A stretch of 64,000 nucleotides of DNA, taken from positions 1,536,001 through 1,600,000 of the forward strand of contig OZ244044.1 of NCBI GenBank assembly GCA_965215275.1, given 5' to 3'. This document shows positions 1 through 64,000 of this stretch, piece by piece. The notes beneath the pieces were generated by a model. That model searched no databases. It had not been told where the DNA came from and worked only from the letters and a program-made list of their open reading frames with translations. Source of the stretch: Thermodesulfobacteriota bacterium (lineage in GTDB: Bacteria > Desulfobacterota_D > UBA1144 > Nemesobacterales > JAJCZQ01). The position numbers and the translations under genes are program-made. The number at the start of each line of letters is the position of its first letter. Within the stretch, counting starts at the first letter, position 1.

Positions 1-1
1 A

Positions 2-1426
2 TTGAATTTTAACTTTGTCACCCAAGTGATAAGCGGAACACCAACTGCTGCGATGCCTAAGACTGATTATACATGGAGAGCAACGGACAGAGACGGATAT
101 ACGGCTGAATTGACGTTCAGTATAACGATAACGGCCCTGTCCTTTGACGGGCAGGTACCTTCTTCTCCTGTTTTGTACTTGGCGGAGAGACCAGTAACAC
201 CGTTAACACTGCCTGCTGCAACGGGAGGTACTGCTCCGTATACTTACGTTCTGACCCCTGAATTACCTGATGGACTGGACTTTAACGATACCACCAGAGT
301 TATAAGCGGGACACCGACTGCTGCAACGCCCGTGAATACCTATACGTATACCGTTACAGACGCAGACGGAACTGAGACGGAGGTGACGTTCGATATTGCC
401 GTAGCAGCACACTTTTCAGGCGTTGAGATAGAAAGCAGGTTTTACACGGTCGGTACGGCGGTAACGGAAACGCTGCCCGAGGCAATCGGACATAACGGAA
501 CGGTAACGTACAGTTTAACTCCTGCCCCTCCTGCTGAATTGACCTTTACCCCTGCCACCCGGGTTATAAGCGGAACACCGACTGCTATACAGAAGAATGC
601 GAGGCTTTATACGTATAGTGCTGCTACCGGTGCAGGTGTACCTGCTCGAACGTTGGTGTTCCATATCACGGTAAGAGATGAACCGGACACAAGGCCGAGT
701 TTCGGCGGTGAGACGGTAGAAGATAAGGAATACATAATATCGGGAAGTCCGATAACCCCGTTCGTGCTGCCTGAGGCAACGGGAGGGAATGGAACGGTAA
801 CATACAGTCTGACTCCTCGTTTACCAGACGGATTGATCTTTACGCCTGTTGATCGAGAGACAAGCGGGACACTGACTGCTGCGATGTCTGAGACCGATTA
901 TACGTGGAGTGCCACGGACGAGGATAACGACAGGGCTGGGTTAACGTTCAGTATAACGGTGGAAGAGGACAGCGAACCGGCATTCAGCGTGACGACGATA
1001 GAAGATCAGGTGTACACGGGGGAAAGAATAAGGCTGCCGGTAGCAACGGGAGGGAACCCGCCGTTAAGATACAGTATAGATCCTCGTTTACCGACGGGAA
1101 TGAGATTGAACGAAGACACAGGGGTCATAAGCGGGACGCCCGCGAGTGCGTCACCTGCAACTTCTTACACGTACACGGTAACGGACAGGAATGGAGACAT
1201 GAAAGGGTTGACTTTCAGGCTCAGTGCAGAGGTTTCTTCTACTCCAGGACCAACAACAGGAAGACCAGGAACGTCAGGTAGTGATTCAGGCGGAGGTGGA
1301 GGAGGATGTGCCGTCTCAGATCAGAGCAGCACTGCTTCTGATATTCCCGGAGTAATTGCATGTCTGATACTTATTCCTGTATCAGTAGTGATAAAAAGGA
1401 AGAGAAGATCTCAGATAAAGACTTAG
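2..1426 (+). CDS. Surface protein paralog 1 (5' truncated by window): putative Ig (He_PIG-like) repeats plus Gly6-Cys/TM/basic C-terminal tail
   Basis: About 4.5 repeats of ~95 aa (LPxATGG..YSLxPxLPxGLxF...RxISGTPT...YTYTxTDxDG); C-terminus GGGGGGC-hydrophobic-KRKRR shared with paralogs 2 and 3. Confidence 0.85.
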   Translation: MNFNFVTQVISGTPTAAMPKTDYTWRATDRDGYTAELTFSITITALSFDGQVPSSPVLYLAERPVTPLTLPAATGGTAPYTYVLTPELPDGLDFNDTTRVISGTPTAATPVNTYTYTVTDADGTETEVTFDIAVAAHFSGVEIESRFYTVGTAVTETLPEAIGHNGTVTYSLTPAPPAELTFTPATRVISGTPTAIQKNARLYTYSAATGAGVPARTLVFHITVRDEPDTRPSFGGETVEDKEYIISGSPITPFVLPEATGGNGTVTYSLTPRLPDGLIFTPVDRETSGTLTAAMSETDYTWSATDEDNDRAGLTFSITVEEDSEPAFSVTTIEDQVYTGERIRLPVATGGNPPLRYSIDPRLPTGMRLNEDTGVISGTPASASPATSYTYTVTDRNGDMKGLTFRLSAEVSSTPGPTTGRPGTSGSDSGGGGGGCAVSDQSSTASDIPGVIACLILIPVSVVIKRKRRSQIKT

Positions 1427-1820
1427 CAGTGCGGTCCTTTCAAAGGCATTTCTGAGAAAGAATTACAGCCCGGTTTTCTTTTATATCAGTTATCAGTTCG
1501 TTGAAGAGAATGAATGTATTGCCGTGTGTTGAACCGTCTTGATATTCTGAACGGGTTGAAAGAACGGGACGAACGATCTCTGAACTGAGAAATTCATTAC
1601 TACGGAAAAATAAGGGGATTATATAGTTAAGTGCCGAAACCACTATTTCTTTACTTTCGTGGTATTCCCTTTTGATTTTTTACTGTTTTGTTTTTTTATC
1701 TTCCGAACTTTATCATAATTAGGTTGTAATAATGTCTTTACTACTTCGTCCACTGTAGCTGGTATGTGTGAAATAAAGCTGTTTTTATAAGTTTTATCTT
1801 TTTCTGTCATTTTATCTATC

Positions 1821-2309
1821 CTATCTCGGATAAATTATAGTTCCCTTAGATTTAGCCCATCTTTCAGTAAACCCTACATGTGATATATCATTACTACTTC
1901 TATCCAGTTGTCTTTCTGTTTCTTTAACTACTATTTCTGGTTCTAATTCATATATTACTTTTACTCTTGTCTGATCATATTCATAAAAAATAGCTAAATA
2001 TATTTTACTATTTCTCCTTATACGATTTAGAGATTCCTGTCTTTTATCAGGAGGAGATTTAAACATCCTGTCTAACTGACCCGTGCCACCTTCCTTACAA
2101 GACAAATATTCATAAACTATATTATGATCTTTAAAATCTCTGGCATCTGCATCTCTTTTACTGTGTATAAGTTCATGTCCCAATAAATCAGCTATTATCA
2201 TCTCTTTAACTAATCCAGGTTGTAGTAAATTATATATACCCATTGATTTGGCAAGATCAGCTGCTTTTAACACTAAATCTATTATCCTGCGATAGATGTT
2301 AGATGCCAT
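1821..2309 (-). CDS. PvuII-like type II restriction endonuclease
   Basis: 162 aa; blocks DLAKSMGIYNLLQ, IYELEP and KGTIIY resemble R.PvuII DLALKHGINDIFQ, IYRLEP and HGTKIY (recalled sequence); overlaps the MTase 3' end. Confidence 0.65.
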   Translation of the reverse strand: MASNIYRRIIDLVLKAADLAKSMGIYNLLQPGLVKEMIIADLLGHELIHSKRDADARDFKDHNIVYEYLSCKEGGTGQLDRMFKSPPDKRQESLNRIRRNSKIYLAIFYEYDQTRVKVIYELEPEIVVKETERQLDRSSNDISHVGFTERWAKSKGTIIYPR

Positions 2310-3088
2310 TCTATCTCCTCTTTATATTCTGAATTTATTCTGGATCTAGATAAATCAATATATCTATCATTAATTTCAAAAGCTATAAAATCCCTTTTGT
2401 AATTTTCACATACTACAGCTGTAGTTCCTACACCTGAAAATGGATCAAGCACAACATCACCTTCATTAGAACTTGCAAGAACTAATCTTTCTATTAACTT
2501 CTCTGGCTTTTGTATGGTATTAAGAAGTTCTCTTGATATTAACTCTTTTGATTTATAGGTTAATTGTTTAACATCTCCCCATACATCACCTGGATTCTTG
2601 CCTTTAGTATTAAACTTAGTTTTATTAAATTTTCCATTAGTTACAGAGGGAACATTTTCACATCTTTGTCTATGTGTTAGTTCTACTAACTGTGGAACTC
2701 TGATATCATCTAAATTAAAACATTTTGCTTGTTTACCTTTAACAAAGTAATAGATAATATCGTAATTGTTTGTGTATTTTAGTTTACCTTGAGATAACCT
2801 GCTTGGCTGGTACCATATTATTTTAGATTTACAGTTTAAATATTTTCTATAATCTACAAAATCCAAACAATCAGGTTTACCGAACAAATATAAAGTTCCG
2901 CCTGTTTTTAATTTAGGTTCAAATTTCTTTAACAGATTAAGATTAAACTTTTGAATACTTGGAATACGGTCCCAATCATTATCAGTAACTCCGTAAGGAC
3001 CATCACATATAATTAAGTCAATAGATTTATCGTCTACTTTCTTGATTAAATCTAACGCATCCCCACAGTAAAATTCGTTTAATTTCAT
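2282..3088 (-). CDS. Beta-class amino (N4-C/N6-A) DNA methyltransferase
   Basis: Motif IV variant DGPY near the N-terminus, QKPEKLIERLV, motif I VLDPFSGVGTT near the C-terminus. Confidence 0.9.
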   Translation of the reverse strand: MKLNEFYCGDALDLIKKVDDKSIDLIICDGPYGVTDNDWDRIPSIQKFNLNLLKKFEPKLKTGGTLYLFGKPDCLDFVDYRKYLNCKSKIIWYQPSRLSQGKLKYTNNYDIIYYFVKGKQAKCFNLDDIRVPQLVELTHRQRCENVPSVTNGKFNKTKFNTKGKNPGDVWGDVKQLTYKSKELISRELLNTIQKPEKLIERLVLASSNEGDVVLDPFSGVGTTAVVCENYKRDFIAFEINDRYIDLSRSRINSEYKEEIEWHLTSIAG

Positions 3089-3090
3089 TT

Positions 3091-4029
3091 CTAACTGATC
3101 AATTCTTTGTATTTAAGATGCTTACCTGACAAACCTTTAATAACTTTTTCGATCTGATTCATAGTATGTAAAGGACGGATGTTATGCCTGCCCGCATACT
3201 CATCTACATAGCGTTGTAGATGTTTCCTGCTCATGTAGTGGTATATCCCAGTATGTCCTCTTTTCAGCATAGACCAGAAACTTTCCATCCCGTTGGTATG
3301 TGCCTGTTCCTTGATATATTCACCTACTCCGTGATTAACTGTCTTGTGTTTATACCCTTTTTTATTCAGTCCACTATATCCTAAATTCTCATCTGTATAG
3401 ATCGTTGATCCGTCTTGAACTGTTTCCTTAATCATATTTTGCAGTTCATCCTTCTTAACGGTTTCTGTTACTTTTGCTTTAACCTTCTTATCTACTCTTG
3501 ACTTAATACCTACTACGGCAGATTTAGTTTTAGTACTTCTGCCCTGTGTTCCCTTCACTTTTTTACTGGCATGCTTGTTTCTCTCAAGTCCGCCAACATA
3601 AGTCTCATCCATCTCTATTGGTGACATTAAAGGATTATCTGATTGCTCGTCAAATACCTTCCTTATTCGGTGTCCTAAATACCAGGCTGTCGTTTGAGTA
3701 ACTCCTATATCTCTTGCCAACTTATGACTGGATACTCCCTTTAAGTTGGTAGTCATCAAATATATAGCTAATAACCATTGATGCAAAGATAAATTACTAC
3801 CTTCAAATACAGTGCCTGTTCTGACACTAAATCGTTTATCACAATCTTTACACCTATAAGGCATGGTAGCATGTTTAGCTTTAGAAGTTCTTACACTTCC
3901 ACAACGAGGGCAACATTTATACTCATTATCTTCACCCCAGAGCATCTTCTCAATATGTTTTCTTGCTGATTCCTCGTCTGGAAACATTTTATTAAAATCA
4001 TATAAACTAACTTTTTTTCTATGTGCCAT
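3091..4029 (-). CDS. IS1595-family (ISXO2-like) DDE transposase
   Basis: Zn ribbon CPRCG..YRCKDC, HTH, EMDETYVGG, IYTDE, VNH, HTNGMESFWSMLKR, YVDEYAGRHN. Confidence 0.95.
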   Translation of the reverse strand: MAHRKKVSLYDFNKMFPDEESARKHIEKMLWGEDNEYKCCPRCGSVRTSKAKHATMPYRCKDCDKRFSVRTGTVFEGSNLSLHQWLLAIYLMTTNLKGVSSHKLARDIGVTQTTAWYLGHRIRKVFDEQSDNPLMSPIEMDETYVGGLERNKHASKKVKGTQGRSTKTKSAVVGIKSRVDKKVKAKVTETVKKDELQNMIKETVQDGSTIYTDENLGYSGLNKKGYKHKTVNHGVGEYIKEQAHTNGMESFWSMLKRGHTGIYHYMSRKHLQRYVDEYAGRHNIRPLHTMNQIEKVIKGLSGKHLKYKELIS

Positions 4030-4051
4030 TTACTTCTCCTTCGTTTATCTT

Positions 4052-4090
4052 ATGGTAAAATCTTACCATTTTTAACTTGATAAATCAAGT
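4052..4090 (-). promoter_or_regulatory. Sigma70-like promoter of the tnp-M-R operon overlapped by two palindromes
   Basis: Minus strand TTGATT-17bp-TAAGAT followed by RBS AAGGAG; palindromes ATGGTAA-N4-TTACCAT (4052-4069) and ACTTGAT-N2-ATCAAGT (4075-4090). Confidence 0.55.
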
Positions 4091-4209
4091 CATTTTCGGC
4101 ACTAAACTATATTGTTCCCTAAGTTATATATGTGATCTTCTGAATATCCCGTTTGCTAAAGTATATTACTCCCTAAAGATTTAACAGGAATATCCCTGCT
4201 CCGTTTCTT

Positions 4210-6999
4210 TTACTGTACGGGGTTTACCGTATATGTGCAGGAGACCTGTTCATTGAGCCTGTAGTTCCTGCAACCCCAGAACGTTCCGTAAGGACCTTTT
4301 CTTTCTACCATATCTGCACCACAAAGCTGACAAATGGGGACCTTCATATCGCACTGCGGATCCGTACAGACCCTAATTTCCTCCAGCCGCTTCATAGGGT
4401 TACCACACTTTACACAGCCACTTTCGAACTCTTCCATTTCAATGGGATAATTTTCCCTTATCAGCTCTACTACGAAATCAGATGCTATATTCCTGTTGTA
4501 ATTACAGATCAGATAGACGCGATACCGGGCTCTTGTGAGTGCCACGTAAAATAAACGACGTTCTTCGGCGTATAGGAAGGATTCTGACTTTGGCAGAAAG
4601 GACTCGAGCAGTGGATGCGTGCTCTTTTGTGATGGAAATCCATATTCTCCAGATTGCAAGTTCAGCACAACGACAAAATCAGCTTCCTTACCTTTGGAAC
4701 CGTGTATCGTCATAGCAGAAACAGATAGATCGGGATGGTCTTTATCCAGCTTTTTTAACGTTTGATCACTTGGGAGGTCAAACCGAAATCTGCTCAGAAA
4801 GTATACCGTGCTGCTTTTTTCCACGTGAGAAGAGATCTTATTGAGGACTTCTTGCAATATGGGGTCTAATTCAGAACTATCTTCAGTGGTTGCATAGTTT
4901 GTTCTCAGAATGGAAATTGCTGGTTGTTCAGCTACGGTGTGCGTTGATAACGTTTTTTGGATCTGAGCCGGATTTTTCAGAATAAATTTAGACGTAACAT
5001 CACAGATACTGTTATTGAATCTGAACGTTTTGTCTAACCTCGTTATCTTGGTTGCACCAAATTCGTCAGCAAATTGAGTAATAAATGCAATGTCACTGCC
5101 GGTAAATCGATAAATAGACTGCCAGTCATCTCCGACGCAGAAAAGGGAGCAGTCATCTGCGGAATCTCTCAATGCCTTGATCAGTCTTGCCCGGGGATCT
5201 GATATATCCTGAAATTCATCAACAAGTATATATCGCCATCTTGAATTAAATCGTCCTTCATTGACGTAGGTGATGGCACGGCCGATCATATCATCAAAAT
5301 CGATCTGGTCTTCATCGGATAATTTTTTCTTGTAAGATCCAATTATAGGTTTAAGCAGATTTAATGCTTCTGATGCCTGACTTGGATCACTTGACCCCCT
5401 TATTACATCTGCAATTTGCTCCTCCTCAAAGTGACAGGCATTGTACAACTGCAGGAACTGCGTTAGTAATTTGGCGAATTCACTTATTGCACCAAAATCC
5501 TTGAGATCTTTCAGAACGTTCTCAGAAGACCGGGGATTAAATGTGACGCCTGCCCTTTTAAGTTTGGTTTTGAGTGAACTTAAAAGCGAGTCTTCGGTTT
5601 GCTCATAATAATAGGTTTCTATTAGATGAGTGCCGTATTTCTTATGTATTTCACGTTTCCAGTTCATATCTCGATGGTATTTTCCCCGATTGACGTACGG
5701 TGGGGTGTTGCCATTTTTGTCTATACCAAAATGCTCAATATAGATCTCATACTCAGGTAAATAGAAATCTGGTTGGTACTGACGATGATCCCGTGAACGA
5801 GTGGAGTATTTATATTTTGCTTCATACCTGTATTCTATTCCAAGCTTGAAAAGACAGTTGGCGATCAGACATTCACCAAGGCTTTTTACCTTTTCGCCTT
5901 TAAGGGTCCTGATACCGTTAGCCTGGATATAGTTAAAGTATTCACTTTCGGATTTAAAGTCGAACGGATTTACCTGGGGATAAAGATAATGGTCAAAATA
6001 CTCGATTACTTTTTGCCTGTACGCAGTTTCCTGCATTTGTTCTTCAAACCACCTGTTCACGTGATTTGTCAGTTTTATATCATCTTCTGCCAGAGGTGAA
6101 ATTGAAGGCTGGACACCTTCTACGTCGGCAATTATATCCTTTCCCAGTTTGTGGAACGTGCTGGCAACGACCCCTGTTTTACCGAACTTTTCATTCAGGC
6201 GTTCCTGCATTTCATCGGCGGCTTTTCTGGCAAAAGCGAGCATTAAGATCTGTTCTGGTCTTGCCTGTCCGCTTTTTATTAAAAAACCAGCCCTGCTGAC
6301 CATAGTGCTTGTCTTACCGGTTCCGGCACCGGCAAGAACCAGATTGTTATCTTCGTCGGTAATACAGGCGTCTCTTTGTCTCTCGGTCAGTGGGTTTTCT
6401 TCAATGGTGTCAAAGTAATTGACGAACTCCACTTTCTTATCTTTTAAATATTTTTTGCGGCGTACCTCAAGTTCCTTTTTTCCCCAGGACGCTAATTCAT
6501 TTAACAATTTGAAATCGTCCATGTGCTGTTTTTCAACCGTGTCTTGAGGAGGTACTTCCTTGAAAATCTCACGCTGCCTGATCGCGATAGTACGGATGCG
6601 TTGAAATTTTGAACTGCGTAGATAGCTGTCCTGCTCTAAGACCGACCGCACTTCGGCAGATGCTTTACTGACTTCGGGTAATATCTTTCTGTAAAAAAGC
6701 TGCCTTAACCATTTGTAAGTATCTCTTGTGGCTTCCTTAGGCAGATATTCGAAGGACTGGGTTCCTTCACTGGTGTTAAAAGTAAGTTTTGCAAAAAACG
6801 GTCCTTCTTTGTATAGATTGGAGTTGTTGAGTTTCTCTATATCTATCTCTAGTGTTCTGCTTTCGTTTACGTGTAGATACACTTTATCATTAAGATGTGA
6901 AAAACCTATCTTCTGAGCTCCGAGGATGCGGGAGGTCCATGACGGTGAAATGACCTTCTCTGTTCTTAACTTTTTTGGGGTTGTTGAATTTGGCAACAT
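4210..6999 (-). CDS. UvrD-family DNA helicase IV-like protein with inserted PD-(D/E)xK-like domain and C-terminal topoisomerase-type Zn ribbon
   Basis: AGAGTGKT, DEFQD, VGDDWQSIYRF, TIHGSKGKE, EERRLFYVALTRA; insert KSLGE..PDFYL..IEHFG; CQLCG..KGPYGTFWGC. Confidence 0.85.
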   Translation of the reverse strand: MLPNSTTPKKLRTEKVISPSWTSRILGAQKIGFSHLNDKVYLHVNESRTLEIDIEKLNNSNLYKEGPFFAKLTFNTSEGTQSFEYLPKEATRDTYKWLRQLFYRKILPEVSKASAEVRSVLEQDSYLRSSKFQRIRTIAIRQREIFKEVPPQDTVEKQHMDDFKLLNELASWGKKELEVRRKKYLKDKKVEFVNYFDTIEENPLTERQRDACITDEDNNLVLAGAGTGKTSTMVSRAGFLIKSGQARPEQILMLAFARKAADEMQERLNEKFGKTGVVASTFHKLGKDIIADVEGVQPSISPLAEDDIKLTNHVNRWFEEQMQETAYRQKVIEYFDHYLYPQVNPFDFKSESEYFNYIQANGIRTLKGEKVKSLGECLIANCLFKLGIEYRYEAKYKYSTRSRDHRQYQPDFYLPEYEIYIEHFGIDKNGNTPPYVNRGKYHRDMNWKREIHKKYGTHLIETYYYEQTEDSLLSSLKTKLKRAGVTFNPRSSENVLKDLKDFGAISEFAKLLTQFLQLYNACHFEEEQIADVIRGSSDPSQASEALNLLKPIIGSYKKKLSDEDQIDFDDMIGRAITYVNEGRFNSRWRYILVDEFQDISDPRARLIKALRDSADDCSLFCVGDDWQSIYRFTGSDIAFITQFADEFGATKITRLDKTFRFNNSICDVTSKFILKNPAQIQKTLSTHTVAEQPAISILRTNYATTEDSSELDPILQEVLNKISSHVEKSSTVYFLSRFRFDLPSDQTLKKLDKDHPDLSVSAMTIHGSKGKEADFVVVLNLQSGEYGFPSQKSTHPLLESFLPKSESFLYAEERRLFYVALTRARYRVYLICNYNRNIASDFVVELIRENYPIEMEEFESGCVKCGNPMKRLEEIRVCTDPQCDMKVPICQLCGADMVERKGPYGTFWGCRNYRLNEQVSCTYTVNPVQ

Positions 7000-7088
7000 T
7001 CGTACAACGACTGGCCTCCACGGTGTTGATCCGTGTCTGCATTACAATAAGGTTAAAAACTTACAGTAATCTGTCGTTCTATACAATT

Positions 7089-7721
7089 TTAAGGACCAGT
7101 AAAAAAACCGCTAAGCTCCCTCGCGGCCATTTCCGTGTCTTCAGGACCAAAGACACCGGTTATGACGGCAATACCGTCCACGCCAGTGTTGATTATAGCT
7201 TGTGCATTGGACTTGTTAATGCCTCCAATGGCAAAGACCGGTACGTTCCTGAATTTCCTTCTGGCTTCATAAAGGGTTTCAATTGGAGTTGATCTTCTTC
7301 CCGGTTTTGTGGGGGTCTTGTAAGGGGTTCCGAAAACTATGTAATCTGCTCCGTCCCTGAGTGCCTTTATGCCGTTCTCAATACGGTTGTAACATGAAGC
7401 ACCTATGATCTTATTGTTCCCTAATATCTTTCTTGCCGTTTTAACGTCCGGGTCGTCTTTTCCAAGGTGCACTCCGTCTGCTTCGATTTCACGGGCGATC
7501 TCGGGCGAGTCGTTAATGATCAGCGGAACGTTGTGTTTATTAGTTATTTTCAGCAAATCCTTTCCCAGTGATATCGTTTCATCCGCTTTTGTATTTTTTT
7601 CTCTCAGCTGAACTATTCCTGCTCCACCTTTTATGGCGGATTCCACTGTGCTGCAGAAATTCTCACGTTCTATAAGATCTTTATCCGTGATAACGTATAG
7701 TCCGTGTAAGTGAAATTTCAT
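7089..7721 (-). CDS. thiE: Thiamine-phosphate synthase
   Basis: LYVITD, VQLREK, LIIND, DGVHLG, PTK, AIGGI motifs. Confidence 0.95.
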   Translation of the reverse strand: MKFHLHGLYVITDKDLIERENFCSTVESAIKGGAGIVQLREKNTKADETISLGKDLLKITNKHNVPLIINDSPEIAREIEADGVHLGKDDPDVKTARKILGNNKIIGASCYNRIENGIKALRDGADYIVFGTPYKTPTKPGRRSTPIETLYEARRKFRNVPVFAIGGINKSNAQAIINTGVDGIAVITGVFGPEDTEMAARELSGFFTGP

Positions 7722-7918
7722 ATGTTAAAGATAACTGGCTTGATAAACGGGCAAGTTGCGTAACTGGTAATGATAGGTCCATTGTGCCGGGTCGTATGGA
7801 GTAGTATACCGGTTCACGGGCAGTGTCGCATCTTATACCGGGTTTTTTATCGGTTTTTAAGCCAAGCTGCTTCCTCCAGTAAAAACGTTGCTGCTGCCAA
7901 TCGTTACAACTTTGCTTA

Positions 7919-9253
7919 TCAGTTAAACAGGTTTCTGTTTATGGCGTCAACAACCGTGTTGTATTCATTTGGAAGTTCAATAGGTTGATTGGGATAGTTT
8001 GGAGTGACACCCTCAAGGTCTTTTTTGTGATAGCCGATCTTGAATTCGACGAATTTTAGTCCGTGTGCCGTTGAAATTATTACGACCTTGTCTTTTGGAT
8101 CGAAGAGCTTTTTCCCATGCAGTTTAAGGAATACGGCAAGTGCCACCCCGGTGTGAGGACAGTTAAAGGTGCCCGTTTTGTCTACCAGTGCGGCTGCGTC
8201 CGCAAGTTCCTGTTCAGATGCCTGTTCCACTATACCGTCAAACTCTTTCAGCATTCTGATGGCCTTGTTTATACTTACCGGATTTCCGATCTGAATGGCG
8301 TTGGCAAGGGTTTTTTTAGCCTTTATGGGTTTGAACTCTTTAAAACCCTTTAAATAACTTAGATAAAGTGGATTTGCATTTTGTGACTGAGCACAGACTA
8401 TTTTAGGGAACTTCTTTATCAGTCCCAGGTCGTACATTATTTTAAAACCTTTACCCAGTGCCGAGATATTCCCTAGATTGCCTCCAGGTATTATGATCCA
8501 GTCAGGAACCTCCCAGTCGAACTGTTGACAGAGTTCAATACTGATAGTTTTTTGTCCTTCGATCCTCAGGGAGTTTATGGAATTGGCAAGGTATATGTTC
8601 TGCTCCTCGGTCACCCTTTGGACCATATCCATACAGCCGTCGAAGTCGGTGTCAAGAGACAGGACTATCGCTCCGTTGGAAATAGGTTGTACAAGCTGAG
8701 CTATCGATACTTTATTTTTTGGTAAAAACACTATTGCAGGAATGTCCGCAAACGCACAGTAAGCAGCCAGAGCGGCCGAAGTGTCGCCCGTGGAAGCACA
8801 GGCCACAGCAGGTATATCCCTGTTATTTTTTCGCATCTGGTTCACTACTGAGACCAGGACGGTCATGCCGAGGTCCTTGAAGGAACCCGTGTGGCTGTTG
8901 CCGCACATCTTTATCCATACGTCGTTCATTCCGATCTGTCTTCCGAATCTTTCGGCCCAGAACAGATTTGTGGCACCTTCGTACATTGAGACGATGTTCT
9001 TGTCTTCCACTATAGGGCATACCCATTCCTTCTTGCCCCAGACGGAACTTCCATAGGGCCAAAGTTGTTTTCTGTAACGGTTGTCAAACAGGGATTTCCA
9101 CTCTTTGCTGGATACTTCGCTCAAGGGCCTGACGTCGTGAACGACCTCAAGAAGGTTTCCACATTTTCTGCATCGATAAATTATTTCTTCCAGGGGGTAA
9201 ACTTCGTTGCAATCTTCATCTATACAGTTGAACCAGGCTTTGAATTCGCTCAT
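7919..9253 (-). CDS. thrC: Threonine synthase
   Basis: HTGSFKDLGM PLP lysine, CASTGDTSAALAAY, PGGNLGN, TAHGLKF. Confidence 0.95.
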   Translation of the reverse strand: MSEFKAWFNCIDEDCNEVYPLEEIIYRCRKCGNLLEVVHDVRPLSEVSSKEWKSLFDNRYRKQLWPYGSSVWGKKEWVCPIVEDKNIVSMYEGATNLFWAERFGRQIGMNDVWIKMCGNSHTGSFKDLGMTVLVSVVNQMRKNNRDIPAVACASTGDTSAALAAYCAFADIPAIVFLPKNKVSIAQLVQPISNGAIVLSLDTDFDGCMDMVQRVTEEQNIYLANSINSLRIEGQKTISIELCQQFDWEVPDWIIIPGGNLGNISALGKGFKIMYDLGLIKKFPKIVCAQSQNANPLYLSYLKGFKEFKPIKAKKTLANAIQIGNPVSINKAIRMLKEFDGIVEQASEQELADAAALVDKTGTFNCPHTGVALAVFLKLHGKKLFDPKDKVVIISTAHGLKFVEFKIGYHKKDLEGVTPNYPNQPIELPNEYNTVVDAINRNLFN

Positions 9254-9501
9254 AGCTTAAAAATACATTTTTCAAATATGGTGTCAATTTTAAAAGACGG
9301 TCCCGTTAATTACTGGGGATTATATACTTTGAGTACCGAAGTACCGAAAGTTCTCTTTGACAGCTTACAGATGCATCTTCCTGTCCCAAAATCCTGTTCC
9401 CCAAGGTCTTTAACTTTTCTAAACCTTGTTTTAATATGTTAAACGAAGCGTTTACACAATAAACACGTTCAATACACTTGAATCTGGATTGTGATTTTCT
9501 G

Positions 9502-9780
9502 TTACTTTCTCGTTCTTTTTTTAGACTTTGGCTCGGAAGTTTTATCCATGCTTTCTTCAATTTTTTCTAACTTTGTCAGCAGTCGTTTGATCTGTCCTTC
9601 AACAACGTAAAGAGACTCGTTCGCAGTTTCGATCCTTTTGTGCAGATAGTGACCAATGATCAGGATTGGAATTACAATAAATATTATTTCAAAGATATAC
9701 CCGGGCGTATTATCTCTTCCGGCGCAGCTGGTCAGGATAGGGATGAGCAGGATGATCATTAAAACATTTGAGAATTTCAT
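9502..9780 (-). CDS. Small hypothetical membrane/lipoprotein
   Basis: Lipobox-like ILTSC, one TM helix, coiled-coil tail; upstream GGAG RBS. Confidence 0.6.
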   Translation of the reverse strand: MKFSNVLMIILLIPILTSCAGRDNTPGYIFEIIFIVIPILIIGHYLHKRIETANESLYVVEGQIKRLLTKLEKIEESMDKTSEPKSKKRTRK

Positions 9781-9822
9781 ATTGAATACTCCTTCGGATA
9801 CTTTGTTAAGGTAATTATAGAT

Positions 9823-10425
9823 CTAATTCACTTTTTTAAAAGTCAGGTAATAGATCCTTTTTTTCTCTTTAATAAACTGTTTTTCGTATTTTGTAACGGG
9901 CCGGTCGTTCATTTTTATATTGGAAGTTTTATTAACCGAGATATTTTTGAAGTTTGAATTCAGGTTACACTGCTCAATGATATGACTTACGTAGTCAGCA
10001 TGGTCGCTGGCAAACTCTATGATGCCGTCTTTTTTCATTATTAATCTTAGACGGTGCAGAAACGTCCTGTTTATAACCCGGTGTTTTTTATGTCTGTCCT
10101 TTGGCCATGGATCGGGGAAGTTAATGTACACACTATCGAAAGTCCCACTCCTGAAAACCTGCTCAACTGCTATATTTGCGTCACAGTGAAGAAGTTTTAA
10201 GTTATCTATGTTCTCCTTACGGGAGAAATGGACGGCTCTTTTAAATCTGTAACTTTTGATCTCGATCCCTAAAAAGTTCCAGTCCCTGTTCCTTGTGGCA
10301 AGTTCGATTATAAATTCTCCTTTCCCGAACCCGATCTCCAGTGCGGTCTTGTTAAAGTTCCCGAAAATATCATGGGAGTTTATTGGAAGGTCGCAGGTTG
10401 ATATGTCCAGTATAACGTCAGTCAA
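9823..10425 (-). CDS. trmB: tRNA (guanine-N7)-methyltransferase
   Basis: LEIGFGKG, GIEI, NFPDPWPKDRHKKHR, TKYE. Confidence 0.95.
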   Translation of the reverse strand: MTDVILDISTCDLPINSHDIFGNFNKTALEIGFGKGEFIIELATRNRDWNFLGIEIKSYRFKRAVHFSRKENIDNLKLLHCDANIAVEQVFRSGTFDSVYINFPDPWPKDRHKKHRVINRTFLHRLRLIMKKDGIIEFASDHADYVSHIIEQCNLNSNFKNISVNKTSNIKMNDRPVTKYEKQFIKEKKRIYYLTFKKVN

Positions 10426-11536
10426 GGATTTCTGTGGTTGTGGCCAGGGAACTTTTAATTACCGCACCGTCAATTCTTATAGAGTATTCCTCGTTTTTTC
10501 TGGACATTTTTCCGATCGCCGAGGGCAGTGCCATCTGAATGTGTCCACCACGAGATTTTTTATCGATCTTCATATTTTCTATCAGTTCACCCGTCCGGAC
10601 GCTGAAGGGTATTTTTGTCGGCAGTCCGGCACGCCTTAGCAGGAGCTCCAGTCTTGTCAGGTCGTTTTTATTCCATAGTTCCAGCTTCACTGCTATTGTA
10701 CCTTCAAGGACCATGCCAATGGATATTGCATTGCCGTGACTTAGCTTATAATCTGAAAGTTTTTCTATTGAATGTCCGATGGTGTGTCCAAAGTTCAGTA
10801 TTTTTCTCAAATTGGTTTCTTTTTCATCTTCCTCTATAACTCTGGCTTTGATCCTGCAGCACCTCATAATGATTTCTGATAAAAATCCCTCGTTAAATTC
10901 AAACAGTTTATTAATATCCTTCTCAAGAACGCTGAAAAGACGTTCATCTGCTATAACTGCATATTTTATTATTTCAGCAGCTCCCTCTCTGATCTCTTTC
11001 GGTTCCAGGGTCTTTAATGTGTCAATGTCTATGTAGACCCGTTTAGGCTGATAGAACGTCCCGACAAGGTTTTTACCGTGCTTTGTATCAACTGCGGTCT
11101 TTCCGCCGATCGAACTGTCAACGCATGCCACGAGCGTGGTCGGTACCTGTATATACGGGATGCCTCTGGTATAGGTTGAGGCAACAAACCCGGCAATGTC
11201 TCCCACCACGCCACCACCAAGGGCGATTATGGCGGAATCTCGTCCAAACCCGGCTTCGAACATGCTGTCTTCTATCCTTGCTTTAATATCTCTGTTCTTT
11301 TGCTTTTCTCCCATAGGGAAATCTATCAGCAGTACGTTGGATATACGCTTCAGGAGAAGCTCTTTTAACCTGCTTCCATACAGTTTTTTAACTTTGGAGT
11401 CAGTTATGATCGCATAGGAAAATCCAAGCGGGTCCCGTACGAGGTCGCTGGCAAGCTGATCTAATATCCCTGCTTTGATCAGTACTTTATAGGAGTTGTC
11501 GGTGATGCTTTTCAGTTTGACGTCTACGTGTATCAT
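10418..11536 (-). CDS. aroB: 3-dehydroquinate synthase
   Basis: ALGGGVVGDIAGF, PTTL, DSSIGGKTAVD, LNFGHTIGH. Confidence 0.95.
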   Translation of the reverse strand: MIHVDVKLKSITDNSYKVLIKAGILDQLASDLVRDPLGFSYAIITDSKVKKLYGSRLKELLLKRISNVLLIDFPMGEKQKNRDIKARIEDSMFEAGFGRDSAIIALGGGVVGDIAGFVASTYTRGIPYIQVPTTLVACVDSSIGGKTAVDTKHGKNLVGTFYQPKRVYIDIDTLKTLEPKEIREGAAEIIKYAVIADERLFSVLEKDINKLFEFNEGFLSEIIMRCCRIKARVIEEDEKETNLRKILNFGHTIGHSIEKLSDYKLSHGNAISIGMVLEGTIAVKLELWNKNDLTRLELLLRRAGLPTKIPFSVRTGELIENMKIDKKSRGGHIQMALPSAIGKMSRKNEEYSIRIDGAVIKSSLATTTEILD

Positions 11537-11541
11537 TCTGC

Positions 11542-12063
11542 TTAATCGCCGTATTGCAAAACTGACCAGATGTTTGGAGAGTCCAGTCTTTCAGCACCTT
11601 TTAACTTCGTCAGTTCTATCAGGAAAAGATAACCGACTAGGTCGCCTTTTAACTGTGTTATAAGATTACCCGCGGCTTCGGCGGTACCTCCCGTTGCGAG
11701 CAGGTCATCCACTATAACTACTTTTTTTCCTTCCGTTATTGCGTCTTCATGTATTTCAAGTGAATCCTGACCGTACTCCAGGTCATATGACGCGTTTATG
11801 GTCGCACTCGGCAGTTTTCCGGGTTTTCTGATTACTACAAGTCCGGTTGACAGCATCATGGAGAGTGCGGAAGCAAAGATAAAACCCCTTGATTCGATCC
11901 CGACGAGATAGTCTATTTCCCTGTCTTTGATAAAATGTGCCATCTGTTTCATTGCCCGCTCGAACGACTCTGCGTTCTGCAGCAGTGGGGTAATATCTCT
12001 GAAGGTTATTCCCTCTTTTGGAAAGTTCTCAATGTTTCTGATCAGCTTTGATATTGTCTTCAT
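11542..12063 (-). CDS. apt: Adenine phosphoribosyltransferase
   Basis: FPKEGITFRDITPLL, IESRGF, RKPGKLP, VDDLLATGGT. Confidence 0.97.
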   Translation of the reverse strand: MKTISKLIRNIENFPKEGITFRDITPLLQNAESFERAMKQMAHFIKDREIDYLVGIESRGFIFASALSMMLSTGLVVIRKPGKLPSATINASYDLEYGQDSLEIHEDAITEGKKVVIVDDLLATGGTAEAAGNLITQLKGDLVGYLFLIELTKLKGAERLDSPNIWSVLQYGD

Positions 12064-12068
12064 TTATC

Positions 12069-12539
12069 TTACTCCTTCCGTATTGTTCCATTGCTTAAAT
12101 ACTCAGCGGCCAGTCTGACCGCTTCTGCTGCACTCGAAGTGGAGTGAATAAGTGGTGATACGTCCCACGTGTTTATACCGATCACGGTCTTCTTGAACCT
12201 TAGGGCGAGTGAGATCTCGGATAATGTACCAAATCCGCTCCCTATTGCAATTATAACGTCTCCAGTAAGTGCAACGGTAAGGTTCCTGGCCTGTCCTATA
12301 CCTGTGATTACAGGTACGTCCAGATACTTATTTGCACCGTGTTTTGTTTCCCCGGGCAGTATCCCTATGGTTAAACCGTTTGCTGATCTTGCTCCCCTGC
12401 ATACCGATTCCATAATTCCGCCCATTCCTCCGCATACCACCGCAAAGCCTCTTCGTGCGATCTCTTTTCCCACTTGTTCGGCTATGTCTTTGATCTCAGG
12501 GTCGGCGTTTGAAGGACCTATTACGCTTATCAGTTTCAT
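12069..12539 (-). CDS. TIGR00725/LOG-family Rossmann-fold protein
   Basis: VCGGMGGIMESVCRGA, GLTIGILP, GQARN, GFGTLSEI; start chosen at MKLISVIG. Confidence 0.85.
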   Translation of the reverse strand: MKLISVIGPSNADPEIKDIAEQVGKEIARRGFAVVCGGMGGIMESVCRGARSANGLTIGILPGETKHGANKYLDVPVITGIGQARNLTVALTGDVIIAIGSGFGTLSEISLALRFKKTVIGINTWDVSPLIHSTSSAAEAVRLAAEYLSNGTIRKE

Positions 12540-12876
12540 AGTAATTTTCTTCTGGTAGTTACATAGATGAACTGGTAAGATGTATTGCTCGTCAGTTTTA
12601 TCAGGTTTTCTGATCCCATTTTTTATAACGGGCACTTACAGGTGATATTACTCCAGGTTCTGCCCAGGTTCCTTCTCCGCTTATAATTATAACAAAAGGT
12701 TTGTGAAAATATATTAAGATCAGGGGGACTGTATACATCTTTAACCAAACGGGCGATGTATGATAAGATCCTGTCCTACTTAAACAACCTGTATGATCAG
12801 CTAAAAATGATGACCCCCTTTAGCGCAGGTAAGGATACACTTGATTTATATCGTTAATTTGCTAACTTTTAACTCT

Positions 12877-13542
12877 ATGAACCTGAACAAATTAAGAATA
12901 TTGACTTGTGCCTTTTTATTATTACCGTCTTTTTTAATTTTAAATTTTAAGGCTTTCTCAGACAGCAGCCTGCATCCCTTACTGGAACTTGAGTTTGGCA
13001 TGTCCAGTAAAAATGCAAAAAAGCTCATAACTGGTAACGACCGTGAGATACTGAAAGATGAGGTTGATTCAAAAGAGGTCAGAACTGTTTCCTTCAATGG
13101 AGGTATTGTTGAGTATCCATCCATTAGTGACGTTGAAGAAGCTAATAAAAGGACAAAGTTGGAATTTTATGACGATAAGCTCATGTCCACCTCTCTTGTT
13201 GTCGGAAAACTGGACAGGGTACGGCTTGCCAAGGTCAGAAATGAGTTCTTGCAGAGCATAGAAGCTGATTTTGGTGGTTCTGCATCTAAAGACAGCATTG
13301 GCTTTTATGATATATGGACATGGAAAAAACAGAGCTTGAAGATCATTCTGAGTACAAACAGGAACAAAGGAGAGATAAAACTGAAATCCATTTATACTCC
13401 GATCGCTGATTATAAAGTGGAAAGGGAACTGAACGTTAAAAGAAAAGGGGAAATTAGGCATCCGGCAGATCAAATGTTTAAAGATGGGAACTACTCACAG
13501 CAGAGCGGACCTCAGACGGGAAGAAGTAACTTTGTACCCTAA
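12877..13542 (+). CDS. Hypothetical exported protein
   Basis: Long ORF with signal-peptide-like N-terminus; no family recognised; start uncertain. Confidence 0.65.
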   Translation: MNLNKLRILTCAFLLLPSFLILNFKAFSDSSLHPLLELEFGMSSKNAKKLITGNDREILKDEVDSKEVRTVSFNGGIVEYPSISDVEEANKRTKLEFYDDKLMSTSLVVGKLDRVRLAKVRNEFLQSIEADFGGSASKDSIGFYDIWTWKKQSLKIILSTNRNKGEIKLKSIYTPIADYKVERELNVKRKGEIRHPADQMFKDGNYSQQSGPQTGRSNFVP

Positions 13543-13925
13543 TGTCCAGGATGTTTTAACTCGTCCGTTTTTTCTGCTGGCAGATTTACCAGTTATCAGT
13601 AAGGAAATTACAGTTATACCACGGATAAGATCATCAGCGCAGGGATCGGCAACCCCTGTTGAGAGAGTATACCGATATGACCGAAGTCACTGACACATTA
13701 TTGCCGGGCAGACCTGTTTACACAAATTGATACCTGCTGTTCTGGTTGTCGTTTTGCTGGTCCTTTTGATCGTGAAGGGAGGGCAGTGAAGAAGGAAATA
13801 AGAACGTTGATGGAAATCATCATGTAGTCTTTCAGTTAACGCCAGCAATACTGCCGTTTTATTACCGCTCAGAAAATATTAGTATGTTCTGTCATATACT
13901 CACTGAATCCTTTGTCTGAAAACAT

Positions 13926-15785
13926 ATGAAAAGGTCATTGATACCCAGCATCTTGTTTTTATTCAGTTTAGCAGCTGTTTTTTGTTTCACGTCGGAGTCG
14001 GCTGGTCAGGATAGGAACAGGGTCAAAGATAAGGTAATTACCCAGTTTAAGATTACGGGGAACAAAGCCATTGATATGGGTCTGATAAAGGACAGCATTC
14101 AAACCCAGTTCCCGTCCATAAAACCCTGGATAACAAGACCGAAGTTCGACAGGGACGTTCTTGAGGACGACATAAGAACGATCATGGAACTGCACGCTGA
14201 TCATGGATATTACGACGCTGACGTTTCTTCTGATATCGATGATCACAGTAAAAAAGGCGAAGTAAAAATAAAAATACGAATTGATCAGGGAGACCCGGTA
14301 ATACTAAGGAGTCTCAATATCGTTATAAAAGATGGTTTTTTCAAGCAGGATGCTCGGGACCCGGATCTGAAAGAAGAGATAATAAGAAGAATCTCACTTC
14401 GTCCCGGCACGGTCTTTTCAAAAATTAAATTAATAAACTCCAAGGATGAGATGAACAAGGTCCTGCTGGACGGAGGTTATCCGAAGTTCAATTTAACCCC
14501 TCAAGTACTGGTCAACAGGCAGAGAAAGTGGGCAGAGGCTAATTTTGAGATCAGTACCGGTCCTAAATATAAGTTTGGTAACGTTACGATTTCGGGAAAT
14601 AACACCGTAGCTGATTATCTGATAAAAAGAGAACTCCTATATGCTGCAGGTGATGATTATTCACTTGAAAAGATCACCGACAGTCGGTCGAATATATTTA
14701 GCCTGGGTTACTTTAAGTTCATAGATATTAAACAGGTATACAATGAACAGGAACTGACGGTAGACACTTTGATCTCGGTAGAAGAGAGGAAGTTCGGAAG
14801 TATAAGGGTTGGTGCCGGTTTTGGTTCGGAAGACAGACTGAGAGGACAGCTGAGCGTAACACAGGGGAATTTTATGGGTGGCGGCAGAAATGTTGACTTT
14901 CTTGCTAAAGCTTCTTTTATAACACAGTTAGTTCAGGCAAGTATGAGCCAGCCTTATATTGCTGGCAGAGATTCAGAGTTGATAGGGTTTTTGAGCTTTG
15001 AAAGGAACGACTTTCCCAGTTACGAAGGTTCTTTTACAACTTCTTCCCTGTCTCTTGAAAAAAGATTTATCAAAGACCTGAGAATGCGAGGGTCTTTTGA
15101 CGTTATTTACTCAAAGATCACCTCTCAGTCAACGCTCACTCCAATTGAGCAAAGCCGTCAGAACGTATTTCTGACCACGCTTTCCGGGGTAATTAACTTC
15201 AATACGACCGACGACATATTTAATCCTGCCAGAGGAGTAAACGCCGATGCAAAGGTGGAAATGTCTTTTAAGGGTCTGGGTTCTGAAGTGAACTATGTAT
15301 TGTCGTTCGTGGATATTATGATGTACAAAAGTGTATCAGAATTCGTTTTTGCCAAAAGGTTGGCGGTGGGTTCACTTTATTCGTTTGGTTCTACAGAGGA
15401 CCTTGATATACCGATCTTTAAAAGATTTTTCGCGGGAGGGAGCAACAGCGTCAGAGGCTATGATTTTCAGAAGCTTAGCCCCCTCAACAGCGCAGGAGAT
15501 CCGATCGGTGGTAACTCTCTCTTTCTGGGTAATCTGGAGATCAGAACTCCCCTGTATTTTGACTGGCTTGGAGGGGTGATCTTCCTGGATTACGGCAACG
15601 TCCATTCCGAAAGTTTTGACTATCCTCTGGATGAACTGCAGTACGCGGTCGGGACCGGATTAAGGTACAATACCCTTATAGGACCTTTAAGGCTCGACGT
15701 TGGTTATGCTCTGAACCCTGAACCAGAACCGGAATCAGAGTCTGACAAACTTCATGTTTTTTTCAGCGTTGGTCACGTGTTCTGA
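13926..15785 (+). CDS. Omp85-family outer membrane protein (TamA/BamA-like, about 3 POTRA domains)
   Basis: Signal peptide, POTRA-like repeats, RFFAGGSNSVRGY, GLRYNTLIGPLRLD, terminal Phe. Confidence 0.9.
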   Translation: MKRSLIPSILFLFSLAAVFCFTSESAGQDRNRVKDKVITQFKITGNKAIDMGLIKDSIQTQFPSIKPWITRPKFDRDVLEDDIRTIMELHADHGYYDADVSSDIDDHSKKGEVKIKIRIDQGDPVILRSLNIVIKDGFFKQDARDPDLKEEIIRRISLRPGTVFSKIKLINSKDEMNKVLLDGGYPKFNLTPQVLVNRQRKWAEANFEISTGPKYKFGNVTISGNNTVADYLIKRELLYAAGDDYSLEKITDSRSNIFSLGYFKFIDIKQVYNEQELTVDTLISVEERKFGSIRVGAGFGSEDRLRGQLSVTQGNFMGGGRNVDFLAKASFITQLVQASMSQPYIAGRDSELIGFLSFERNDFPSYEGSFTTSSLSLEKRFIKDLRMRGSFDVIYSKITSQSTLTPIEQSRQNVFLTTLSGVINFNTTDDIFNPARGVNADAKVEMSFKGLGSEVNYVLSFVDIMMYKSVSEFVFAKRLAVGSLYSFGSTEDLDIPIFKRFFAGGSNSVRGYDFQKLSPLNSAGDPIGGNSLFLGNLEIRTPLYFDWLGGVIFLDYGNVHSESFDYPLDELQYAVGTGLRYNTLIGPLRLDVGYALNPEPEPESESDKLHVFFSVGHVF

Positions 15786-15786
15786 T

Positions 15787-16968
15787 CTATATATGGAGTT
15801 TTTTTATCCCTCGTGCCGCCTGTATTATTCTTTTTTCATTCTCGACCAGTGCGAATCTTACAAAACCCTCTCCATACTGTCCAAATCCAATACCTGGGGA
15901 CGTTGCGACCTTGGCTCTTTCTATCAGCAGCTTTGAGAACTCCAAAGAACCGAGCTTTTTAAATTCCTCAGGGATTTTTGCCCAGACGAACATCGTGGCC
16001 TTGGGAACATCTATTTCCCAGCCAGACCTGTTAAATGATTCTATCAGTTTGTCCCTTCTTGCTCTGTACGTGGCGTTAATTTCCTTAACACATTCCTGCG
16101 GTCCATTGAGAGCATGGATCGATGCTATCTGAATTGGCGTGTAGATCCCATAGTCAATATAGCTTTTGATACGCTTCAGTGCATGGACTATTTTTTTGTT
16201 CCCGGACATAAATCCCACTCTCCAGCCTGGCATATTGTAACTTTTAGACAGGGAGTAAAACTCCACGGCCACGTCCCGCGACCCTTTTATTTCCAGTATA
16301 CTGGGTGCTTTGTAACCGTCAAAGCACAGGTCGGCGTAGGCAAGGTCGTGGACCACTATCAATCCGGCTTCTTTCGCCAGGTCCACAATATCTGCAAAGA
16401 ATTTTTTTTCCACGGTTTTAGTGGTAGGGTTGTTAGGGAAAGAAAGTATAAGCACCTTGGGTCTGGGCCATACTTCGTTCAGTTTTTTCTGTATCAGGTC
16501 GATCAGCTCGTTTTCTTCGGCAAGCGGCATGCTCTGAATGTCTCCCCGGGCAATTATTGCGGCATAAATATGGATCGGATACGCGGGATTTGGTACGATA
16601 ACGTTGTCTCCCGGTGAAAGTATCGACAGCATCAGATGGGAGATACCTTCCTTGGACCCTACTGTTACAACGGTTTCAGTATCGGGGTCCAGATCGACGT
16701 CGTAGTTCCTTTTATACCAGCTTGCAATGGCGAGCCTCAGCTTAGGTATTCCTGCAGAAACCGAGTATCTGTGATTTCTGGGATTAGATGAAGCCTCTTT
16801 CAGCTTTTCTACTATATGTTCTGGAGTAGGCTGATCGGGGTTACCCATTCCAAGGTCAATTATATCTTCCCCTTTTGCTCTTGCCTCTGTCTTGTATTCA
16901 TTGACCATGTTGAACACGTAAGAGGGCAGTCTTTTTATAAGGGAGAGATCATCTTCCAAGTTAATCAT
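15787..16968 (-). CDS. alaC: Class I/II PLP aminotransferase (AlaC-like)
   Basis: [50 protein letters not shown]. Confidence 0.8.
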
Positions 16969-17252
16969 TGTTCGGCTTCCAGAACTGTAGAACGATGCTT
17001 TATATTATAATTACCCATAATTTCAAGGCAAGTATTCAGTAGACGGGTCCGGAGTAACTGGCTTTACAATATGGACCGACTTTCTTATTTATAATAGTGG
17101 CAGGTCGTTCAAAGCGTCAGAACTCTCCTGGATATGGGAAGTTTACCGCGGGGGCATGAAATGGTTGAATTTAATACTTTTACAGACATTTTATTTGTCT
17201 GACAGCAGCTTTATTGCTTATAATTATATTTCATAATCAGTGGGTGATCTGG

Positions 17253-17960
17253 ATGATACCGAAGGCAACTATGTTTAAAGCCATTTTCACTTTTTTCTTT
17301 ATATGTTTACTTATAGTAGCAGTAAGCTGTACAGGGGGCCGTTCAGTGGCTCGTGAAAGTTATGATACCACCACGGGTTATAAACACGACCCGAAGAGCG
17401 TTGATGGTTACAGCCAGATAGGTATTGCTTCGTGGTACGGTGATAAAGAGCATGGGAACAAGACGGCAACTGGGGAAAAGTTCAACAGATACGCCTACAC
17501 GGCTGCTCATAAAACCCTGCCTTTCGGTACGGTTGTGCGAGTTACGAACCTGGATAACGGAAGGGACGTAATAGTCGTGATAAACGACAGAGGTCCATTT
17601 ATCAAGGGCAGGATTATAGATCTTTCCTACTCGTCTGCACGTTCTGTCGGTCTGGTTAAAACGGGAATAGCCAAGGTTAAAGTGGAGGTGATCTCGTCAC
17701 CTTCATCAAGGAGTGACAGCTATTTCAAACCTATCTACACCTTGCAGGTCGGGTCTTTCAGCAGCCAGGTCAATGCTTCGTCGGTAAAGGGCAACTTGAG
17801 TTCCGAACTGAGCGATGATGTAAGAATAGAAAGGGTCAGTGTCAAGGGGGATACCTATTACAGAGTAAGGGTCGGGATGTTTTCCGACAGAGCACAGGCC
17901 GAGAGTCTGAAAAAAAAGCTCAGAAATTACGGTTACAGGGGAAGAGTGGTGCTTGAATAA
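17253..17960 (+). CDS. rlpA: Septal ring lytic transglycosylase RlpA with SPOR domain
   Basis: Lipobox [37 protein letters not shown]-terminal SPOR LQVGSF..YRVRVG. Confidence 0.92.
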
Positions 17961-17994
17961 CAAGGACCTTCTCTGTGTCAGGTAATGTGTTCAA

Positions 17995-18795
17995 ATGTCA
18001 AAGATCAGAATAACTGACCTTCATACAATGAAGAAAAGCGGTGAGAAGATCACAGCGATCACTGCTTATGATACCTGTACGGCCGAGATCGTGGATGAAG
18101 CCGGGATAGACGTTGTGCTTGTTGGAGACTCTGTCGGGAACGTGATACAGGGTAAAAAGGATACGCTCTCTGTAACGATGGATGAAATGATCTATCATAC
18201 GCTGATGGTCTCCAGGGGTCTGAACAGAGCTCATCTGTCCGGTGATATGCCTTTTATGTCCTATCAGGCATCTGAAGCGGATGCCGTGAGGAACGCTGGA
18301 AGGTTTCTCAAGGAAGGACGGGCAGAATCGGTGAAATTAGAGGTTAACGAAGAGTACATAGACACCTTGTATGCAATAAAAAAGGCTGGCATACCCGTTA
18401 TATCTCATATTGGCCTCTGTCCTCAATCCGTTCACGTTATGGGAGGATATAAAGTGCAGGGGCGTTCAAAAAAAGATGAGGAACACATATCAAAGCTGGC
18501 ACTTCTGTCAGAGGAGGCGGGAGCTTTTATGCTTCTGCTTGAGAGTGTTCCTGCAAAGCTTGCACAAAGTATAACCAGGTCGGTAAATATCCCGACCATA
18601 GGTATTGGTGCGGGGGAGTACTGCGACGGTCAGATCCTGGTATTTCACGATATGGTGGGGTTAAGCAAAGGGCCACAGCCCAAATTCGTAAAAAGATTTA
18701 CCGAAGGCAGAAAACTGTTTAAAGATGCTACCGAGAAATACATAGATCATATAAAGAAGGGAAAATATCCTGCCAAGGGGCAATCTTATGTCTGA
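17995..18795 (+). CDS. panB: 3-methyl-2-oxobutanoate hydroxymethyltransferase
   Basis: TAYD, LVGDS, DMPFMSY, GIGAG, DGQILV. Confidence 0.97.
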   Translation: MSKIRITDLHTMKKSGEKITAITAYDTCTAEIVDEAGIDVVLVGDSVGNVIQGKKDTLSVTMDEMIYHTLMVSRGLNRAHLSGDMPFMSYQASEADAVRNAGRFLKEGRAESVKLEVNEEYIDTLYAIKKAGIPVISHIGLCPQSVHVMGGYKVQGRSKKDEEHISKLALLSEEAGAFMLLLESVPAKLAQSITRSVNIPTIGIGAGEYCDGQILVFHDMVGLSKGPQPKFVKRFTEGRKLFKDATEKYIDHIKKGKYPAKGQSYV

Positions 18796-19645
18796 TCCTA
18801 ATGGTCCGTTAATCATAACTGAATCATCAAAAATGCAGCTGTTTTCAAATGATCTGAAAAAGAGAGGCAAAAAGATCGCTTTTGTTCCCACTATGGGAGG
18901 ACTTCATAAGGGACATTTAAGCCTTGTATCAAAGGCGAACGAACTGGGTGACGTCAGCGTGGTGAGCATTTTTGTAAATCCAGCGCAGTTTGATGACAGT
19001 GAGGATCTTATATCTTATGCACGAAATATTGAAGGTGATCTTGAAAAGTTATCGGACTACAAGGTCAATGTGGTCTTTTCACCGGATGCCTCTGAGATCT
19101 ATTCCCCTGGTTTCCAGACTTACGTTGAAGTAACGGAGCTTCAGGACTGCATGTGCGGGTTACATCGACCAGGCCATTTCAGAGGGGTAGCCACGGTGGT
19201 GCTGAAGCTGTTTAATATAGTCAAACCGGACTATGCGATTTTTGGACAAAAAGACTATCAGCAGTTAAAGATAATTGAGAGAATGGTCAAGGACCTGGAT
19301 CTGGAAGTTACGATAGTTCCTATGCCTATAGTGAGAGATAAGGATGGGTTGGCCATGAGTTCCAGGAACAGTAACCTTTCAGCGGAACAAAGACGGCAGG
19401 CCGTTATGATCTCAAAAGCCTTGTTCAGTATCAGACAGAGCTTTCTGCAAGGCTGTAAGGACGTTTCCCGCCTTGTTGAAGTTGGAGAGAGGGTACTTGC
19501 CGATTCCGATATTGATAACGTAGACTTTTTAGAGATAAGGGATCCGGAAAGCCTTGCTCTGGTGCAGGAGGCTAGATCCGGCGACCTGATTGCTCTTGCT
19601 GCAAGAATAGGGAAAACTAGACTTATTGACAATGTAGAATTGTAA
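18788..19645 (+). CDS. panC: Pantoate--beta-alanine ligase
   Basis: VPTMGGLHKGH, RPGHFRGV, FGQKDYQQ, GLAMSSRN, RLIDN. Confidence 0.97.
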   Translation: MSDPNGPLIITESSKMQLFSNDLKKRGKKIAFVPTMGGLHKGHLSLVSKANELGDVSVVSIFVNPAQFDDSEDLISYARNIEGDLEKLSDYKVNVVFSPDASEIYSPGFQTYVEVTELQDCMCGLHRPGHFRGVATVVLKLFNIVKPDYAIFGQKDYQQLKIIERMVKDLDLEVTIVPMPIVRDKDGLAMSSRNSNLSAEQRRQAVMISKALFSIRQSFLQGCKDVSRLVEVGERVLADSDIDNVDFLEIRDPESLALVQEARSGDLIALAARIGKTRLIDNVEL

Positions 19646-19672
19646 TTATTTACTTTTAGAGGATATTACATA

Positions 19673-20062
19673 ATGAGAAGGTCACTGCTTAAATCAAAGA
19701 TCCATCGTGCCAGGGTCACAGAAGCGGACCTGGACTATGAAGGAAGTCTTACGATCGACAGGCACTTAATGGACGCTGCTGATCTGCTTCCCTACGAAAA
19801 GGTTCATGTTTTTAATATTACGAACGGTCATAGGTTTGTGACGTACGTTATAGAGGGTGATATGGGTTCCAATACGATCTGCGTGAACGGTGCTGCGGCT
19901 CATCTGGCAAAAAAAGGTGACTTTCTTATAATTGCGAGTTTTTCCTCCTATGATGAAGATGAATGCAAGGACCATGTTCCCAGGTTAATATACGTAAATG
20001 AGTTTAACGAACTGACCGGGCTTGAACCTGACAGCGTCAGATTAGAACTGACCAAAGGATGA
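19673..20062 (+). CDS. panD: Aspartate 1-decarboxylase
   Basis: KSKIHRA, YEGS cleavage site, NGAAAH. Confidence 0.97.
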
Positions 20063-20413
20063 TTTATCCGTCTTTATGTCTGAAGGGAAACTGCCGCGTT
20101 TATCAGGTGACGACAGATCATTGGCACAAAACAGATGTCCATAGCATTAAAGGTACTGTCTTGTTTTTTATATACTTCACCGTTATACTTACCATGATAT
20201 ATGAAATTTCTCACAGGGCTTTGTTCTTTTGTAGTTGTTTGATATCATTGACTTGTCAAAAAAAGTACACAGTCCTCAAAATATTTAGTTGACAAACTCA
20301 GGCTTTAGGTTACAAAATATAGGCTAAAGATATATAAAGACCGAGAAAAGGTAATATACGATCTGCTATTATAAATCGTTCTCAAAATTAAACAGCTTAA
20401 GGAAAACTAATAA

Positions 20414-21193
20414 ATGAAAGCAATAATACTTGCTGCCGGCAGAGGCACCAGGCTATATCCATACACTCAGTACGTACCTAAATGTTTACTTGACATTGGC
20501 GGGGTAACGATCTTGGAACATCAGCTCAATCATATAAGGGACTGTGGAATAAGTGAAGTAGCGGTCGTCGTTGGTTTTGGTTTTGAAAAAGTAGAGAATT
20601 TCCTGAGAAGCTACGATGGACTGGGGATTAAGATCAAAACGCTTTACAATCCTTTTTATCAGACGACGAACAGCTTGATATCTCTGTGTATCGCTCGTGG
20701 TGAGATGGATGATGACGTGTTGATAATGAACGGGGATGACGTTTTTGAAATTGAAGTGATCAACAAGGTCCTGAAAGTTTCAAGTGAAAAGTTCTGTATG
20801 CCTATCAAGGTCAGAGAAGCGTATGATGAAGAGGATATGAAGATCAGGTTAGATAAGAACAAGATAGTGGATATAAGCAAAGGTATTACAAGCAACATAT
20901 CTGCAGAATCAGTAGGATTACGGGTGTTCAGGGACACCGGGGTGGAGATACTGAAAAGGGCCATTGAAGAAGAGATGCGTACCGTCTTTTCAGAAAAGAA
21001 ATGGTACATATCTGCGGTTCAAAGACTGATCAACAGAGGTTATAAGATCCAGTCACTTGATATAGGGGACCTTTTCTGGATGGACGTTGATTATCCAGCT
21101 GATCTGCTTAAAGTAAGAGCGAATTCGGACAAGTTCCTGAATTTCGATCATAACCAGCCTTATCTGCGAGTGGTGGAATCTAACCTAGGATAG
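20414..21193 (+). CDS. Nucleotidyltransferase (LicC/IPCT-like cytidylyltransferase)
   Basis: KAIILAAGRGTRL, PKCLL, NGDD, WMDVD. Confidence 0.85.
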   Translation: MKAIILAAGRGTRLYPYTQYVPKCLLDIGGVTILEHQLNHIRDCGISEVAVVVGFGFEKVENFLRSYDGLGIKIKTLYNPFYQTTNSLISLCIARGEMDDDVLIMNGDDVFEIEVINKVLKVSSEKFCMPIKVREAYDEEDMKIRLDKNKIVDISKGITSNISAESVGLRVFRDTGVEILKRAIEEEMRTVFSEKKWYISAVQRLINRGYKIQSLDIGDLFWMDVDYPADLLKVRANSDKFLNFDHNQPYLRVVESNLG

Positions 21194-22446
21194 TGCACGC
21201 TTTAGTTATAGTCTCCGGTACTGGTTTAAATGGAGAGTCGCTCCACTCGTTTTCTTTTCTTTCAGTTGCCAATGTCGTCCAGCTGAAAAGGATACTGATC
21301 AATGCTGAAAGGGCTGGTATTACTCATTTCACCCTTGTCTGCGACGAGAGCAGTAAATTCCCAGTACTTGAACTGATCAAAGATAAAAGGATCCAGTCAC
21401 GGATCGATCTGGTAACGGAAAGTTCAAAACCAGGTCCGTACGTTGCAGAAGAATATATCGTTATTCAATCCAATCTTTTAACTTACTCCACCTCTATAAG
21501 ATCATTTATTGATATATCCAAAGGTAAAACTGCCTCCACCGTGCTTTGCGATGGTAAGGAACGTTACGGTTTGTTAAAAGTAAATAAAGCGGACGCGGAA
21601 AAGATCGTTAACGGAAGGGACCTTAGTTACTGGATCGAGCAGCAAAGTGAGAGTTCCATTGAGCACGTCACCGTGGAAGAAGGTTACTATATCAGCCTGA
21701 GCAACGACGAAAGATCACTTAAACGGGCAGAGGACCTGATATTTTCCAACGTAGGTAAAACTGCAACCGGCTGGATAGCAAGGAACGTAAACGGCAGGAT
21801 ATCACTGCCTATCAGTCGTCAGCTGGTTAAAACTTCCTTGACGCCTAATATGGTAAGCCTGTTAATAAACGTGTTCGGTGTACTGTGCGGACCTTTTTAC
21901 GCGATGGGTCATCCCGTTCTTGGAGCGATGTTTATGCAGATCGCCACGATCCTGGACCGATGCGATGGGGAGGTTGCCAGAGTTAAGCTCATGGAAACTA
22001 AAAAGGGACAGTGGGTGGACACGATCAGCGATCAGTTCACGGTGCTTTCTTTTTATATAGGACTTCCGATCGGTTTCTATTATTACGGAGTTCAGGATAC
22101 CTGGGTTCTTGCGATCGGAGCAATGAACATATTACTGTATATATTTTTCCTTATATGGTCTTTTTACTTTCTTGCGAACTATACGAACTCGGGAAGTCTG
22201 GTCGCCTATTTTGAAGTCGATAAAATAGTGGATAAAAAAAATACTTCCATTATAAGAAAGTTTGCAGCTTTTTTAAGACCGGCAGGCAGGAGGAACGTTT
22301 ATTCTCTGGGCTTTTTTATTATGGCGGTCATATCAGGCTACGAACTGGTCTTTCTTTTTGCCACCATAGGCATAATCTTATTTTTTATTCATCAGTTCGA
22401 GGATATGATAAGAATGAAAAATCAAAGAAAAGAAACCCTCAAATAG
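21193..22446 (+). CDS. CDP-alcohol phosphatidyltransferase family protein with N-terminal degenerate NTP-transferase-like domain
   Basis: TPNMVS, DRCDGEVAR-x8-GQWVDTISD signature, several TM helices. Confidence 0.85.
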   Translation: MHALVIVSGTGLNGESLHSFSFLSVANVVQLKRILINAERAGITHFTLVCDESSKFPVLELIKDKRIQSRIDLVTESSKPGPYVAEEYIVIQSNLLTYSTSIRSFIDISKGKTASTVLCDGKERYGLLKVNKADAEKIVNGRDLSYWIEQQSESSIEHVTVEEGYYISLSNDERSLKRAEDLIFSNVGKTATGWIARNVNGRISLPISRQLVKTSLTPNMVSLLINVFGVLCGPFYAMGHPVLGAMFMQIATILDRCDGEVARVKLMETKKGQWVDTISDQFTVLSFYIGLPIGFYYYGVQDTWVLAIGAMNILLYIFFLIWSFYFLANYTNSGSLVAYFEVDKIVDKKNTSIIRKFAAFLRPAGRRNVYSLGFFIMAVISGYELVFLFATIGIILFFIHQFEDMIRMKNQRKETLK

Positions 22447-22499
22447 TTTCAGGATAATACTTTCACTGAACCGAATTACCCGGTAAGAAAGCTATAAAG

Positions 22500-24059
22500 A
22501 TGTCAATTGAGACTTATGAACTTGAGATATTCAACAATGCTCTTGCTACTATAGCAGAGGAGATGGGGTCAGCTTTGATCAGTTCCGCGTTCTCTCCGAA
22601 TATAAAAGAGCGAAAGGATATTTCATGTGCGATATTCAGTGCAGCAGGAGATATGATCGCACAGGCCGCTCACATTCCGGTACATCTTGGTTCAATGTCC
22701 TTTTCGGTTCAGGCGATCCTGGATGAAGATATATGTGAGGGGGATATTTTTATTCTGAACGATCCTTTTGATGGAGGGACCCATCTTCCGGACATTACCT
22801 GTATAACTCCCCTGATATACGAAGGAAGACCTGAATTTTTTCTGGTATCCAGGGCTCATCACGCTGATATTGGTGGTAATACGCCAGGATCAATGCCTCT
22901 TTCCAGTTCAATACACGAGGAGGGGTTGATCATTTCTTCATCCAGGCTCTACCATCGTGGAGTGCAGAATAAGAAGCTCATGCAGAAAATACTTCTTGCC
23001 ACCAGAGACCCTGAGGAACGGGAGGGGGACCTGAACGCTCAGATCGCGTGTCTTGACCTTGGAAGGTCCAGGCTGTTTGAACTTATAGGTAAGTATGGCA
23101 GTATCGGTACAATAAAAGAAGCATCGTCCAAGCTTCTGACTTACAGTGAAGATATCATAAAGGCTGTTATCCGTGATATACCGGACGGGACCTACACGTT
23201 TGAAGATTCCCTTGATGACGACGGTCAAGGCAGCAGGGATATTGAGATAAGGGTCGAAGTCAGGATCGAAGGAGAGGACGCCATTGTTGATTTTCATGGC
23301 AGTTCTCAGAAGGTAAAAGGGTGCCTGAACGTACCTTACAGCGTTACTGTATCAGCGGTCCTTTACGTGTTTCAGTGTCTGGCACCTGAACATATACCGC
23401 TTAACTCGGGTCCTCTTAGGGCCATAAAGATCAATGTTGATGAAAACTCGATCTTAAACGCAAAGTATCCCAGTGCAGTCGTTGGTGGTAACGTGGAAAC
23501 GTCACAGAGGATAGTGGACGTTGTTTTTGGGGCCTTGTCAAAGGCTATGCCCGAGATGATCCCTGCGGCGAGTTGCGGAACTATGAACAATGTTACATTT
23601 GGAGGGATAATTCCTGAAAGCAATATGGAATTTGCATATTATGAAACGATCGCGGGCGGTATGGGCGGAAGAAAAGGAATAAACGGAGTTAGTGCGGTTC
23701 AAACCCATATGACAAATACACTGAACACACCTGTTGAATCGCTTGAGAAGGACCTGCCTTTACTTATAAATTCTTACTCGATACGTGAAGGTTCTGGTGG
23801 TGAGGGGAAGTACAGGGGAGGAGACGGCATCGTGAGGGAGATCAAATTCCTTACTGACGTGAGCATGTCCCTGATAACAGAGAGAAGGCTGAGCTTCCCT
23901 TATGGAATAAATGGAGGTCAGGGGGGTAAGCCCGGGAGAAATATATTAGTTGTTAACAGCAGAAGGACTGAACTTCCTCCCAAAACAGCTTTCAATGTTA
24001 AAAAAGGGGAGACCGTTCGTATAGAAACTCCTGGCGGTGGCGGCTGGGGATCTAAATAA
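22500..24059 (+). CDS. Hydantoinase B / 5-oxoprolinase subunit
   Basis: SPNIKER, HIPVHLGSM, NDPFDGGTHLPD, GTMNN, TPGGGGWG. Confidence 0.92.
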   Translation: MSIETYELEIFNNALATIAEEMGSALISSAFSPNIKERKDISCAIFSAAGDMIAQAAHIPVHLGSMSFSVQAILDEDICEGDIFILNDPFDGGTHLPDITCITPLIYEGRPEFFLVSRAHHADIGGNTPGSMPLSSSIHEEGLIISSSRLYHRGVQNKKLMQKILLATRDPEEREGDLNAQIACLDLGRSRLFELIGKYGSIGTIKEASSKLLTYSEDIIKAVIRDIPDGTYTFEDSLDDDGQGSRDIEIRVEVRIEGEDAIVDFHGSSQKVKGCLNVPYSVTVSAVLYVFQCLAPEHIPLNSGPLRAIKINVDENSILNAKYPSAVVGGNVETSQRIVDVVFGALSKAMPEMIPAASCGTMNNVTFGGIIPESNMEFAYYETIAGGMGGRKGINGVSAVQTHMTNTLNTPVESLEKDLPLLINSYSIREGSGGEGKYRGGDGIVREIKFLTDVSMSLITERRLSFPYGINGGQGGKPGRNILVVNSRRTELPPKTAFNVKKGETVRIETPGGGGWGSK

Positions 24060-24090
24060 AAAACGGCTTTTTACAGGCAGCGAATTTTTA

Positions 24091-25047
24091 ATGAAAAAAT
24101 TTTTTATAGTTGATGCTCACGAGGACATAGCATTTCATCTAAGCTATTTCAATCGGGATTTTAACGACACAGAGGCACGTTGCATGATAACGCTTCCCTG
24201 GCTCCAGGAGGCTGAAGTACGGCTGGTATTCAACACCATATTTGTTCATCCGAAGCACAGACCTCGTAAAACGGTGCAGAAGGCAAAGCAGCAGGTCGAA
24301 ATTTATGAACGGCTCTACGAAAAATACAAAGACGCAGTTATGAAGATCAGCAGCTTAGGTGATCTGGAGGAGCTTGAAAAAAACGACAAGATAGGATTTC
24401 TAACCCTTATGGAGGGTGCCGATCCACTTGTTCAGGATATTGATGAACTGAAATTCTATCATGACATGGGGCTTAGGGTATTAGGGCTTTCATGGAACAA
24501 CTCCAACAGATTTGCATCGGGTATGGAAACCAAAAAAGGACTTACAGAAGATGGCGTGAGACTGATCGAGAAGATGAACGAGTTGGGTATTACCCTGGAC
24601 CTGTCTCATCTTAATGAAAAATCGTTCTGGCGTGCTGTAGATTCGACCCGGTTAATTCCCGTAGCCACGCATTCCAATGCAAGGTCATTAACCGATCATC
24701 CGAGAAATCTCAGGGACGAGCAATTAAAGGCGATTTCCGAAAGAGATGGAGTTGTGGGAATAGTTTTTTATAACTCATTTCTTAAAACTAAAAATTCACC
24801 GCCGACTTTAGAGGATATATTTAAACATACTGACTACATTATAGATCTTTGTGGTGAGGATCATGTAGGAATCGGTACAGATTTTGACGGTGGACGTATT
24901 TGCGAGTTTCCCAGGGAAATAAATAACATATCTAAACTTTCGTTAGTGACAGACTATTTTTTAGAGCGTGGTTATAGCAGGGAAAGAGTAGAAAAGATTA
25001 TGGGTAGAAACTTTCTAAGAGTAATGAAAATAAATCTTTCAAAGTGA
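24091..25047 (+). CDS. Membrane dipeptidase (peptidase M19)
   Basis: DAHED, MEGA, DLSH, THSNAR, HVGIGTDFDG. Confidence 0.9.
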   Translation: MKKFFIVDAHEDIAFHLSYFNRDFNDTEARCMITLPWLQEAEVRLVFNTIFVHPKHRPRKTVQKAKQQVEIYERLYEKYKDAVMKISSLGDLEELEKNDKIGFLTLMEGADPLVQDIDELKFYHDMGLRVLGLSWNNSNRFASGMETKKGLTEDGVRLIEKMNELGITLDLSHLNEKSFWRAVDSTRLIPVATHSNARSLTDHPRNLRDEQLKAISERDGVVGIVFYNSFLKTKNSPPTLEDIFKHTDYIIDLCGEDHVGIGTDFDGGRICEFPREINNISKLSLVTDYFLERGYSRERVEKIMGRNFLRVMKINLSK

Positions 25048-25097
25048 AATACAGTTTACCTTACATTATCATAAACATGCATAGATATTGTTCATAC

Positions 25098-25127
25098 TTG
25101 ACATTCGTTCATAATACTTGGTAAAAT
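25098..25127 (+). promoter_or_regulatory. Sigma70 promoter of paralog 2
   Basis: TTGACA-18bp-TAAAAT with extended -10 TG; conserved at 43656-43685. Confidence 0.7.
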
Positions 25128-25173
25128 ATCAATGTTATGAAAAATCCAAACATAAAAACACGTAGTTCCATTA

Positions 25174-25182
25174 CCCCCCCCC
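25174..25182 (+). repeat. Poly-C tract 1 (C9) in leader of paralog 2
   Basis: Counted directly; the frame from ATG 25137 stops at TAA 25221-25223. Confidence 0.85.
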
Positions 25183-25243
25183 ATGTATACCTGACCTTTC
25201 AGCCTGGTATAAGTATTCTGTAAGAAAAATGTTTAAGATAATA

Positions 25244-25252
25244 CCCCCCCCC
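25244..25252 (+). repeat. Poly-C tract 2 (C9) in signal-peptide region of paralog 2
   Basis: ATG 25229 is one base out of frame with the main ORF; C8 or C11 restores MFKIIPPPSKSLLTLVLFLLFIISMAAKG. Confidence 0.85.
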
Positions 25253-25301
25253 ATCTAAGTCATTACTAACTTTAGTCTTATTTCTTCTGTTTATAATTTC
25301 T

Positions 25302-28300
25302 ATGGCTGCAAAAGGACAGAGCAGCTTAGAAGAAACATTATCTGAATGCAGAGGAATGAGTTCAGACACGGAAGATCCGTTATACGGATGTCAGTGGCAT
25401 CTGAAGAACACGGGGCAGTTAAGTATTTCCGGAAAGAGAATAACAGCAGGAGAAGATATAAACATAGAGGGAGTGTGGAACGAAGACGTATACGGTACCG
25501 GAATTAACGTAGCAATAGTAAGTGACGGTATCGACCTTTCTCACGAGGACCTTTCTGATAAGGTCCGTTCCGGACCGAACTATGATCTTTCTGACAGTTC
25601 ATCCTTTACCGGAACACGAGCGGCAGGTGTAATAGCAGCAACTGGATATAACGGACTGGGAGTAAGAGGAACAGCACCTGGTGCGAGTATATACAGTTAC
25701 GGGTTAACTGGTGATCTCAGGGAAGCGGACGCAAAAGATGCAATGGTCCGTAATAAGGAAATAACTGCTGTATCGGTTAACGGCCGGGGATCTGAGGAGG
25801 GAGCTTTTTTTCAGGAGGCTTCAACTTCCTGGGAAGAAGGAGTGGAACTTGGTATAAGTAAAGGGTTTTATGGTAAAGGTGTGTTTTACGTCCGGGGAGC
25901 AGGGGACGGGCATGAGAATAACGATCAGGCTAATTTTTCTGAATATTCTAATTACTACGGCGTAACTGCCGTGTGTTCAACAGACGGCTTTGGAAAGAAG
26001 AGTATATTTTCAGAAGAGGGAGTAAATCTATGGGTATGTGCACCTGGTTCTGATATTGTAACTACAGATAACAACAACGATTACGTTGTAACTTCCGGAA
26101 CATTTCTATCAGCTTCACAGGTTGCAGGAGTGGCAGCACTGCTGAGAGAGATAAACGGGCAGCTGAGCTGGAGGGATGTAAAGCTTATACTTGCGGGTTC
26201 AGCACGGCAGAACGATTTTTTTGACATGAGCTGGGAGACAGGAGCTGTTAAATACGGTTCTGATACGGAAAGATATAAATATAATCCTAAGTATGGTTTT
26301 GGCGTGGTAGACGCAGAAGCAGCCGCAGAACTTGCCAGAAGCTGGAAAGGCGTAGGTGAAATGAGGACCGTTACAGCTTCTTCAGATAATGAACTGACAA
26401 TCCCTGATGGAGAAGGAGAAGCAGACGGTGTCCTTGTCTCCAGACTTATGATACCGGACCTGGAAGAAACAACATTTACGGAGTTTGTAGAAGTAGAACT
26501 TGTTTTCTCGTGTGACTGCTTACAGGACCTTAATATACAGATAACCTCTCCTTCCGGGACAGTGTCTGAACTTGTGCGGGAGTTTGCCGGGGAGTCTGTA
26601 AGTGGATCTTCAAATGAAGAAGAAAACTGCGTCAGTTACCTGAGAAGAACACATCGTTTCGGGTCGGCTAAACACCTCGGAGAAGACCCTTCCGGAGAAT
26701 GGATCCTTAAGATCTCCGATACTGCTTCCGGAGATGAAGAAGATGGAAAAAACACTGTTACCTTACACTCATGGAGCGTTAAGGTGTATGGGAATTTTTA
26801 TCAGGGACATGGCAGTGAGACAGGTACTAAACATCATGAAATAACCTTTGGTGGTGCAACGATAGATAATCAAGTATATAAAGTAGGTAAAACAATAACA
26901 CCATTAGAGCTACCTAACGCAACAAGAACAGGAGGGGGTACTTTCAGTCTTGCATTGTCTCCTCGTTTATTACCTGCTGGATTGAGTCGTAACGGCAGAA
27001 CTATAAGTGGAACACCAACTGCACCGAAGCAAGAGACTACTTATAGATGGATTGCTTCTATAGGACATGATAATACTGAGATAAGGTTCAACATCACGGT
27101 AGAAGCTAACACAGAACCCACCTTCTCAGGAGCAACTGTCCCAGATCAGATATGGACGGAAGGGGTAAGGATACCAACGTTACGTCTTCCTAATGCAACA
27201 GGAGGTAACGGAACTTTAACATACTTTTTAAGTCCTTCGCAGCCAGTTGGTATAAACAGACAGGACAACAGGTTATCCGGAACACCTACGGAACCTAAAG
27301 GAAGAACTCGTCATACATGGACAGTCAGAGACGAAGATGGTGATGAAGATATTATTGAGTTCTATATTACTGTAAGAGATAAAGATGACGTACCGAGCTT
27401 CGGCAGTGAGACTGTAGAAGATCAGGTGTATGTTGTACGCTCAATAGCAGGTCTTCCAGTAACTCTGCCAGAGGCAACGGGAGGGAATGGAGCATTAACT
27501 TACATTTTACTTCCTTTTTTACCTCGTGGATTGAATTTTGATCCTGACACCCGAGTAATAAGTGGCACACCCACCCGTGCATCCCCTATTAGGAATATGA
27601 TACATACAGTATCAGACATAGATGGAAGTAGTGCTCAATTAGAGTTCAGGATAACAGTAGAACCAAACACGGAACCAACCTTCGGCAATGAAACTATAGA
27701 TAATAAGGTGTACATTAACGGCATTACAGCAGTAATGGAAACACTGCCTGAAGCAACGTCAGGGAATGCACCATTAACTTACAGTTTAACTAGTCTTGGG
27801 TTAATTGATCTTAATTTACCTCGTGGATTGAATTTTGATCCTGACACCCGAGTGTTAAGTGGAACACCCAACCTTGACGCACACGCACGAATACTTCCTG
27901 TAACTCGTACATATACATATAAAGTAACAGACAATGATGGAGATACAGCAGAGATAACGTTCAGTATAACAGTAGAAGAAGACAGCGAACCGGACTTCAG
28001 CGGTGTGACAATACCAGATCGTGTGTACACGGGGAGAACAATAGAGCTGCCAGAGGCAGCGGGAGGGAATGCACCGGTTACTTACAGTATAACACCTGGT
28101 CTGCCAGCTGGATTGATATTTAACGAAGTAACGCGGGAAATAAGTGGGACACCCAGGAGTGCATCATCTGCTGCTTCTTACACGTATACGGCAACAGACA
28201 GGAATGAAGATACGGATACATTGGATTTCATGCTCAGTGTAGAGGTTACTTCTACTCCAGGACCAACAACAGGAAGACCAGGAACGTCAGGTACTGATTC

Positions 28301-28439
28301 AGGCGGAGGTGGAGGAGGATGTGCCGTATCAGAGCAGAGCAGCGTTGCTTTTGATATTCTCGGAGTAATGACATGTCTGATACTTATACCTGTATCAGTA
28401 GCTATCAGAAGGAAGAGAAGAGCTCAGATAAAGACATAG
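25302..28439 (+). CDS. Surface protein paralog 2: inactive kexin-like S8 domain, P-domain, 5 Ig-like repeats, Gly6-Cys/TM tail; real start upstream across poly-C frameshift
   Basis: DPLYGCQWHL, LSWRDV, YGFGVVDA, P-domain GEDPSGEWILKISD; triad positions read VAIVSDG, FTGTRAAG, SGTFLSA. Confidence 0.85.
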   Translation: MAAKGQSSLEETLSECRGMSSDTEDPLYGCQWHLKNTGQLSISGKRITAGEDINIEGVWNEDVYGTGINVAIVSDGIDLSHEDLSDKVRSGPNYDLSDSSSFTGTRAAGVIAATGYNGLGVRGTAPGASIYSYGLTGDLREADAKDAMVRNKEITAVSVNGRGSEEGAFFQEASTSWEEGVELGISKGFYGKGVFYVRGAGDGHENNDQANFSEYSNYYGVTAVCSTDGFGKKSIFSEEGVNLWVCAPGSDIVTTDNNNDYVVTSGTFLSASQVAGVAALLREINGQLSWRDVKLILAGSARQNDFFDMSWETGAVKYGSDTERYKYNPKYGFGVVDAEAAAELARSWKGVGEMRTVTASSDNELTIPDGEGEADGVLVSRLMIPDLEETTFTEFVEVELVFSCDCLQDLNIQITSPSGTVSELVREFAGESVSGSSNEEENCVSYLRRTHRFGSAKHLGEDPSGEWILKISDTASGDEEDGKNTVTLHSWSVKVYGNFYQGHGSETGTKHHEITFGGATIDNQVYKVGKTITPLELPNATRTGGGTFSLALSPRLLPAGLSRNGRTISGTPTAPKQETTYRWIASIGHDNTEIRFNITVEANTEPTFSGATVPDQIWTEGVRIPTLRLPNATGGNGTLTYFLSPSQPVGINRQDNRLSGTPTEPKGRTRHTWTVRDEDGDEDIIEFYITVRDKDDVPSFGSETVEDQVYVVRSIAGLPVTLPEATGGNGALTYILLPFLPRGLNFDPDTRVISGTPTRASPIRNMIHTVSDIDGSSAQLEFRITVEPNTEPTFGNETIDNKVYINGITAVMETLPEATSGNAPLTYSLTSLGLIDLNLPRGLNFDPDTRVLSGTPNLDAHARILPVTRTYTYKVTDNDGDTAEITFSITVEEDSEPDFSGVTIPDRVYTGRTIELPEAAGGNAPVTYSITPGLPAGLIFNEVTREISGTPRSASSAASYTYTATDRNEDTDTLDFMLSVEVTSTPGPTTGRPGTSGTDSGGGGGGCAVSEQSSVAFDILGVMTCLILIPVSVAIRRKRRAQIKT

Positions 28440-28579
28440 TAATGAGGTTCTTTCCAGAAGCATTGAACTAACTGAAATTGTTTCCGTCAGATACAATTTA
28501 GCATAATTACCTATATGATTTTCTAAATTAGTAGTGGTTCTTGACGAAGAGATGGACCTTGATCCATCGGTTCAACAGA

Positions 28580-28915
28580 TTATTCTGCAATTTCAACTAC
28601 TGCGTTCATTGATCCGGTACTTCTTTTCAACCTCCAGTCGGGTCCGTAACGTAGGATCTGATCTCTTTTGAATTCCGCCTCTTCTTTATTTGCATTATAG
28701 ACTATAACTTTACCTGTGAAGTCAACTTCGCAGGCCATTTCGTAGGCAGTTGTTTTACTAATATCAAAAATTTTTTGCAGCATCTCAATAACGTATTCAT
28801 AGGTATGATTATCGTCATCTATGAGAATTACGTTATAAAGAGAGAATTTTTCGACTTTTACTTCTGGAATTTCGTATAGGTCAACTGCTCTTTGCTCTTT
28901 GCAATCAAAGTACAT
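28580..28915 (-). CDS. clpS: ATP-dependent Clp protease adaptor ClpS
   Basis: YNVILIDDDNHTYEYVIEML, EVDFTGKVIV. Confidence 0.88.
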   Translation of the reverse strand: MYFDCKEQRAVDLYEIPEVKVEKFSLYNVILIDDDNHTYEYVIEMLQKIFDISKTTAYEMACEVDFTGKVIVYNANKEEAEFKRDQILRYGPDWRLKRSTGSMNAVVEIAE

Positions 28916-28923
28916 TCTGAGAA

Positions 28924-29358
28924 CTATACTCTATATTTACCCGGTCCGGTAAAGAATAGTCCGATGTAAACTGCAAGTAGTTCCAATGCATGGGAAGCAC
29001 CTTTCCAGCCTGAAGCAGGGCTTTCTGGTGGCAGGTTTAAATGAAACAGGACAGCGATAAACATAGTGAATGCAAGAAGTACTAAAGCAGGTCTGAACAA
29101 GAACCCGATTATAATTAAGAAGGAGCAGAAAAATTCTGCAAAACCTGCCATAAATCCCCAGAACGCGGGAAGAAATTCTATACCGAGCAGGCTCATCTTT
29201 TGCCCCGTTCTTGCCCAGCCTTCAGTGTCTTCAATACCGCTTCTGATCTTTGAGTAACCATGAAAGATCATCATGCTGAGCCCTACCATTATTCTGATGA
29301 TCAGCAAACCGGCATCTTTGTTTAATGGGCTACGAGAAGTCAGGAAATTTATTATCAT
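28924..29358 (-). CDS. DoxX family membrane protein
   Basis: LLIIR..HGYSK, AEFF..LIIIGFLFR, TGPGKY. Confidence 0.88.
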   Translation of the reverse strand: MIINFLTSRSPLNKDAGLLIIRIMVGLSMMIFHGYSKIRSGIEDTEGWARTGQKMSLLGIEFLPAFWGFMAGFAEFFCSFLIIIGFLFRPALVLLAFTMFIAVLFHLNLPPESPASGWKGASHALELLAVYIGLFFTGPGKYRV

Positions 29359-29440
29359 TTTAGTTTTATCTCAAAAAATAAGCATCAGTTACATAATACT
29401 TAACTGACTATAATAAAGTATGTCAAATGTATCGTTTAAT

Positions 29441-32110
29441 TCACTTATCGTCTATGTTCTTTACAATTGCGAGCGTGTAGGCATTTGGGTCAATGAACTT
29501 TCTTGCCGTCTTTATAACGTCCTCTTTGGTTACAGAGAGTATTTTTTCCGGATATTTAGTGTATTCATTCCATCCAATTTTGTATATTTCATCAAAAGCT
29601 ATTCTATCAGCCTGTGCTGAGTTTCGCTGCAGTGCTATCTCAAAGCTTCCAACCAGATAGTTTTTTGCCCGGTTCAGTTCTTCATCCGTGATCCCGTGTT
29701 CAAGTAACTTTGCTATCTCATTATTGATCTCATTTATAGCATCTTGTTCCTTGTCGGGAGACGTTCCTATATAGATCCCAAAGGCACCGCTTTCTATGCC
29801 GGGATATAAAAAGGATGTAACTGAGTAAGCCATACTTTTTCTGTCCCTTAGTTCAATAAATAACCTTCCTCCTTGTCCAGCGAAGATCGAATTAAGAACC
29901 TTAAAGGCATAATAGTCCTTATCATAAAACGTGGGACCCAGGAACCCAAGTATAATGTGGGTTTGCTGTTTGTCTTTTTCGTAAATTATTTCTTCTTTTA
30001 TGCGGTTTCGTTTTTTTTCATTTTCAAGAGCGATACTGGCAGGCCCCTCTGAGCTTTGCATGTCCCCAAAGTACTTCTCTATCGTCTCTACTGTTTCACG
30101 CGTGTTAACGTTTCCCACTACGGATATTACAAGGTTGGACGGGCTTGCCAGATCTTTGTAAAAAGCATTTAGATCTTTACTGCTGAACCTTTTTACGTTT
30201 TCCATACTGCCAAGCACGTTAAACCTGTATGGATGCTCTGTATAAAGGGACCTTAGAAAAAGATTGATAGATTTTCTCAGCAGATTATCTTCCTGTCTTT
30301 TTATCTTTGATACGATTTCTCTTCTTGCCCTTTCAATTTCCTGTTTCGGAAAAGATGGATTTAAGACAACGTCTGAAAACAGCTCCATTGCCTGGTCGAA
30401 GTTCTTGCTCGGCGTTTCCACGGCGACACCGAAACTGTTCCTTCCGGAAAACCCTTCAAGTTCCCCTGCAATGGAATCGATCTCCAGAGCTATCTGTTCT
30501 GACGTACGGTTGGCGGTACCTCTTGTTAACATCTCGGATGTAAAGTTCGAAAGTCCGTTTGTAGCTTCGTTCTCATACCTTACACCACCTAAGAACACTG
30601 CTCTTGCGGCAAATAAGGGTACGGAGTGATTCTCTTTGATCAGTACTCTTATTCCGTTTTTCAATACTTTTCTGGTAACTGTACCGTTATCGTCACTGGA
30701 CTTGGACTTTTGTTTATATCTTGACCCAATGAGCCTTGCTTTATCGGTTATCGTGCGCTGTAGCTGGTCTTTGGTAACCGTTTTCTGATCGGAAGGAAGG
30801 AGTACTCCGGCTGTGACGTTCGAATCTGTAAAATACCTGCTTGCAACCTGCTTTATTTTCTCCGGCGTGACCTTGTTTATCTTATCTATGTACTGCCCTT
30901 CATATTCATAACTGCCCGCGTCGACTTCAAATGCACCAAGTTTTTGTGCCTGTCCCTGCATTGTTTCCATTGAATAGATGAAATCACTTTCAATGTTAAC
31001 TTTTGCCTTTTTAAGTTCATCATTGCTGACGGTAAAGTATTTTAATCTGTATATCTGTTCTGTTATTTCCTCAACGGCGCTGGTTACCTTATCTGCCTGA
31101 AGGTTTCCCCCGACCACGAAAATACCGTTGTGCTTGGGGGTGAAAGCATAAGCATAAATGGAATTTACCAGTCCCTTGTCTTCTTTTATCTTTCTGATCA
31201 GCCTTGAACTTTCTCCTTCGCTCAGAATGCTGGCTATAACGTTGAGCGCGGGAGTGTCTTCGTGCTTGATATCGGGAACGTGAAAGGCAATAGAGAAATA
31301 TGCCTCGTTTACGTCTTCATATAAAACAAAGGTTTTAATTGCTTTTTGTTCTGGTTCAGCTGAGATCTTGCATTCGGAGAATTTTCTTTCTTTAAGTTTG
31401 CCGAACGTTCTTTCTATTACCGGCTGGATATTTTTGGTCTTAAAATCCCCTACGATTATCAGTACCATGTTCTGAGGCGTGTACCATTTATTATAAAAGT
31501 TCAGCACTTTTTCCCTGTTGAACGAATCAACGCTTTCTTTCGTGCCTATTATCGGGTTTTTATAAGGGTGTTTTTCGTACGCCGTTGAAAACAGTTTCTG
31601 GCTGAGCACGCGGCCTGGCGTGTCTTTACCTCTTCTTATCTCTTCCTGAACCACTTCAAGTTCCTTTTCAAGTTCGGCGGGGTCAAAGGTGGAGTTTTGC
31701 ATTACGTCCGCCAGAATATCCAGCGTGGAAGTCAGGAACCTGCTTGCACTGACGACGTAATAGACCGTTTCATCAAAAGAGGTGTAGGCGTTTATATTTC
31801 CTCCTCCCCCTTCAATTATCCTGGCAATTTCTCCAACGGCACGTTTTTCAGTTCCTTTAAAGAGCATGTGTTCGTGTACGTGTGCCAGACCACGTTCTTC
31901 TTCGCTCTCGCAGGTGCTGCCGGTCTTAACCCATACGTTTACCGCGGTCACTGGGGAAGAGCTGTTTTCCTGAAGTATTACTGTCAGTCCGTTGTCCAGA
32001 ACGGATCTGGACACGCTTCTTCCATCTGGGATCTCTAGGCTCATTAAGTCCTCCTTATATAAATTTGAAGATATAAGTACAAAGGTGATCAGGATGATAA
32101 ACTTTTTCAT
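29441..32110 (-). CDS. M16 family zinc peptidase (two-module)
   Basis: GLAHVHEHMLFKGT (HxxEH), NAYTSFDET, second inactive module. Confidence 0.93.
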   Translation of the reverse strand: MKKFIILITFVLISSNLYKEDLMSLEIPDGRSVSRSVLDNGLTVILQENSSSPVTAVNVWVKTGSTCESEEERGLAHVHEHMLFKGTEKRAVGEIARIIEGGGGNINAYTSFDETVYYVVSASRFLTSTLDILADVMQNSTFDPAELEKELEVVQEEIRRGKDTPGRVLSQKLFSTAYEKHPYKNPIIGTKESVDSFNREKVLNFYNKWYTPQNMVLIIVGDFKTKNIQPVIERTFGKLKERKFSECKISAEPEQKAIKTFVLYEDVNEAYFSIAFHVPDIKHEDTPALNVIASILSEGESSRLIRKIKEDKGLVNSIYAYAFTPKHNGIFVVGGNLQADKVTSAVEEITEQIYRLKYFTVSNDELKKAKVNIESDFIYSMETMQGQAQKLGAFEVDAGSYEYEGQYIDKINKVTPEKIKQVASRYFTDSNVTAGVLLPSDQKTVTKDQLQRTITDKARLIGSRYKQKSKSSDDNGTVTRKVLKNGIRVLIKENHSVPLFAARAVFLGGVRYENEATNGLSNFTSEMLTRGTANRTSEQIALEIDSIAGELEGFSGRNSFGVAVETPSKNFDQAMELFSDVVLNPSFPKQEIERARREIVSKIKRQEDNLLRKSINLFLRSLYTEHPYRFNVLGSMENVKRFSSKDLNAFYKDLASPSNLVISVVGNVNTRETVETIEKYFGDMQSSEGPASIALENEKKRNRIKEEIIYEKDKQQTHIILGFLGPTFYDKDYYAFKVLNSIFAGQGGRLFIELRDRKSMAYSVTSFLYPGIESGAFGIYIGTSPDKEQDAINEINNEIAKLLEHGITDEELNRAKNYLVGSFEIALQRNSAQADRIAFDEIYKIGWNEYTKYPEKILSVTKEDVIKTARKFIDPNAYTLAIVKNIDDK

Positions 32111-32147
32111 CAGGGATAAATAAAAACTTCGTGATTTGATCTTGAGG

Positions 32148-32996
32148 CTATGTTTTTGGCTTGATCAGATTGGTGTATTTTTTCTCCGTCTCCGATTTTT
32201 TCCAGGCTCTGCGCTTTTTAATAAGATTGTAAGCGTATATGAACAGTCCAGATAAAAAATAAGAATAAACTATGATTATCACCATTGCGGATGGATTAGA
32301 AACGATGGCCGTTATGATTATTGCTGCAATTACCAGTACGTTGAACTGTCCCTTCATCCTTAACGTGTAGATCTTTCTGTAAGGGAGATTACTGACCATT
32401 AAGATCCCTACGACCGGAGGTAAGATCAGATAATACCATACGAGCTCCTGAGTTGGTAAGCGATGAAAGTCCGCAAGGAGCATTATCGGTGCGAACATCA
32501 GTCCTGCTGCCATCGGGCTCGGCAGCCCCGAGAAGCTGTTTTTTTCTTCGTTATTGACCTGAATGTTAAATCTTGCAAGCCTTAATGCAACACATACTAT
32601 GTATAAAAGCAGGGCCATAAGGCCCATCTCGCCCATGTTCATAAGACACCAGACGTATACCAGGACCGCTGGAGCAACCCCGAACGAGACCATGTCCGAC
32701 AAAGAGTCATAAGATACCCCGAACTTACTTTCTGAACCGAGTGCACGTGCGATCTTGCCGTCGAGCATATCAAACACGATCGCCAGTGCAATAAAGCCCG
32801 CTGCCCACCAGAACTTATCGTGCAGCTTGTCCAGCGGAAAACCGGGAGTGACCTTTGCGGATAAGATCTGCAGGGACTGCATGATCGATGCCAGCCCCAG
32901 GGTCAGGCTGCAGGTCGTTATGATATTAGGCAGTAAAGGGATGAGCTTTTCCCTTTTCAGTCTTTTTTTGCTTAATCTCTTTTTTCTATTAACCAT
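32148..32996 (-). CDS. pssA: CDP-diacylglycerol--serine O-phosphatidyltransferase
   Basis: LPNIIT, DMLDGKIAR, DSLSDMVSFGVAP, RLARFN; adjacent to psd; start may be slightly downstream. Confidence 0.93.
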   Translation of the reverse strand: MVNRKKRLSKKRLKREKLIPLLPNIITTCSLTLGLASIMQSLQILSAKVTPGFPLDKLHDKFWWAAGFIALAIVFDMLDGKIARALGSESKFGVSYDSLSDMVSFGVAPAVLVYVWCLMNMGEMGLMALLLYIVCVALRLARFNIQVNNEEKNSFSGLPSPMAAGLMFAPIMLLADFHRLPTQELVWYYLILPPVVGILMVSNLPYRKIYTLRMKGQFNVLVIAAIIITAIVSNPSAMVIIIVYSYFLSGLFIYAYNLIKKRRAWKKSETEKKYTNLIKPKT

Positions 32997-33627
32997 GCTA
33001 TTACGGTTTCCCCTGCCTTTACCTTATCACCTTCCCGAACCTCCGTTACGGAACCAGCGGGCAGGTATATGTCCATCCTCGAACCAAATTTTATTATTCC
33101 AAATCTCTCACCCTGATTATAATAACTGCCTACGCCGGCATGTGACACGATCCTGCGAGCTAAAAAGCCGGCAACCTGTGAAAATACTATTTTAAGACCT
33201 TTGTCAAGTTCTACCAGGGTAAGCAGTTGTTCATTTTCACTGGACAGTTCCTTATCATACGCCAGATTGTATTTGCCGTGTTTATATTTTGTAGCCAGGA
33301 CCTTTCCGGAAACGGGAAAGCGATTTACGTGACAGTCAAGAATGGACAGGAATATGCTTATTTTCCGGCAGTCTTTCTTTAAAAATTCCGGCTCGTCAGA
33401 GGTCGATATATCTATTACTTTACCATCGGCGGGTGATACAACGGCATCCGGGTCATTGACCGTGTTCCTTTCAGGGTCTCTGAAAAAGAAGATCAGACAG
33501 GCCGTCAGTACCAGGAGAACAAGGGATAATGACGGAAGTTCCAGAAGGGCCAGTATCCAGCCTGAAACTCCCACTCCCAGTATAACGGTCAGACCTTCAG
33601 GAGATATTCCTGTAAATTTTTTAGTCA

Positions 33628-33628
<1 letters not shown>
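32972..33628 (-). CDS. psd: Phosphatidylserine decarboxylase
   Basis: FFFRDPER, SPADG, HVNR, KFGSRMD cleavage site. Confidence 0.93.
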
Positions 33629-35149
<1,521 letters not shown>

Positions 35150-35214
35150 TTTTAACCTTCCATCCTTAAGGGGATATGATTAAAGCAAGGATAATACATG
35201 CTTTTTTCCAGCTT

Positions 35215-36921
35215 TCATGCAACGTCGACCGGCTGCATTATCATGTCGTTCATTGCTCCTCCCGGAGTTATCATCGGATAAACCATCTCCGTGGGGTCCA
35301 CGACTATTTCCATAAGCACGACCCCTTCGGTATTTATCCCTTCCTTCAGCGTGGGTTCCAGTTCTTCCGGTTTTTCGGCTTTTATGCCCTTTGCTCCAAA
35401 GGCTTGTGCCAGCTTGACGAAATCCGGCAGCACTTCGAACTTGGAGGAAGAGTAGTTACTTTCAAAGAACATGGTCTGCCACTGCCTTACCATTCCGTGA
35501 TGCTGATTATTAAATACGATGATCTTCAGGTCCATATCGTTCTCGACCGCCGTTGCAAGTTCCTGAAAGTTCATCTGAAAGCTCCCGTCGCCGCATACTG
35601 CAATGACCAGGTCGTCGGGTTTTGCGAATTTAGCTCCCATGGCAGCGGGAAATCCAAATCCCATCGTTCCCAGTCCTCCGGAATTTATCCAGGTCCTGGG
35701 TTTTGTAAATTTATAGAACTGAGCAAGCCACATCTGATGCTGACCCACGTCTGACACGATGATCGCGTCCCCCTTTGTAAGTTTAGACAGCAGATCGATC
35801 GTATAAGAGGTCGAGATCATATCTCCGTTCTGGTTGGGAAGAAGAGGATGTGTCCTGTCCCACTCGTTTATCTGATCTATCCATGCCTTGTGATCTTTGC
35901 CGGTATTTTCCGGCAGTTTTTCCAGAAGCTGTTTCAGTATCTGCTTTGCATCTCCGACTATCGGACAGTGCACCGTTATATTCTTGTCGATCGTTGCAGG
36001 GTCTATATCAATATGGATGATCTTTGCCTTGGGGGCGAATTCATCGAATTTTCCGCCAGTTGCCCTGTCGTCGAACCTTGCTCCGATGGATATGACAAGA
36101 TCGGACTCATGAACCGCCATGTTGGATGCATAAGAACCGTGCATGCCAAGAAAGTTTACGTACATCGGATTGCTTGGTGGCAGAGCACCCAGGCCCATTA
36201 AGGTGGAGCAGAGAGGGATCTGCATTCTTTCCACAAGCTGCGTGAGTTCGTCCGTTGCATTTGCACAGATCACTCCGCCTCCGCAGAAGACCACTGGCCT
36301 TTCTGATCTCGTTATAAGATCTACCGCTTTTTTGATCTGAGATGGATTGCCTTTTAAATTGGGCTTGTATCCGCGGATGTTTATCTCTTTCGGTATTACA
36401 AATTCATCCTCACCGACCAGAACGTCTTTGGGCATATCAACGAGCACGGGACTGGGTCTTCCGGTCGTTGCAATATGAAATGCCTCGAGCATTGTGCCGG
36501 GCAGGTCGGCCGTTTTTCTTACAAGGTAGTTGTGTTTGGTGCAGGGCATCGTAATACCTATATGATCGGCTTCCTGGAACGCGTCGCTGCCCAGGTACTG
36601 CGTGGGAACCTGTCCCGTAAAGATAACTACGGGAGAGGAGTCCATCTGAGCGGTTGCTATACCCGTCACGGTGTTTGTAGCGGCTGGTCCGGAGGTGCAG
36701 AGTACCACGCCGGCCTTTCCTGAAGCCCTAGCGTAACCATCGGCCATATGCGTTGCAGCCTGTTCATGTCTTGCAAGCACGTGTCGTATCCTGTCCGTGT
36801 AACCGGTCATTACGTCATAAACTTTGAGCACGTAGCCACCGGGCAGTCCAAAGACAACGTCTACTCCCTGGTGAAGAAGTGTTTCAAAAAACATCTGTGC
36901 TCCAAGCATCCTCTTAGCCAT
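35215..36921 (-). CDS. ilvB: Acetolactate synthase large subunit
   Basis: RHEQ, TSGPAATN, DVGQHQMW, GDGSFQMN. Confidence 0.96.
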   Translation of the reverse strand: MAKRMLGAQMFFETLLHQGVDVVFGLPGGYVLKVYDVMTGYTDRIRHVLARHEQAATHMADGYARASGKAGVVLCTSGPAATNTVTGIATAQMDSSPVVIFTGQVPTQYLGSDAFQEADHIGITMPCTKHNYLVRKTADLPGTMLEAFHIATTGRPSPVLVDMPKDVLVGEDEFVIPKEINIRGYKPNLKGNPSQIKKAVDLITRSERPVVFCGGGVICANATDELTQLVERMQIPLCSTLMGLGALPPSNPMYVNFLGMHGSYASNMAVHESDLVISIGARFDDRATGGKFDEFAPKAKIIHIDIDPATIDKNITVHCPIVGDAKQILKQLLEKLPENTGKDHKAWIDQINEWDRTHPLLPNQNGDMISTSYTIDLLSKLTKGDAIIVSDVGQHQMWLAQFYKFTKPRTWINSGGLGTMGFGFPAAMGAKFAKPDDLVIAVCGDGSFQMNFQELATAVENDMDLKIIVFNNQHHGMVRQWQTMFFESNYSSSKFEVLPDFVKLAQAFGAKGIKAEKPEELEPTLKEGINTEGVVLMEIVVDPTEMVYPMITPGGAMNDMIMQPVDVA

Positions 36922-37036
36922 TATAAACTCCCTTAGGGTCTGCGGTCTTGATCGTTCAATCCCAGATTAAAATATTTACATTAAAAAAGATATTGTAATA
37001 TGTATAATTCTATTTTTCAATTTTGTTGGTCTTATA

Positions 37037-37708
37037 TCAGTTCGTACTTGCCGGCCTTTTGATATAGCTGGGAGTTAACGTCATAGGGTCATCTTCAATA
37101 CCTTCTTTCAACTTACTGTAACCTATAAGTGCACAATGCGACGACCTGGGGTTGTTAAACGATCTTCCGGCTATTATTGCAAGACCTTTCATATGCTCGT
37201 TTAAAACGTCTTGATAGATCGGAACTGCATCTCCGACGAATATGGTTTTTTCATTTAAGCCGCTGCACAGGTCCTTGATCGTTTGAACTTTTTCATCCCT
37301 GATCTGCCTGATAGTTCCGCTGCGATATTCAAATACCGATGAGTATACTTCATTCCGCTTGGCGTCCGTTAACGTGCATATTTTTCTGTCAGTGCAGGGA
37401 ACGTTCAACGCCAGGACCTCAAGCGACGATACTCCGATAATCTGCAGTTTAAGTGCGTAGGCAAAGGATTTTGCCGTTACAACCCCGACCCTGAGAGAGG
37501 TGAACGAACCAGGACCGATGGACACGGCTATGCCCTGCAGTTCATATCTTTTTATATTCAGGGTTTTAAGCAGCCAGTCGATCGAGGAAGTTATGTTCTC
37601 TGAGTGCACGGGACCTAAGTTCAGAAGGCACTCTCCAAGTAACCTGTTATCTTCAGTAACTGATACGCTGCCCAGATGGGATGACGTGTCTATGCCAAGT
37701 AGTTTCAT
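37037..37708 (-). CDS. tsaB: tRNA threonylcarbamoyladenosine biosynthesis protein TsaB
   Basis: LGIDTS, GPGSFTSLRVG, DAKRNEVY. Confidence 0.93.
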   Translation of the reverse strand: MKLLGIDTSSHLGSVSVTEDNRLLGECLLNLGPVHSENITSSIDWLLKTLNIKRYELQGIAVSIGPGSFTSLRVGVVTAKSFAYALKLQIIGVSSLEVLALNVPCTDRKICTLTDAKRNEVYSSVFEYRSGTIRQIRDEKVQTIKDLCSGLNEKTIFVGDAVPIYQDVLNEHMKGLAIIAGRSFNNPRSSHCALIGYSKLKEGIEDDPMTLTPSYIKRPASTN

Positions 37709-37961
37709 ATTTATAAGAAGAACGAACGTCCTGACGTTTCAGCTGTGCTGTGAAGTCCCCTGTACATTAACAGCCGTGTATTTTCTGCATGCAGCCTGAT
37801 CCGTTACACGTTCGGACTTTTTACAGGAAGTGCTCATGAAGTGATCTGCTTCTTAATTTTGAACGTCCTTATTTAAGCGGGACCACTTTTTGACCTTACG
37901 TACCTTATCATTTACTTTGCAGAACAGAGCCGGTTTACCTTATAAGCGGCAGACCCGGTGC

Positions 37962-38025
37962 ATCAGGCCGTCCGGCGGGTATTAGTATTAACTGACTTAT
38001 TAATACTGATCCGGCCGTTCCTGAT
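37962..38025 (-). terminator. Long imperfect hairpin immediately downstream of recA
   Basis: ATCAGG...AGTATTAA-N8-TTAATACT...CCTGAT nested inverted repeat; no U-tract. Confidence 0.4.
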
Positions 38026-38027
38026 CA

Positions 38028-39077
38028 CTATCCGTTACTTTGTCCCTGTCTGCCATTCCTGTTCGGTACTCCACTTTCTTCTAATATCTTAAAATATATT
38101 TCCTTTCTTATTTCGGGGTTTTCAATTAAGAAGTTTTTGGCATTTTCCTTTCCCTGACCAAGCTTTTCGTCCTTATAGGAGACCCAGGTCCCGCTTCTGT
38201 CCAGAACCTTATATTTTATTCCCAGGTCCACCAGTTCGCTTAACTGGGATATCCCTTTTCCGAAGATCAGATCAAGTTCTGCTTCTCTGAACGGCGGAGC
38301 CACTTTGTTCTTGGTTACTTTGACCCGGACCCTGTTTGCCAGGATCTTGTCCCCGTCCTTCAGGGATGCGATCTTTTTTACCTCCATTCTTACCGATGCA
38401 GAAAATTTAAGTGCCTTTCCTCCTGGCGTGGTCGTGGGGTTGCCATAGATCGGGCGACTCTCGATCCTCATACGGGTCTGGTTGGTAAAGATAACGACCG
38501 TTTTGGACTTGTTGATAGTTGCGGTCATTTTTCTGAGTGCCTGAGACATCAGCCTTGCCTGCAGGCCCACGTGCGCGGCTCCCATATCACCTTCGATCTC
38601 GGCCCGTGGCGTCAGGGCCGCGACCGAGTCAAGCACTATAGTGTCCACCGCACCGCTTCTTAGCAGGGAATCCACTATCTCAAGTGCTTCTTCACCACTC
38701 TCCGGCTGAGATACCAGCAGGTCATCGACCTTTACGCCGAGATTCCTGGCATATACTGCGTCAAGTGCGTGTTCGACGTCTACAAAAGCCGCAATTCCTC
38801 CCGCCTTTTGTGCTTCTGCGATCGAATGGAGCGTTATGGTCGTTTTGCCAGTGGATTCCTCTCCATATATCTCAACTATCCTTCCTCTCGGCAGTCCTCC
38901 GACCCCAAGTGCAATATCCATTCCCAGCGAACCGGTTGAGATCACGGAGAGACTTAAGGCAGGAGTATCTGCTCCCAGTCTCATTATAGAACCTTTACCA
39001 AACTGTTTTTCAATAGAGGAGATCGCAATATCTATGGATTTTTCTCTATCATCTTTTACCTTGCTGTTCTTGGGCAT
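38028..39077 (-). CDS. recA: Recombinase RecA
   Basis: [43 protein letters not shown]. Confidence 0.98.
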
Positions 39078-39095
39078 AGTCGTTCCTTTGATTAT

Positions 39096-40355
39096 TTAAG
39101 TGTTAGAATCATTATCTACTTTTCTTCTTATAATATCAAGTGCATACTTACTCGATGCCATCTTAATATCTTTTCTTGTTCCGTTAAATCTGTATTTTTG
39201 AGAACAGGGGGGTTCTTCTTTATAGGCCATTCCTATGTAAACGGTGCCAACTGGTTTTTCCCTGCTGCCCCCTCCTGGTCCCGCAACGCCGGAGATCGCA
39301 ACCCCTATATCAGCACCGCTCAGGTCCTTAATTCCCTCGGCCATCGCTTCTACCACCTGAGAACTGACGGCACCGTGTTCAGTGATGAGCTCTTCATCCA
39401 CTTTCAGCAGTTCAGACTTTGAAGCATTGTTGTAACTTATAACTCCTCTTACAAAATAAGCGGAGCTGCCCGGTACGTCGGTGAGAATGCTCGCGAGCAG
39501 TCCACCGGTGCATGATTCAGCGGTTGCCACAGTTAAGTTATTTTCAAAGAGAAGTTTTGAAACTACCTCTTCCATACTTTCGTCTTCAGCCGTGAACACG
39601 TGTTTTCCAAGCCTGTCCTTTAACAGGTACGTGTATTTGTCTATGTTCTTGCCTGCCGGTCCTTCATCTTCGTCCTTTGAAGTTAATCTGAGGTGTATTT
39701 CAGGGTAGTATATCCTGTAGCTTATCTCCACGTTATCAAACACGATACCGCTTAGCCTCGTTGCTATCTCCGATTCACCAAGGCCAACCGTTTTAATGGT
39801 CCTTGTGGTGACCCTTGGACTTATGTTCAGACAGCCGAGTTCGTTAAGTACGTCAGGGAACACAAAGTTTGTAACCATGGATCTGAACTCTCCGGGAATT
39901 CCGGGAAGAAAGTAGAAAGAGCGTTTACCCTTAACGAGTTTAAAACCGGAAGAGGTACCGACCTCGTTTTTAATAACGAGGGAATTTTCCGGGAACATTG
40001 CCTGTTTTCTGTGTACGGAAAGGACTTTCCTGCCTCTTTCGTGCAGTTTGCTCTCGATCTTTTTAAATTCTTCCTCGTTAAAGACAAGAGGGGCGTTAAA
40101 AAAACTGGAAGCTGCCGACGCGGTCAGGTCATCGTCCGTAGGTCCCAGCCCTCCCGTGACTATTACAAAGTCCGACCTTCCTGACGCGTTTTTCAGTGCG
40201 GAGAGAATATCGTCCTTATCGTCTCCTGTGGAGCAGTGATGTCTGATCGTCAGGCCATGGTCGGTGAACTTTTTCGCCGTCCATGAAAAATTAGTGTCAA
40301 CGGTCAGACCTGACATTATCTCATTACCTGTGGATATGAATTCAACGTTTTTCAT
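39096..40355 (-). CDS. cinA: Competence/damage-inducible protein CinA (MoCF-binding plus PncC domains)
   Basis: TGGLGPTDDDLT, LPGIPGE, AESCTGG, SGVAGPGG. Confidence 0.95.
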   Translation of the reverse strand: MKNVEFISTGNEIMSGLTVDTNFSWTAKKFTDHGLTIRHHCSTGDDKDDILSALKNASGRSDFVIVTGGLGPTDDDLTASAASSFFNAPLVFNEEEFKKIESKLHERGRKVLSVHRKQAMFPENSLVIKNEVGTSSGFKLVKGKRSFYFLPGIPGEFRSMVTNFVFPDVLNELGCLNISPRVTTRTIKTVGLGESEIATRLSGIVFDNVEISYRIYYPEIHLRLTSKDEDEGPAGKNIDKYTYLLKDRLGKHVFTAEDESMEEVVSKLLFENNLTVATAESCTGGLLASILTDVPGSSAYFVRGVISYNNASKSELLKVDEELITEHGAVSSQVVEAMAEGIKDLSGADIGVAISGVAGPGGGSREKPVGTVYIGMAYKEEPPCSQKYRFNGTRKDIKMASSKYALDIIRRKVDNDSNT

Positions 40356-40367
40356 AGTCTTTGACCG

Positions 40368-40829
40368 TTATTTCATTACAGTAAAATAGTTTATACAGAT
40401 AAGTATCAGGTTTGTGTAGACCCCGGCGGCAATATCGTCCATAACGATACCATAACCTCCTTTTAACCTCTCAAGCCAGTTTACCGGAAAGGGTTTTACA
40501 ATATCGAACGCTCTGAACAGAACAAAGCCTGTTATAATATTTACAGCGGTCGGTTCAATGAGCGCCATCGCCACAAGGTATCCGACGACTTCGTCCAGTA
40601 CCACTTCTTTCGGGTCGTTGTTTTTATATATTTTTATGGCCTTAAAAGATAAGAATATACAGAGTACGGACAGGACCACTACCAGGAGAAGGTACTGAAG
40701 ATCTGTCAAGGACCGGGACATGACATAGTAAAGGGGCAAAGCCCCGATAGTACCGCAGGAACCGGGAGCAAAAGGTGAATAACCCAGATAGAAAAAACTT
40801 GTAAGAGCGGTTATCAGTCTGTTTGTCAA
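40368..40829 (-). CDS. pgpA: Phosphatidylglycerophosphatase A
   Basis: APGSCGT, DPKEVVLDEVVG, FRAFDIVKP, GIVMDDIAAG. Confidence 0.95.
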   Translation of the reverse strand: MTNRLITALTSFFYLGYSPFAPGSCGTIGALPLYYVMSRSLTDLQYLLLVVVLSVLCIFLSFKAIKIYKNNDPKEVVLDEVVGYLVAMALIEPTAVNIITGFVLFRAFDIVKPFPVNWLERLKGGYGIVMDDIAAGVYTNLILICINYFTVMK

Positions 40830-40952
40830 TTTACTTTAGACCTTGTTAAAAAAACAGGGAATGAAAAATGATAGGTTTCCTTTAATGTTTTTTCAATTTC
40901 GTTTACAATAATTTTATCTTGTTTAAAAGCAAATTTTATTCCAAAGACCAAA

Positions 40953-41744
40953 ATGGCAAAAACGATATGCGTTGTAAATCAAAAAGGTGGCGTGGGAAAG
41001 ACGACCACCGCTGTAAATCTCGGAGCATCCCTGGCTGCTGCTGATAAAAAAACCCTGATCGTGGATTTTGATCCCCAGGGGAATGCATCGAGCGGACTTG
41101 GTCTGGAAAAGCAGGATATTGAGAAGAACATATACGGTGCCCTGATCGGAGAGATAAACATTAAAGAAGCTATATATCCGGTTCATAAGGACAGCTTGAA
41201 CGACTTTCTGCACGTTTCTCCTTCTAATACGGAACTGACCGGTGCTGAAGTGGAGCTGCTTCACGTTGATGATAAGGAGTCCATATTAAAGAACATGCTT
41301 TTTATGATCAAAGATGATTATGAATACGTTATAATCGACTGTCCTCCTTCGCTTGGTATATTGACGATCAACGCGCTGACCGCTGCAGATTCGGTCCTCG
41401 TGCCGATCCAGTGTGAGTACTACGCACTGGAAGGTCTTGGGCAGCTTCAGAGCATTCTTTCCCTGGTACGCCAGAGGCTCAACGCAGACCTTAAGGTCGA
41501 AGGATATCTTCTTACTATGTTCGATACCAGAAATAACATCTGCCATTCCGTTGCGAACGAGATCAAAAGCTATTTTAACGAACAGGTGTTCGAGTCTGTA
41601 ATTACAAGGAACGTTAAGTTGGCCGAGGCTCCGAGTTTTGGTAAACCCTTAATGCTTTACGACGTCAGGTCCACGGGTTCGGAAAACTATCTTTCGCTGG
41701 CAAGAGAGATCATTATGCGTGAAAATGGAGGTCCGCCGCTTTGA
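40953..41744 (+). CDS. parA: Chromosome partitioning ATPase ParA/Soj
   Basis: NQKGGVGKTTT, DPQGNA, IDCPPSLG, QCEYYALEG. Confidence 0.96.
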   Translation: MAKTICVVNQKGGVGKTTTAVNLGASLAAADKKTLIVDFDPQGNASSGLGLEKQDIEKNIYGALIGEINIKEAIYPVHKDSLNDFLHVSPSNTELTGAEVELLHVDDKESILKNMLFMIKDDYEYVIIDCPPSLGILTINALTAADSVLVPIQCEYYALEGLGQLQSILSLVRQRLNADLKVEGYLLTMFDTRNNICHSVANEIKSYFNEQVFESVITRNVKLAEAPSFGKPLMLYDVRSTGSENYLSLAREIIMRENGGPPL

Positions 41745-42601
41745 AAAAATCCGGACTGGGCAGAGGACTGGACGCTTTAATACCGCGGAGGGATACGGAA
41801 GATACCCAGACCGGTACCGGTGTAAGAACGCTCCCGATAGAAAGGCTCATACCCAATAAACTGCAGCCTAGAAAGACGTTCGACGGCTCATCTATCGAAG
41901 AACTTGCAGAGTCAATAAAGGAACAGGGCATCCTTCAGCCTCTTTTAGTGAGAAAAAAAGGTGACCTGTATGAAATAATAGCAGGAGAAAGGAGATGGAG
42001 AGCATCTCAGGTGGCTGGGATCAGGAACGTACCTGTAATGGTCAGTGAGCTGGACGAAACGGAAATGCTTGAGGTCGCACTTGTGGAAAATCTTCAACGT
42101 GAGGACCTCAATCCGATCGAAGAAGGGGAAGCGTATCAGCAGTTGATAGATAACCACGGGCTGACCCATGAAGATATATCAAAAAGAATAGGGAAAAACA
42201 GATCAACTATATCGAATCAGCTACGCCTTCTGAAGTTGTCCGTTAATGCAAAAGAGGCTTTGATGTCCGGTCTGATCTCCTCCGGTCATGCACGTGCCCT
42301 TGTTACTTTGGAAGATCATACTGAAATAGATAAGGTGCTCAATACTGTAATTCAGAAAAAATTATCTGTCAGACAAACTGAAAATCAGGTTAAGTCCTTA
42401 AAGAAATTAAAGTCATCCGACCAGAAAAGTGAAGATACCTCATCGGGGAACGATGTATTTATAAACACCTTGATAGAGGAACTTAAAAGAGCACTGGGGA
42501 CCAAAGTCCGTATAAAGGGTAAAAGAGGCACGGGTAAGATCGAGATCCAGTACTATTCCGAGGATGAGTTTGAAAGATTAATAGAACTTCTCACTAAGTA
42601 A
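41741..42601 (+). CDS. parB: Chromosome partitioning protein ParB/Spo0J
   Basis: GLGRGLDALI, QPRK, IIAGERRWRA, ENLQREDLNPIEE. Confidence 0.96.
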   Translation: MKKSGLGRGLDALIPRRDTEDTQTGTGVRTLPIERLIPNKLQPRKTFDGSSIEELAESIKEQGILQPLLVRKKGDLYEIIAGERRWRASQVAGIRNVPVMVSELDETEMLEVALVENLQREDLNPIEEGEAYQQLIDNHGLTHEDISKRIGKNRSTISNQLRLLKLSVNAKEALMSGLISSGHARALVTLEDHTEIDKVLNTVIQKKLSVRQTENQVKSLKKLKSSDQKSEDTSSGNDVFINTLIEELKRALGTKVRIKGKRGTGKIEIQYYSEDEFERLIELLTK

Positions 42602-42636
42602 ACAGTGTCGTTTAGTGACGTCAACGTGGAATTTCA

Positions 42637-42900
42637 ATGAAAAAATTTCTGGCCAGAGTTGAAGTGAGATTGAAGCCGGTCGTTCTGGACCCTCAGGGAA
42701 AGACGGTCCTTTCCGCTCTTCACAATCTTGGTTATGAACAGGTTACAGATTTGAGGATTGGAAAACTTATAGAGCTGAAACTTAAAGCCGACTCCTTGAA
42801 TGAAGCAAATGGTTTGGTGGACGATATGTGTAATAAACTGCTGACGAACACCGTGATCGAGTTCTATACCGTTAATATTGAAGAGGAGCATAGTGGCTAA
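42637..42900 (+). CDS. purS: FGAM synthase subunit PurS
   Basis: LKPVVLDPQG, RIGK, LLTNTVIE. Confidence 0.95.
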   Translation: MKKFLARVEVRLKPVVLDPQGKTVLSALHNLGYEQVTDLRIGKLIELKLKADSLNEANGLVDDMCNKLLTNTVIEFYTVNIEEEHSG

Positions 42901-43591
42901 GTTCGGAGTTGTGGTGTTTCCCGGTTCCAACTGTGACCGGGACTGCTATTACGTACTTAAAGATTTTTTACGTCAGAGTTGTGAATATATCTGGCATCAG
43001 GACACCTGTCTGGATGATCTTGACTGTATATTGATCCCAGGTGGTTTTTCCTACGGTGATTATCTCAGAACGGGGGCTATAGCCAGATTTTCTCCGATTA
43101 TGGGAGCAGTAAAGGAATTTGCTGAAAATGGAAAACCTGTAATTGGAATATGTAATGGATTTCAGATATTAGTTGAATCTGGGATACTTCAGGGAGCATT
43201 TGTAAAAAATTATTCATTAAAATTCGTTTGCAGGTGGACAAACCTTCTGGTTGAAAACACCGATACACCTTTTACTTGTAACTTAAAAAAGGGCGACATT
43301 ATGAGGATCCCTGTTGCACATGGGCAGGGAAATTTCTACGTTTCTGACAAGCAGCTTAAAGCTTTGAAAGAAGGTTCACAAGTGGTGTTCAGGTATTGTG
43401 ATGAAAAAGGCAATACCGGTGTCAATGATAACCCCAACGGTTCTACTTACAGTATTGCGGGAATTTGTAACCCTGATCTCAATGTAGTTGGGATGATGCC
43501 ACATCCCGAACGGTCGTGTGAAGATATAATTGGTGGTAGTCAGGGTCGGTTGATCTTTGAATCAGTCCTTTCATGGATAAAGTCTCATTAA
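42893..43591 (+). CDS. purQ: FGAM synthase subunit PurQ
   Basis: VFPGSNCD, GGFSYGDYLR, GICNGFQ, MMPHPER; GTG start after GAGGAG. Confidence 0.96.
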   Translation: MAKFGVVVFPGSNCDRDCYYVLKDFLRQSCEYIWHQDTCLDDLDCILIPGGFSYGDYLRTGAIARFSPIMGAVKEFAENGKPVIGICNGFQILVESGILQGAFVKNYSLKFVCRWTNLLVENTDTPFTCNLKKGDIMRIPVAHGQGNFYVSDKQLKALKEGSQVVFRYCDEKGNTGVNDNPNGSTYSIAGICNPDLNVVGMMPHPERSCEDIIGGSQGRLIFESVLSWIKSH

Positions 43592-43655
43592 CTGTCTGCA
43601 CAAGTACGGGTATAGATCTTCAGGTAATTCTCATAGACGTTACAGGAGATCACAC

Positions 43656-43685
43656 TTGACATCCGTTCATAATACTTGGTAAAAT
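43656..43685 (+). promoter_or_regulatory. Sigma70 promoter of paralog 3
   Basis: TTGACA-18bp-TAAAAT, near-identical to 25098-25127. Confidence 0.7.
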
Positions 43686-43731
43686 ATCAATGTTATGAAA
43701 AATCCAAACATAAAAACACATAGTTCCATTA

Positions 43732-43741
43732 CCCCCCCCCC
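43732..43741 (+). repeat. Poly-C tract 1 (C10) in leader of paralog 3
   Basis: Counted directly; keeps ATG 43695 in frame with ATG 43788. Confidence 0.85.
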
Positions 43742-43802
43742 GTGTATACCTGAACTTTCAGCCTGGTATAAGTATTCTGTAAGAGCAATGTTTAAGATAA
43801 TA

Positions 43803-43811
43803 CCCCCCCCC
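43803..43811 (+). repeat. Poly-C tract 2 (C9) in signal-peptide region of paralog 3
   Basis: Leads to TAA 43815-43817; C8 or C11 restores PPPSKSLLTLVLFLLFILVIAAKGQ in frame with 43915. Confidence 0.85.
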
Positions 43812-43914
43812 ATCTAAGTCGTTACTAACCTTAGTCTTATTTCTTCTGTTTATACTGGTAATAGCTGCAAAAGGGCAGAGCAGCCTGGAAGAAACATTAT
43901 CTGAATGCAGAGGT

Positions 43915-46900
43915 ATGAGTTCAGACACGGAAGATCCGTTATACGGATGTCAGTGGCATCTGAAGAACACTGGGCAGTTAAGTATTTCCGGAAAGGAAAT
44001 AACAGCAGGAGAAGATATAAACATAGAGGGAGTGTGGAACGAAGACGTATATGGTTCTGGAATTAACGTAGCAGTAGTAAGTGACGGCATCGACCTTTCA
44101 CATGAGGACCTTACTGCAAACGTCCGTTCCGGACTGAACTATGATCTGTCTGACAGTTCATCTTTTAGTGGGACACGAGCGGCAGGAGTAACAGCAGCAA
44201 CTGGATATAACGGACTGGGAGTAAGAGGAACAGCACCGGGTGCGAGTATATACAGTTACAGGTTATCCGGTGATCTCAGAGAAGCGGACGCGGTGGTCCG
44301 TAATAAGGAAATAACTGCAGTATTGGTTAACGGCCGGGGATATGAGGAAGGAGCTTTTTTTCAGGAGGCTTTGGCTGAGTGGGAAGAAGGAGTGGAACTT
44401 GGAATAAGAGAAGGGTTTTATGGTAAAGGTGTGTTTTACGTCCGGGGAGCAGGGGACGGTCATGAGAATAACGATCAGGCTAATTTTTCTGAATATTCAA
44501 ACTATTACGGAGTAACGGCCGTTTGTTCAACTGACGGTTTTGGAAAGAAGAGTATATTTTCAGAAGAGGGAGTAAATCTATGGGTATGTGCACCTGGTTC
44601 TGATATTGTAACTACAGATAACAACAACGATTACGTTGTAACATCCGGAACTGTCCTTTCAGCTTCACAGGTTGGAGGAGTGGCAGCACTGCTGAGAGAG
44701 ATAAATGGACAGCTGAGCTGGAGGGATATAAAGCTTATACTTGCGGGTTCAGCACGGCAGAACGATTTTTTTGATATGAGCTGGGAGACTGGAGCTGTTA
44801 AATACGGTTCTGATACGGAAAGATATAAATATAATCCTAAGTATGGTTTTGGCGTGGTAGACGCAGAAGCAGCTGCAGAACTTGCAAAAAGCTGGAAAGG
44901 CGTTGGAGAGATGAGGACCATTACAGCTTCTTCAGATAATGAGATAACAATTCCTGATGGAGAAGGAGATGGAGAAGGAGAAGCAGACGGGATCCTTGTT
45001 TCCAGACTTATGATACCGGACCTTGAAGAAATATTTACGGAATTCGTTGAAGTAGAACTTGTTTTTTCTCATGACCGCTTACAGGACCTTGATATAAAAA
45101 TAACTTCTCCTTCTGGGATTGTTTCGGAACTTGTCCGGGAGTTTTCAGGGGAGGAAGAAGATGCTGATATCAGTTACCTGAGAAGAACACATCGTTTCGG
45201 GTCGGCAAAGCACCTCGGAGAAGACCCTTCCGGAGAATGGATCCTTCATATAACTGATACTGCTTATGGAGATGAAGAAAATGAAGAAAACACCGTTACC
45301 CTGCACTCATGGAGCGTTAAGGTGTATGGGCATGTTTTTTTATCAGACCGTGGCAAGGAGATAACTACTAAAGCTTTAACCTTCGGCAATCAGACGGTAG
45401 AAGATCAGGTGTGGGGTAACGGCAGCGCAGTAACGTTAACTCTGCCTGCTGCTACCGGAGGTAACGGAACTTTAAATTACAGTTTAACTCCTAATCCACC
45501 TCTTGGATTGACCTTTACCCAAGGCACCAGAACGTTAAGTGGAACGCTCAACGTCAGTGGACAACTACCCGTAACTACTACTTATACTTACAAGGTAACT
45601 GACGATGACGGAGATTCGGATACTCGCACCTTCTCTATTACTATAGAAGCTGATACAGAGCCGAGCTTTGGAGGTCAGTCTATCCCAAATCAGCTATATC
45701 TTGAAGGGACAACGTTAGGTCTTCCGGTAACGCTGCCTGAGGCAACGGGAGGGAATGGTCAGTTAAATTACAGTTTATCTCCTGCTTTACCAACTGGATT
45801 GGAATTTAATCCTGATATCAGAGTTATAAGCGGAACTCCAACTCAACATATAGTTATCCCTGAAACTTATACATATAAGGTAACGGACAATGACGGAGAT
45901 ACAGTTAATCTGAGGTTTCACCTGTCTGTATTATTCAACACCCGGCCAATCTTTGGTAACAGGATGATAACAGATAAGGTGTATTATACGTTTACAGGAG
46001 TAACGGAAACGTTACCTGAGGCAGCACAAAATAATAATCCACCTTCAACTTACAGTTTAGTTCCTGCATTACCTGATGGACTGATCTTTACCCCTGCTAC
46101 CAGAGAGATAACAGGAACACCGACCACTGCAATGTCTGAGACTGATTATACGTATACGGTTGCTGATCTAAATGGAGATACGGATGAGTTAACGTTCAGT
46201 ATCACTGTATTAGCAGGAGCAGACACGGAACCGACCTTCGGAAGTGAAACTATAGATAACAAGGTGTATATAAACGGAGAAGCAGTAAATGAAACACTGC
46301 CTGAAGCAACGTCAGGGAATGCTCCATTAACTTACAGCTTAACTAATACTGGGTTAACTATTTTGACTTTACATCGTGGATTGGATTATACAGACAGAGT
46401 TATAAGTGGAACACTCAATATCAATACTCCAAGAATACTTCCTCACACTTGGAGTTATACATATAAAGTAAGAGACAATAATGGAGATACAGCAGAGATA
46501 ATGTTCAGTATAACAATAGAAGAAGACAGCGAACCGGACTTCAGCGGTGTGACAATACCAGATCGTGTGTACACGGGGAGAACAATAGAGCTGCCAGAGG
46601 CAGCGGGAGGGAATTTACCGGTTACATACAGTATAACACCTGATCTGCCAGCTGGATTGAGATTTAACGAAGTAACGCGGGAAATAAGTGGGACACCCAG
46701 GAGTGCATCGACAAGGACTTACACGTATACGGCAACGGACAGGAATGGAAATACGGATACATTGGATTTCATGCTCAGTGTAGAGGTTACTTCTACTCCA
46801 GGACCAACACCACCACGAGGACCAAGAACGTCAGGTAGTGATTCAGGCGGAGGTGGAGGAGGATGTGCTGTATCAGAGCAAAGCAGCGTTGATGAAGATA

Positions 46901-46983
46901 TTCTCGGAGTAATGGCATGTCTGATACTTATACCCGTGTCAGTAGTGATAAGAAGGAAGAGAAGAGTTCAGATAAAGAACTAG
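43915..46983 (+). CDS. Surface protein paralog 3: inactive kexin-like S8 domain, P-domain, 5 Ig-like repeats, Gly6-Cys/TM tail; real start upstream across poly-C frameshift
   Basis: N-terminal half nearly identical to paralog 2; triad positions VAVVSDG, FSGTRAAG, SGTVLSA. Confidence 0.85.
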   Translation: MSSDTEDPLYGCQWHLKNTGQLSISGKEITAGEDINIEGVWNEDVYGSGINVAVVSDGIDLSHEDLTANVRSGLNYDLSDSSSFSGTRAAGVTAATGYNGLGVRGTAPGASIYSYRLSGDLREADAVVRNKEITAVLVNGRGYEEGAFFQEALAEWEEGVELGIREGFYGKGVFYVRGAGDGHENNDQANFSEYSNYYGVTAVCSTDGFGKKSIFSEEGVNLWVCAPGSDIVTTDNNNDYVVTSGTVLSASQVGGVAALLREINGQLSWRDIKLILAGSARQNDFFDMSWETGAVKYGSDTERYKYNPKYGFGVVDAEAAAELAKSWKGVGEMRTITASSDNEITIPDGEGDGEGEADGILVSRLMIPDLEEIFTEFVEVELVFSHDRLQDLDIKITSPSGIVSELVREFSGEEEDADISYLRRTHRFGSAKHLGEDPSGEWILHITDTAYGDEENEENTVTLHSWSVKVYGHVFLSDRGKEITTKALTFGNQTVEDQVWGNGSAVTLTLPAATGGNGTLNYSLTPNPPLGLTFTQGTRTLSGTLNVSGQLPVTTTYTYKVTDDDGDSDTRTFSITIEADTEPSFGGQSIPNQLYLEGTTLGLPVTLPEATGGNGQLNYSLSPALPTGLEFNPDIRVISGTPTQHIVIPETYTYKVTDNDGDTVNLRFHLSVLFNTRPIFGNRMITDKVYYTFTGVTETLPEAAQNNNPPSTYSLVPALPDGLIFTPATREITGTPTTAMSETDYTYTVADLNGDTDELTFSITVLAGADTEPTFGSETIDNKVYINGEAVNETLPEATSGNAPLTYSLTNTGLTILTLHRGLDYTDRVISGTLNINTPRILPHTWSYTYKVRDNNGDTAEIMFSITIEEDSEPDFSGVTIPDRVYTGRTIELPEAAGGNLPVTYSITPDLPAGLRFNEVTREISGTPRSASTRTYTYTATDRNGNTDTLDFMLSVEVTSTPGPTPPRGPRTSGSDSGGGGGGCAVSEQSSVDEDILGVMACLILIPVSVVIRRKRRVQIKN

Positions 46984-46996
46984 CAAATGCGGTTCT

Positions 46997-47068
46997 TTCC
47001 AGAACATTGAACTAATATCTTTCCCATCAAAATATATACTGGTTGCTTACGGGAGAAGACGCAGTATT
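46997..47068 (+). repeat. Direct repeat copy A (3' flank of paralog 3)
   Basis: Aligns with 51954-52028; core 47039-47068 matches 51999-52028 at 27/30. Confidence 0.8.
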
Positions 47069-47289
47069 TCTCTGTTAAAGTCCTCTTTTCTTTAGCTAAT
47101 CCATACACAGAAGCAAGTATGAAACCCTACTTAACTTTGATTTAGATACAGACCTGTATAACAAGCGTCTTAAATACCACAACCTTATCAAGGAATAATA
47201 GTGAGCAGAAAATCAAAGATAATTTTACTAATAGATGGGGATTTTGATCGCATTGATGCTTGTTTTTTTAATCTCGGGTAACATTGTAT

Positions 47290-47540
47290 ATGGTTCCCAG
47301 AATTTTCGATCATATGTGATAAACAGTATAGCTGGTTCTACAGGGAGACAACATTTTTATAATAATCCCCTAAAATTATTTACAGCACTAAAAATTACAA
47401 ATAAACAAATGATTGATTTACATAGCAAATCATCTGTTTTGTTTAACAAGGTAAGACAAGTTTTGGAAGAAACTAAAATACTACTATCTCTTTTGGATAT
47501 TCCCTTATCAAAATTAACCAAAACAGATATAACTGCATGA
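47290..47540 (+). pseudogene. Probable remnant of type I R-M specificity subunit (HsdS C-terminus)
   Basis: FRSYVINSIAGSTGRQ and LFNKV..ETKILLSLLDIPLSKL resemble the HsdS TRD end and conserved C-terminal helix; 5' boundary approximate. Confidence 0.45.
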
Positions 47541-48334
47541 CCATTGCCACCGGAACCATTCAATACCAATTAGGAACTGTGCCGGTCACCGGATGCGGTT
47601 TCTCTTATTCCGTTGCTGAATTGGACACAGCATTGTCCGGTTCCGTAGCAGAAATTTTACATGATGATTCTGGAAAGGCAGATATTAGGGCACTGCTTGC
47701 CGGGATTGTTGAAACTGATTTTGAAAAAGGCGAAATTGAACGGATTTTATCCAATACTAAACCGCCGGAAAACTGGCGTGTAGGTGAAGCACTGGCAGAG
47801 TCTTATTTAGTTCATCAAAAGAACTGCTTTTTCCCTTGGCCGAGTGGCCGTGACGAACGCAAGAGTGGTTCCAGTCTTTCCGGTGCAGACTTGATCGGTT
47901 TTCAATCTAACGGTACCGATGATTTTTTTGCATTCGGCGAGGTAAAAACATCGACTGAAAACAAATATCCTCCCGGAACTATGTATGGTCGCACAGGCTT
48001 GAAACAGCAGCTTGAGGATCTAAAATATGATGTACAAATAAAGGACGATATCTTTAGATATCTTGGCTTTCGTGCACAAAGATCAGCATGGAAAGACCGG
48101 TTCAAGAGAGCAGCAAAAAATTACATTCAAAGCAAAACCAATATTCGTGTTTTTGGTTTTATGGTCCGCGATGTAGAGCCCAATAAGGACGATATTCATA
48201 CTCGAGTAACTAAACTCGCCAAGGATCAGCACGCAGATATGGTGATTGAATTGCTTGTGCTTTATTTACCGCAAGACAGCATCGGGCAACTTAGTGATAA
48301 AGTTGTCAGTAGTAGACATGGAGGTGTTGTATGA
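47537..48334 (+). CDS. Hachiman HamA-like PD-(D/E)xK nuclease
   Basis: WRVGEALAE, GADLIG, FGEVKTS; ATGA-coupled to the Ski2-like helicase. Confidence 0.65.
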   Translation: MTIATGTIQYQLGTVPVTGCGFSYSVAELDTALSGSVAEILHDDSGKADIRALLAGIVETDFEKGEIERILSNTKPPENWRVGEALAESYLVHQKNCFFPWPSGRDERKSGSSLSGADLIGFQSNGTDDFFAFGEVKTSTENKYPPGTMYGRTGLKQQLEDLKYDVQIKDDIFRYLGFRAQRSAWKDRFKRAAKNYIQSKTNIRVFGFMVRDVEPNKDDIHTRVTKLAKDQHADMVIELLVLYLPQDSIGQLSDKVVSSRHGGVV

Positions 48335-51300
48335 ACGTAACAGAAGCATCTTTGGACAAAATTGATCAGCACTGGGCAGTTCAGGCCATTGGTGCCGAAC
48401 AACTCAAGCAGGCTTTTGAACTGTCTAACCGACTCTTCGTGGAAAAGACCGTGGGCGGTCAGATACATTTCAACTATACATTTTTACAGTCTGATTACGA
48501 GTTGCTCGACAGAGTTTCTATGGCTTACGAAATGGCAGCAATTGAAGGGTTAAATGATTTTCTGAACCCGACTTCCATTGAGAAGGAACTAAGAGAACAA
48601 TGCGCATCAGGTGCTTATCGGGCATTTGAAATTCGAAGGCTCTTTAATTTCCCTGCTACCAATGAACAACGGATTTTTCACGTTTTACACCTCTCGTCAT
48701 TGGCTTATTGCGGAGATAGGTGGACGGATCTACGCCGCTGGTACAACGAAAACGAAAACAGCATTCAGGTGCCTTCTGTTGCAAATGCCCCTTGGGACGG
48801 ACGTTTGCTCAATCGTCTGTTTGAATGCTGGATTCGGCTTTTCAGAAAAAAACGCTGGGACGACCTGGACCGTATCCGCGAGATCATTGCCGGGCTTAGA
48901 GAAGATCAGAAACAGTATGAGGCTGGAGTTCTGAACGAACCCAGTAATGCTGAAAACCACACTATGGCACTACGGCTCATAAGTCTGTATCACTGGGCCA
49001 AAGCTACGGAAATTCTAGCTAAATATATGCTGCAAGGTGAACCGGCCAGTGTTGCCACTTTGTTGAACAAACATTTTGAATCAGCTATCGAATCCTCTGC
49101 AGACAGTGCCGACTCACAACTCGAAATATTGTTAAGGTGGTTGCAAATTGCAAGTCGTCAGATGATCACTGATTCCATCTGGTGGGTCGCAAGTCGAATC
49201 AATACCCGCGTCACAAAATTTATAAATGAAGTAACCAAGCAGCAGGCTTTGTTCGAATTATTACCGCCGCAGCGAGCTGCTATTCAGGAACATGGGTTGC
49301 TTGATCAAGCTGCAACCGCCATCGTTGTTGATATGCCAACCTCGGGTGGTAAAACATTGCTTGCTCAGTTCCGAATATTGCAGACTCTCAATCAGTTTAG
49401 TCAAGATGAATTAGATAAAGGATGGGTGGCTTATGTGGCCCCGACAAAAGCTCTTACCGCACAAATAACTCGAAGCCTCAGACGTGATTTTGAACCAATC
49501 GGGGTAAAGGTTGAGCAACTCACTGGAGCCATTGAGATTGATACTTTTGAGGAAGACCTTTTAGCACAGACAGAAAAAACTGATGCCTTCGATGTTTTAG
49601 TCGCTACGCCGGAGAAACTGCAACTTATCATTCGCAACAAAAAGGTGACTCGCCCTCTGGCTCTTGTTGTCATGGATGAGGCTCATAATATTGAGGATGA
49701 AACCCGTGGATTAAGAATTGAATTATTGCTGGCAACGATCAAGGGTGAATGCAGCACGGCCAACTTTTTACTGCTGATGCCTTTTGTTGAGAATCCAGAA
49801 ATTCTTGCCCGTTGGCTCGCGCAGGATATCAACGCCGGGCGATCAATAAGTTTTGGAACGACACCATGGAAGCCTAATGAAAGAATTGTGGGTATGTTCA
49901 AGGCGGAAGCCGATGACTCCGTCAAGGCTGGATGGCGCCTGAAATATGAAACTCTTACCACCACGCCAAAGACTATTCATCTCTCAGGTGAACATACTGT
50001 GGGTGGAGTGAAACCTCTAAATTTCTCGAAAAGCAAAGTTCTGAAAAAAAACAAACAAGATAAAATAACTTGGCAGACTGCGGCAATGGCTCGAATTATG
50101 TCTGATCGTGGAACAAGTATTGCTGTAGCCAATAATACCGACTGGGTTTGGAACATGGCTCGAAAAATTTGTGAGACCTTGGAACCATTCAATTCGCTTC
50201 CTAATGAAATCTTGCTGGTCCAGAATTTTCTTCGAACAGAAATAAGCACTAATTTTGAACTTATCAATATGCTCTCTCATGGTGTAGGGGTTCATCATGC
50301 CGGACTGTCCGATGAAGTTAGAACCCTTATGGAGTGGCTTGCTGAAGAAGGAAAGTTGCGGGTGCTTTGTGCAACAACAACTATTGCACAGGGCTTAAAC
50401 TTTCCGGTTTCATCCGTCTTTTTAGCTTCGAACAAATATCAATATGGGAAAGAAATGTCGCCTCGTGAGTTCTGGAACCTCGCGGGCCGTGCAGGTCGTA
50501 TGAAAAACGACAGCGTAGGTGTTGTTGGTCTTGCTGCTGGCAATGAACCTGATAAAATAATTGACTATGTATCCCGTGCAACTGGTGCACTTGCCTCCCG
50601 TTTGGTGATGATGCTTGATGAACTTGAACAGGCAGGAAAGTTGAATGAGTTGGAGGCTGTTTTTCAAAATGAACAATGGGAAGATTTTCGTTGCTATGTC
50701 GCACATCTCTGGAATGAAAAGAAAAACCTTGATGCGGTTCTTTTAGATACAGAGCAACTTCTCAGAAACACCCTTGGATATGGATGGCTCGAAAGCCAAA
50801 CTGATCAGAAGCAGAAAGCCGAAAAACTTCTGGAAGTTACCAAAGAATATGCTAGAACCCTCTCAGAAAATCCTGGACATGCGTCGCTTGCCGATATGAC
50901 AGGCTTCTCCCCAGAAGGTATCGGCCAAGCGTTAGCTGGAATAAACTCTCTGGAAAATAAACTCACGGTTGATGACTGGAAACCTAACAGTCTATTTGGC
51001 GGGCAGTCCGGCATGGCTGATCTCTATGGGGTTATGCTGCGGATTCCGCAGTTGAAAGGCAACCTTGAAGAGATTACCAATCGAGGACTTAAGCACAGCC
51101 AAATAGCAGACATTACCAAAGCATGGGTTAACGGTAAAAGCATTGAGGAGATCGCAAGAGATTTTTTCAAGGGTGATGAAGATCAGACAAAGGCTCTAAC
51201 TTTAGCGTGTAAAGCAATCTACAAAACTCTGGTGAATAACGGGACTTGGGGAATATCAGCATTAAGTCGCTTGTCAGGACTTGATTTTGATCAATTGTCG

Positions 51301-51591
51301 GAGTCTGAAAAACGCCAGATTAATATCATTCCCGCAATGATTTATTACGGAGTTAAATCAGAAGAAGGCATTTTGTTACGCATGAACTCTGTGCCAAGAA
51401 GTATTGCGGAATCTCTTGGTACCGTCATGAAAGATTCAGTATCCAAGGAGAACTGTACTGTTCAGGACGCACGATTGTTTTTGAAAGAATCTGATATGTC
51501 TGCGTGGGATAAGGCTATCCCACAAGCATCATCTCTGTCTGGAGAGGAATATAAGCGAATTTGGAAAATACTTTCAGGAAAAGATAGATGA
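48331..51591 (+). CDS. Hachiman HamB-like Ski2-type SF2 helicase with long N-terminal helical domain
   Basis: MPTSGGKT, ATPEK, DEAH, HHAGL, ATTTIAQGLNFP, NLAGRAGR. Confidence 0.8.
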   Translation: MNVTEASLDKIDQHWAVQAIGAEQLKQAFELSNRLFVEKTVGGQIHFNYTFLQSDYELLDRVSMAYEMAAIEGLNDFLNPTSIEKELREQCASGAYRAFEIRRLFNFPATNEQRIFHVLHLSSLAYCGDRWTDLRRWYNENENSIQVPSVANAPWDGRLLNRLFECWIRLFRKKRWDDLDRIREIIAGLREDQKQYEAGVLNEPSNAENHTMALRLISLYHWAKATEILAKYMLQGEPASVATLLNKHFESAIESSADSADSQLEILLRWLQIASRQMITDSIWWVASRINTRVTKFINEVTKQQALFELLPPQRAAIQEHGLLDQAATAIVVDMPTSGGKTLLAQFRILQTLNQFSQDELDKGWVAYVAPTKALTAQITRSLRRDFEPIGVKVEQLTGAIEIDTFEEDLLAQTEKTDAFDVLVATPEKLQLIIRNKKVTRPLALVVMDEAHNIEDETRGLRIELLLATIKGECSTANFLLLMPFVENPEILARWLAQDINAGRSISFGTTPWKPNERIVGMFKAEADDSVKAGWRLKYETLTTTPKTIHLSGEHTVGGVKPLNFSKSKVLKKNKQDKITWQTAAMARIMSDRGTSIAVANNTDWVWNMARKICETLEPFNSLPNEILLVQNFLRTEISTNFELINMLSHGVGVHHAGLSDEVRTLMEWLAEEGKLRVLCATTTIAQGLNFPVSSVFLASNKYQYGKEMSPREFWNLAGRAGRMKNDSVGVVGLAAGNEPDKIIDYVSRATGALASRLVMMLDELEQAGKLNELEAVFQNEQWEDFRCYVAHLWNEKKNLDAVLLDTEQLLRNTLGYGWLESQTDQKQKAEKLLEVTKEYARTLSENPGHASLADMTGFSPEGIGQALAGINSLENKLTVDDWKPNSLFGGQSGMADLYGVMLRIPQLKGNLEEITNRGLKHSQIADITKAWVNGKSIEEIARDFFKGDEDQTKALTLACKAIYKTLVNNGTWGISALSRLSGLDFDQLSESEKRQINIIPAMIYYGVKSEEGILLRMNSVPRSIAESLGTVMKDSVSKENCTVQDARLFLKESDMSAWDKAIPQASSLSGEEYKRIWKILSGKDR

Positions 51592-51860
51592 ACACTAAAC
51601 TTACAGAGAAAAAACTAGAACTTGCAATAATCAAACTTCTGAAAGTTGAAGGCTACAAGCACATTCTTATACAAACTATTGCAAGAAAAACCAATAAAGT
51701 GCTATCCGCGAAGTGACCACCATTCATGATGTTTATGTCTAGCTGACAACCCAGTACCACCGGGATATTATAGAGTTTTTAAATACAATGCGATTTGTAT
51801 GATTAGCGACGGAAGCAATAATAAGGCTGGTTCTCCTTACGGGTTTTTTCTATGCATGGG
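51588..51860 (+). pseudogene. hsdR: Type I R-M restriction subunit (HsdR) N-terminal remnant
   Basis: MNTKLTEKKLELAIIKLLKVEGYKH, then after a deletion TIHDVYV*LTTQYHRDI and, after a frameshift, KYNAICMISDGSNNKAGS, resembling the HsdR N-domain; end approximate. Confidence 0.65.
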
Positions 51861-51953
51861 ACAAAATCTATGGCACAAATCTTGTTGAAAAATGGAATTG
51901 ATGACTCTATGTTATGATGGTTAAAGGGATATTCAATTTGCATCTGTAAACTG

Positions 51954-52028
51954 TTCCAAAATATTGAACGAACTGAGATCTTTCCATCAGAATATCTGCT
52001 GGCTGATTACGGGAGAAGAAGCAGTATT
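51954..52028 (+). repeat. Direct repeat copy B
   Basis: Aligns with 46997-47068 and, in its 5' half, with 28452-28491. Confidence 0.8.
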
Positions 52029-52077
52029 ATAAAAAGTAAGAAGCAGAAAACATTTTACACTGCAATAGTATAATATA

Positions 52078-53985
52078 TTACTGCGAACAAATATCTCTGA
52101 TACATTCGTAAATCATGACCATAGCAAACGTATCAAGTTCACAATATCGAAGAAGAGAATCTTCAATATTATTCCTCTCTTCCTCTGAAATATCAGAAAA
52201 TTGTAAATAATGGTAAGCCATCATAGCTTCTCCACCTTCCGTAATATCCTGAAATTGAGAATTTTCAGAATCAATATAATCTAGAAAAGAAACATTGCTG
52301 TTTAAAAGCTTGTATGGGTCTACAATACTATTACCATTTTTTTGAATCCAAATTTTCTCTTTGAAATTCAAACTTTTAATCTCATCTGATCCATAAATAG
52401 GATTTGAATATTTGTCCTGTAAAAATTTAGATTCATTTAAAATAGCAGGAAGTACTTTTTTAATAGAGTTCGAACCCTTCGTTAAAGGTGAGTAGTAATA
52501 TTCCTTTATTATTCCTTTTCCTAAATCTACCATGGCTCTTTGTCCGTTCTTAATAATTGAGCATATAAATCTTATTAAATCTGCTTTATCATTTTCATGG
52601 GAGTGCTCAAGCTGTTTTTTTATTTTAGTTAAACAGGTATTTTCATGATCCCAGTATCTAAAAATAGTTCCACAATCTTCCTCAAGTGCTTTTTTTAAAG
52701 CTCTTACAAAATCAAAATTAGGAAAAAAGGATGCCTTCGTGTTCAGATATTGATCTTTATGTTCAATTTTCCCACACTCGTCAACAATATGATGAGAGAA
52801 TTGAAAAGCGATCTCTTCATAGGGTCTTTTGCCTTTTGTAAATGGAATGGCAGGCCTTGATGTTTCAAAATCTATAAAATGTAAAGGAAATTTCCATGTT
52901 TTCATTTCATCTCTCAAGCCTTCTAGGTCAATCCAAGATGCCTTGTTTCCGTCACTTTCTTGTTGTATCTGCATTGCTTGTCTTTTTCCTGTAGAAGTTG
53001 AAGTGTTTATATCGGACAATGACAGACTCTTAATCTTAAATTTTTTCTTTTGAATAAAAACATCTATATCTTTATCTTTACAATTATGAAGGTCAAGAAC
53101 TGTCTGATCTTTAAAATCCTCTTTTTTAAAGTTGGCCATCTCTTTCCAGCATTCTTGAAATCCATCTATAAACCCTTGTTTTCTTTGTTCCTCTGTACAT
53201 CTAAATTCACACTTATTACATTTGTTTCCTAATCTCACCTTGATTTTTTCGTCTCTTTTGTATTTTTCAGAAAAAATTTGAACTTCATCTTTAAAACTTA
53301 TAGAACGATCCACTAAACCTTTTCCATCTATGACGTTATCAACACACGGGTCTACGCAAACTTTAGTTAAAATATCTACTTCTTTATCTTCATCTGACAA
53401 ATTAGTGGGTTTAACCACTGTTTTTTTGTTATTTTTATCTTTTATAATTTTAAACTTTCCAAAAAGTCCGTCTACTGAACAAACCTTATCTTTATCAACC
53501 AGCATTAAGAAACTTTTAATTTTATATTCAGGAAAAGCCTTTTTTAAAACATATTTCTGAAAGGCTACATCTTCTATGTATTCTTTCCATCCAGCCTTAC
53601 AAAACTTGCTTTTATCTCTTTTGTATGAGTATGATTTCGACTTAACTTCTATGAGTTCTATTACATCTTCTTTTTTATCCAAAATATCTGCTCGAAGAAA
53701 GAAATTATCAAACTTTATTACTGCTTCAAAAATAGTAACAATGTTTTTCTTCAAAAGTTCATTAGTCTGATCTTCTGCTTCAGAATAATCTAAAGCCTTA
53801 ATATCATGGCCGTTTGGAAAGCGGATCTTAGCTAATTCTCCTACTTGCAGACCACTCTCCATTAGTTCTTTAATAAAATAATCTTCGTCTTTCTGATCAG
53901 GGTACTGATCTTTATCAGTGTAAAATAATTTTCTTGGACACTCTACGGCCAGCTTAAACCGGGATTTTGTTAGATATCTTTCCAT
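52078..53985 (-). CDS. DUF2779-like protein (Cas4/RecB-like nuclease plus RNase H/DnaQ-like domain)
   Basis: LTKSRF..ECPRKL, RADIL..LIEVKS, CNKCEFRC, IDFET, PYEEIAFQFSHH, YCELDT; very AT-rich. Confidence 0.75.
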   Translation of the reverse strand: MERYLTKSRFKLAVECPRKLFYTDKDQYPDQKDEDYFIKELMESGLQVGELAKIRFPNGHDIKALDYSEAEDQTNELLKKNIVTIFEAVIKFDNFFLRADILDKKEDVIELIEVKSKSYSYKRDKSKFCKAGWKEYIEDVAFQKYVLKKAFPEYKIKSFLMLVDKDKVCSVDGLFGKFKIIKDKNNKKTVVKPTNLSDEDKEVDILTKVCVDPCVDNVIDGKGLVDRSISFKDEVQIFSEKYKRDEKIKVRLGNKCNKCEFRCTEEQRKQGFIDGFQECWKEMANFKKEDFKDQTVLDLHNCKDKDIDVFIQKKKFKIKSLSLSDINTSTSTGKRQAMQIQQESDGNKASWIDLEGLRDEMKTWKFPLHFIDFETSRPAIPFTKGKRPYEEIAFQFSHHIVDECGKIEHKDQYLNTKASFFPNFDFVRALKKALEEDCGTIFRYWDHENTCLTKIKKQLEHSHENDKADLIRFICSIIKNGQRAMVDLGKGIIKEYYYSPLTKGSNSIKKVLPAILNESKFLQDKYSNPIYGSDEIKSLNFKEKIWIQKNGNSIVDPYKLLNSNVSFLDYIDSENSQFQDITEGGEAMMAYHYLQFSDISEEERNNIEDSLLRYCELDTFAMVMIYECIRDICSQ

Positions 53986-54096
53986 CTAAATAATCTCTAT
54001 AATGATTTTTAATTTTTCTAAGAGAAAAACAGTTTAAATAAGACAAACCCAAGATCTAGAAAATATAAGAAAATTAACGAGTAATATAGTTTGTCA

Positions 54097-54115
54097 ACTT
54101 AACTATATAATTCCC
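54097..54115 (-). mobile_element. Orphan IS1595-type terminal inverted repeat
   Basis: Reverse complement GGGAATTATATAGTTAAGT matches 1614-1632 at 18/19. Confidence 0.65.
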
Positions 54116-54359
54116 CTTTTTTAACTTCCTCAACCTTATCTGAATATTCTTTTAACATTTCCTTCTCCTTTTAGTTGGTTGTCTATATATATATTCTGAT
54201 CAATAAAAACCACCGGCAGTTATTGATGTTGCTAATACCACATCAGACCGTGAATAATCAGTCAACCTTTAAGCATCGTTACCTGTATAATTCCCAAACG
54301 GATGCTGCGAACTCTTTCGTTCCGTTGTTATCACTCTGGAAATCTAAAAAAGAGGGGCG

Positions 54360-54785
54360 TTACTGTATGGTCTCGGTGGAAAATTCAGAGCGTGGAATTG
54401 GCATTGGGGAAGAATGATGAAGAACGATGTTCCACTGTTCTTCTTTGCTCTCAAAAATATTGGTGGTTTGTGCCACCGTTATGATCATCCGATTTTTGAT
54501 TATATAGCTTATCTTTTCCGTACAGTTCAACCATGCCGAACCGTCATCATTAACGTCTATATAAACGTTTGATATCTCAATACTGGCAAATCCACCGGTG
54601 TCGAATATTGTCTGCCAGCTTTCACGAATTTGCTCCCATCCCCTTATTATGGGCCATCCCGGGTGAATACACTTTACATCGCTTGTTTTAGCCCACAGAT
54701 CTTCCATCATTGAAAGGTTCGCAGTGCGGATAGCCTCATAGAACCTTTTGTTGATCTTCTGTATTTTTTCTTTTACCTCGTTCAT
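54360..54785 (-). CDS. SnoaL/NTF2-like domain protein
   Basis: NKRFYEAI, CIHPGW..GWEQIRESW, TNIF, LHHSS. Confidence 0.88.
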   Translation of the reverse strand: MNEVKEKIQKINKRFYEAIRTANLSMMEDLWAKTSDVKCIHPGWPIIRGWEQIRESWQTIFDTGGFASIEISNVYIDVNDDGSAWLNCTEKISYIIKNRMIITVAQTTNIFESKEEQWNIVLHHSSPMPIPRSEFSTETIQ

Positions 54786-54815
54786 GTCAGATAAACCACT
54801 TTGTTTTATTAACGG

Positions 54816-55943
54816 TCAGCTGGCCATCTCAAGAATGTTGTTCAGTTCTGTAACGACGCCTTCATCCTGTTCCGTTTCGATCATTGCTTTTAAAGATCCC
54901 AGGCACTCTCTTCCCTGTATTTTCCACAATGCCCATACTGCGTGCCTGCGTATAAGAGGGTCGTCATCTTTAATGAAATCCTGCAGTATATCAGTATACT
55001 TGGAATCCTGAGTGTTGCCAATGGCTACCAATGTGTTTCTTATCAGACCTTTTCTTTTCGTTCTTTTTACCGGACTGTTCCTGAAGATCTCAGAGAAGGT
55101 TTTCTGGTCCAGTCCGAGAAGGTATTCTAACTCTGGCTGATAAAGCTGTTTTCTTGGCAGGAACTGACCGTTTTTAGTGGCAGGTGCTTTAGCGTTCCAG
55201 GGACAAACGTCCTGACATATATCGCATCCGAATACGTTGTTTCCAACTGCTTCGCGATATTCGTATGATATTTCATTCTTATTTTCTATCGTAAGATAAG
55301 AAATGCAGCGCGAAGAATCAATAACATAAGGTTTTCTGATCGCGTCCGTCGGACATTCGTCAATGCACTTTGTGCAGGTACCGCACCTGTCAGGTACAGG
55401 GCTGTCGTATTCGAGTTCCATGCTTGTGATTATCTCTCCGAGAAAGAGCCAGGACCCCAGGTACTGATTGATAGTGCAGGTGTTCTTTCCGGTCCAGCCA
55501 ACGCCGGAGTATTTGCTGTACATCCTTTCAAGTACTGGTCCTGTGTCAACGTAAGTCAGATAATCGTTGTCCTCAGTATTTTTTTCTATAAAGTCCTTTA
55601 ATCTGTTGAGTTTGTCCTTCATGACCGCGTGGTAATCATCTCCCCATGCGTACCTTGATATCCATCCCTTTTCAGTGTTTTTTAATGAAGTTGAATAGGG
55701 ATTATCGGAGTTGTAGTTGATCGCACATGAAATTACCGATCTGGCATCTGGCATAATGTTTCTTACGTTTTCCCTTTTTTCCGGGTTTTTCGACATATAG
55801 GACATGGCTGCTTCAAATCCCCTGCTGAGCCATTTTTTGTAAAATTGACTTTCGGGGTAGTCGTCAACGGGGGCTACGCCTATCAGGTCAAAACCTATTC
55901 TGTGGCCTTCCTCTTTAATTCTGCCCGTTATCTCTTTTTGCAT
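54816..55943 (-). CDS. queG: Epoxyqueuosine reductase
   Basis: SRYAWGDDYH, VDTGPVLER, CGTCTKCIDECPT, GCDICQDVCPWN, HEAT-like tail. Confidence 0.95.
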   Translation of the reverse strand: MQKEITGRIKEEGHRIGFDLIGVAPVDDYPESQFYKKWLSRGFEAAMSYMSKNPEKRENVRNIMPDARSVISCAINYNSDNPYSTSLKNTEKGWISRYAWGDDYHAVMKDKLNRLKDFIEKNTEDNDYLTYVDTGPVLERMYSKYSGVGWTGKNTCTINQYLGSWLFLGEIITSMELEYDSPVPDRCGTCTKCIDECPTDAIRKPYVIDSSRCISYLTIENKNEISYEYREAVGNNVFGCDICQDVCPWNAKAPATKNGQFLPRKQLYQPELEYLLGLDQKTFSEIFRNSPVKRTKRKGLIRNTLVAIGNTQDSKYTDILQDFIKDDDPLIRRHAVWALWKIQGRECLGSLKAMIETEQDEGVVTELNNILEMAS

Positions 55944-56403
55944 GGATTATTAAGTTCCCGATCTCTCCAAAGGCTTTTGTACCGCTGAAATTGGAGACGT
56001 ATTGTGCTTCCATTTTTAGCTCAAGCGGAGCATTTATTGTTGTGGTTGAGAATCTGCAGTGTCTTATCAGATCCAGATCTTCCACTTCATTGCCCATAAC
56101 GACCATGTCCCTGAACGAGTAACTGCCTTTACAATAGGAAAGGATGTCTATTTTTCTGTTCCCGTTCAGCTTAATAAGCTCCATTCCAAAGGAAGTTCCC
56201 TTTCTGACCGATCTTTCAGAAGAGTTAAATCCTAAAACCTCTACTCCAATATCGTTTAGTGAAAGTATCAGGTCCTTGCTTTTCTTTTTCCGGACCTTAA
56301 GGTGGCCGGGATCGCCTGAACCGTCACTCAACGCTCCGACGTTAACAATAAAGAGTTTTGTGCTTTTTACCTTTTCTGAAATATCTTTTCTTAGTATCAG
56401 CAT
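55915..56403 (-). CDS. Degenerate KdsC-like HAD-fold protein
   Basis: KLFIVNVGALSDG and MGNEVEDL align loosely to KdsC DVDGVLTDG and GDDxxD. Confidence 0.5.
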   Translation of the reverse strand: MLILRKDISEKVKSTKLFIVNVGALSDGSGDPGHLKVRKKKSKDLILSLNDIGVEVLGFNSSERSVRKGTSFGMELIKLNGNRKIDILSYCKGSYSFRDMVVMGNEVEDLDLIRHCRFSTTTINAPLELKMEAQYVSNFSGTKAFGEIGNLIIHAKRDNGQN

Positions 56404-56524
56404 TGGCTTTAATTGATCTTTTTTACAGTTAAACTCATAAGTTACTTACCATGATTTTAAATTCAATTGATGATTTTGGTAAAAACGATTTAAGAAGGCA
56501 TATTATCATTTCAGGTGTTGTAAT

Positions 56525-57775
56525 ATGGCAGTAAAAAAAGATAACGTTGGAATAATAGTTGCAGGTGGTCCCGCTCCTGGGATCAACGGCGTTATAAGTG
56601 CGGCTACGATCGAAGCTCAGAACAGAGGAAAGAAAGTAATAGGGATACTGGATGGTTTTAAATGGATCGCAAAAGGCAAGATAACAAAGGCCATGGAACT
56701 GACAATAGACAACACTTCAAGGGTCCATACCCAGGGTGGGTCAATAATAGGTATTTCAAGAGAAAACCCGTTTTCCACTCCTGCCCGAACTGAAAGTACC
56801 ATTAACTCCTTAAAGAAACTGGGGATCAAGTATCTGCTTACCATTGGAGGTGACGGTACGATGTACCTGGCGGACAAGCTCGAGAGAGAGATGAAAGGGG
56901 CCGTACAAGTGGTCCATCTGCCAAAAACGATCGATAATAACCTTCCGCTTCACGTTAACGATTCCACTTTTGGTTATGAGACCGCCAAACATATCGGAAC
57001 TGAGATCGTCAGCTATGTTATGGAAGATGCCAGGACCACTCGCAGGTGGTTCCTTATCGTTACCATGGGCAGAAAGACCGGTCATCTGGCAATGGGGATC
57101 GGTAAATCGTCCGGGGCGACCCTGGTGCTGATCCCTGAAGAGTTCAAAGACGAAAAACTACCCGTGAGGAAAATAGTGAAGATCCTTGAAGGTTCTATAA
57201 TCAAAAGATTAAAAACGGGAAGAGACTATGGCGTTGCAATAGTTGCCGAAGGGATCGCCGGAAAGATAAACAGCGAGGATATTAAGGGAACAACGGCCGT
57301 GAGGTACGACCATCTTGGAAGAATAAGATTTTCTGACTTTCAGCTTGCACCTTTTTTAAAACGTGAACTTGAGGAAAGTTTGAAGAATAAAGGAATAGAT
57401 ATAACCATAGTGGAGAAAAGGATCGGTTACGAACTTCGTTCCGCACCTCCTATTCCGTTCGACCTCTGTTATACAAGGGATCTGGGTTATAGTGCGGTAA
57501 AATATCTGCTAAGCGGCGGGACCCGTTCGTTGATCTCGATCAAGAATGGAAAAATGATCCCGCTGGATTTTGATACCTTGAAGGATAAAAGAACGGGAGC
57601 AATGAAAATACGGTACGTTGACATAGAAACGGAGTCTTACGAGGTTGCACAGAGATATATGATCAAGTTAAAAAAAGATGATCTGAAAAATAAGGAAGCA
57701 GTGAAAAAAATGGCTTCGGTCACGAATATGACACAGAAGGCGTTCGTTGAATATTTTTCGGAGGTTGCCGAATGA
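56525..57775 (+). CDS. 6-phosphofructokinase (Pfp-like clade)
   Basis: GGPAPGIN, IGGDGT, PKTIDN, MGRKTGHLA, GYELRS. Confidence 0.9.
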   Translation: MAVKKDNVGIIVAGGPAPGINGVISAATIEAQNRGKKVIGILDGFKWIAKGKITKAMELTIDNTSRVHTQGGSIIGISRENPFSTPARTESTINSLKKLGIKYLLTIGGDGTMYLADKLEREMKGAVQVVHLPKTIDNNLPLHVNDSTFGYETAKHIGTEIVSYVMEDARTTRRWFLIVTMGRKTGHLAMGIGKSSGATLVLIPEEFKDEKLPVRKIVKILEGSIIKRLKTGRDYGVAIVAEGIAGKINSEDIKGTTAVRYDHLGRIRFSDFQLAPFLKRELEESLKNKGIDITIVEKRIGYELRSAPPIPFDLCYTRDLGYSAVKYLLSGGTRSLISIKNGKMIPLDFDTLKDKRTGAMKIRYVDIETESYEVAQRYMIKLKKDDLKNKEAVKKMASVTNMTQKAFVEYFSEVAE

Positions 57776-57993
57776 TGGCAGGACCATCGGATCTTGGCGA
57801 TCTTGACGATAACGTCGTTTTAAGTTTAAAAAGGTATGGAAAGAAGATAAAAGGGTACGAGTTAGTTCAGATGCTTAAAGCGGATTTTGCCTGTTCAGAA
57901 CTTGAAATAAAGCAGTCACTTGTGAGGCTTATCGGTTCCAGGACAGTCAGAAAGACGGGCTCAGGAGAGTATCTGCTCGTGGATCATCAGTAG
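57772..57993 (+). CDS. Small hypothetical protein (possibly winged helix)
   Basis: ATGA overlap with the PFK stop, RBS GGAGG. Confidence 0.5.
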   Translation: MMAGPSDLGDLDDNVVLSLKRYGKKIKGYELVQMLKADFACSELEIKQSLVRLIGSRTVRKTGSGEYLLVDHQ

Positions 57994-58089
57994 GCGGTCG
58001 GTCACCTGTTCAATTTGCCGGACCGCTTCTATTAAGTTAATATAGCAGTTAAGATCATGAGTTGTTTGTTGTTTTGATATGGAGATCTT

Positions 58090-59256
58090 ATGGATATAAA
58101 ATGGGCAAAAAGGATAGAGGAGTTACCACCTTATCTGTTTGCAGAAATAGATAAAAAGAAAAATATTCTGATCGAAAGAGGGGTTGACGTTATCGACCTT
58201 GGCGTGGGTGATCCTGATATTCCCACCCCGGGACACATTATCGACGCTTTAAGTTCAGCTGCAAAAGACCCTGCCAATCACGTTTATCCTTCTTACATAG
58301 GTATGATGGCTTTTCGTGAAGCGGTCTCCGATTGGTATAAAAAGAGATTTAACGTGGACGTTGATCCCGCCAGTGAGGTTGTTACGCTGATAGGTTCCAA
58401 GGAAGGTATAGCTCATGCTCCGCTGGCTTTTCTCGACCCGGGCGATATTGCACTGGTACCTGATCCGGGTTACCCGGTTTATCCGGTAGCAACGACTTTT
58501 GCAGGGGGCATACCTTATAACATGCCGCTGCTTAAGGAAAACGGTTTTCTTCCGGACCTTGATGCGGTTCCCCAGAAAATAGCCGATAAGGCAAGGATCA
58601 TGTTTTTAAACTACCCGAACAACCCTACGACCGCCGTCGTTGACAAGGGATTTTTAAAAGACGTGATAGGGTTTGCTTCAAAAAACAATATTCTGGTCTT
58701 TCATGACGCGGCATACACGGAAATTGCGTTCGATGGTTACGTACCTCCCAGTTTTCTGGAAGTGGAGGGTGCTATGGACGTCTGTCTGGAATTTCACTCG
58801 CTTTCAAAAACGTTCAGTATGACGGGTTGGAGGATTGCCTTTGCAGTTGGTAACGGAAAAGCCGTTTCCGGGCTCGGTAAGATAAAGACCAATATTGACT
58901 CGGGCGTGTTTCAGGCGGTTCAGGTCGCAGGGATAGAGGCATTGAAAAATTACGAACTGGGTCTTGAGGATAGAAAGAGGGTCTATCAGGAAAGGATCGA
59001 TCTTTTCTGTAACGGCCTGCGTGATGCCGGTCTGCGTTACGACAAGCCGAAGGCAACGTTTTACGTGTGGTTTGAGGTCCCTGACGGTTTTACTTCATCC
59101 GAGTTTGCTTCGAAACTGCTTGAAGACGCCGGTATCGTTGTTACGCCGGGAAATGGATTTGGCGGATCGGGTGAAGGTTATGCAAGGGTTTCGGTAACTT
59201 TTGATACCGAAAGGATAGCCAAGGCAGTGGACAGGATCAGAGAGTTTAAATTCTGA
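58090..59256 (+). CDS. dapL: LL-diaminopimelate aminotransferase
   Basis: LPPYLFAEID, DLGVGDPD, GSKEG, NYPNNPT, HDAAY, HSLSKT. Confidence 0.85.
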   Translation: MDIKWAKRIEELPPYLFAEIDKKKNILIERGVDVIDLGVGDPDIPTPGHIIDALSSAAKDPANHVYPSYIGMMAFREAVSDWYKKRFNVDVDPASEVVTLIGSKEGIAHAPLAFLDPGDIALVPDPGYPVYPVATTFAGGIPYNMPLLKENGFLPDLDAVPQKIADKARIMFLNYPNNPTTAVVDKGFLKDVIGFASKNNILVFHDAAYTEIAFDGYVPPSFLEVEGAMDVCLEFHSLSKTFSMTGWRIAFAVGNGKAVSGLGKIKTNIDSGVFQAVQVAGIEALKNYELGLEDRKRVYQERIDLFCNGLRDAGLRYDKPKATFYVWFEVPDGFTSSEFASKLLEDAGIVVTPGNGFGGSGEGYARVSVTFDTERIAKAVDRIREFKF

Positions 59257-59278
59257 TAGTTCACCTGAGTTCTTACAA

Positions 59279-60763
59279 TTGGAAATTCTGCTTCTTTTTA
59301 CCAAAATAACCTTAACTGCCATATATACGGCTTCCCTTTTATTTTTATGCGTTTTTGGACTGCACAGGCTCTATCTGTCCGTTTTGTATAAAAGATACAG
59401 CAGCCGGGATACAGGACCTTTATCCAAGGTCATCAGCCGTCCAAGGGTCACCGTGCAGCTTCCGGTTTATAATGAGATGTACGTTGTTGAAAGACTTATA
59501 GATGCCGTTTGCAAGATCCGTTATCCAAAGGCCCTGCTTCAGATCCAGGTCCTTGATGATTCCACTGATGAAACGACCAGTATAGTTGAAAGGTCCGTGA
59601 GTAAATACAAACGTCTGGGTTTTGATATTGAGTGTATAAAAAGAGATAATCGTCAAGGTTACAAGGCAGGTGCACTGAACGAAGGTTTAAAAAGTGCCAC
59701 GGGAGAGATCATCGCTGTCTTTGATGCCGATTTTGTACCTCCTGAGGATTTTTTGAAAGACACGATAGACTGCTTTTCAGATCCTGAGGTCGGAATAGTT
59801 CAGACAAGGTGGGGTCATCTGAACCCGAACTATTCGATTTTAACAAAGGCCCAGGAAGTCCTTTTAAATGGGCATTTTATAATTGAGCAGACTGCAAGGT
59901 TTAAGCACGGGGTGTTCGGTAATTTTAACGGCACTGCCGGACTGCTGAGAAAAAGCTGTATCCAGTCTTCGGGAGGCTGGCAGCACGACACGCTGACCGA
60001 GGACCTTGATCTTAGCTACAGGGCACAGATGCAGGGCTGGAAGTTCGTTTACCTGAAGGACGTGGTTTCTGATGCTGAACTTCCGGTTGACGTGAACGCT
60101 TTTAAATCGCAGCAGCATAGATGGGCTAAGGGCGGAATTCAGACCGCCAAGAAACTCCTTCCTGAAATACTGAGGTCCAAAAAGCTCTCCGTTAAAATAA
60201 AGGCAGAAGCCGTTTTTCACCTGCTGGGTAATATGTCGTACCTGTTTCTGCTTACCCTTTTGACGTTCATGCTGCCTATGAGCTATCTCTGGGGGTCCAT
60301 TGGGTGGTATGAAATGATAGTTATTAACGTTGTAACGGTATCCACGGGGACAGGTGGTGTTTTCTATTTTTATTATTTAACGATAAAGGAAACGTATGGG
60401 GATAAATGGAAAAAATATATTAAATATATCCCTGTGGCAGTGTCGCTTGGCGCCGGACTTGCGGTCAATAATTCAAAAGCCGTTCTTGAAGCGTTAAGAG
60501 GTAAACGGTCCGAGTTTAAAAGAACTCCCAAGTACGCCGTCAATAACAAGCGTGACGTCTGGATGAACAGGGATTACGTCAGTTCAAATGACGTTACTGC
60601 GTTTTTTGAACTGATGATAGGTTTTTTAATTTTGTTTCAGACATGCTATGCCTTCTACGTGAGCAGTATATTATGGGTGCTGTTCTTTTTAATGATCCAG
60701 TTCGGCTTTATATATATAGCCCTGTATTCGTTTATTCACAGCTGGATGCGAAAAAGGACTTAA
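59279..60763 (+). CDS. GT2 processive glycosyltransferase (cellulose synthase-like)
   Basis: QLPVYNE, DDSTD, KAGAL, FDADF, TEDLDL, QQHRW; N- and C-terminal TMs. Confidence 0.9.
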   Translation: MEILLLFTKITLTAIYTASLLFLCVFGLHRLYLSVLYKRYSSRDTGPLSKVISRPRVTVQLPVYNEMYVVERLIDAVCKIRYPKALLQIQVLDDSTDETTSIVERSVSKYKRLGFDIECIKRDNRQGYKAGALNEGLKSATGEIIAVFDADFVPPEDFLKDTIDCFSDPEVGIVQTRWGHLNPNYSILTKAQEVLLNGHFIIEQTARFKHGVFGNFNGTAGLLRKSCIQSSGGWQHDTLTEDLDLSYRAQMQGWKFVYLKDVVSDAELPVDVNAFKSQQHRWAKGGIQTAKKLLPEILRSKKLSVKIKAEAVFHLLGNMSYLFLLTLLTFMLPMSYLWGSIGWYEMIVINVVTVSTGTGGVFYFYYLTIKETYGDKWKKYIKYIPVAVSLGAGLAVNNSKAVLEALRGKRSEFKRTPKYAVNNKRDVWMNRDYVSSNDVTAFFELMIGFLILFQTCYAFYVSSILWVLFFLMIQFGFIYIALYSFIHSWMRKRT

Positions 60764-60837
60764 AGGTTACGAAAGTTTTTTTGTAAATTTATTTTTGAGT
60801 ATTTCTGAATTAATATCACACTTTGTACCATTGATCA

Positions 60838-60922
60838 GCCGAAGTGGCGGAACTGGTAGACGCGCAGGATTCAGAATCCTGTTCTCGCTTAGAGAGTGGG
60901 GGTTCAACTCCCCCCTTCGGCA
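60838..60922 (+). tRNA. tRNA-Leu(CAG)
   Basis: Acceptor stem GCCGAAG/CTTCGGC, anticodon arm CAGGA-TTCAGAA-TCCTG, long variable arm, GGTTCAA T-loop; CCA not encoded. Confidence 0.95.
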
Positions 60923-61015
60923 TTCAGTTGTATATGCCCGGTAATCTGCTGATGAGATTGGGTCATTTTTTAGTTATTATATTCAGTATCTTGAGTTAAC
61001 AGGAGAGCGAATCTT

Positions 61016-61999
61016 ATGAAAGCTATAATCTATCATGAGCCTGGGGATGTGGAAGTGCTTAGGTACGAAGACACTGATGTTCCGGAAGTTGATAATTACG
61101 AGGTCCTTGTAAAGGTCAGGGCATCGTCAATTAACTCTCTTGATCTGAGGTTGAGGTCGGGAAAATCTCCCCGTCCCGTTGATCTGCCCCACGTTGGAGG
61201 TATTGATATTTCCGGAGATATCGAGAGCACCGGAAGCGATGTATCAAGTGTAAAGCAAGGGGATAGGGTTGTTGTCGATCCCACGGTAAGACTGGAAAAA
61301 GGTTTCAAAGTTATCGGAGTTAATCTCTGGGGTGGCTTTGCCGATTACGTTAAAGTGCCTGAGACGAACGTTGTAAAGATCCCTGATGAACTGTCATATG
61401 ACCATGCTTCGGCCCTTCCCGTGTGTTACGTGACCGCTGTATACGGGCTTGTAAGCAGGGGAGGATTAAAAGCTGGGGAAACTATCGTCGTTCATGCGGC
61501 AGGAAGCGGTACTGGCAGTGCTGCCGTGCAGATCGCAAAGCATCTGGGAGCCAGAGTGATAGCAACGGCCGGAAGTGATGAAAAGCTCGAAAAAGCAAAA
61601 CAGATCGGTGCTGATGAAACGGTCAACTATAACACCTCCGATTTTGCAGAGGTGATAAAGGGCGGGGTGGACGTTATATTTGATCAGGTCGGTGCGAGTT
61701 TCTGGGACGGGAATCTTAAAATACTCAACTCCAGGGGAAGACTTCTGCTCGTTGGAGTGGTTGGCGGTGGAATGGTAGAAAAAGTAAATATCGGACCAAT
61801 GATAATGAAGGACATATCGGTGCTTGGAGTTACGATGTTCAATGCCCCGCAAACTGTTTTAGAGGAAGTGGTCGGACTTGCCGCTGAAGGAAAGGTCCAA
61901 CCGGTTATCGATAAAACTTTTCCTCTGTCCCAGGCATCTGAAGCTCAAAAGATGCTTCAGGACCGGCAACAGTTTGGCAAGGTCATCTTAAATCCTTAG
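61016..61999 (+). CDS. MDR-family NADPH:quinone oxidoreductase-like protein
   Basis: GGIDISG, HAAGSGTG, PVIDKTFPL, FGKVIL. Confidence 0.88.
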   Translation: MKAIIYHEPGDVEVLRYEDTDVPEVDNYEVLVKVRASSINSLDLRLRSGKSPRPVDLPHVGGIDISGDIESTGSDVSSVKQGDRVVVDPTVRLEKGFKVIGVNLWGGFADYVKVPETNVVKIPDELSYDHASALPVCYVTAVYGLVSRGGLKAGETIVVHAAGSGTGSAAVQIAKHLGARVIATAGSDEKLEKAKQIGADETVNYNTSDFAEVIKGGVDVIFDQVGASFWDGNLKILNSRGRLLLVGVVGGGMVEKVNIGPMIMKDISVLGVTMFNAPQTVLEEVVGLAAEGKVQPVIDKTFPLSQASEAQKMLQDRQQFGKVILNP

Positions 62000-62061
62000 A
62001 CCGGCGCAGTATACAGTTTTTACCTTCCGGTAACCATTTATAAAATTTTTCAAAAATTTTC

Positions 62062-62111
62062 TTGACAACAGGATCTGAATTGCTGATATTGTAAGTGACT
62101 GACTGGTCAGT
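62062..62111 (+). promoter_or_regulatory. Promoter and palindromic operator upstream of tetR-family gene
   Basis: TTGACA at 62062; ACTGAC-TG-GTCAGT palindrome at 62098-62111. Confidence 0.6.
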
Positions 62112-62130
62112 TTTATTCAGGTGAGGGTAA

Positions 62131-62748
62131 ATGTCCAAAGCAGCAAGGTTGAAAAGCAGTTCGCGAAGAGGCAGTGGATCTTCGGTCAGACTGAGTAAAA
62201 AGAACAATATAATAAAAGCCGCCACCAGGCTGTTTTCTGATAGAAGTTTTCATGACGTTACAATGGACGAAATAGCAGAGCGTGCCAAGGTATCAAAAGG
62301 TGCGCTTTACCTGTACTTCTCTTCAAAGGACAATTTATACCTTGAGATCCTTGAGCATACTTTTGATTCTATCGAGTCGATCTTAGAAAGAGAGGTTGCA
62401 AAAAGTGATTCCGCACCGGAAAAGCTGAAAAAACTTCTTTACATAATAATCAAATTTTACAGAGACAACATTGACATTTTAAGGATTCTCAGCAGAGATG
62501 AAACGCATCTTATACGCGAGCATCAGGAGTTAACGGAAAAGTGGAGATCAAGACGGCTTAGCTTATACGAGAAGATAATCAAAAAAGGTGTTGCGGAGGG
62601 GTCGTTCAAGACCAGGAACACCGAGCTTGCTGCTTTAATACTGTATGGGTCGATTGGTGTGGTTATGGTTTTTTATGATCTGGGAAAAAGTCCGGAAGTG
62701 GTTGCCGAGGAACTCTATTCAGAAATTGCCTCAGGACTTTTTCATTAA
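62131..62748 (+). CDS. TetR/AcrR family transcriptional regulator
   Basis: IIKAATRLF..TMDEIAERAKVSKGALYLYFSSKDNL HTH. Confidence 0.93.
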   Translation: MSKAARLKSSSRRGSGSSVRLSKKNNIIKAATRLFSDRSFHDVTMDEIAERAKVSKGALYLYFSSKDNLYLEILEHTFDSIESILEREVAKSDSAPEKLKKLLYIIIKFYRDNIDILRILSRDETHLIREHQELTEKWRSRRLSLYEKIIKKGVAEGSFKTRNTELAALILYGSIGVVMVFYDLGKSPEVVAEELYSEIASGLFH

Positions 62749-62828
62749 GGACGTGCAGATATATTAATTATTGTTCTGAAAATAATGAGTTTTAGCTAAT
62801 AAATTAATGTTTTAGGAGGTTAAGTTAG

Positions 62829-64000
62829 ATGGTTAATTATCCATTTAGTTCAAGAATTGGACATTTTGTTCCACCAAAGCAGTGGGCAAGCATGAGGGTC
62901 GCCAGGGACCTTGAGAAGCGAACCGGGAAAAAGATAATCCACTTTGAAAAAGGTGATTATCAGGGACCTGATTTTGACACTCCGGCACACGTGCTTGAAG
63001 CTACCGAAACGGCTTTGAGAGATGGCTATGTCAGATATGACCCAGGCCCGGGTTTACCGGAACTTAGAGAAGCCATTGCATCGCTTATGGCAGAAAGGGG
63101 AAGACCTACAAAGCCCGAAGAGGTGATCGTTACGGCGGGGGCCAAACACTCCCTTACGATGAACCTTTTAACTTTCCTTGAGGACGGGGACGAGGTTATC
63201 TTTCCCAATCCCGGTTATCCGCCTGACGAAGTCTGGGCAAAGTACACCAAAGCGGTAATTAAACACACGCCTTTGACAAAGCCCGACTGGCAGTTTGATG
63301 TGGCAAAACTTGAGGAGCAGATCACTCCCAAGACCAAACTTGTAATTATCAACACACCTCAAAGACCAAATGGTCACCTGGTGGAAAATCCCCAGGAGAT
63401 AGCGGATATGCTTCAAAGGCATCCACAGGTTATGATAATCTCCGATGAAATATTTTCACAGGTCACTTTTGATAAGCCGCATAGATCAATATCCGCAATT
63501 GAGGATATAAGGGACAGGGTGATCGTGATAGATACTTTCTCAAAGACCTGGGCAATGACAGGATGGCGTATTGGCTGGACCGTTGCACCCAAACCGGTCG
63601 TTGATAAGCTCTCAATATTTCTTCAGGATTCAATAACCAACGTGGCTGCGTTTATTCAAAAGGCCGCAACAGCAGCGATTACAGGCTCTCAGGACTGGGT
63701 CGATAACAAGCTCGGGTTATTGCAGAACAAAAGGGACCGTATGGTAAATGGTCTGAACGGTATTGACGGTATAGAGTGTGACTTGCCTGATGGTGCATTT
63801 TATGCTTTTGCCGATATTACGGGAACCGGGCTGACCTCACAGGAATTTACTGACCGGCTTGTTGAGAAAGCAGGAGTTGCAGTTGTTGCAGGAACTGCTT
63901 TTGGCAGCGAGGGTGAGGGATATGTAAGAATAACCTATGCCTGTTCTGATGAGGATATTGATGAAGGTGTGGAAAGGATAACAAATACCGATCTTAACGA
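62829..64000 (+). CDS. Class I/II PLP aminotransferase (aspartate aminotransferase-like), stop beyond window
   Basis: Not in ORF track; ATG after AGGAGG; PDFDTP, GLPELREAIA, SDEIF, FSKTWAMTGWRIG, GTAFG..GEGYVRI. Confidence 0.9.
   Translation, partial: MVNYPFSSRIGHFVPPKQWASMRVARDLEKRTGKKIIHFEKGDYQGPDFDTPAHVLEATETALRDGYVRYDPGPGLPELREAIASLMAERGRPTKPEEVIVTAGAKHSLTMNLLTFLEDGDEVIFPNPGYPPDEVWAKYTKAVIKHTPLTKPDWQFDVAKLEEQITPKTKLVIINTPQRPNGHLVENPQEIADMLQRHPQVMIISDEIFSQVTFDKPHRSISAIEDIRDRVIVIDTFSKTWAMTGWRIGWTVAPKPVVDKLSIFLQDSITNVAAFIQKAATAAITGSQDWVDNKLGLLQNKRDRMVNGLNGIDGIECDLPDGAFYAFADITGTGLTSQEFTDRLVEKAGVAVVAGTAFGSEGEGYVRITYACSDEDIDEGVERITNTDLN

Follow-up and report, generated by a model that had tools for sequence, protein, structure and literature searches.

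The window analysed here is a stretch of 64,000 nucleotides from contig OZ244044.1 of a Thermodesulfobacteriota bacterium, and it holds three members of a paralogous gene family, P1, P2 and P3, all on the forward strand. P1 is cut by the left edge: the window retains its 3' part (2–1426), with the end of repeat 3, repeats 4–7 (137–403, 407–673, 695–961 and 977–1228), a linker and a Cys-containing C-terminal tail (GGGGGC, transmembrane and basic segments; 1292–1426) that is a predicted sorting signal. The gene starts ~2.4 kb to the left (genome 1533.6 kb), where its promoter, a C13 tract and a dead S8 head are found. P2 (gene body 25302–28439) is preceded by a sigma70-like promoter, TTGACA-N18-TAAAAT (25098–25139), with a first start codon, ATG1, 9 nt past the -10 box. 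A first cytosine tract, C9 (25174–25182), follows, and the stop of the ATG1 frame lies 8 nt upstream of a second start codon, ATG2 (MFKIIPPP), which with tract 2 (C9 at 25244–25252) occupies 25229–25252; the signal peptide is out of frame, and P2 is OFF in the assembly. The protein then comprises a kexin-like S8 plus P domain (25356–26792), which is catalytically dead (Asp to Ser at 25521, His to Thr at 25608, oxyanion Asn to Asp at 25905 and Ser to Phe at 26103), a stalk (26841–28241) of five He_PIG repeats (26841–27101, 27117–27374, 27393–27659, 27675–27974 and 27990–28241) and the Cys-containing C-terminal tail (28305–28439). P3 (43915–46983) follows the same order, with a promoter (43656–43697) and ATG1 again 9 nt past the -10 box, tract 1 as C10 (43732–43741) with ATG1 and ATG2 in frame, ATG2 and tract 2 (43788–43811; C9 at 43803–43811) out of frame and thus OFF, one C short of or over ON, a dead S8 plus P domain (43915–45330; Asp to Ser at 44080, His to Ser at 44167, Asn to Asp at 44455 and Ser to Val at 44653), five stalk repeats (45376–46782; 45376–45645, 45661–45930, 45946–46209, 46231–46518 and 46534–46782) and the Cys-containing C-terminal tail (46849–46983).

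All three copies that a sequence-only reading had placed in 47 kb are therefore present in the window, and they belong to a far larger dispersed family, for which a genome-wide count gives 59 loci and 171 kb, or 8.6% of the 1.99-Mb genome. The common protein plan is a signal peptide, a kexin-like S8+P head, 0–15 He_PIG repeats and a Cys-containing membrane tail. The loci are full-length, most of the open frames run uninterrupted for 570–2100 aa, and an own promoter is present in 47 of the 49 genes with dead heads. S8, P_proprotein and He_PIG are the only Pfam models over cut-off on the family proteins, and the Opa outer-membrane barrel sequence is absent. A JGI metagenome scan gave 4 loci among 73 pattern matches, all of them distant single S8 genes (39–43%), and our literature searches, with subscription journals and bioRxiv supplements outside their coverage, returned no description of the family.

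As the same reading had stated, P2 and P3 share the leader, head and tail (nucleotide identity 92, 89 and 89%, respectively), their first three repeats diverge strongly and their last ones are alike (47, 54, 54, 78 and 93% for r1–r5, against a median of 56% over all repeat pairs). The linker STPGPTTGRPGTSG is DNA-identical in P1 and P2, within an exact match of 45 nt (1236–1280 in P1, 28249–28293 in P2), but not in P3, and its 42-nt coding sequence occurs at 2 genome sites, those of P1 and P2; the P3 linker is STPGPTPPRGPRTSG, which is also found in four other frames. The motif LPDGLIFTP..AMSETDYT does join P1 and P3, and the third family frame that carries it is 1119963. Furthermore, single repeats have close partners in other genes: r2 of P2 is 94% identical to gene 1744628 and its r5 94% to frame 1789441, and the best partners of P3 r1–r5 are 34724 r2 (85%), 34724 r3 (79%), 1212234 r6 (94%), 1007857 r2 (91%) and 1212234 r8 (99.6%).

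Repeats are shuffled among the dispersed paralogs. Trees congruent with whole-gene duplication, free of recombination signal, do not describe the family, because the PHI test was significant (p=2e-4) and AU rejection followed in all 12 cross-segment comparisons. The PHI set was 30 group-A heads (z=-18.6, holding at third positions too; |z|<=1.1 in five simulations with no recombination) and the AU set 27 of those, and significant identical tracts were found in 37 of 435 head pairs; two segments of the P3 head (44281–44519 and 44659–44942) are exact copies of gene 1118595. By PHI, AU and exact tracts alike the heads are mosaic too, and the notion of constant ends is unsupported in that form. 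All 41 stalks with several repeats differ from one another; of the 263 repeats, 127 are matched at 90% identity or more by a repeat of another gene. For example, r2–r6 of 137735 match r2–r6 of 1028816 at 99–100% identity, whereas its r1 matches 652448 r1 at 99.6%. Exact tracts of at least 200 nt number 48, among 33 genes, and exact duplicates reach 1.5 kb. With eight genes that carry tandem near-identical repeats left out, 65 of 119 internal tract ends fall in the junction quarter, although these counts are not independent events. The ends are scattered across roughly half a repeat, beginning at the YTYTVTD strand and extending across the junction to ATGGN; the marks of a site-specific shufflon or invertase system would be a fixed crossover site and a dedicated recombinase. 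Segmental conversion among paralogs is also known from Borrelia vlsE, Neisseria pilE/pilS and Anaplasma msp2, which use a single expression site and promoterless partial donors; here, in contrast, the genes are full-length, nearly all of the dead ones have their own promoter and there is no single expression site. IS1595 was considered as the means of dispersal and rejected: of 41 transposase hits, 10 are found at 4 kb or less from a family gene, where such zones cover 22–29% of the genome.

Could this patchwork be an artefact, with long-read homopolymer errors giving the OFF states and repeat mis-assembly the mosaics? The assembly is a single contig of metagenome type and none of the contigs compared spans a whole paralog, both of which would suit this explanation, but we think it highly improbable. 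Contigs from other runs, some of which may be the assembly's own source, agree on three tract lengths and on P3-specific sequence: contig X1 covers a P3-specific stretch (45463–45680), including the r1/r2 junction, with zero differences, and X3 at gene 1482199 and X2 and X3 at both tracts of gene 1486505 have the lengths of the assembly, although contigs drop minority variants. Depth is also 3–5 times that of the flank on one repeat type, which five genes of the assembly contain. The same patchwork appears in proteins from other assemblies, of which the housekeeping proteins P0006, P0009 and P0011 are 97.6–99.7% identical. Compared as proteins only, P0053 has one difference from its partner in the first 1000 residues, followed by a P-domain patch and a changed stalk (3 vs 4 repeats), and P0054 combines a 96% identical head with a stalk that is not the same (2 vs 3 repeats); both pairs are presumed orthologues, and the quality of the assemblies behind them is taken on trust. 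Reads at P3 were dominated by cross-mapping among paralogs, and their variant, indel and joint tables were excluded as evidence of switching or swapping.

The S8 and P domains named in the sequence-only reading were borne out, but it had missed that 49 of the 57 heads are pseudoproteases and that 28 genes carry two serial tracts. The whole S8+P head aligns end to end with furin (PDB, E 5e-29) and also with kexin, and the furin alignment set the catalytic positions. As in the S8B kexin/furin proteases, S8 is followed by P, but the Asp-His-Ser triad is kept in 8 of 57 heads and the triad with the oxyanion Asn in 6, giving 6 D-H-N-S heads, 2 D-H-D-S heads (one of these genes is split by a G13 slip) and 49 without the His. 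In P1, P2 and P3 all four catalytic positions are replaced, and group-A heads have lost Asp, His and Ser. In group A only ~25 residues separate the signal peptide from the catalytic domain, and there is thus no prodomain. In a quick IQ-TREE analysis the dead heads form a single clade (SH-aLRT 99), with one change against 7.7 in shuffles, which gives the dead form a single origin. In an atlas search the extra N-terminal domain found in the active subgroup matched PPC-like clusters at 0.90, as a lead only, and a single-sequence structure model of the P3 head (pLDDT 31.8) was left out of the analysis. Subtilase folds kept without catalysis and used for binding or sensing are described for Clostridioides CspC and CspA (10.1101/461657). 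Those are single-copy soluble spore proteins for which the cited account describes no phase variation, stalk or recombination, and the CspC/CspA-type NCBIfam match to the family reaches 21–24 bits against a cut-off of 675.

The dead genes also carry C-runs at the start. All 49 have a run of at least eight C near the signal peptide (C8–13, within the 5' coding part). At that place the six D-H-N-S genes carry no such run. Tracts close to the start are also present in the two D-H-D-S genes, sisters of the dead clade, and the association represents one evolutionary event, not 49. Genome-wide, 83 of 139 C/G runs of at least eight are at family loci, and C7/G7 runs are absent (0 vs 48 expected), with 68 runs of length 9 against 2.2 expected (C9 30-fold enriched). 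Most dead genes are out of frame in the assembly, 4–9 of 49 being in frame depending on the ATG chosen. From ATG1, 3 of 16 single-tract and 1 of 28 double-tract genes are in frame; with the two-tract gene 1505453 counted as single, these become 3/17 and 1/27, not different from 1/3 and 1/9 (p=0.13 and 0.18). The per-copy ON/OFF switches proposed earlier therefore stand as far as each copy's slippage tract in the signal-peptide region is concerned; flipping itself was unseen, the contigs at three tracts having the assembly lengths. The protein calls P0059 and P0139 of other assemblies lack a signal peptide, which this assembly's copy has in frame; this is indirect evidence at best. Loss of mismatch repair as the cause of slippage was rejected, as MutS and MutL are intact, and slippage should thus be damped.

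In 28 genes an ATG at a fixed place close to the promoter is followed by two C-runs in succession, and it is possible that the two runs act as an AND switch, an arrangement new in this analysis. For tract 1 we weighed two roles. ATG1 might begin a brief leader peptide through which coupling of translation, or attenuation, adjusts expression from ATG2, as a dimmer, or an extended signal peptide might truly start there, as an AND gate; the first is close to an even call, leaning slightly against. C9 or C12 puts the ATG1-frame stop 8 nt before ATG2, a spacing of the kind that allows coupling, all 28 two-tract genes keep ATG2 and the MFKII sequence around it, and a repeat-variable leader peptide is described as controlling pil1 of Streptococcus gallolyticus (PMC3894217). 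However, when read in the ATG2 frame, the segment between the tracts is stop-free in every one of the 28 genes, against only 1/28 and 3/28 for the other frames, the signal peptide of single-tract genes begins directly at the promoter-proximal ATG, and ATG2 lacks a clear Shine-Dalgarno, though the genome uses one. A leaderless-start signal was sought genome-wide and not found.

By analogy, the family works like Neisseria opa, from unrelated proteins. As described there, the opa genes (9–12 loci with pentanucleotide repeats) encode outer-membrane adhesins of a human pathogen (PMC13183285), and the likeness lies in dispersed full-length paralogs with a slippery repeat in each signal-sequence region, few in frame, and in intragenomic recombination and gene conversion that yield identical or near-identical copies. 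Unlike opa, this family has C homopolymers, often two in series, 90-aa Ig repeats exchanged as modules, heads that are pseudoproteases, and a Cys anchor at the C terminus; the proteins have no sequence relationship, and the 59 loci amount to five times the opa set.

The route to the surface can be predicted from the tail, a CPBP protease and GspD, which point to surface exposure of the coat proteins. Family frames end in a tripartite tail of GGC-x-x-S with an invariant Cys, a hydrophobic helix and a basic cluster. The MYXO-, JDVT- and Synerg-CTERM systems, in which CPBP myxosortases and a T2SS are reported to act (PMC11980579; 10.1101/2023.06.07.544157), share the Cys motif, helix and basic cluster, dozens of clients, a CPBP protease and a T2SS, but here the clients are one paralog family and the scores lie below every curated cut-off (Synerg-CTERM 14.4 vs 22.5 bits, JDVT-CTERM 14.3 vs 27 bits). 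The genome's single CPBP protease adjoins family gene 678054 and is under every Mrt cut-off (Mrt_core 65.4 vs 100); of the T2SS, GspD is over cut-off and a GspE-like ATPase is present. By the MYXO-CTERM analogy, proteins exported by Sec would be cleaved and lipidated at the tail Cys by the CPBP protease and then exported by the T2SS.

The family is under purifying selection. Pairwise dN/dS is 0.27 in the 30 group-A heads and 0.35–0.44 in the repeats, and no positive selection was found in pooled pairwise dN/dS (<0.5). These values, with the long unbroken frames, leader indels in multiples of three, the C7/G7 deficit and C9 excess, and the large cost of such a share of a 2-Mb genome, make it very unlikely that the family is a drift expansion in a small-population symbiont, in which a unit of promoter and gene is duplicated and converted neutrally while most of its copies are silenced by slippage and decay. 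That explanation does account for most copies being out of frame at the start, for the five genes that, as expected of decay, are broken internally by frameshifts or a nonsense codon away from long runs, for a relic promoter cassette upstream of gene 1486505, and for the head being undetected in 4/4 other genomes of the same taxonomic family (80–99% complete). As for the host-associated life that the sequence-only reading thought plausible, the genome encodes one ankyrin protein and has no LRR_8 match.

Purifying selection throughout, with no excess of replacements, would suit a functional toolkit for adhesion or nutrient capture, composed of specialised binders that differ in reach or ligand and phase-vary attachment, with recombination as a by-product of many similar copies. 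The Ig-like stalk repeats resemble PDB entry 4m03, a serine-rich platelet adhesin (E 3.9e-6), and subtilase pseudoproteases such as CspC are described as able to sense ligands (10.1101/461657). However, group-A heads are continually homogenised (median nucleotide identity 88%), which argues against fixed specialisation, and the wholly distinct stalks and widely shared repeats also stand against a toolkit, which we consider rather unlikely.

Taken together, lost active sites, C-runs at the start and swapped stalk modules make a variable surface coat likely, and the reading we favour, with reasonable though not full assurance, is a repertoire of 49 dead kexin-like proteins with shuffled Ig-like stalks, a likely slippage-switched surface coat diversified by recombination. 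Slipped-strand changes of the C-runs would switch the genes, and RecA-type gene conversion with repeat gain and loss would diversify the stalks, near-whole modules surviving. The dead head may be a non-catalytic binding or decoy domain, with the stalk setting reach and surface signature, and the pay-off would be bet-hedging against a surface reader (host cells, grazers or phage) among cells that differ in coat. To call the variation antigenic is a guess; escape from phage or grazers, or a switch of adhesion, fits equally well. A bolder scheme, which as a whole we hold to be on the unlikely side, is a combinatorial coat from a domesticated pseudoprotease: an ancestral surface protease would have lost catalysis, gained a portable promoter-slippage cassette and grown to 49 copies, the two serial C-runs in 28 of them forming an AND gate that lets about one gene in nine be expressed, so that each cell shows few stalk variants at once. 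Module-wise conversion would keep the library fresh, and next to six active proteases without a switch the dead heads would act as decoys or as traps for ligands.

Switch-and-shuffle surface repertoires are a textbook feature of pathogens facing antibodies. On the bolder scheme, a lineage that is uncultured and apparently not pathogenic, and whose mismatch repair is intact, would possess machinery of antigenic-variation grade. More generally, a repertoire of this size made of dead proteases with exchangeable Ig modules, outside the cultured pathogens, would show the same plan arising under other pressures, such as innate recognition, grazing or phage. Families of this kind collapse in short-read assemblies and are thus probably under-counted. 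Finally, the divide between active enzymes that lack a switch and dead copies that have one, together with the two-tract leader, would allow direct tests of pseudoenzyme repurposing and of the way in which a cell restricts how many coat variants it displays.

All three copies of the family that the sequence-only reading had placed in the window are present, at 2-1426 (P1, 3' part), 25302-28439 (P2) and 43915-46983 (P3), all on the + strand, and every sequence detail that it had described was borne out. The ends of P2 and P3 are alike (nucleotide identity 92% for the leader and 89% for both head and tail), and between them repeats 1-5 diverge and then converge (47, 54, 54, 78 and 93%). The linker common to P1 and P2 is part of a perfectly matching stretch of 45 nt, and the genome contains the linker's coding sequence two times. 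LPDGLIFTP..AMSETDYT connects P1 and P3 and is found in three frames in all (these two and one other). Just after P1 are an IS1595-family transposase (41 matches genome-wide), a DNA methyltransferase and an unknown 162-aa ORF (1821-4029, - strand, 33% GC). Directly after P3 is PDC-M23A/B, a two-gene candidate defence system with a HamB-like DEAD helicase (47537-51591, + strand), followed by an AT-rich DUF2779 gene (52078-53985, - strand). At 20414-22446 (+ strand), a nucleotidyltransferase and a CDP-alcohol phosphotransferase resemble the di-myo-inositol-phosphate pathway, with scores below the cut-offs.

The genome, G000, is a single contig of 1,990,023 bp (42.5% GC, 99.87% complete) with the window at 1536001-1600000, and across the whole contig tblastn located 59 family loci amounting to 171,481 nt, or 8.6% of the genome. 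The order of domains is signal peptide, kexin-like S8 plus P domain (the head, matching furin at E 5e-29; present in 57 loci, absent in two), He_PIG repeats (0-15 per gene, 263 in total), Pro/Thr linker and tail; one or more additional PPC-like domains in some subgroups are a lead only. The + strand holds 45 of the 59 loci, across both GC-skew arms, which possibly reflects selection against inversion between opposed copies. One divergent pair, 397719-401609 (-) and 404523-408581 (+), is identical over 1315 nt of its distal repeats and forms an inverted repeat, through which the segment between the two genes could invert and the heads be exchanged.

Aligned against furin, P1, P2 and P3 have all lost the catalytic Asp, His, oxyanion Asn and Ser. 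Across the 57 heads, 6 retain all four (D-H-N-S), 2 are D-H-D-S, one of these being interrupted by a G13 slip, and in 49 the His is gone; these 49 dead heads form one clade (SH-aLRT 99 in a quick tree). Pooled dN/dS is 0.27 in 30 heads of one dead subgroup (group A) and 0.35-0.44 in the repeats, and the dead proteins are therefore maintained as proteins.

The source of diversity is recombination, not surplus point changes. The proposal that dispersed paralogs recombine was upheld by PHI on the heads (0.542 versus 0.643 +/- 0.005, p=2e-4, 5000 permutations), a result that holds at third positions, and by AU tests on four segments of 27 genes, in which the segment trees were mutually rejected in 12/12 comparisons; five simulations without recombination gave |z| of at most 1.1. 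Significant identical tracts occur in 37 of 435 head pairs, none of them among the three window pairs, and nearest neighbours by P domain and by last repeat agree for none of the 27 genes. The stalk repeats fall into 94 types at 75% identity, each of the 41 multi-repeat frames has its own repeat string, and 127 of the 263 repeats have a partner of at least 90% identity in another gene. For example, r2-r6 of gene 137735 equal r2-r6 of 1028816 (99-100%), the r1 of 137735 equals that of 652448 (99.6%), and the r1 of 1028816 equals those of 787923 and 1082129 (100%). There are 48 exact tracts of 200-1562 nt connecting 33 genes, and exact tracts from 14 donors each tile P3 and P2; the presence of one unchanged sequence in several genes indicates that copying was non-reciprocal. 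The internal ends of tracts gather near repeat junctions, 65 of 119 falling in the junction quarter and 6 in the three deciles 0.4-0.7; some events are counted more than once, so that the p-values overstate. Between unrelated repeats, junctions are nevertheless less conserved than the rest. Just one repeat in 263 is clearly a chimera of two halves. Genes seldom differ by an inversion of repeat order, and exchange is therefore mostly position-respecting, with gain and loss.

Other assemblies, compared as proteins alone, show the same patchwork. P0053 and P0136 have one difference in the first 1000 residues, then a P-domain patch, and carry 3 and 4 repeats, respectively; P0054 and P0051 have heads that are 96% identical and stalks that differ throughout. 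Novel 9-mers are present in other G000 paralogs in 163 of 218 cases for P0064 and 95 of 130 for P0071, but only 12 of 161 for P0053. Sequencing run X6 is about 97% identical; one of its contigs (10.9 kb) departs from G000 about 280 bp before the 1486505 promoter and continues over 8.9 kb. The 1486505 leader is hardly covered, which suggests that the site lacks this paralog. A 33-nt linker insertion in X6 matches P0059. Runs X1, X2 and X4 showed no difference from the P3 flanks, and the source of the assembly may be among them.

C/G runs in G000 number 0 at length 7 (48 expected), 6 at length 8 and 68 at length 9, and family loci hold 83 of the 139 runs of at least 8. A C-run lies near the signal peptide in 49/49 dead genes and 0/6 D-H-N-S genes, an association that counts as one event, not 49. 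A TTGACA-N17/18-TA(A/G)AAT promoter precedes 47 of the 49 dead genes, with an ATG 9-10 nt after it in 44, and in single-tract genes the signal peptide begins at this ATG. In 28 genes the leader has two tracts, running from the promoter-proximal ATG1 through tract 1, 46-50 nt, ATG2 and tract 2. Between the tracts, the ATG2 frame is free of stops in 28/28 genes, against 1/28 and 3/28 for the other frames, and ATG1-to-tract lengths of 28, 37, 43, 49 and 55 nt, spaced in multiples of three, cover 24/28; the leader is therefore probably translated. Either it would act as an AND gate, with both tracts needed in frame (now 1/28), or tract 1 would tune initiation at ATG2, with tract 2 in frame in 5/28. 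Including single-tract genes, 4-5 of the 49 dead genes are in frame under the AND gate and 9 under tuning. Neither reading has P2 or P3 ON; in P1 the conserved ATG gives OFF, but another ATG 4 nt earlier is in frame. MutS and MutL are intact. No tract-length polymorphism was seen in contigs spanning three tracts, all of which agree with the assembly; this agreement speaks against sequencing error. At 1486280-1486440 (about 4980-5140 of stretch L091), upstream of gene 1486505, there is a relic promoter cassette whose leader has decayed, and the sequence following it recurs in the region upstream of P2 (window 25030-25100). The 55-56 non-family runs lie in other repeated genes and upstream regions; judged by eye, several have a DFDKAIG-type, TPR-like context. 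These runs may represent a large set of contingency genes even though MutS and MutL are intact.

The family tail (GGGGC-x-x-S, transmembrane segment, basic end) shares its tripartite Cys layout with MYXO-, JDVT- and Synerg-CTERM but scores below cut-off. Family gene 678054 is directly preceded by the genome's single CPBP protease, which best matches myxosortases at sub-threshold scores; GspD is over its cut-off, with a GspE-like ATPase adjoining. In Myxococcus, the corresponding set cleaves and surface-anchors its clients (PMC11980579); by analogy, family proteins would reach the surface via tail, protease and GspD.

None of the 4 other genomes of the taxonomic family yielded the head. The same-genus genome G001 instead has He_PIG plus LRR-like lipoproteins (LRR by eye), two with an upstream G9 run. 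Those at L085 5788-14780 and L086 1594-4431 start C-GGGGG, the mirror image of the family's GGGGG-C tail, and end LRR-like, with the same He_PIG repeats and some G9 runs upstream. Related repeats also occur in two genomes of the same order, G009 and G029, within open frames 10,000-13,500 aa long; in G029, a single frame holds three matches of equal score at intervals of about 7 kb. More distant homologues join the same head to fn3, LRR or cadherin domains; sponge symbionts are described as enriched in fn3 and cadherin domains (PMC8163846), only a hint as to habitat.

A silent-cassette system was rejected for this family, and a literature search at listing level found no published description of it. 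The proposed mode of working is like that of Neisseria opa (PMC13183285). However, this family shares no sequence with opa, is five times larger, uses homopolymers, often paired, and owes its variation to the exchange of Ig modules attached to a pseudoprotease. The family is real, its switch is a candidate predicted from the tracts, and by analogy it may work in an opa-like mode.

Follow-up and report, generated by a model that had tools for sequence, protein, structure and literature searches.

The leader of this gene consists of two promoter–ATG–poly-C cassettes in tandem, an organization missed by the sequence-only reading, which had seen two poly-C tracts in series and proposed an AND-gated phase-variation switch. 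The same leader is present on 28 paralogs, which by their sequence appear to encode an S8-like, catalytically dead family of surface proteins. Our main reading, to which we assign a probability of roughly 0.47, is that slippage drives a leaky AND switch, in which an in-frame tract 2 would be obligatory and tract 1 would set the output to full, reduced or near-zero. The window, i.e., the whole stretch of 64,000 nucleotides that was analyzed, is part of a single 1,990,023-base contig (C1; genome positions are given as C1:position) that is 99.87% complete. The features of the leader and its gene are listed in Table 1.

Table 1. Two-tract leader and encoded protein, in window coordinates.
Feature	Position	Strand	Basis or remark
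Promoter P1, sigma-70-like TTGACA-18-TAAAAT with extended -10 (TTGACA 25098-25103, 18 nt, TAAAAT 25122-25127)	25098..25127	+	predicted from sequence
ATG1, putative near-leaderless start, without SD	25137..25139	+	sequence
Tract 1, C9	25174..25182	+	read-through requires 3n+1
Early stop TGA, used when tract 1 = 3n+2; 34 nt upstream of ATG2	25192..25194	+	
Putative relic promoter P2, CTGACC-17-TATTCT	25191..25219	+	weak promoter-like site
Late stop TAA, used when tract 1 = 3n (present state); ends 5 nt before ATG2	25221..25223	+	
ATG2, in the read-through frame, 9 nt past the P2 -10 position, without SD	25229..25231	+	
Tract 2, C9	25244..25252	+	3n+2 required in this copy
Signal-peptide hydrophobic core and predicted cleavage region	25254..25316	+	by inspection of sequence
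Peptidase_S8-like domain and proprotein-convertase P domain (P_proprotein)	25494..26783	+	Pfam, furin alignment, family alignment
He_PIG Ig-like repeats, then Gly-run-Cys / transmembrane / basic anchor-like C-terminal tail	26784..28439	+	Pfam
Two-tract leader of the next paralog in the window	43656..43811	+	tract 1 = 10, in frame; tract 2 = 9, OFF

In a promoter scan, P1 reaches 11 of 12 consensus matches plus the extended -10, and it lies within the top 0.2% of the background in 28/28 paralogs. Nine nucleotides separate its -10 box from ATG1 in every copy, and the duplex predicted with the anti-SD upstream of ATG1 amounts to merely -2.9 kcal/mol. Over the paralogs, tract 1 ranges from 9 to 13 and tract 2 from 8 to 12 nucleotides, and the two lie 61 nt apart in this copy. 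The hydrophobic core SKSLLTLVLFLLFIISMAAKG is in frame with the main ORF (25302-28439, 1045 codons). On re-checking the sequence, the promoter, start, tract and frame coordinates given earlier prove exact throughout. Two other start codons were set aside: ATG 25302, which lies beyond the hydrophobic core, and ATG 25183, which is private to this copy and runs into a stop after three codons. RNA structure in the leader was ruled out as well, as it is unstructured (z +0.93).

Frame arithmetic from ATG 25137 over tract lengths of 8-11 at both positions gives read-through solely when tract 1 is 10 and tract 2 is 8 or 11, resulting in 1100 or 1101 amino acids. With a tract 1 of nine, translation stops after 28 amino acids, and with eight or 11 it stops after 18 or 19, irrespective of the length of tract 2. 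The earlier claims that a single frame between the tracts is stop-free, that full translation from this start needs tract 1 = 3n+1 and tract 2 = 3n+2, and that this copy is OFF/OFF are thereby borne out; at 9/9, the copy presently specifies a leader peptide of 28 amino acids (ORF 25137-25223). In 28/28 copies, both OFF frames of tract 1 terminate 5' of tract 2 when read from ATG1, so no change of length in one tract can make up for a shift in the other. It is on this lack of compensation that the AND idea really rests. The ON class of tract 1 is 3n+1 in 24 of the 28 copies, and indels of 6, 9 and 12 nt 5' of tract 1 preserve the frame. Eight of the 28 pairs have tract 1 in frame, six have it in the early-stop frame and 14 in the late-stop frame, the modal state. 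An in-frame tract 2 is found in 5/28, and both tracts are in frame in just one copy (C1:1028883), compared to 1.4 expected under independent tract states. Six of the 24 single-tract family members are ON, and this difference from 1/28 agrees with the earlier suggestion that serial tracts make ON rare. A side observation is that the base 5' of tract 2 is an A in some of the 28 leaders and has been absorbed into the run in others; an absorbed base shifts the ON length of tract 2 from 8/11 to 9/12, which could tune the ON probability around the modal length of 9.

The tracts belong to a genome-wide excess. C/G runs number 5262 at length 4, 787 at length 5, 78 at length 6 and zero at length 7, and then 139 at length 8 or more, with a mode of 9. 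As in contingency loci, these homopolymers stand far above the genomic background and tract length sets the frame of an otherwise intact gene. A proportion of 56 of the 139 long tracts makes up 28 pairs, and every pair carries this leader. By the likeness of its tracts and frames, the leader likely works like SSR phase variation. Long C runs also show a strand bias, with 109 on the + and 30 on the - strand (two-tract genes: 26/28 on +). A second paralog family, TPR-like by eye, has an internal poly-C at a shared position (C1:19539, 20737, 31554, 1069001, 1899949, 1901573, 1914739 and 1964984).

Two rival readings concern the tracts themselves. The first, that they are homopolymer assembly errors and the genes are truly in frame, is highly improbable. 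Five public runs, taken as contigs, contain at least 78% of the words of the region and may include the source sample; none is recorded as RNA. At this copy's own leader, which no public contig crosses, contigs break at the repeat and pool paralogs, and the tract-1 lengths that they contain (9, 10, 11 and 13) all match paralogs in the assembly. Although the sequencing platform is not on record either, contigs of two runs (X1 and X4) cross both tracts of the uniquely flanked leader at C1:319664 (11/10) and the single tract at C1:315447 (9) without any difference and with zero gaps, reproducing out-of-frame lengths at C1:319738 and 315447. At the C1:319664 pair, a third run (X2) breaks off in a poly-G tip where tract 1 lies, and a fourth (X5) has no coverage. 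The out-of-frame lengths are thus real at the C1:319664 locus, which settles the concern about assembly error for that paralog rather than for the copy in the window. The completeness of the assembly argues in the same direction, as do the long A/T runs, which mostly lie within unbroken ORFs (188 of 272 A/T runs of at least 8, next to 72/78 C6/G6 runs and 26/139 long C/G runs).

The second of these readings, in which the tracts are inactive, a frozen or drifting residue of gene conversion, on genes that are for the most part silent cassettes or early pseudogenes, appears very unlikely. It could account for the identical lengths in the runs spanning the tested locus: within-locus length variation was absent in the one locus-specific test, made at the C1:319664 pair on contigs, which drop rare alleles. 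MutS and MutL are intact, so slippage rates should be lower. The anchor tail is contained in one ORF in 25 of the 28 two-tract genes, the other three bodies having no tail in frame, and one two-tract copy lacks part of the S8 domain. Nevertheless, 15 copies with identical flanks (9+9) differ in tract 1, which varies from 9 to 13 among these paralogs, and in none of the 28 leader copies has a tract decayed below 8. The median dN/dS is 0.29 over the first 470 codons (276 pairs of 24 copies, the four remaining copies belonging to other subfamilies or having a large deletion), which indicates, at the sequence level, that the bodies of the two-tract genes are under purifying selection.

The second cassette occupies the 61 nt between the tracts and is built from a -35-like hexamer, 17 nt, a -10-like hexamer, 9 nt, an ATG, 13-16 nt and poly-C. 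An nhmmer profile of this segment gives 28 strong matches, all between two tracts, and five weak extra matches, two of which are stand-alone promoter–ATG–poly-C cassettes. The double leader is found on three coding subfamilies. A near-consensus promoter with a start 8-10 nt later precedes 27 of 83 single tracts, and cassette 1 is joined directly to the signal core in C1:652456, 421717 and 633539. From these arrangements, we infer a probable tandem assembly of cassettes, with swapping and collapse at the tracts. The same three members, together with C1:436336 and 431149, have a cassette 1 ending in a single tract without cassette 2, which fits a deletion between tracts. Stand-alone cassettes with promoter, 9 nt, ATG and poly-C that resemble the second module occur at C1:384592, 496990, 828763, 899122 and 1401695, one with a tract of C26; the frames or fragments behind these five are presumably DNA-methyltransferase-like, judging from their motifs.

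A close rival of the leaky switch, and a real possibility, is a strict AND: P2 and ATG2 would be dead relics of the duplication, ATG1 alone would be used, both OFF frames of tract 1 would be silent, and the share of copies that are on would be roughly 1 in 9 to 1 in 25. The state of P2 is consistent with this, as it has 8/12 matches in this copy, is not called by the promoter scanner and ranks in the top 3.7% of the background. It is within the top 1% in just 4/28, and six of the 28 copies no longer have the A or T of the -10. Strict use of ATG1 would also agree with the missing SD at ATG2 and with the ON/ON count expected from independent states. What a dead relic explains less well is that ATG2 is kept in 28/28 copies while neighbouring bases vary, and that the late stop falls at -1 to +5 nt of ATG2 in 27/28, in one divergent copy by a shift to a TAATG overlap with ATG2. 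Moreover, P2 is near consensus in four divergent paralogs (C1:206495, 289951, 319664 and 1505400). Circumstantial support for initiation at ATG 25229 comes from the invariance of ATG2, its place in a relic promoter cassette, the normal length of the signal peptide that it would give (about 29 amino acids) and the stop that precedes it by 5 nt in the modal OFF frame. Of the proposed AND switch, the contingency-type leader and the AND logic from ATG 25137 stand, and the support for this second start may count against a strict reading of it.

The geometry would also suit re-initiation. The late-stop frame ends next to ATG2, and the other OFF frame stops 34-40 nt 5' of it in 25/28 copies. By analogy, these gaps match those of E. 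coli constructs, in which, according to an excerpt of PMC10666635, re-initiation fell by 80-100% when the gap was 38 nt and by 5-70% when it was 2 nt. The construct scheme in that excerpt includes an SD, unlike ATG2 here. Of the 649 long ORFs in this genome that have intergenic sequence upstream, 227 are preceded by an SD-like motif, compared to 15% in shuffles, and 46 of the 67 gene pairs with a -4/-1 overlap have none; a 5-nt gap between stop and start is not enriched genome-wide.

An unlikely alternative is a single translational switch with a promoter tuner, in which the protein is made from P2 and ATG2 and tract 1 either alters promoter strength, like the sabA T-tract (excerpt of PMC4081817), or is a passenger. 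Besides this precedent, the position of tract 1 (ending 8 nt 5' of the P2 -35 here and 8-12 nt in 28/28 copies) and the normal signal peptide from ATG2 argue for it. Yet P1 is the near-perfect promoter and P2 the decayed one, the ATG1 frame is kept open as far as ATG2, and in the three members where cassette 1 meets the signal core directly, P1 and ATG1 are what remains.

Selection on the two start routes was assessed by simulating 87 substitutions on a spanning tree of 24 haplotypes; gene conversion makes all such nulls crude, and the 28 paralogs are not independent of each other. The read-through frame is open in 24/24 haplotypes, with a P of 0.015 under even site rates and 0.024-0.029 under observed, permuted or shifted rates. 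This is the most robust conservation signal, and it is a further point for the strict AND. Retention of ATG2 starts at a P of 0.003 and weakens to 0.07-0.15 with permuted or shifted rates, and the late stop goes from 0.015 to 0.05-0.07 under uneven site rates. Read-through from ATG1 is hence the firmer selection signal, and the signal for use of ATG2 is borderline. Constraint on the amino acids between the tracts was not seen (8/41 changes synonymous, versus 22/108 expected).

In the leaky AND, slipped-strand mispairing would alter the length of both C runs, and P1 would yield a near-leaderless mRNA that is translated from ATG1. With tract 1 at 3n+1, read-through would be full and the protein would carry a long signal peptide. 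At 3n, the leader peptide would end 5 nt before ATG2 and allow partial re-initiation, and at 3n+2 the stop about 35 nt upstream would leave little or no output save for residual P2 activity. For any protein bearing the signal peptide, an in-frame tract 2 would be a precondition. Over 28 paralogs, about one copy per cell would be fully on and a few would be expressed at a low level, so that the cell surface varies.

The product is related to kexin/furin-type S8 proteases (PDB furin and kexin), with which it shares similarity over the S8 and P domains (E 2.6e-30). Unlike in these enzymes, the triad is lost in 27/27 scorable two-tract copies, and Ig-like repeats and a membrane-anchor-like tail are added. 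Aligned to furin, the catalytic Asp/His/Ser read Ser/Thr/Phe in this copy. Against sorting-signal models, the tail stays below the cut-off for Synerg-CTERM (11.8 vs 22.5 bits) and JDVT-CTERM (11.4 vs 27 bits). A BLAST survey of the genome gives 64 family ORFs, some of them fragments. An intact triad is present in 0/27 scorable two-tract members, 1/21 scorable single-tract members and 6/7 S8-bearing ORFs without a leader tract, counts that leave out one double, three singles and five fragments without the domain. From the sequences, loss of the triad appears to go with leader tracts as a pattern rather than as a test, the groups being related by descent. The tract-free members include C1:528225, 609924, 797023, 1363456, 521939 and 670057, and expressed over the family, the triad is kept in 6/7 of them versus 1/48 scorable tract-bearing ones. 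Switchable dead copies beside tract-free copies that keep the triad suggest variable adhesins or decoys beside constant proteases. Internal runs of G13 (C1:518332), G11 (518941) and C17 (668442) on the coding strand lie at or near breaks in family members with largely intact S8 catalytic motifs. Positions 2-1426 of the window correspond to the C-terminal part of another member, C1:1533632, with a single C13 tract that is in frame.

The leader was not found in any other organism covered here. The closest outside relatives are 38-47% identical, come mostly from Dehalococcoidia genomes and in most cases have intact catalytic motifs. A C/G run of at least 8 upstream of the match was absent at the 5 metagenome and 24 genome loci with such S8 proteins. 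The leader motif had zero matches in metagenome contigs, and the protein had no match in the four genomes of the same family, two of which are 80-83% complete. The full promoter–ATG–poly-C pattern had one match in one other genome. Tract pairs 40-70 nt apart occur in three of 100 other genomes of the order, none with this leader: the matches in one (G007) lie at contig ends, the match in another (G013) ends at a contig end, and the pairs in the third (G067), two in number, are real but differ in design. The latter genome, of another family, has two paralogs (loci L052 and L055) with, on the coding strand, a G9 seven bases before the ATG and a G9 inside a signal-peptide-like stretch. A separate expansion of single tracts is found in G011, also of this order, whose 2-Mb genome contains 87 runs of exactly C9/G9 and no pair 40-70 nt apart.

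Phase variation commonly relies on one repeat per gene, with a chance of about one in three of being ON. Stacking two non-compensating repeats, leaky or not, would be a simple way to tune how many family members are shown per cell, and the double-tract leader could serve as a synthetic-biology part. We also consider, as a rather doubtful proposal, a two-key lock that arose by cassette duplication, with ON at about 1 in 25 per gene and about one variant shown at a time over 28 decoy-protease paralogs; the tracts would double as junctions where other members gain the lock or have it collapsed out. If true, this would amount to near mutually exclusive antigenic variation by statistics alone, without an expression site, recombinase or silencing machinery. 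Searches of the open-access literature gave no description of a tandem promoter–ATG–homopolymer leader with an internal start that recurs over a paralog family.

Its elements do have counterparts, which are compared here as far as excerpts of the cited papers describe them. Campylobacter jejuni NCTC11168 has 29 poly-G/C tracts (PMC4965091) with a modal length of 9 (PMC3401435), and in both systems the reading frame is set by C/G homopolymers of at least 8 whose modal length is 9. Here, however, there are 139 tracts, about five times the number in NCTC11168; MutS and MutL are intact, about 50 tracts lie in leaders of one paralog family, and 28 pairs are serial. Two repeats on one gene are already known, namely in sabA, JHP1272/HP1353 and flgR. 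Helicobacter pylori sabA combines a T-tract rheostat in its promoter with an on/off CT repeat in the 5' coding region (PMC4081817, PMC2715451). It resembles the present leader in being an adhesin gene with two repeats, of which the downstream one is the master switch and the upstream one may adjust the level. Unlike in sabA, both runs here are poly-C and both would be translated from ATG1, and tuning would be translational, via the stop of the leader ORF. Nor is tract 1 placed as a rheostat of the sabA type, as it adjoins the -35 of P2 but lies inside the ATG1 frame, and P2 is weak. The Type IIG enzymes JHP1272 and HP1353-54 of H. pylori and flgR of C. jejuni carry two homopolymers in one coding sequence (PMC3936762, PMC3930126). 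As in the leader described here, these are two serial frameshifting homopolymers, and the full-length product requires both to be in frame. In the excerpts, these are single genes, and the second repeat of JHP1272 adds a C-terminal specificity domain. In the present family, by contrast with JHP1272 and flgR, the signal core comes after both tracts, which enclose an internal start, and 28 copies share the design.

Follow-up and report, generated by a model that had tools for sequence, protein, structure and literature searches.

Why would a bacterium keep, at full length, a subtilase in which every catalytic residue has been replaced? The question is raised by the open reading frame (ORF) at positions 25302-28439 of the window, by which we mean the whole 64,000-nucleotide stretch of contig OZ244044.1 analyzed here; all positions are those of the window. 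The original prediction, made from the letters of the window, described a kexin/furin-like pseudo-protease displayed on an immunoglobulin-like (Ig) stalk and serving, for example, as an adhesin or a sink for protease inhibitors. The reading that we favor, with moderate confidence, is that the gene product carries a kexin-fold head, catalytically dead, on an Ig stalk, and that the gene belongs to a set of 49 copies, gated by poly-C, which likely make up a phase-variable surface repertoire.

Results

A kexin fold without its catalytic residues

The ORF encodes 1045 amino acids, and its body is open on translation. Pfam matches above the cut-off were obtained for S8 (PF00082, E 4e-22), P_proprotein (PF01483, E 2e-12) and He_PIG (E 2e-28). 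The features of the gene body and of the two related loci in the window are as follows.

25374..26348, + strand: S8 subtilase-fold domain, kexin type, non-catalytic (Pfam, HMMER, AlphaFold model, Foldseek)
25521..25523, + strand: catalytic Asp position, Ser74 in this ORF (HMMER alignment to furin)
25608..25610, + strand: catalytic His position, Thr103 (HMMER alignment to furin)
25782..25793, + strand: substrate-binding strand, GRGS in this gene and SWG[AP] in intact paralogs
25905..25907, + strand: oxyanion Asn position, Asp202 (HMMER alignment to furin)
26103..26105, + strand: catalytic Ser position, Phe268 (HMMER alignment to furin)
26349..26792, + strand: proprotein convertase P domain (Pfam, AlphaFold model)
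26823..28247, + strand: stalk of five Ig-like (He_PIG) units, mutual identity 36-55% (Pfam)
28248..28439, + strand: Pro/Thr/Gly linker, GGGGGGC motif, hydrophobic segment and RRKRR tail, a candidate C-terminal sorting signal
43656..46983, + strand: paralog with a promoter as in gene 25302, signal peptide out of frame, triad positions S/S/V, five Ig units and the same tail
43732-43741 and 43803-43811, + strand: poly-C tracts of that paralog (C10 and C9)
2..1426, + strand: third paralog, C-terminal Ig stalk and tail; its head (triad positions S/T/V, C13 tract) lies before the window start

The AlphaFold model of the protein, built on 60 sequences, reached a pLDDT of 81 and a pTM of 0.89, and Foldseek aligned it to furin (PDB 5jmo) and Kex2 (2id4) with a TM score of 0.85 and to Aeromonas sobria ASP (3hjr) with 0.81. 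By its domain order, S8 followed by the P domain, and by its model, the head belongs to the peptidase S8B (kexin/furin) fold, and the claim that fold and P domain are intact is borne out. The catalytic columns were mapped by HMMER alignment to furin, through which the residue roles of furin were carried over to this ORF. With Ser74, Thr103 and Phe268 at these columns the whole triad is replaced, as predicted; all four motifs quoted in the original prediction are present in the ORF, and the paralog ORF at 43915 has VAVVSDG, FSGTR, GAGDG and SGTVLSA, with Ser, Ser, Asp and Val at the Asp, His, oxyanion Asn and Ser positions. Judged from the alignment, the head lacks what an active S8B enzyme has, both the Asp-His-Ser triad and the oxyanion Asn being replaced. 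An Asp at the oxyanion position is tolerated in PC2 and would not abolish activity alone. A Pfam search gave no family match to a prodomain, and the head begins about 20 residues past the signal peptide. The absence of a prodomain was thus rightly noted and is nothing special: the intact paralogs, which have a PPC-like domain at the prodomain place (E 0.0015, below the cut-off), are likewise without one, as is ASP (PMC5638518).

Fifty-seven loci and a graded loss of catalytic residues

A tblastn search with the head returned 58 matches that correspond to 57 loci in the 1.99-Mb single-contig genome, instead of the three paralogs counted originally. Together they cover 176 kb, or 8.9% of the genome. 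At the four columns (Asp, His, oxyanion Asn, Ser) there are 6 DHNS, 1 DHDS, 1 GHDS, 10 DRDS, 5 DRDA, 2 DRNA, 1 N-DA and 1 SHDA loci; the remainder are 29 triple-dead [SG][ST]D[FV] loci and one with an N-terminal deletion. The triad is kept in 7 genes, at least one triad residue is missing in 50, and in the triple-dead clade all three are substituted in every one of the 29 members. Six loci carry an additional break in the gene body. Dead and active genes are scattered over the genome and are not paired in operons.

Outside the genome, 89 of 102 scored S8 domains are DHNS. Five of the 102 come from other assemblies and are closely related, and among these five P0021, P0024 and P0041 are dead-class; dead-class orthologs occur in other assemblies at 75-97% identity, and an additional set of orthologs was found at 79-97%. 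The distant homologous domains have D/H/N/S at the four columns in 87 of 97 cases, against complete replacement in 29/29 clade members, and the loss of the triad is therefore not due to chance. A quick maximum-likelihood tree, computed with 12 outside sequences and minus the one N-terminally deleted paralog, with its midpoint root falling on the distant homologs, places the intact copies basally, followed by Asn to Asp, His to Arg, Ser to Ala and finally the triple-dead clade (supports 91, 96, 87 and 100). The order of branches shows a stepwise loss of catalytic residues from intact ancestors; the fine branching is unreliable because the copies recombine.

The named distant loci are mostly from Dehalococcoidia, plus Acidimicrobiia and Ca. 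Porisulfidus, which are typical sponge symbionts. The ParB homologs of the genome are from Thermodesulfobacteriota or Ca. Dadabacteria (53-68%). From these two observations the host bacterium is probably sponge associated and Dadabacteria-like. No family match was found in four same-family genomes (80-99% complete), the same-genus genome among them being 80% complete in 190 contigs, such that a missing match there does not equal absence. Eight of 100 genomes of the order have one distant copy each; of the seven loci read, most have the Asp, His and Asn motifs, the Ser motif being unresolved by the pattern used, and no C-runs were seen at these seven. A metagenome scan gave four distant loci only, and an atlas feature search gave ordinary convertase clusters only.

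Poly-C tracts set the reading frame

Upstream of 25302 lies a leader with two potential starts and two homopolymers.

25098..25127, + strand: sigma-70-like promoter, TTGACA-18-TAAAAT with extended TG, 11/12 match
25137..25173, + strand: first start codon and leader (MKNPNIKTRSSI...), 10 nt past the -10 box
25174..25182, + strand: poly-C tract 1 (C9), out of frame with the second ATG
25183..25228, + strand: inter-tract segment
25229..25316, + strand: second ATG and Sec-type signal peptide, split by tract 2 (judged by eye: basic N-region, hydrophobic core, small residues before QSS)
25244..25252, + strand: poly-C tract 2 (C9), which throws the signal peptide out of frame (MFKIIPPPI-stop)

The start at 25302 is an internal ATG because the signal-peptide start is out of frame at the poly-C run. 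Since the second ATG reads MFKIIPPPI-stop, the gene has no translatable signal peptide in the present assembly; upstream of 25302 the frame of the ORF itself still codes for hydrophobic residues, and nine paralogs have the equivalent leader in frame with the signal peptide. That the ORFs are open, as had been stated, thus holds for the gene bodies and fails for the signal-peptide start, which is out of frame at poly-C in both genes of the window. The earlier reading had overlooked how large the family is, its poly-C tracts and the shifted frame of the signal peptide.

Genome-wide there are 787 C/G runs of length 5, 78 of 6, none of 7, 6 of 8 and 133 of at least 9, and 80 of the 139 runs of at least 8 sit within 900 nt upstream of an S8 match. 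Runs of A/T fall off smoothly to length 9. We reject a long-read homopolymer artifact for the three tracts tested, whose lengths recur unchanged in other runs (platform not on record), and also because the A/T runs show no such excess. A coding poly-C tract is found in the leader of 49/49 genes of the clade without the catalytic His and of 0/6 fully intact DHNS genes, a link that represents a single gain on the tree and not 49 independent events. The six DHNS genes are tract-free with signal peptides in frame, and two intermediate genes have a C-run outside the leader code. In all 49 genes the position of the tract is constant behind a kept promoter, and the sigma-70-like element of gene 25302 also precedes most of the dead paralogs. 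Tract lengths range from 8 to 13. From the nearer ATG, 9 of the 49 are in frame (p 0.016 versus one third) and 40 are out of frame; 5 are in frame through every tract. One-direction programmed frameshifting was not supported, as both +1 and -1 states are seen, in 28 and 12 of the 49, counts that come from automatic start choice and in which three mis-assigned genes belong to the -1 group. On its sequence, the family has one of the properties of a simple sequence repeat (SSR) contingency locus: a homopolymer in the 5' coding region sets the reading frame.

Two tracts follow each other in 28 genes. The segment between them has no stops in the frame of the gene in 28/28 cases, a count inflated by shared ancestry, and has stops in the other two frames in 27/28 and 25/28. 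In paralogs in which the segment is deleted, the equivalent of the first ATG at 25137 is the sole start. Because the segment is free of stops and the copies lacking it keep only the first start, the two tracts are likely read in series; the alternative is that the second ATG is used by itself.

Selection on the dead heads

Estimates of omega were 0.30 for 28 triple-dead genes (one with an internal stop was excluded), 0.45 for the 6 intact genes and 0.46 for the DRDS and DRxA classes. For the triple-dead genes omega=1 was rejected (2dlnL 584, a cost of 292 log units) and the pairwise dN/dS by counting was 0.27. The triple-dead clade is hence under purifying selection and not decaying, which is the outcome of the dN/dS check proposed with the original prediction, where a value near 1 was to indicate decay. 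In the 24 triple-dead genes that are out of frame, private substitutions numbered 55 non-synonymous and 51 synonymous (omega-like 0.40, p 3e-6), compared with an omega-like value of 0.44 for in-frame triple-dead genes. Out-of-frame genes are thus purified as strongly as in-frame ones, which gives indirect support to the idea that the off-states are reversible, and simple decay is rejected on all three measures. With its catalytic residues lost and its modeled fold kept under purifying selection, the placement of gene 25302 among the pseudoproteases, as originally proposed, is supported.

Among the positions conserved in intact and outside enzymes and changed in the dead clade are those of the triad and the oxyanion site, the S-W-G strand of the cleft and neighboring sites. 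Among dead copies the strand has become G/D-R/W/L-G, and the second pocket Trp is Arg in 21/29 triple-dead copies. Gly199, Asp202, Ser265, Thr227 and Gly180 are changed residues fixed in all 29; several other changed positions are polymorphic among dead copies. Cleft positions are modestly more variable than the remainder (0.51 versus 0.33 bits, p 0.025), and since the excess is modest and intact copies show the same trend, we do not claim diversifying selection on the cleft. A specific loss of the furin S1 aspartate was considered and dropped, the intact paralogs varying at that site too.

A conserved head on a shuffled stalk

In the 29 triple-dead heads site incompatibility increases with the distance between sites, 0.29 becoming 0.51, and none of 300 shuffles gave so low a value; the nearest paralog of the 25302 head changes along its length. 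By these alignment patterns the heads are homogenized by gene conversion. The 233 Ig units of the family fall into 125 clusters at 80% identity. Triple-dead genes bear 2-8 units in varying order, some dead classes hold 0-1, and the five units of gene 25302 have their best matches (56-91%) in different paralogs. In sequence terms, the Ig stalk is the variable part and the head the conserved part, which is the opposite of classical antigenic variation and counts against the repertoire reading.

The C-terminal tail

A tail of Gly, Cys, hydrophobic segment and basic cluster is found in 63 ORFs, two of which have a promoter and tract as in the family and no S8 head. The 25302 tail did not pass the cut-offs of JDVT-CTERM (13.8 bits, cut-off 27, E 0.04) or Synerg-CTERM (10.9 bits, cut-off 22.5, E 0.37). 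The genome has a single CPBP protease gene, located directly upstream of a paralog, and the best matches of its product are myxosortase models, all below the cut-off. The rhombosortase (GlyGly-CTERM) route was discarded as no rhomboid was found in the genome.

Tract length in sequencing runs and orthologs

Most locus words of 25302 are contained in 5 of 14 sequencing runs. Four runs match its unique flank without difference and stack up on the head, as a multicopy sequence should; the indels seen near both 25302 tracts are inseparable from paralog sequence. A contig test covered three tracts that have unique flanks and lie within 4.75 kb. It confirmed the assembled lengths, and no length variant was found there: X1 and X4 contigs equal the assembly at all three tracts and X2 and X3 contigs at the single tract that they span, X2 breaking just before the second, in a test in which contigs lose rare variants and the runs may include the source of the assembly. 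Orthologous proteins of other assemblies mostly imply an equal frame state, at the protein level only; P0152 is in frame and so is its ortholog, P0154 and P0041 start downstream as do their orthologs, and P0142/P0260 is the only pair hinting at differing states. Loss of mismatch repair was ruled out, as mutS and mutL were both found, and with these present slippage is expected to be damped, which, like the unvaried tracts and the mostly equal ortholog states, counts against switching.

Discussion

Frame gating, selection, recombination and anatomy can be read from the data; how the family might work, from switching and export to sorting and binding, we infer. A minority of cells would turn a single copy on through slipped-strand mispairing at its C-run and export the product by Sec. 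The C-terminal membrane segment would hold it, and the Gly-Cys tail would probably be processed by the single CPBP (myxosortase-like) protease for surface display. The anatomy of the protein supports display on an Ig stalk, as predicted. At the surface the dead head, which is conserved, would serve for binding or as a cap, without enzymatic activity; an adhesin or binding role is plausible. Most of the sequence variety would be provided by the shuffled stalk, varying reach and surface, and the six fully intact, tract-free copies would provide constitutive protease activity. The purpose may well be host attachment, or else avoidance of host or phage recognition. A bolder account, about which we are more doubtful than hopeful, is that a furin-like enzyme was turned stepwise into a 49-gene phase-variable pseudo-protease repertoire, that the switch was gained when the catalytic His was lost, that the 28 two-tract genes form an AND gate of two homopolymers in series, and that each cell would present to its animal host only a small number of dead furin mimics, borne on Ig stalks that are shuffled.

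The head could instead be a passive export, folding or capping module, kept to fold and by gene conversion, with all of the function residing in the stalk. Stalk diversity far above head diversity, drifting cleft residues and the two genes that share promoter, tract and tail with the family yet have no S8 head are in line with this, and we still find it unlikely, as omega is lower in the dead heads than in the intact enzymes, several changed residues are fixed in 29/29 copies and dead classes with 0-1 Ig units are retained. By analogy to CspC/CspA of Clostridioides difficile, a precedent described in PMC7200643, dead heads might regulate or chaperone active paralogs by heterodimerizing; active and dead copies do coexist in one genome, the prodomain is missing, and the distant homologs P0035 and P0049 join a dead and an active S8 domain in one protein. 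Regulation would not need 49 mostly silent copies with differing stalks, however, and the dead and active genes are dispersed rather than paired in operons, which makes this account quite improbable. If the head were a decoy, titrating the protease inhibitors of a host or holding substrates in its former active-site cleft, the retained fold and P domain and the strong purifying selection would be explained, and a catalytically inactive cathepsin paralog reported to bind cystatin offers a precedent. Yet a canonical inhibitor sink should keep the cleft strand, the pocket Trp and the oxyanion Asn, which are changed (the Trp in 21/29 copies), and should not have a bulky Phe or Val at the nucleophile. 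The cleft being remodeled and not preserved, with the inhibitor-binding strand and pocket walls changed and polymorphic among dead copies, the sink proposed originally is weakened, indeed weakly contradicted; a decoy suits the DRDS class, with one triad change and a nearly kept S-W-G-P strand, better than gene 25302, for which we hold it to be less probable again.

Neutral expansion with slow decay, in which duplication spreads the copies, the frameshifts at the C-runs have silenced genes for good and gene conversion masks the decay, would account for 40/49 genes being out of frame, for tracts unchanged in other runs, for a further break in 6/57 loci and for the four same-family genomes searched without a match. 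It is largely refuted by the rejection of omega=1, the purified private mutations of out-of-frame genes, the dead-class orthologs in other assemblies and the identical placement of the tract behind a kept promoter in all 49 genes, and we regard it as very improbable. The least probable account is that the head is still hydrolytic through a different catalytic set. Ser265, Thr267, Asp202 and His204 are conserved in loops that, by sequence, lie near the old site; all three canonical positions are nevertheless replaced, the nucleophile by Phe or Val, the His position alternates between Ser and Thr, and His204 is also present in intact copies and hence no new acquisition. A gated repertoire of dead heads stays our preferred reading.

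In the literature that we found, bacterial subtilase pseudo-enzymes are a few single-copy Csp spore proteins, and large dead-protease families occur only in eukaryotic parasites; our search, mainly of the main text of open papers, found no paper on the family of gene 25302. A single genome here retains active enzymes together with the full range of forms that have lost one, two or all three catalytic residues, with measurable selection at each step, and this makes the birth of a pseudo-enzyme directly testable. The findings also suggest that a lineage which is little studied and probably symbiotic may switch its surface in the manner of pathogens, and that a gate of two tracts is possible.

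Comparison with known systems

The S8 and P domains are common to furin, Kex2, ASP and the 25302 protein. ASP, a bacterial kexin, has no propeptide and uses an external chaperone (PMC5638518), and in lacking a propeptide the 25302 protein resembles it. The 25302 family differs from all three in having no triad or oxyanion Asn, a remodeled cleft, an Ig stalk, a Cys/membrane tail, 57 copies and frame-gating C-runs. CspC and CspA are bacterial S8 pseudoproteases that have triad substitutions, coexist with an active paralog and work without catalysis, as described in PMC7200643 and PMC6636752. They are single-copy spore proteins with a prodomain and a jelly-roll insert, whereas the 25302 family has a P domain, no prodomain, a surface anatomy and dozens of gated copies, and the 25302 protein did not pass the NCBIfam CspC model (21 bits, cut-off 675). 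The SMIPP-S proteins of the scabies mite (PMC4031079) form a multigene family in which the proteases are inactive and the S1 site is occluded. They bind host proteins by non-canonical means, complement being one target, and they share with the 25302 family the expansion of an inactivated protease in a host-associated organism. They are eukaryotic and soluble, with no repeat-gated switching, and the analogy is one of design only. Their fold is that of chymotrypsin.

The tail resembles those of JDVT-CTERM/MrtJ, Synerg-CTERM/MrtS and MYXO-CTERM/myxosortase in its Gly-rich motif, Cys, hydrophobic segment and basic cluster and in the presence of one CPBP protease in the genome, but both the tail and the protease fall under every curated cut-off. 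Neisseria Opa and Mycoplasma Vlp/Vsp are contingency-type surface families. The poly-G genes of Campylobacter jejuni are a further example, and phase variation by SSRs in this species is described in PMC8437040. Like such contingency loci, the 25302 family has a 5' coding homopolymer that sets the frame and is a multigene, putatively surface-exposed family with recombination; unlike them, its cargo is a pseudo-protease, 28 of its genes have two serial tracts, the switching is suggested by sequence and the lineage is uncultured and Dadabacteria-like. The gene family combines two known kinds, the pseudoprotease and the contingency locus.

Variation in tracts and heads of the S8 paralogs

The S8+P protein sequence is identical at two loci far apart in the genome (G000:C1:373235 and 1102405), but the frame-setting C tracts in their leaders are unequal in length, and, read from the nearer ATG, one is in frame and the other out of frame. 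In one intermediate-class paralog a G11 run lies immediately 5' of the start, and the S8 domain is itself frameshifted by a G13 run (G000:C1:518332-518344 and 518941-518951); these runs would be an independent second gating mode.

Genome-wide, some 59 long C/G runs lie away from the S8 leaders, and a second multi-copy gene family has C9-C11 runs within a common sequence context, for example at these positions.

G000:C1 19539, 20737, 31545, 1068992, 1899949, 1901573, 1914729, 1964984: C9-C11 runs

Within the heads, a triple-dead paralog (G000:C1:401414 region) has an LSHED pentapeptide amplified in tandem immediately after the catalytic-Asp position, and several have NSSE-type repeat insertions of variable length ahead of the His position.

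Two genes (G000:C1:627284-628603 and 1649106-1650047) combine the S8-paralog-type promoter, poly-C leader and Cys tail with a PPC-like N-terminal domain in place of the S8 head, indicating that the display scaffold has other cargo too.

Neighboring genes

The only CPBP protease in the genome is myxosortase-like, below every cut-off, and a DRDS paralog lies directly downstream of its gene.

L041:1477-2121, minus strand: CPBP intramembrane protease

Three features lie in the window.

4210-6999: helicase of the UvrD family that resembles helicase IV and carries a topoisomerase zinc ribbon at its C-terminus; adjoined by an AT-rich stretch (2000-4000)
47537-51591: two-gene unit adjoining the second paralog, encoding a 265-aa protein with no Pfam match and a 1086-aa DEAD/Ski2-like helicase; presumably resembles a Hachiman-type defence pair
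52078-53985: AT-rich DUF2779 gene (31% GC), probably acquired horizontally

Relation to known systems

Five distant homologs (P0031, P0035, P0037, P0042 and P0049) have two S8 domains per chain; the triad is altered in the first domain, whereas the second is intact. These pairs resemble CspBA, an active-plus-dead fusion.

Follow-up and report, generated by a model that had tools for sequence, protein, structure and literature searches.

The second of two cytosine runs in the leader of a furin-like pseudoprotease gene very probably acts as a slipped-strand phase-variation switch for a surface protein. The gene, here called paralog 3, lies in a stretch of 64,000 nucleotides (the window, to which coordinates refer unless marked as genome) within a genome that is a single 1.99-Mb contig. 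The run in question, tract 2, begins five codons past a start codon, ATG2, and its length would decide whether a predicted signal peptide and the frame of a 1,000-residue surface protein are read as one. Replication slippage would alter the length, probably reversibly, and if ATG2 is used and the product is exported and anchored at the surface, then any given cell would keep most of about 50 paralogs silent and express a minority whose membership changes. The outcome would be a variable coat of noncatalytic furin-like binding domains carried on Ig-like stalks. Tract 1, the first run of the leader, may tune translation from ATG2 through an upstream ORF. The genome has what slipped-strand phase variation leads one to expect: an overrepresented repeat whose length would alter expression (139 runs, 49 of them in predicted signal-coding leaders), changes of length between near-identical genomes, and off alleles that selection appears to have kept.

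The main ORF of paralog 3 (43801..46983, on the forward strand like its leader elements and the other family members in the window) extends 1060 codons from stop to stop, giving 1022 amino acids from the listed Met at 43915. It carries Pfam S8 (kexin/furin-like), P, and He_PIG domains, the last forming an Ig-like stalk, and the best PDB matches of its S8/P region are furin and kexin (furin alignment E 5e-29). The protein ends in a conserved Gly-rich-Cys-hydrophobic-basic tail (46850-46983) that found no NCBIfam match and probably anchors the protein at the surface. One of the paralogs has a gene for an Rce1-like (CPBP) protease as its neighbour (genome 680830-681114). Two other family members fall at least partly within the window: paralog 2 (25098..28439), with the same promoter, a double leader, and a lost catalytic triad, and the 3' half of paralog 1 (2..1426, comprising the He_PIG stalk and tail), whose single leader run, a C13 at genome 1533632, falls beyond the edge of the window. 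Directly after paralog 3, at 47235-51591, come two ORFs without family matches and then a 1086-aa DEAD/Hel308-like helicase, a region that is possibly a defence island.

In all, 57 kexin-like S8/P-domain/He_PIG genes, present as 58 ORFs, take up 176 kb, or 8.8% of the genome. As in active S8B proteases, the S8 domain of paralog 3 is followed by a P domain, but at the positions of the Asp/His/Ser triad and the oxyanion Asn it has S, S, V, and D, respectively. The triad is retained in only 7 of the 58 ORFs (lost in 51), compared to 63 of 73 homologs from elsewhere. A leader run is found in 49 of the 57 genes, none of which has the triad, and no frame-setting leader run is found in the seven genes whose triad is intact. 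A Fisher test of run against triad loss (p=3e-8) was rejected as evidence, because the genes form one clade. In a tree of 56 rows from this genome and 21 homologs (two partial ORFs were left out), a split supported at 0.998 sets the run-bearing genes apart, with the intact genes nearer the outgroup; it follows that the pairing of leader run and triad loss counts as a single event, after which the clade expanded. Within the expanded clade, the active site was lost stepwise, first His (to Arg), then Ser, then Asp. One S8 gene (genome 513692-518958) is split by an internal G13 and has a G11 just upstream of its ATG; its sister is a triad-intact gene.

The leader of paralog 3 had been described in an earlier note, made from the sequence alone, as a double poly-C leader nearly identical to that of paralog 2, and so it is: tract 1 is C10 (43732-43741), tract 2 is C9 (43803-43811), and the 61-nt gap between them equals that between the C9/C9 tracts of paralog 2 (25174-25182 and 25244-25252). 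Downstream from the -35 box, the leaders of the two paralogs are nearly identical when aligned, and apart from their four tracts the 64-kb window has no C or G run of at least 7, in keeping with the note's remark that it had noticed no other run so long. Transcription would start from a predicted sigma-70 promoter (promoter 1, 43656..43685: TTGACA, an 18-nt spacer, and an extended -10, TAAAAT), which in a consensus scan agrees with 11 of 12 positions, has the TG, and is conserved across paralogs. The first start codon, ATG1 at 43695, comes 9 nt past the -10 box without a Shine-Dalgarno sequence, though such sequences are used elsewhere in the genome; a distance of 9-10 nt recurs in 30 of 50 family promoters. 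The upstream ORF that it opens (43695..43817) passes through tract 1 as the note wrote and at C10 shares the frame of ATG2, ending after 40 codons at the TAA at 43815. The corresponding frame of paralog 2 ends 5 nt upstream of the second ATG.

Between the tracts, a degenerate second promoter-like block (43750..43778, CTGAAC-17-TATTCT) was recognized by reading the sequence; the consensus scan did not detect it. It probably derives from promoter 1 by duplication and decay. A clear copy (TTGACC-17-TACAAT) lies between the tracts of one paralog, at genome 206486. In paralog 3, the block reiterates the layout of what precedes it, a -35-like box, 17 nt, a -10-like box, 9 nt, ATG2 (43788), five codons, and a run, so that the double leader likely arose when a unit of promoter, ATG, and run was duplicated in tandem. 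In the leaders at genome 421717, 633539, and 652456, a run has the 5' flank of tract 1 on one side and the 3' flank of tract 2 on the other, the product expected from recombination between the two runs.

The region from ATG2 to 43875 comprises tract 2 and, in the main frame, a basic and a hydrophobic stretch, together making up a predicted signal peptide of about 29 residues if the run is in frame. Pattern and hydropathy fit a Sec signal with a basic n-region, an h-region, and small residues, the cleavage site having been read by eye. Upstream of Met 43915, the best 11-residue Kyte-Doolittle mean is 3.82, whereas the best within the first 60 residues from that Met is 1.52, and a gene call starting there omits the predicted signal, as the note had warned. 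The note's extended signal peptide of about 58 residues needs revision: the full extension would be nearer 60 residues, and ATG2 begins a predicted signal of typical length. The N-terminus from ATG2 is homologous to those of nine naturally in-frame paralogs, which start with ordinary predicted signals of about 27-31 residues, and paralogs with a single run have the same N-terminus; these two likenesses argue that tract 2 is the switch. At C9, the length in the assembly, it is out of frame, and at C8, the length in one sequencing run, it is in frame.

What does tract 1 do? The note supposed the two tracts to be serial on/off switches, but among the five double-leader genes with tract 2 in frame, tract 1 is unfused in four, and both runs are in frame in only 1 of the 28 double leaders. 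That the tracts vary is borne out by the many combinations of length across the 28 and by the C8 form of tract 2 in paralog 3 itself. Tract 1 determines where the upstream ORF ends: fused to the frame of ATG2 in 8 of the double leaders, from -5 to +8 nt relative to ATG2 in 16, and 34-40 nt before it in 4. Tract 1 thus appears to rephase the upstream ORF rather than serve as a second strict switch, and a graded effect on translation of ATG2 through re-initiation is plausible.

The runs are far from a local peculiarity. Over the whole genome there are 787 C/G runs of length 5, 78 of 6, none of 7, 6 of 8, 68 of 9, 32 of 10, and 33 longer. The 139 runs of at least 8 compare with fewer than one expected: geometric extrapolation from C5/C6 gives about 8 runs of length 7, about 0.8 of length 8, and 0.08 of length 9. 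Among 31 genomes searched, this one alone has no C7/G7 run. The family's 58 ORFs account for 82 of the 139 runs (59%), counting those within 150 nt, and just 28 of the 139 lie deep in long ORFs, compared with 72 of 78 C6/G6 runs and, among A/T runs at least 8 long, 188 of 272. Among 32 ORFs scanned next to the 57 other runs, 10 encode restriction-modification (R-M) or DNA-methylase proteins, 2 SAM methyltransferases, 2 glycosyltransferase-like proteins, 1 a sulfotransferase, and 2 TPR proteins, with 6 giving no match; the classes named are the usual ones for contingency genes. The TPR proteins represent a second family in which a C run lies about 232 nt past the ATG, the frame being kept in some members and broken in others (genome 19539, 20737, 31545, 1068992, 1899949, 1901573, 1914729, and 1964984). 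Three further paralogs with function unassigned (genome 94069, 1295437, and 1301357) have a run of G9-G10 separating the ATG from a GGA that resembles a Shine-Dalgarno sequence, possibly a spacing switch. Both mutS (868 aa) and mutL (617 aa) are present with open frames, so if both work, rates of slippage should be lower.

Among the 49 genes with leader runs, 25 are one base too long, 12 one base too short, and 9 in frame, with 3 unscorable. With 9 of 46 on, the shortfall from one third does not reach significance (p=0.06, with genes that are not independent of one another). The prevalence of a single out-of-frame state invites the thought that out-of-frame is the working state, with +1 ribosomal slippage on CCC, a known phenomenon, or slippage by RNA polymerase giving steady, low amounts of protein. 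The one-base-long state of the 25 genes is moreover reached through three alleles of equal total length (A+C9, T+C10, and A+C11), and a Pro-Pro-Pro stall sits before the stop. Programmed recoding is nonetheless unlikely: 12 genes would need the opposite shift and 9 none, leaving no single conserved direction; the lengths of the runs differ in the DNA itself from one sequencing run to another; no stimulatory RNA structure is evident (fold z=+1.02); EF-P is present (efp has an open frame); and equal runs occupy promoter spacers in relatives. Recoding may add a leak to the switch without being the main control.

Those relatives offer another way to view the runs. Neither the leader DNA nor the S8 domain was found in the 30 relatives searched; in a genome of the same genus, G001 (80% complete), whatever matched the family alignment did so weakly, the best match (E 8e-19) falling in the Ig-like part, and scans of metagenomes produced no relatives by protein and one pattern match, itself without BLAST similarity to the genome. 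The nearest ParB match (78%) is labelled as an uncultured Spirochaetia, but a search for flagellin was negative, and ribosomal protein L2 stands no nearer to a presumed Borrelia entry than to others. Runs of C9 or more are nonetheless plentiful in G011 (130) and G025 (113), with 21 in G001. Many are poly-G runs that lie as spacers between -35 and -10 boxes, at 56 sites in G011, 10 in G025, and 6 in G001 (control, 0), with loci that include L072:1502, L097, L098, L101, and L103. Spacers were 14-16 nt in all 13 of the G011 sites read, and in G001 four such promoters precede Ig-like lipoproteins.

Perhaps, then, tract 2 now is, or used to be, a poly-G spacer in an antisense promoter; on lengthening, it would set off antisense transcription through the leader, and the gene would fall silent. 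The minus-strand flanks of the runs do resemble the poly-G-spacer promoters of the relatives: a score of at least 10 of 12 is reached by 12 of the 53 runs close to starts of family ORFs, as opposed to 0.6% of AT-rich random sites, and the dinucleotide TA stands before 81 of the 139 runs, compared with 8% of C5/C6 runs. The comparison is post hoc, however, and counts one event only, since the paralogs share one ancestor. At tract 2 the spacer would be 14 nt and the -35 box matches at only 4 of 6 positions, the flank has second duties as stop codons and as coding sequence for the basic n-region, and none of 24 first tracts has such a match. Antisense silencing is accordingly a poor candidate, less probable than recoding, and we regard the likeness as a weak hint about where the runs came from. 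The base next to a run shows a further regularity: A-preceded runs peak at C9 and T-preceded runs at C10 or more, outside the family too (26:9 versus 1:16, p=3e-6). In dislocation mutagenesis a flanking base can convert into the run, and our guess is that the TA and A/T biases reflect such conversion under selection for frame.

Slipped-strand switching at tract 2 leads one to expect lengths that vary between near-identical genomes. Four public sequencing runs from two studies (X1, X2, X4, and X5, three of them from one study, and one perhaps the source of the assembly) were compared as assembled contigs, which drop minority variants. X1 yielded a 104-nt contig over 43747-43851 with no substitutions and tract 2 one C shorter, i.e., C8, at a depth of 15.8, compared to 13.6 for a unique single-copy neighbour. 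The nearest paralog differs from paralog 3 at 5 positions in this interval, so the contig belongs to paralog 3 and puts it in frame. The evidence for C8 at tract 2 is this one contig from one sequencing run; the deletion is not listed among contigs of X2, X4, or X5. At tract 1, three contigs of X5 have C8, a weak observation at low depth. Contigs with a C put in at 43802 were set aside, as a T+C11 paralog aligns identically. A second region has eight homopolymers, two of them multicopy and six with unique flanks. Five of the six match the assembly in every sequencing run that bridged them, in 16 of 16 checks of sequencing run by tract. The sixth, at genome 1505400, has 12 Cs in X1 but C11 in X2, X4, and X5, and the surrounding 5.19-kb contigs of X2 and X4 have no substitution. 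Taking this agreement with the C12/C11 difference, the lengths in the assembly are mostly real, and changes arise on an otherwise identical background; the invariance of five of six suggests that switching may be slow.

The same comparison bears on whether the lengths are homopolymer miscalls of a long-read assembly and the genes truly in frame. The genome does come as a single contig, and C8 in X1 against C9 in the assembly could mean that tract 2 was called in error, drawn to the length common among paralogs. But independent contigs agree with the assembly in every check on five homopolymers, ORFs are not broken by A/T runs, and a fragmented relative, G001, has the same peak at C9; furthermore, the contigs of X2, X4, and X5 lack C8, so sequencing runs differ regardless of the assembly. 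Genome-wide, the idea is largely refuted, and as an account of tract 2 it is very improbable.

Off alleles have not been left to drift. Among 40 off or ambiguous ORFs, 37 are intact to the C-terminal tail and 3 are broken farther downstream, and dN/dS relative to paralog 3 ranges from 0.17 to 0.44 (about 0.26 over 47 pairs; about 0.31 for intact enzymes), values that indicate that off alleles are still under selection. The least credible account is then a graveyard of decaying duplicates, permanently killed by runs that are mere mutational hot spots: catalytic residues are gone from 51 of 58 ORFs and 3 of the 40 are broken twice over, but the other 37 are open over kilobases, their dN/dS is like that of intact enzymes, and paralog 3 is in frame in X1.

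About 9% of a 2-Mb genome (the 176 kb noted above) is devoted to one enzyme-dead family of predicted surface proteins. Phase variation at such scale is known mainly from mucosal pathogens. That the family expanded as it acquired its probable frame switch suggests that a host or phages put this uncultured bacterium under strong pressure to diversify. The 28 double leaders offer a natural panel for asking if a run in an upstream ORF grades a phase switch. There is also a practical consequence: gene callers place most family starts downstream of the predicted signal, and the proteins would be assigned to the wrong location.

A broader and more doubtful proposal, which we put forward tentatively, is that this is the largest homopolymer contingency system among the surveys compared (139 runs against at most 81-82 genes, though runs and published phase-variable genes or loci are counted by different definitions). 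About 50 dead furin-like decoys would form a randomly reshuffled coat, under a two-tier leader in which run 2 sets the frame and run 1 one of three levels via the upstream ORF, and relatives of the same order would have arrived at a like outcome by another route, with poly-G spacers in the promoters of Ig-like lipoproteins.

The proposed switch would work like those of opa in Neisseria, whose repeat lies in the signal sequence, and of the poly-G loci in Campylobacter. C. jejuni is without functional mismatch repair. For Neisseria, one survey gives 54, 47, and up to 82 phase-variable loci, and pentamer repeats in opa, with 11-12 opa genes in the gonococcus (PMC5953494). The opa set resembles the present family in being a set of scattered paralogous surface genes, each switched singly by repeat number near its 5' end. 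Unlike opa, the family has a mononucleotide C run and 49 paralogs that would switch, 28 of them with a second run in an upstream ORF, and encodes not beta-barrels but pseudoproteases of furin type, borne on He_PIG stalks and ending in a putative anchor. In Campylobacter, a survey reports runs peaking at G9 (53%) and G10 (26%); the number of phase-variable genes in a strain ranges from 5 to 81 (PMC6321876). The peak at 9 and 10 is shared, and so are the gene classes (surface, glycan modification, and R-M); what differs is the number, 139 runs as defined here, the concentration of 59% of them in one family, mostly off, and the intact frames of mutS and mutL. Homopolymer phase variation has also been proposed for the Pmp and Cpn1054 paralog families of Chlamydia pneumoniae (PMC4514472), which are like this family in being paralog families with homopolymer tracts, their proteins being unrelated.

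With furin and kexin (S8B), the family shares the S8 and P domains, but it has no match to the pro-domain, has lost the triad and (in paralog 3) the oxyanion residue, and is stalked, multicopy, and probably phase-gated. Loss of the triad recalls Clostridioides CspC, to which the NCBIfam match is weak, far below cut-off. Literature searches, with subscription journals outside their coverage, found no paper on this pseudoprotease/poly-C system. The proposed mechanism is a known one, and what is new is its setting: a family of about 50 pseudoproteases, leaders that have been duplicated, and a repertoire of very large size alongside intact mismatch-repair genes.
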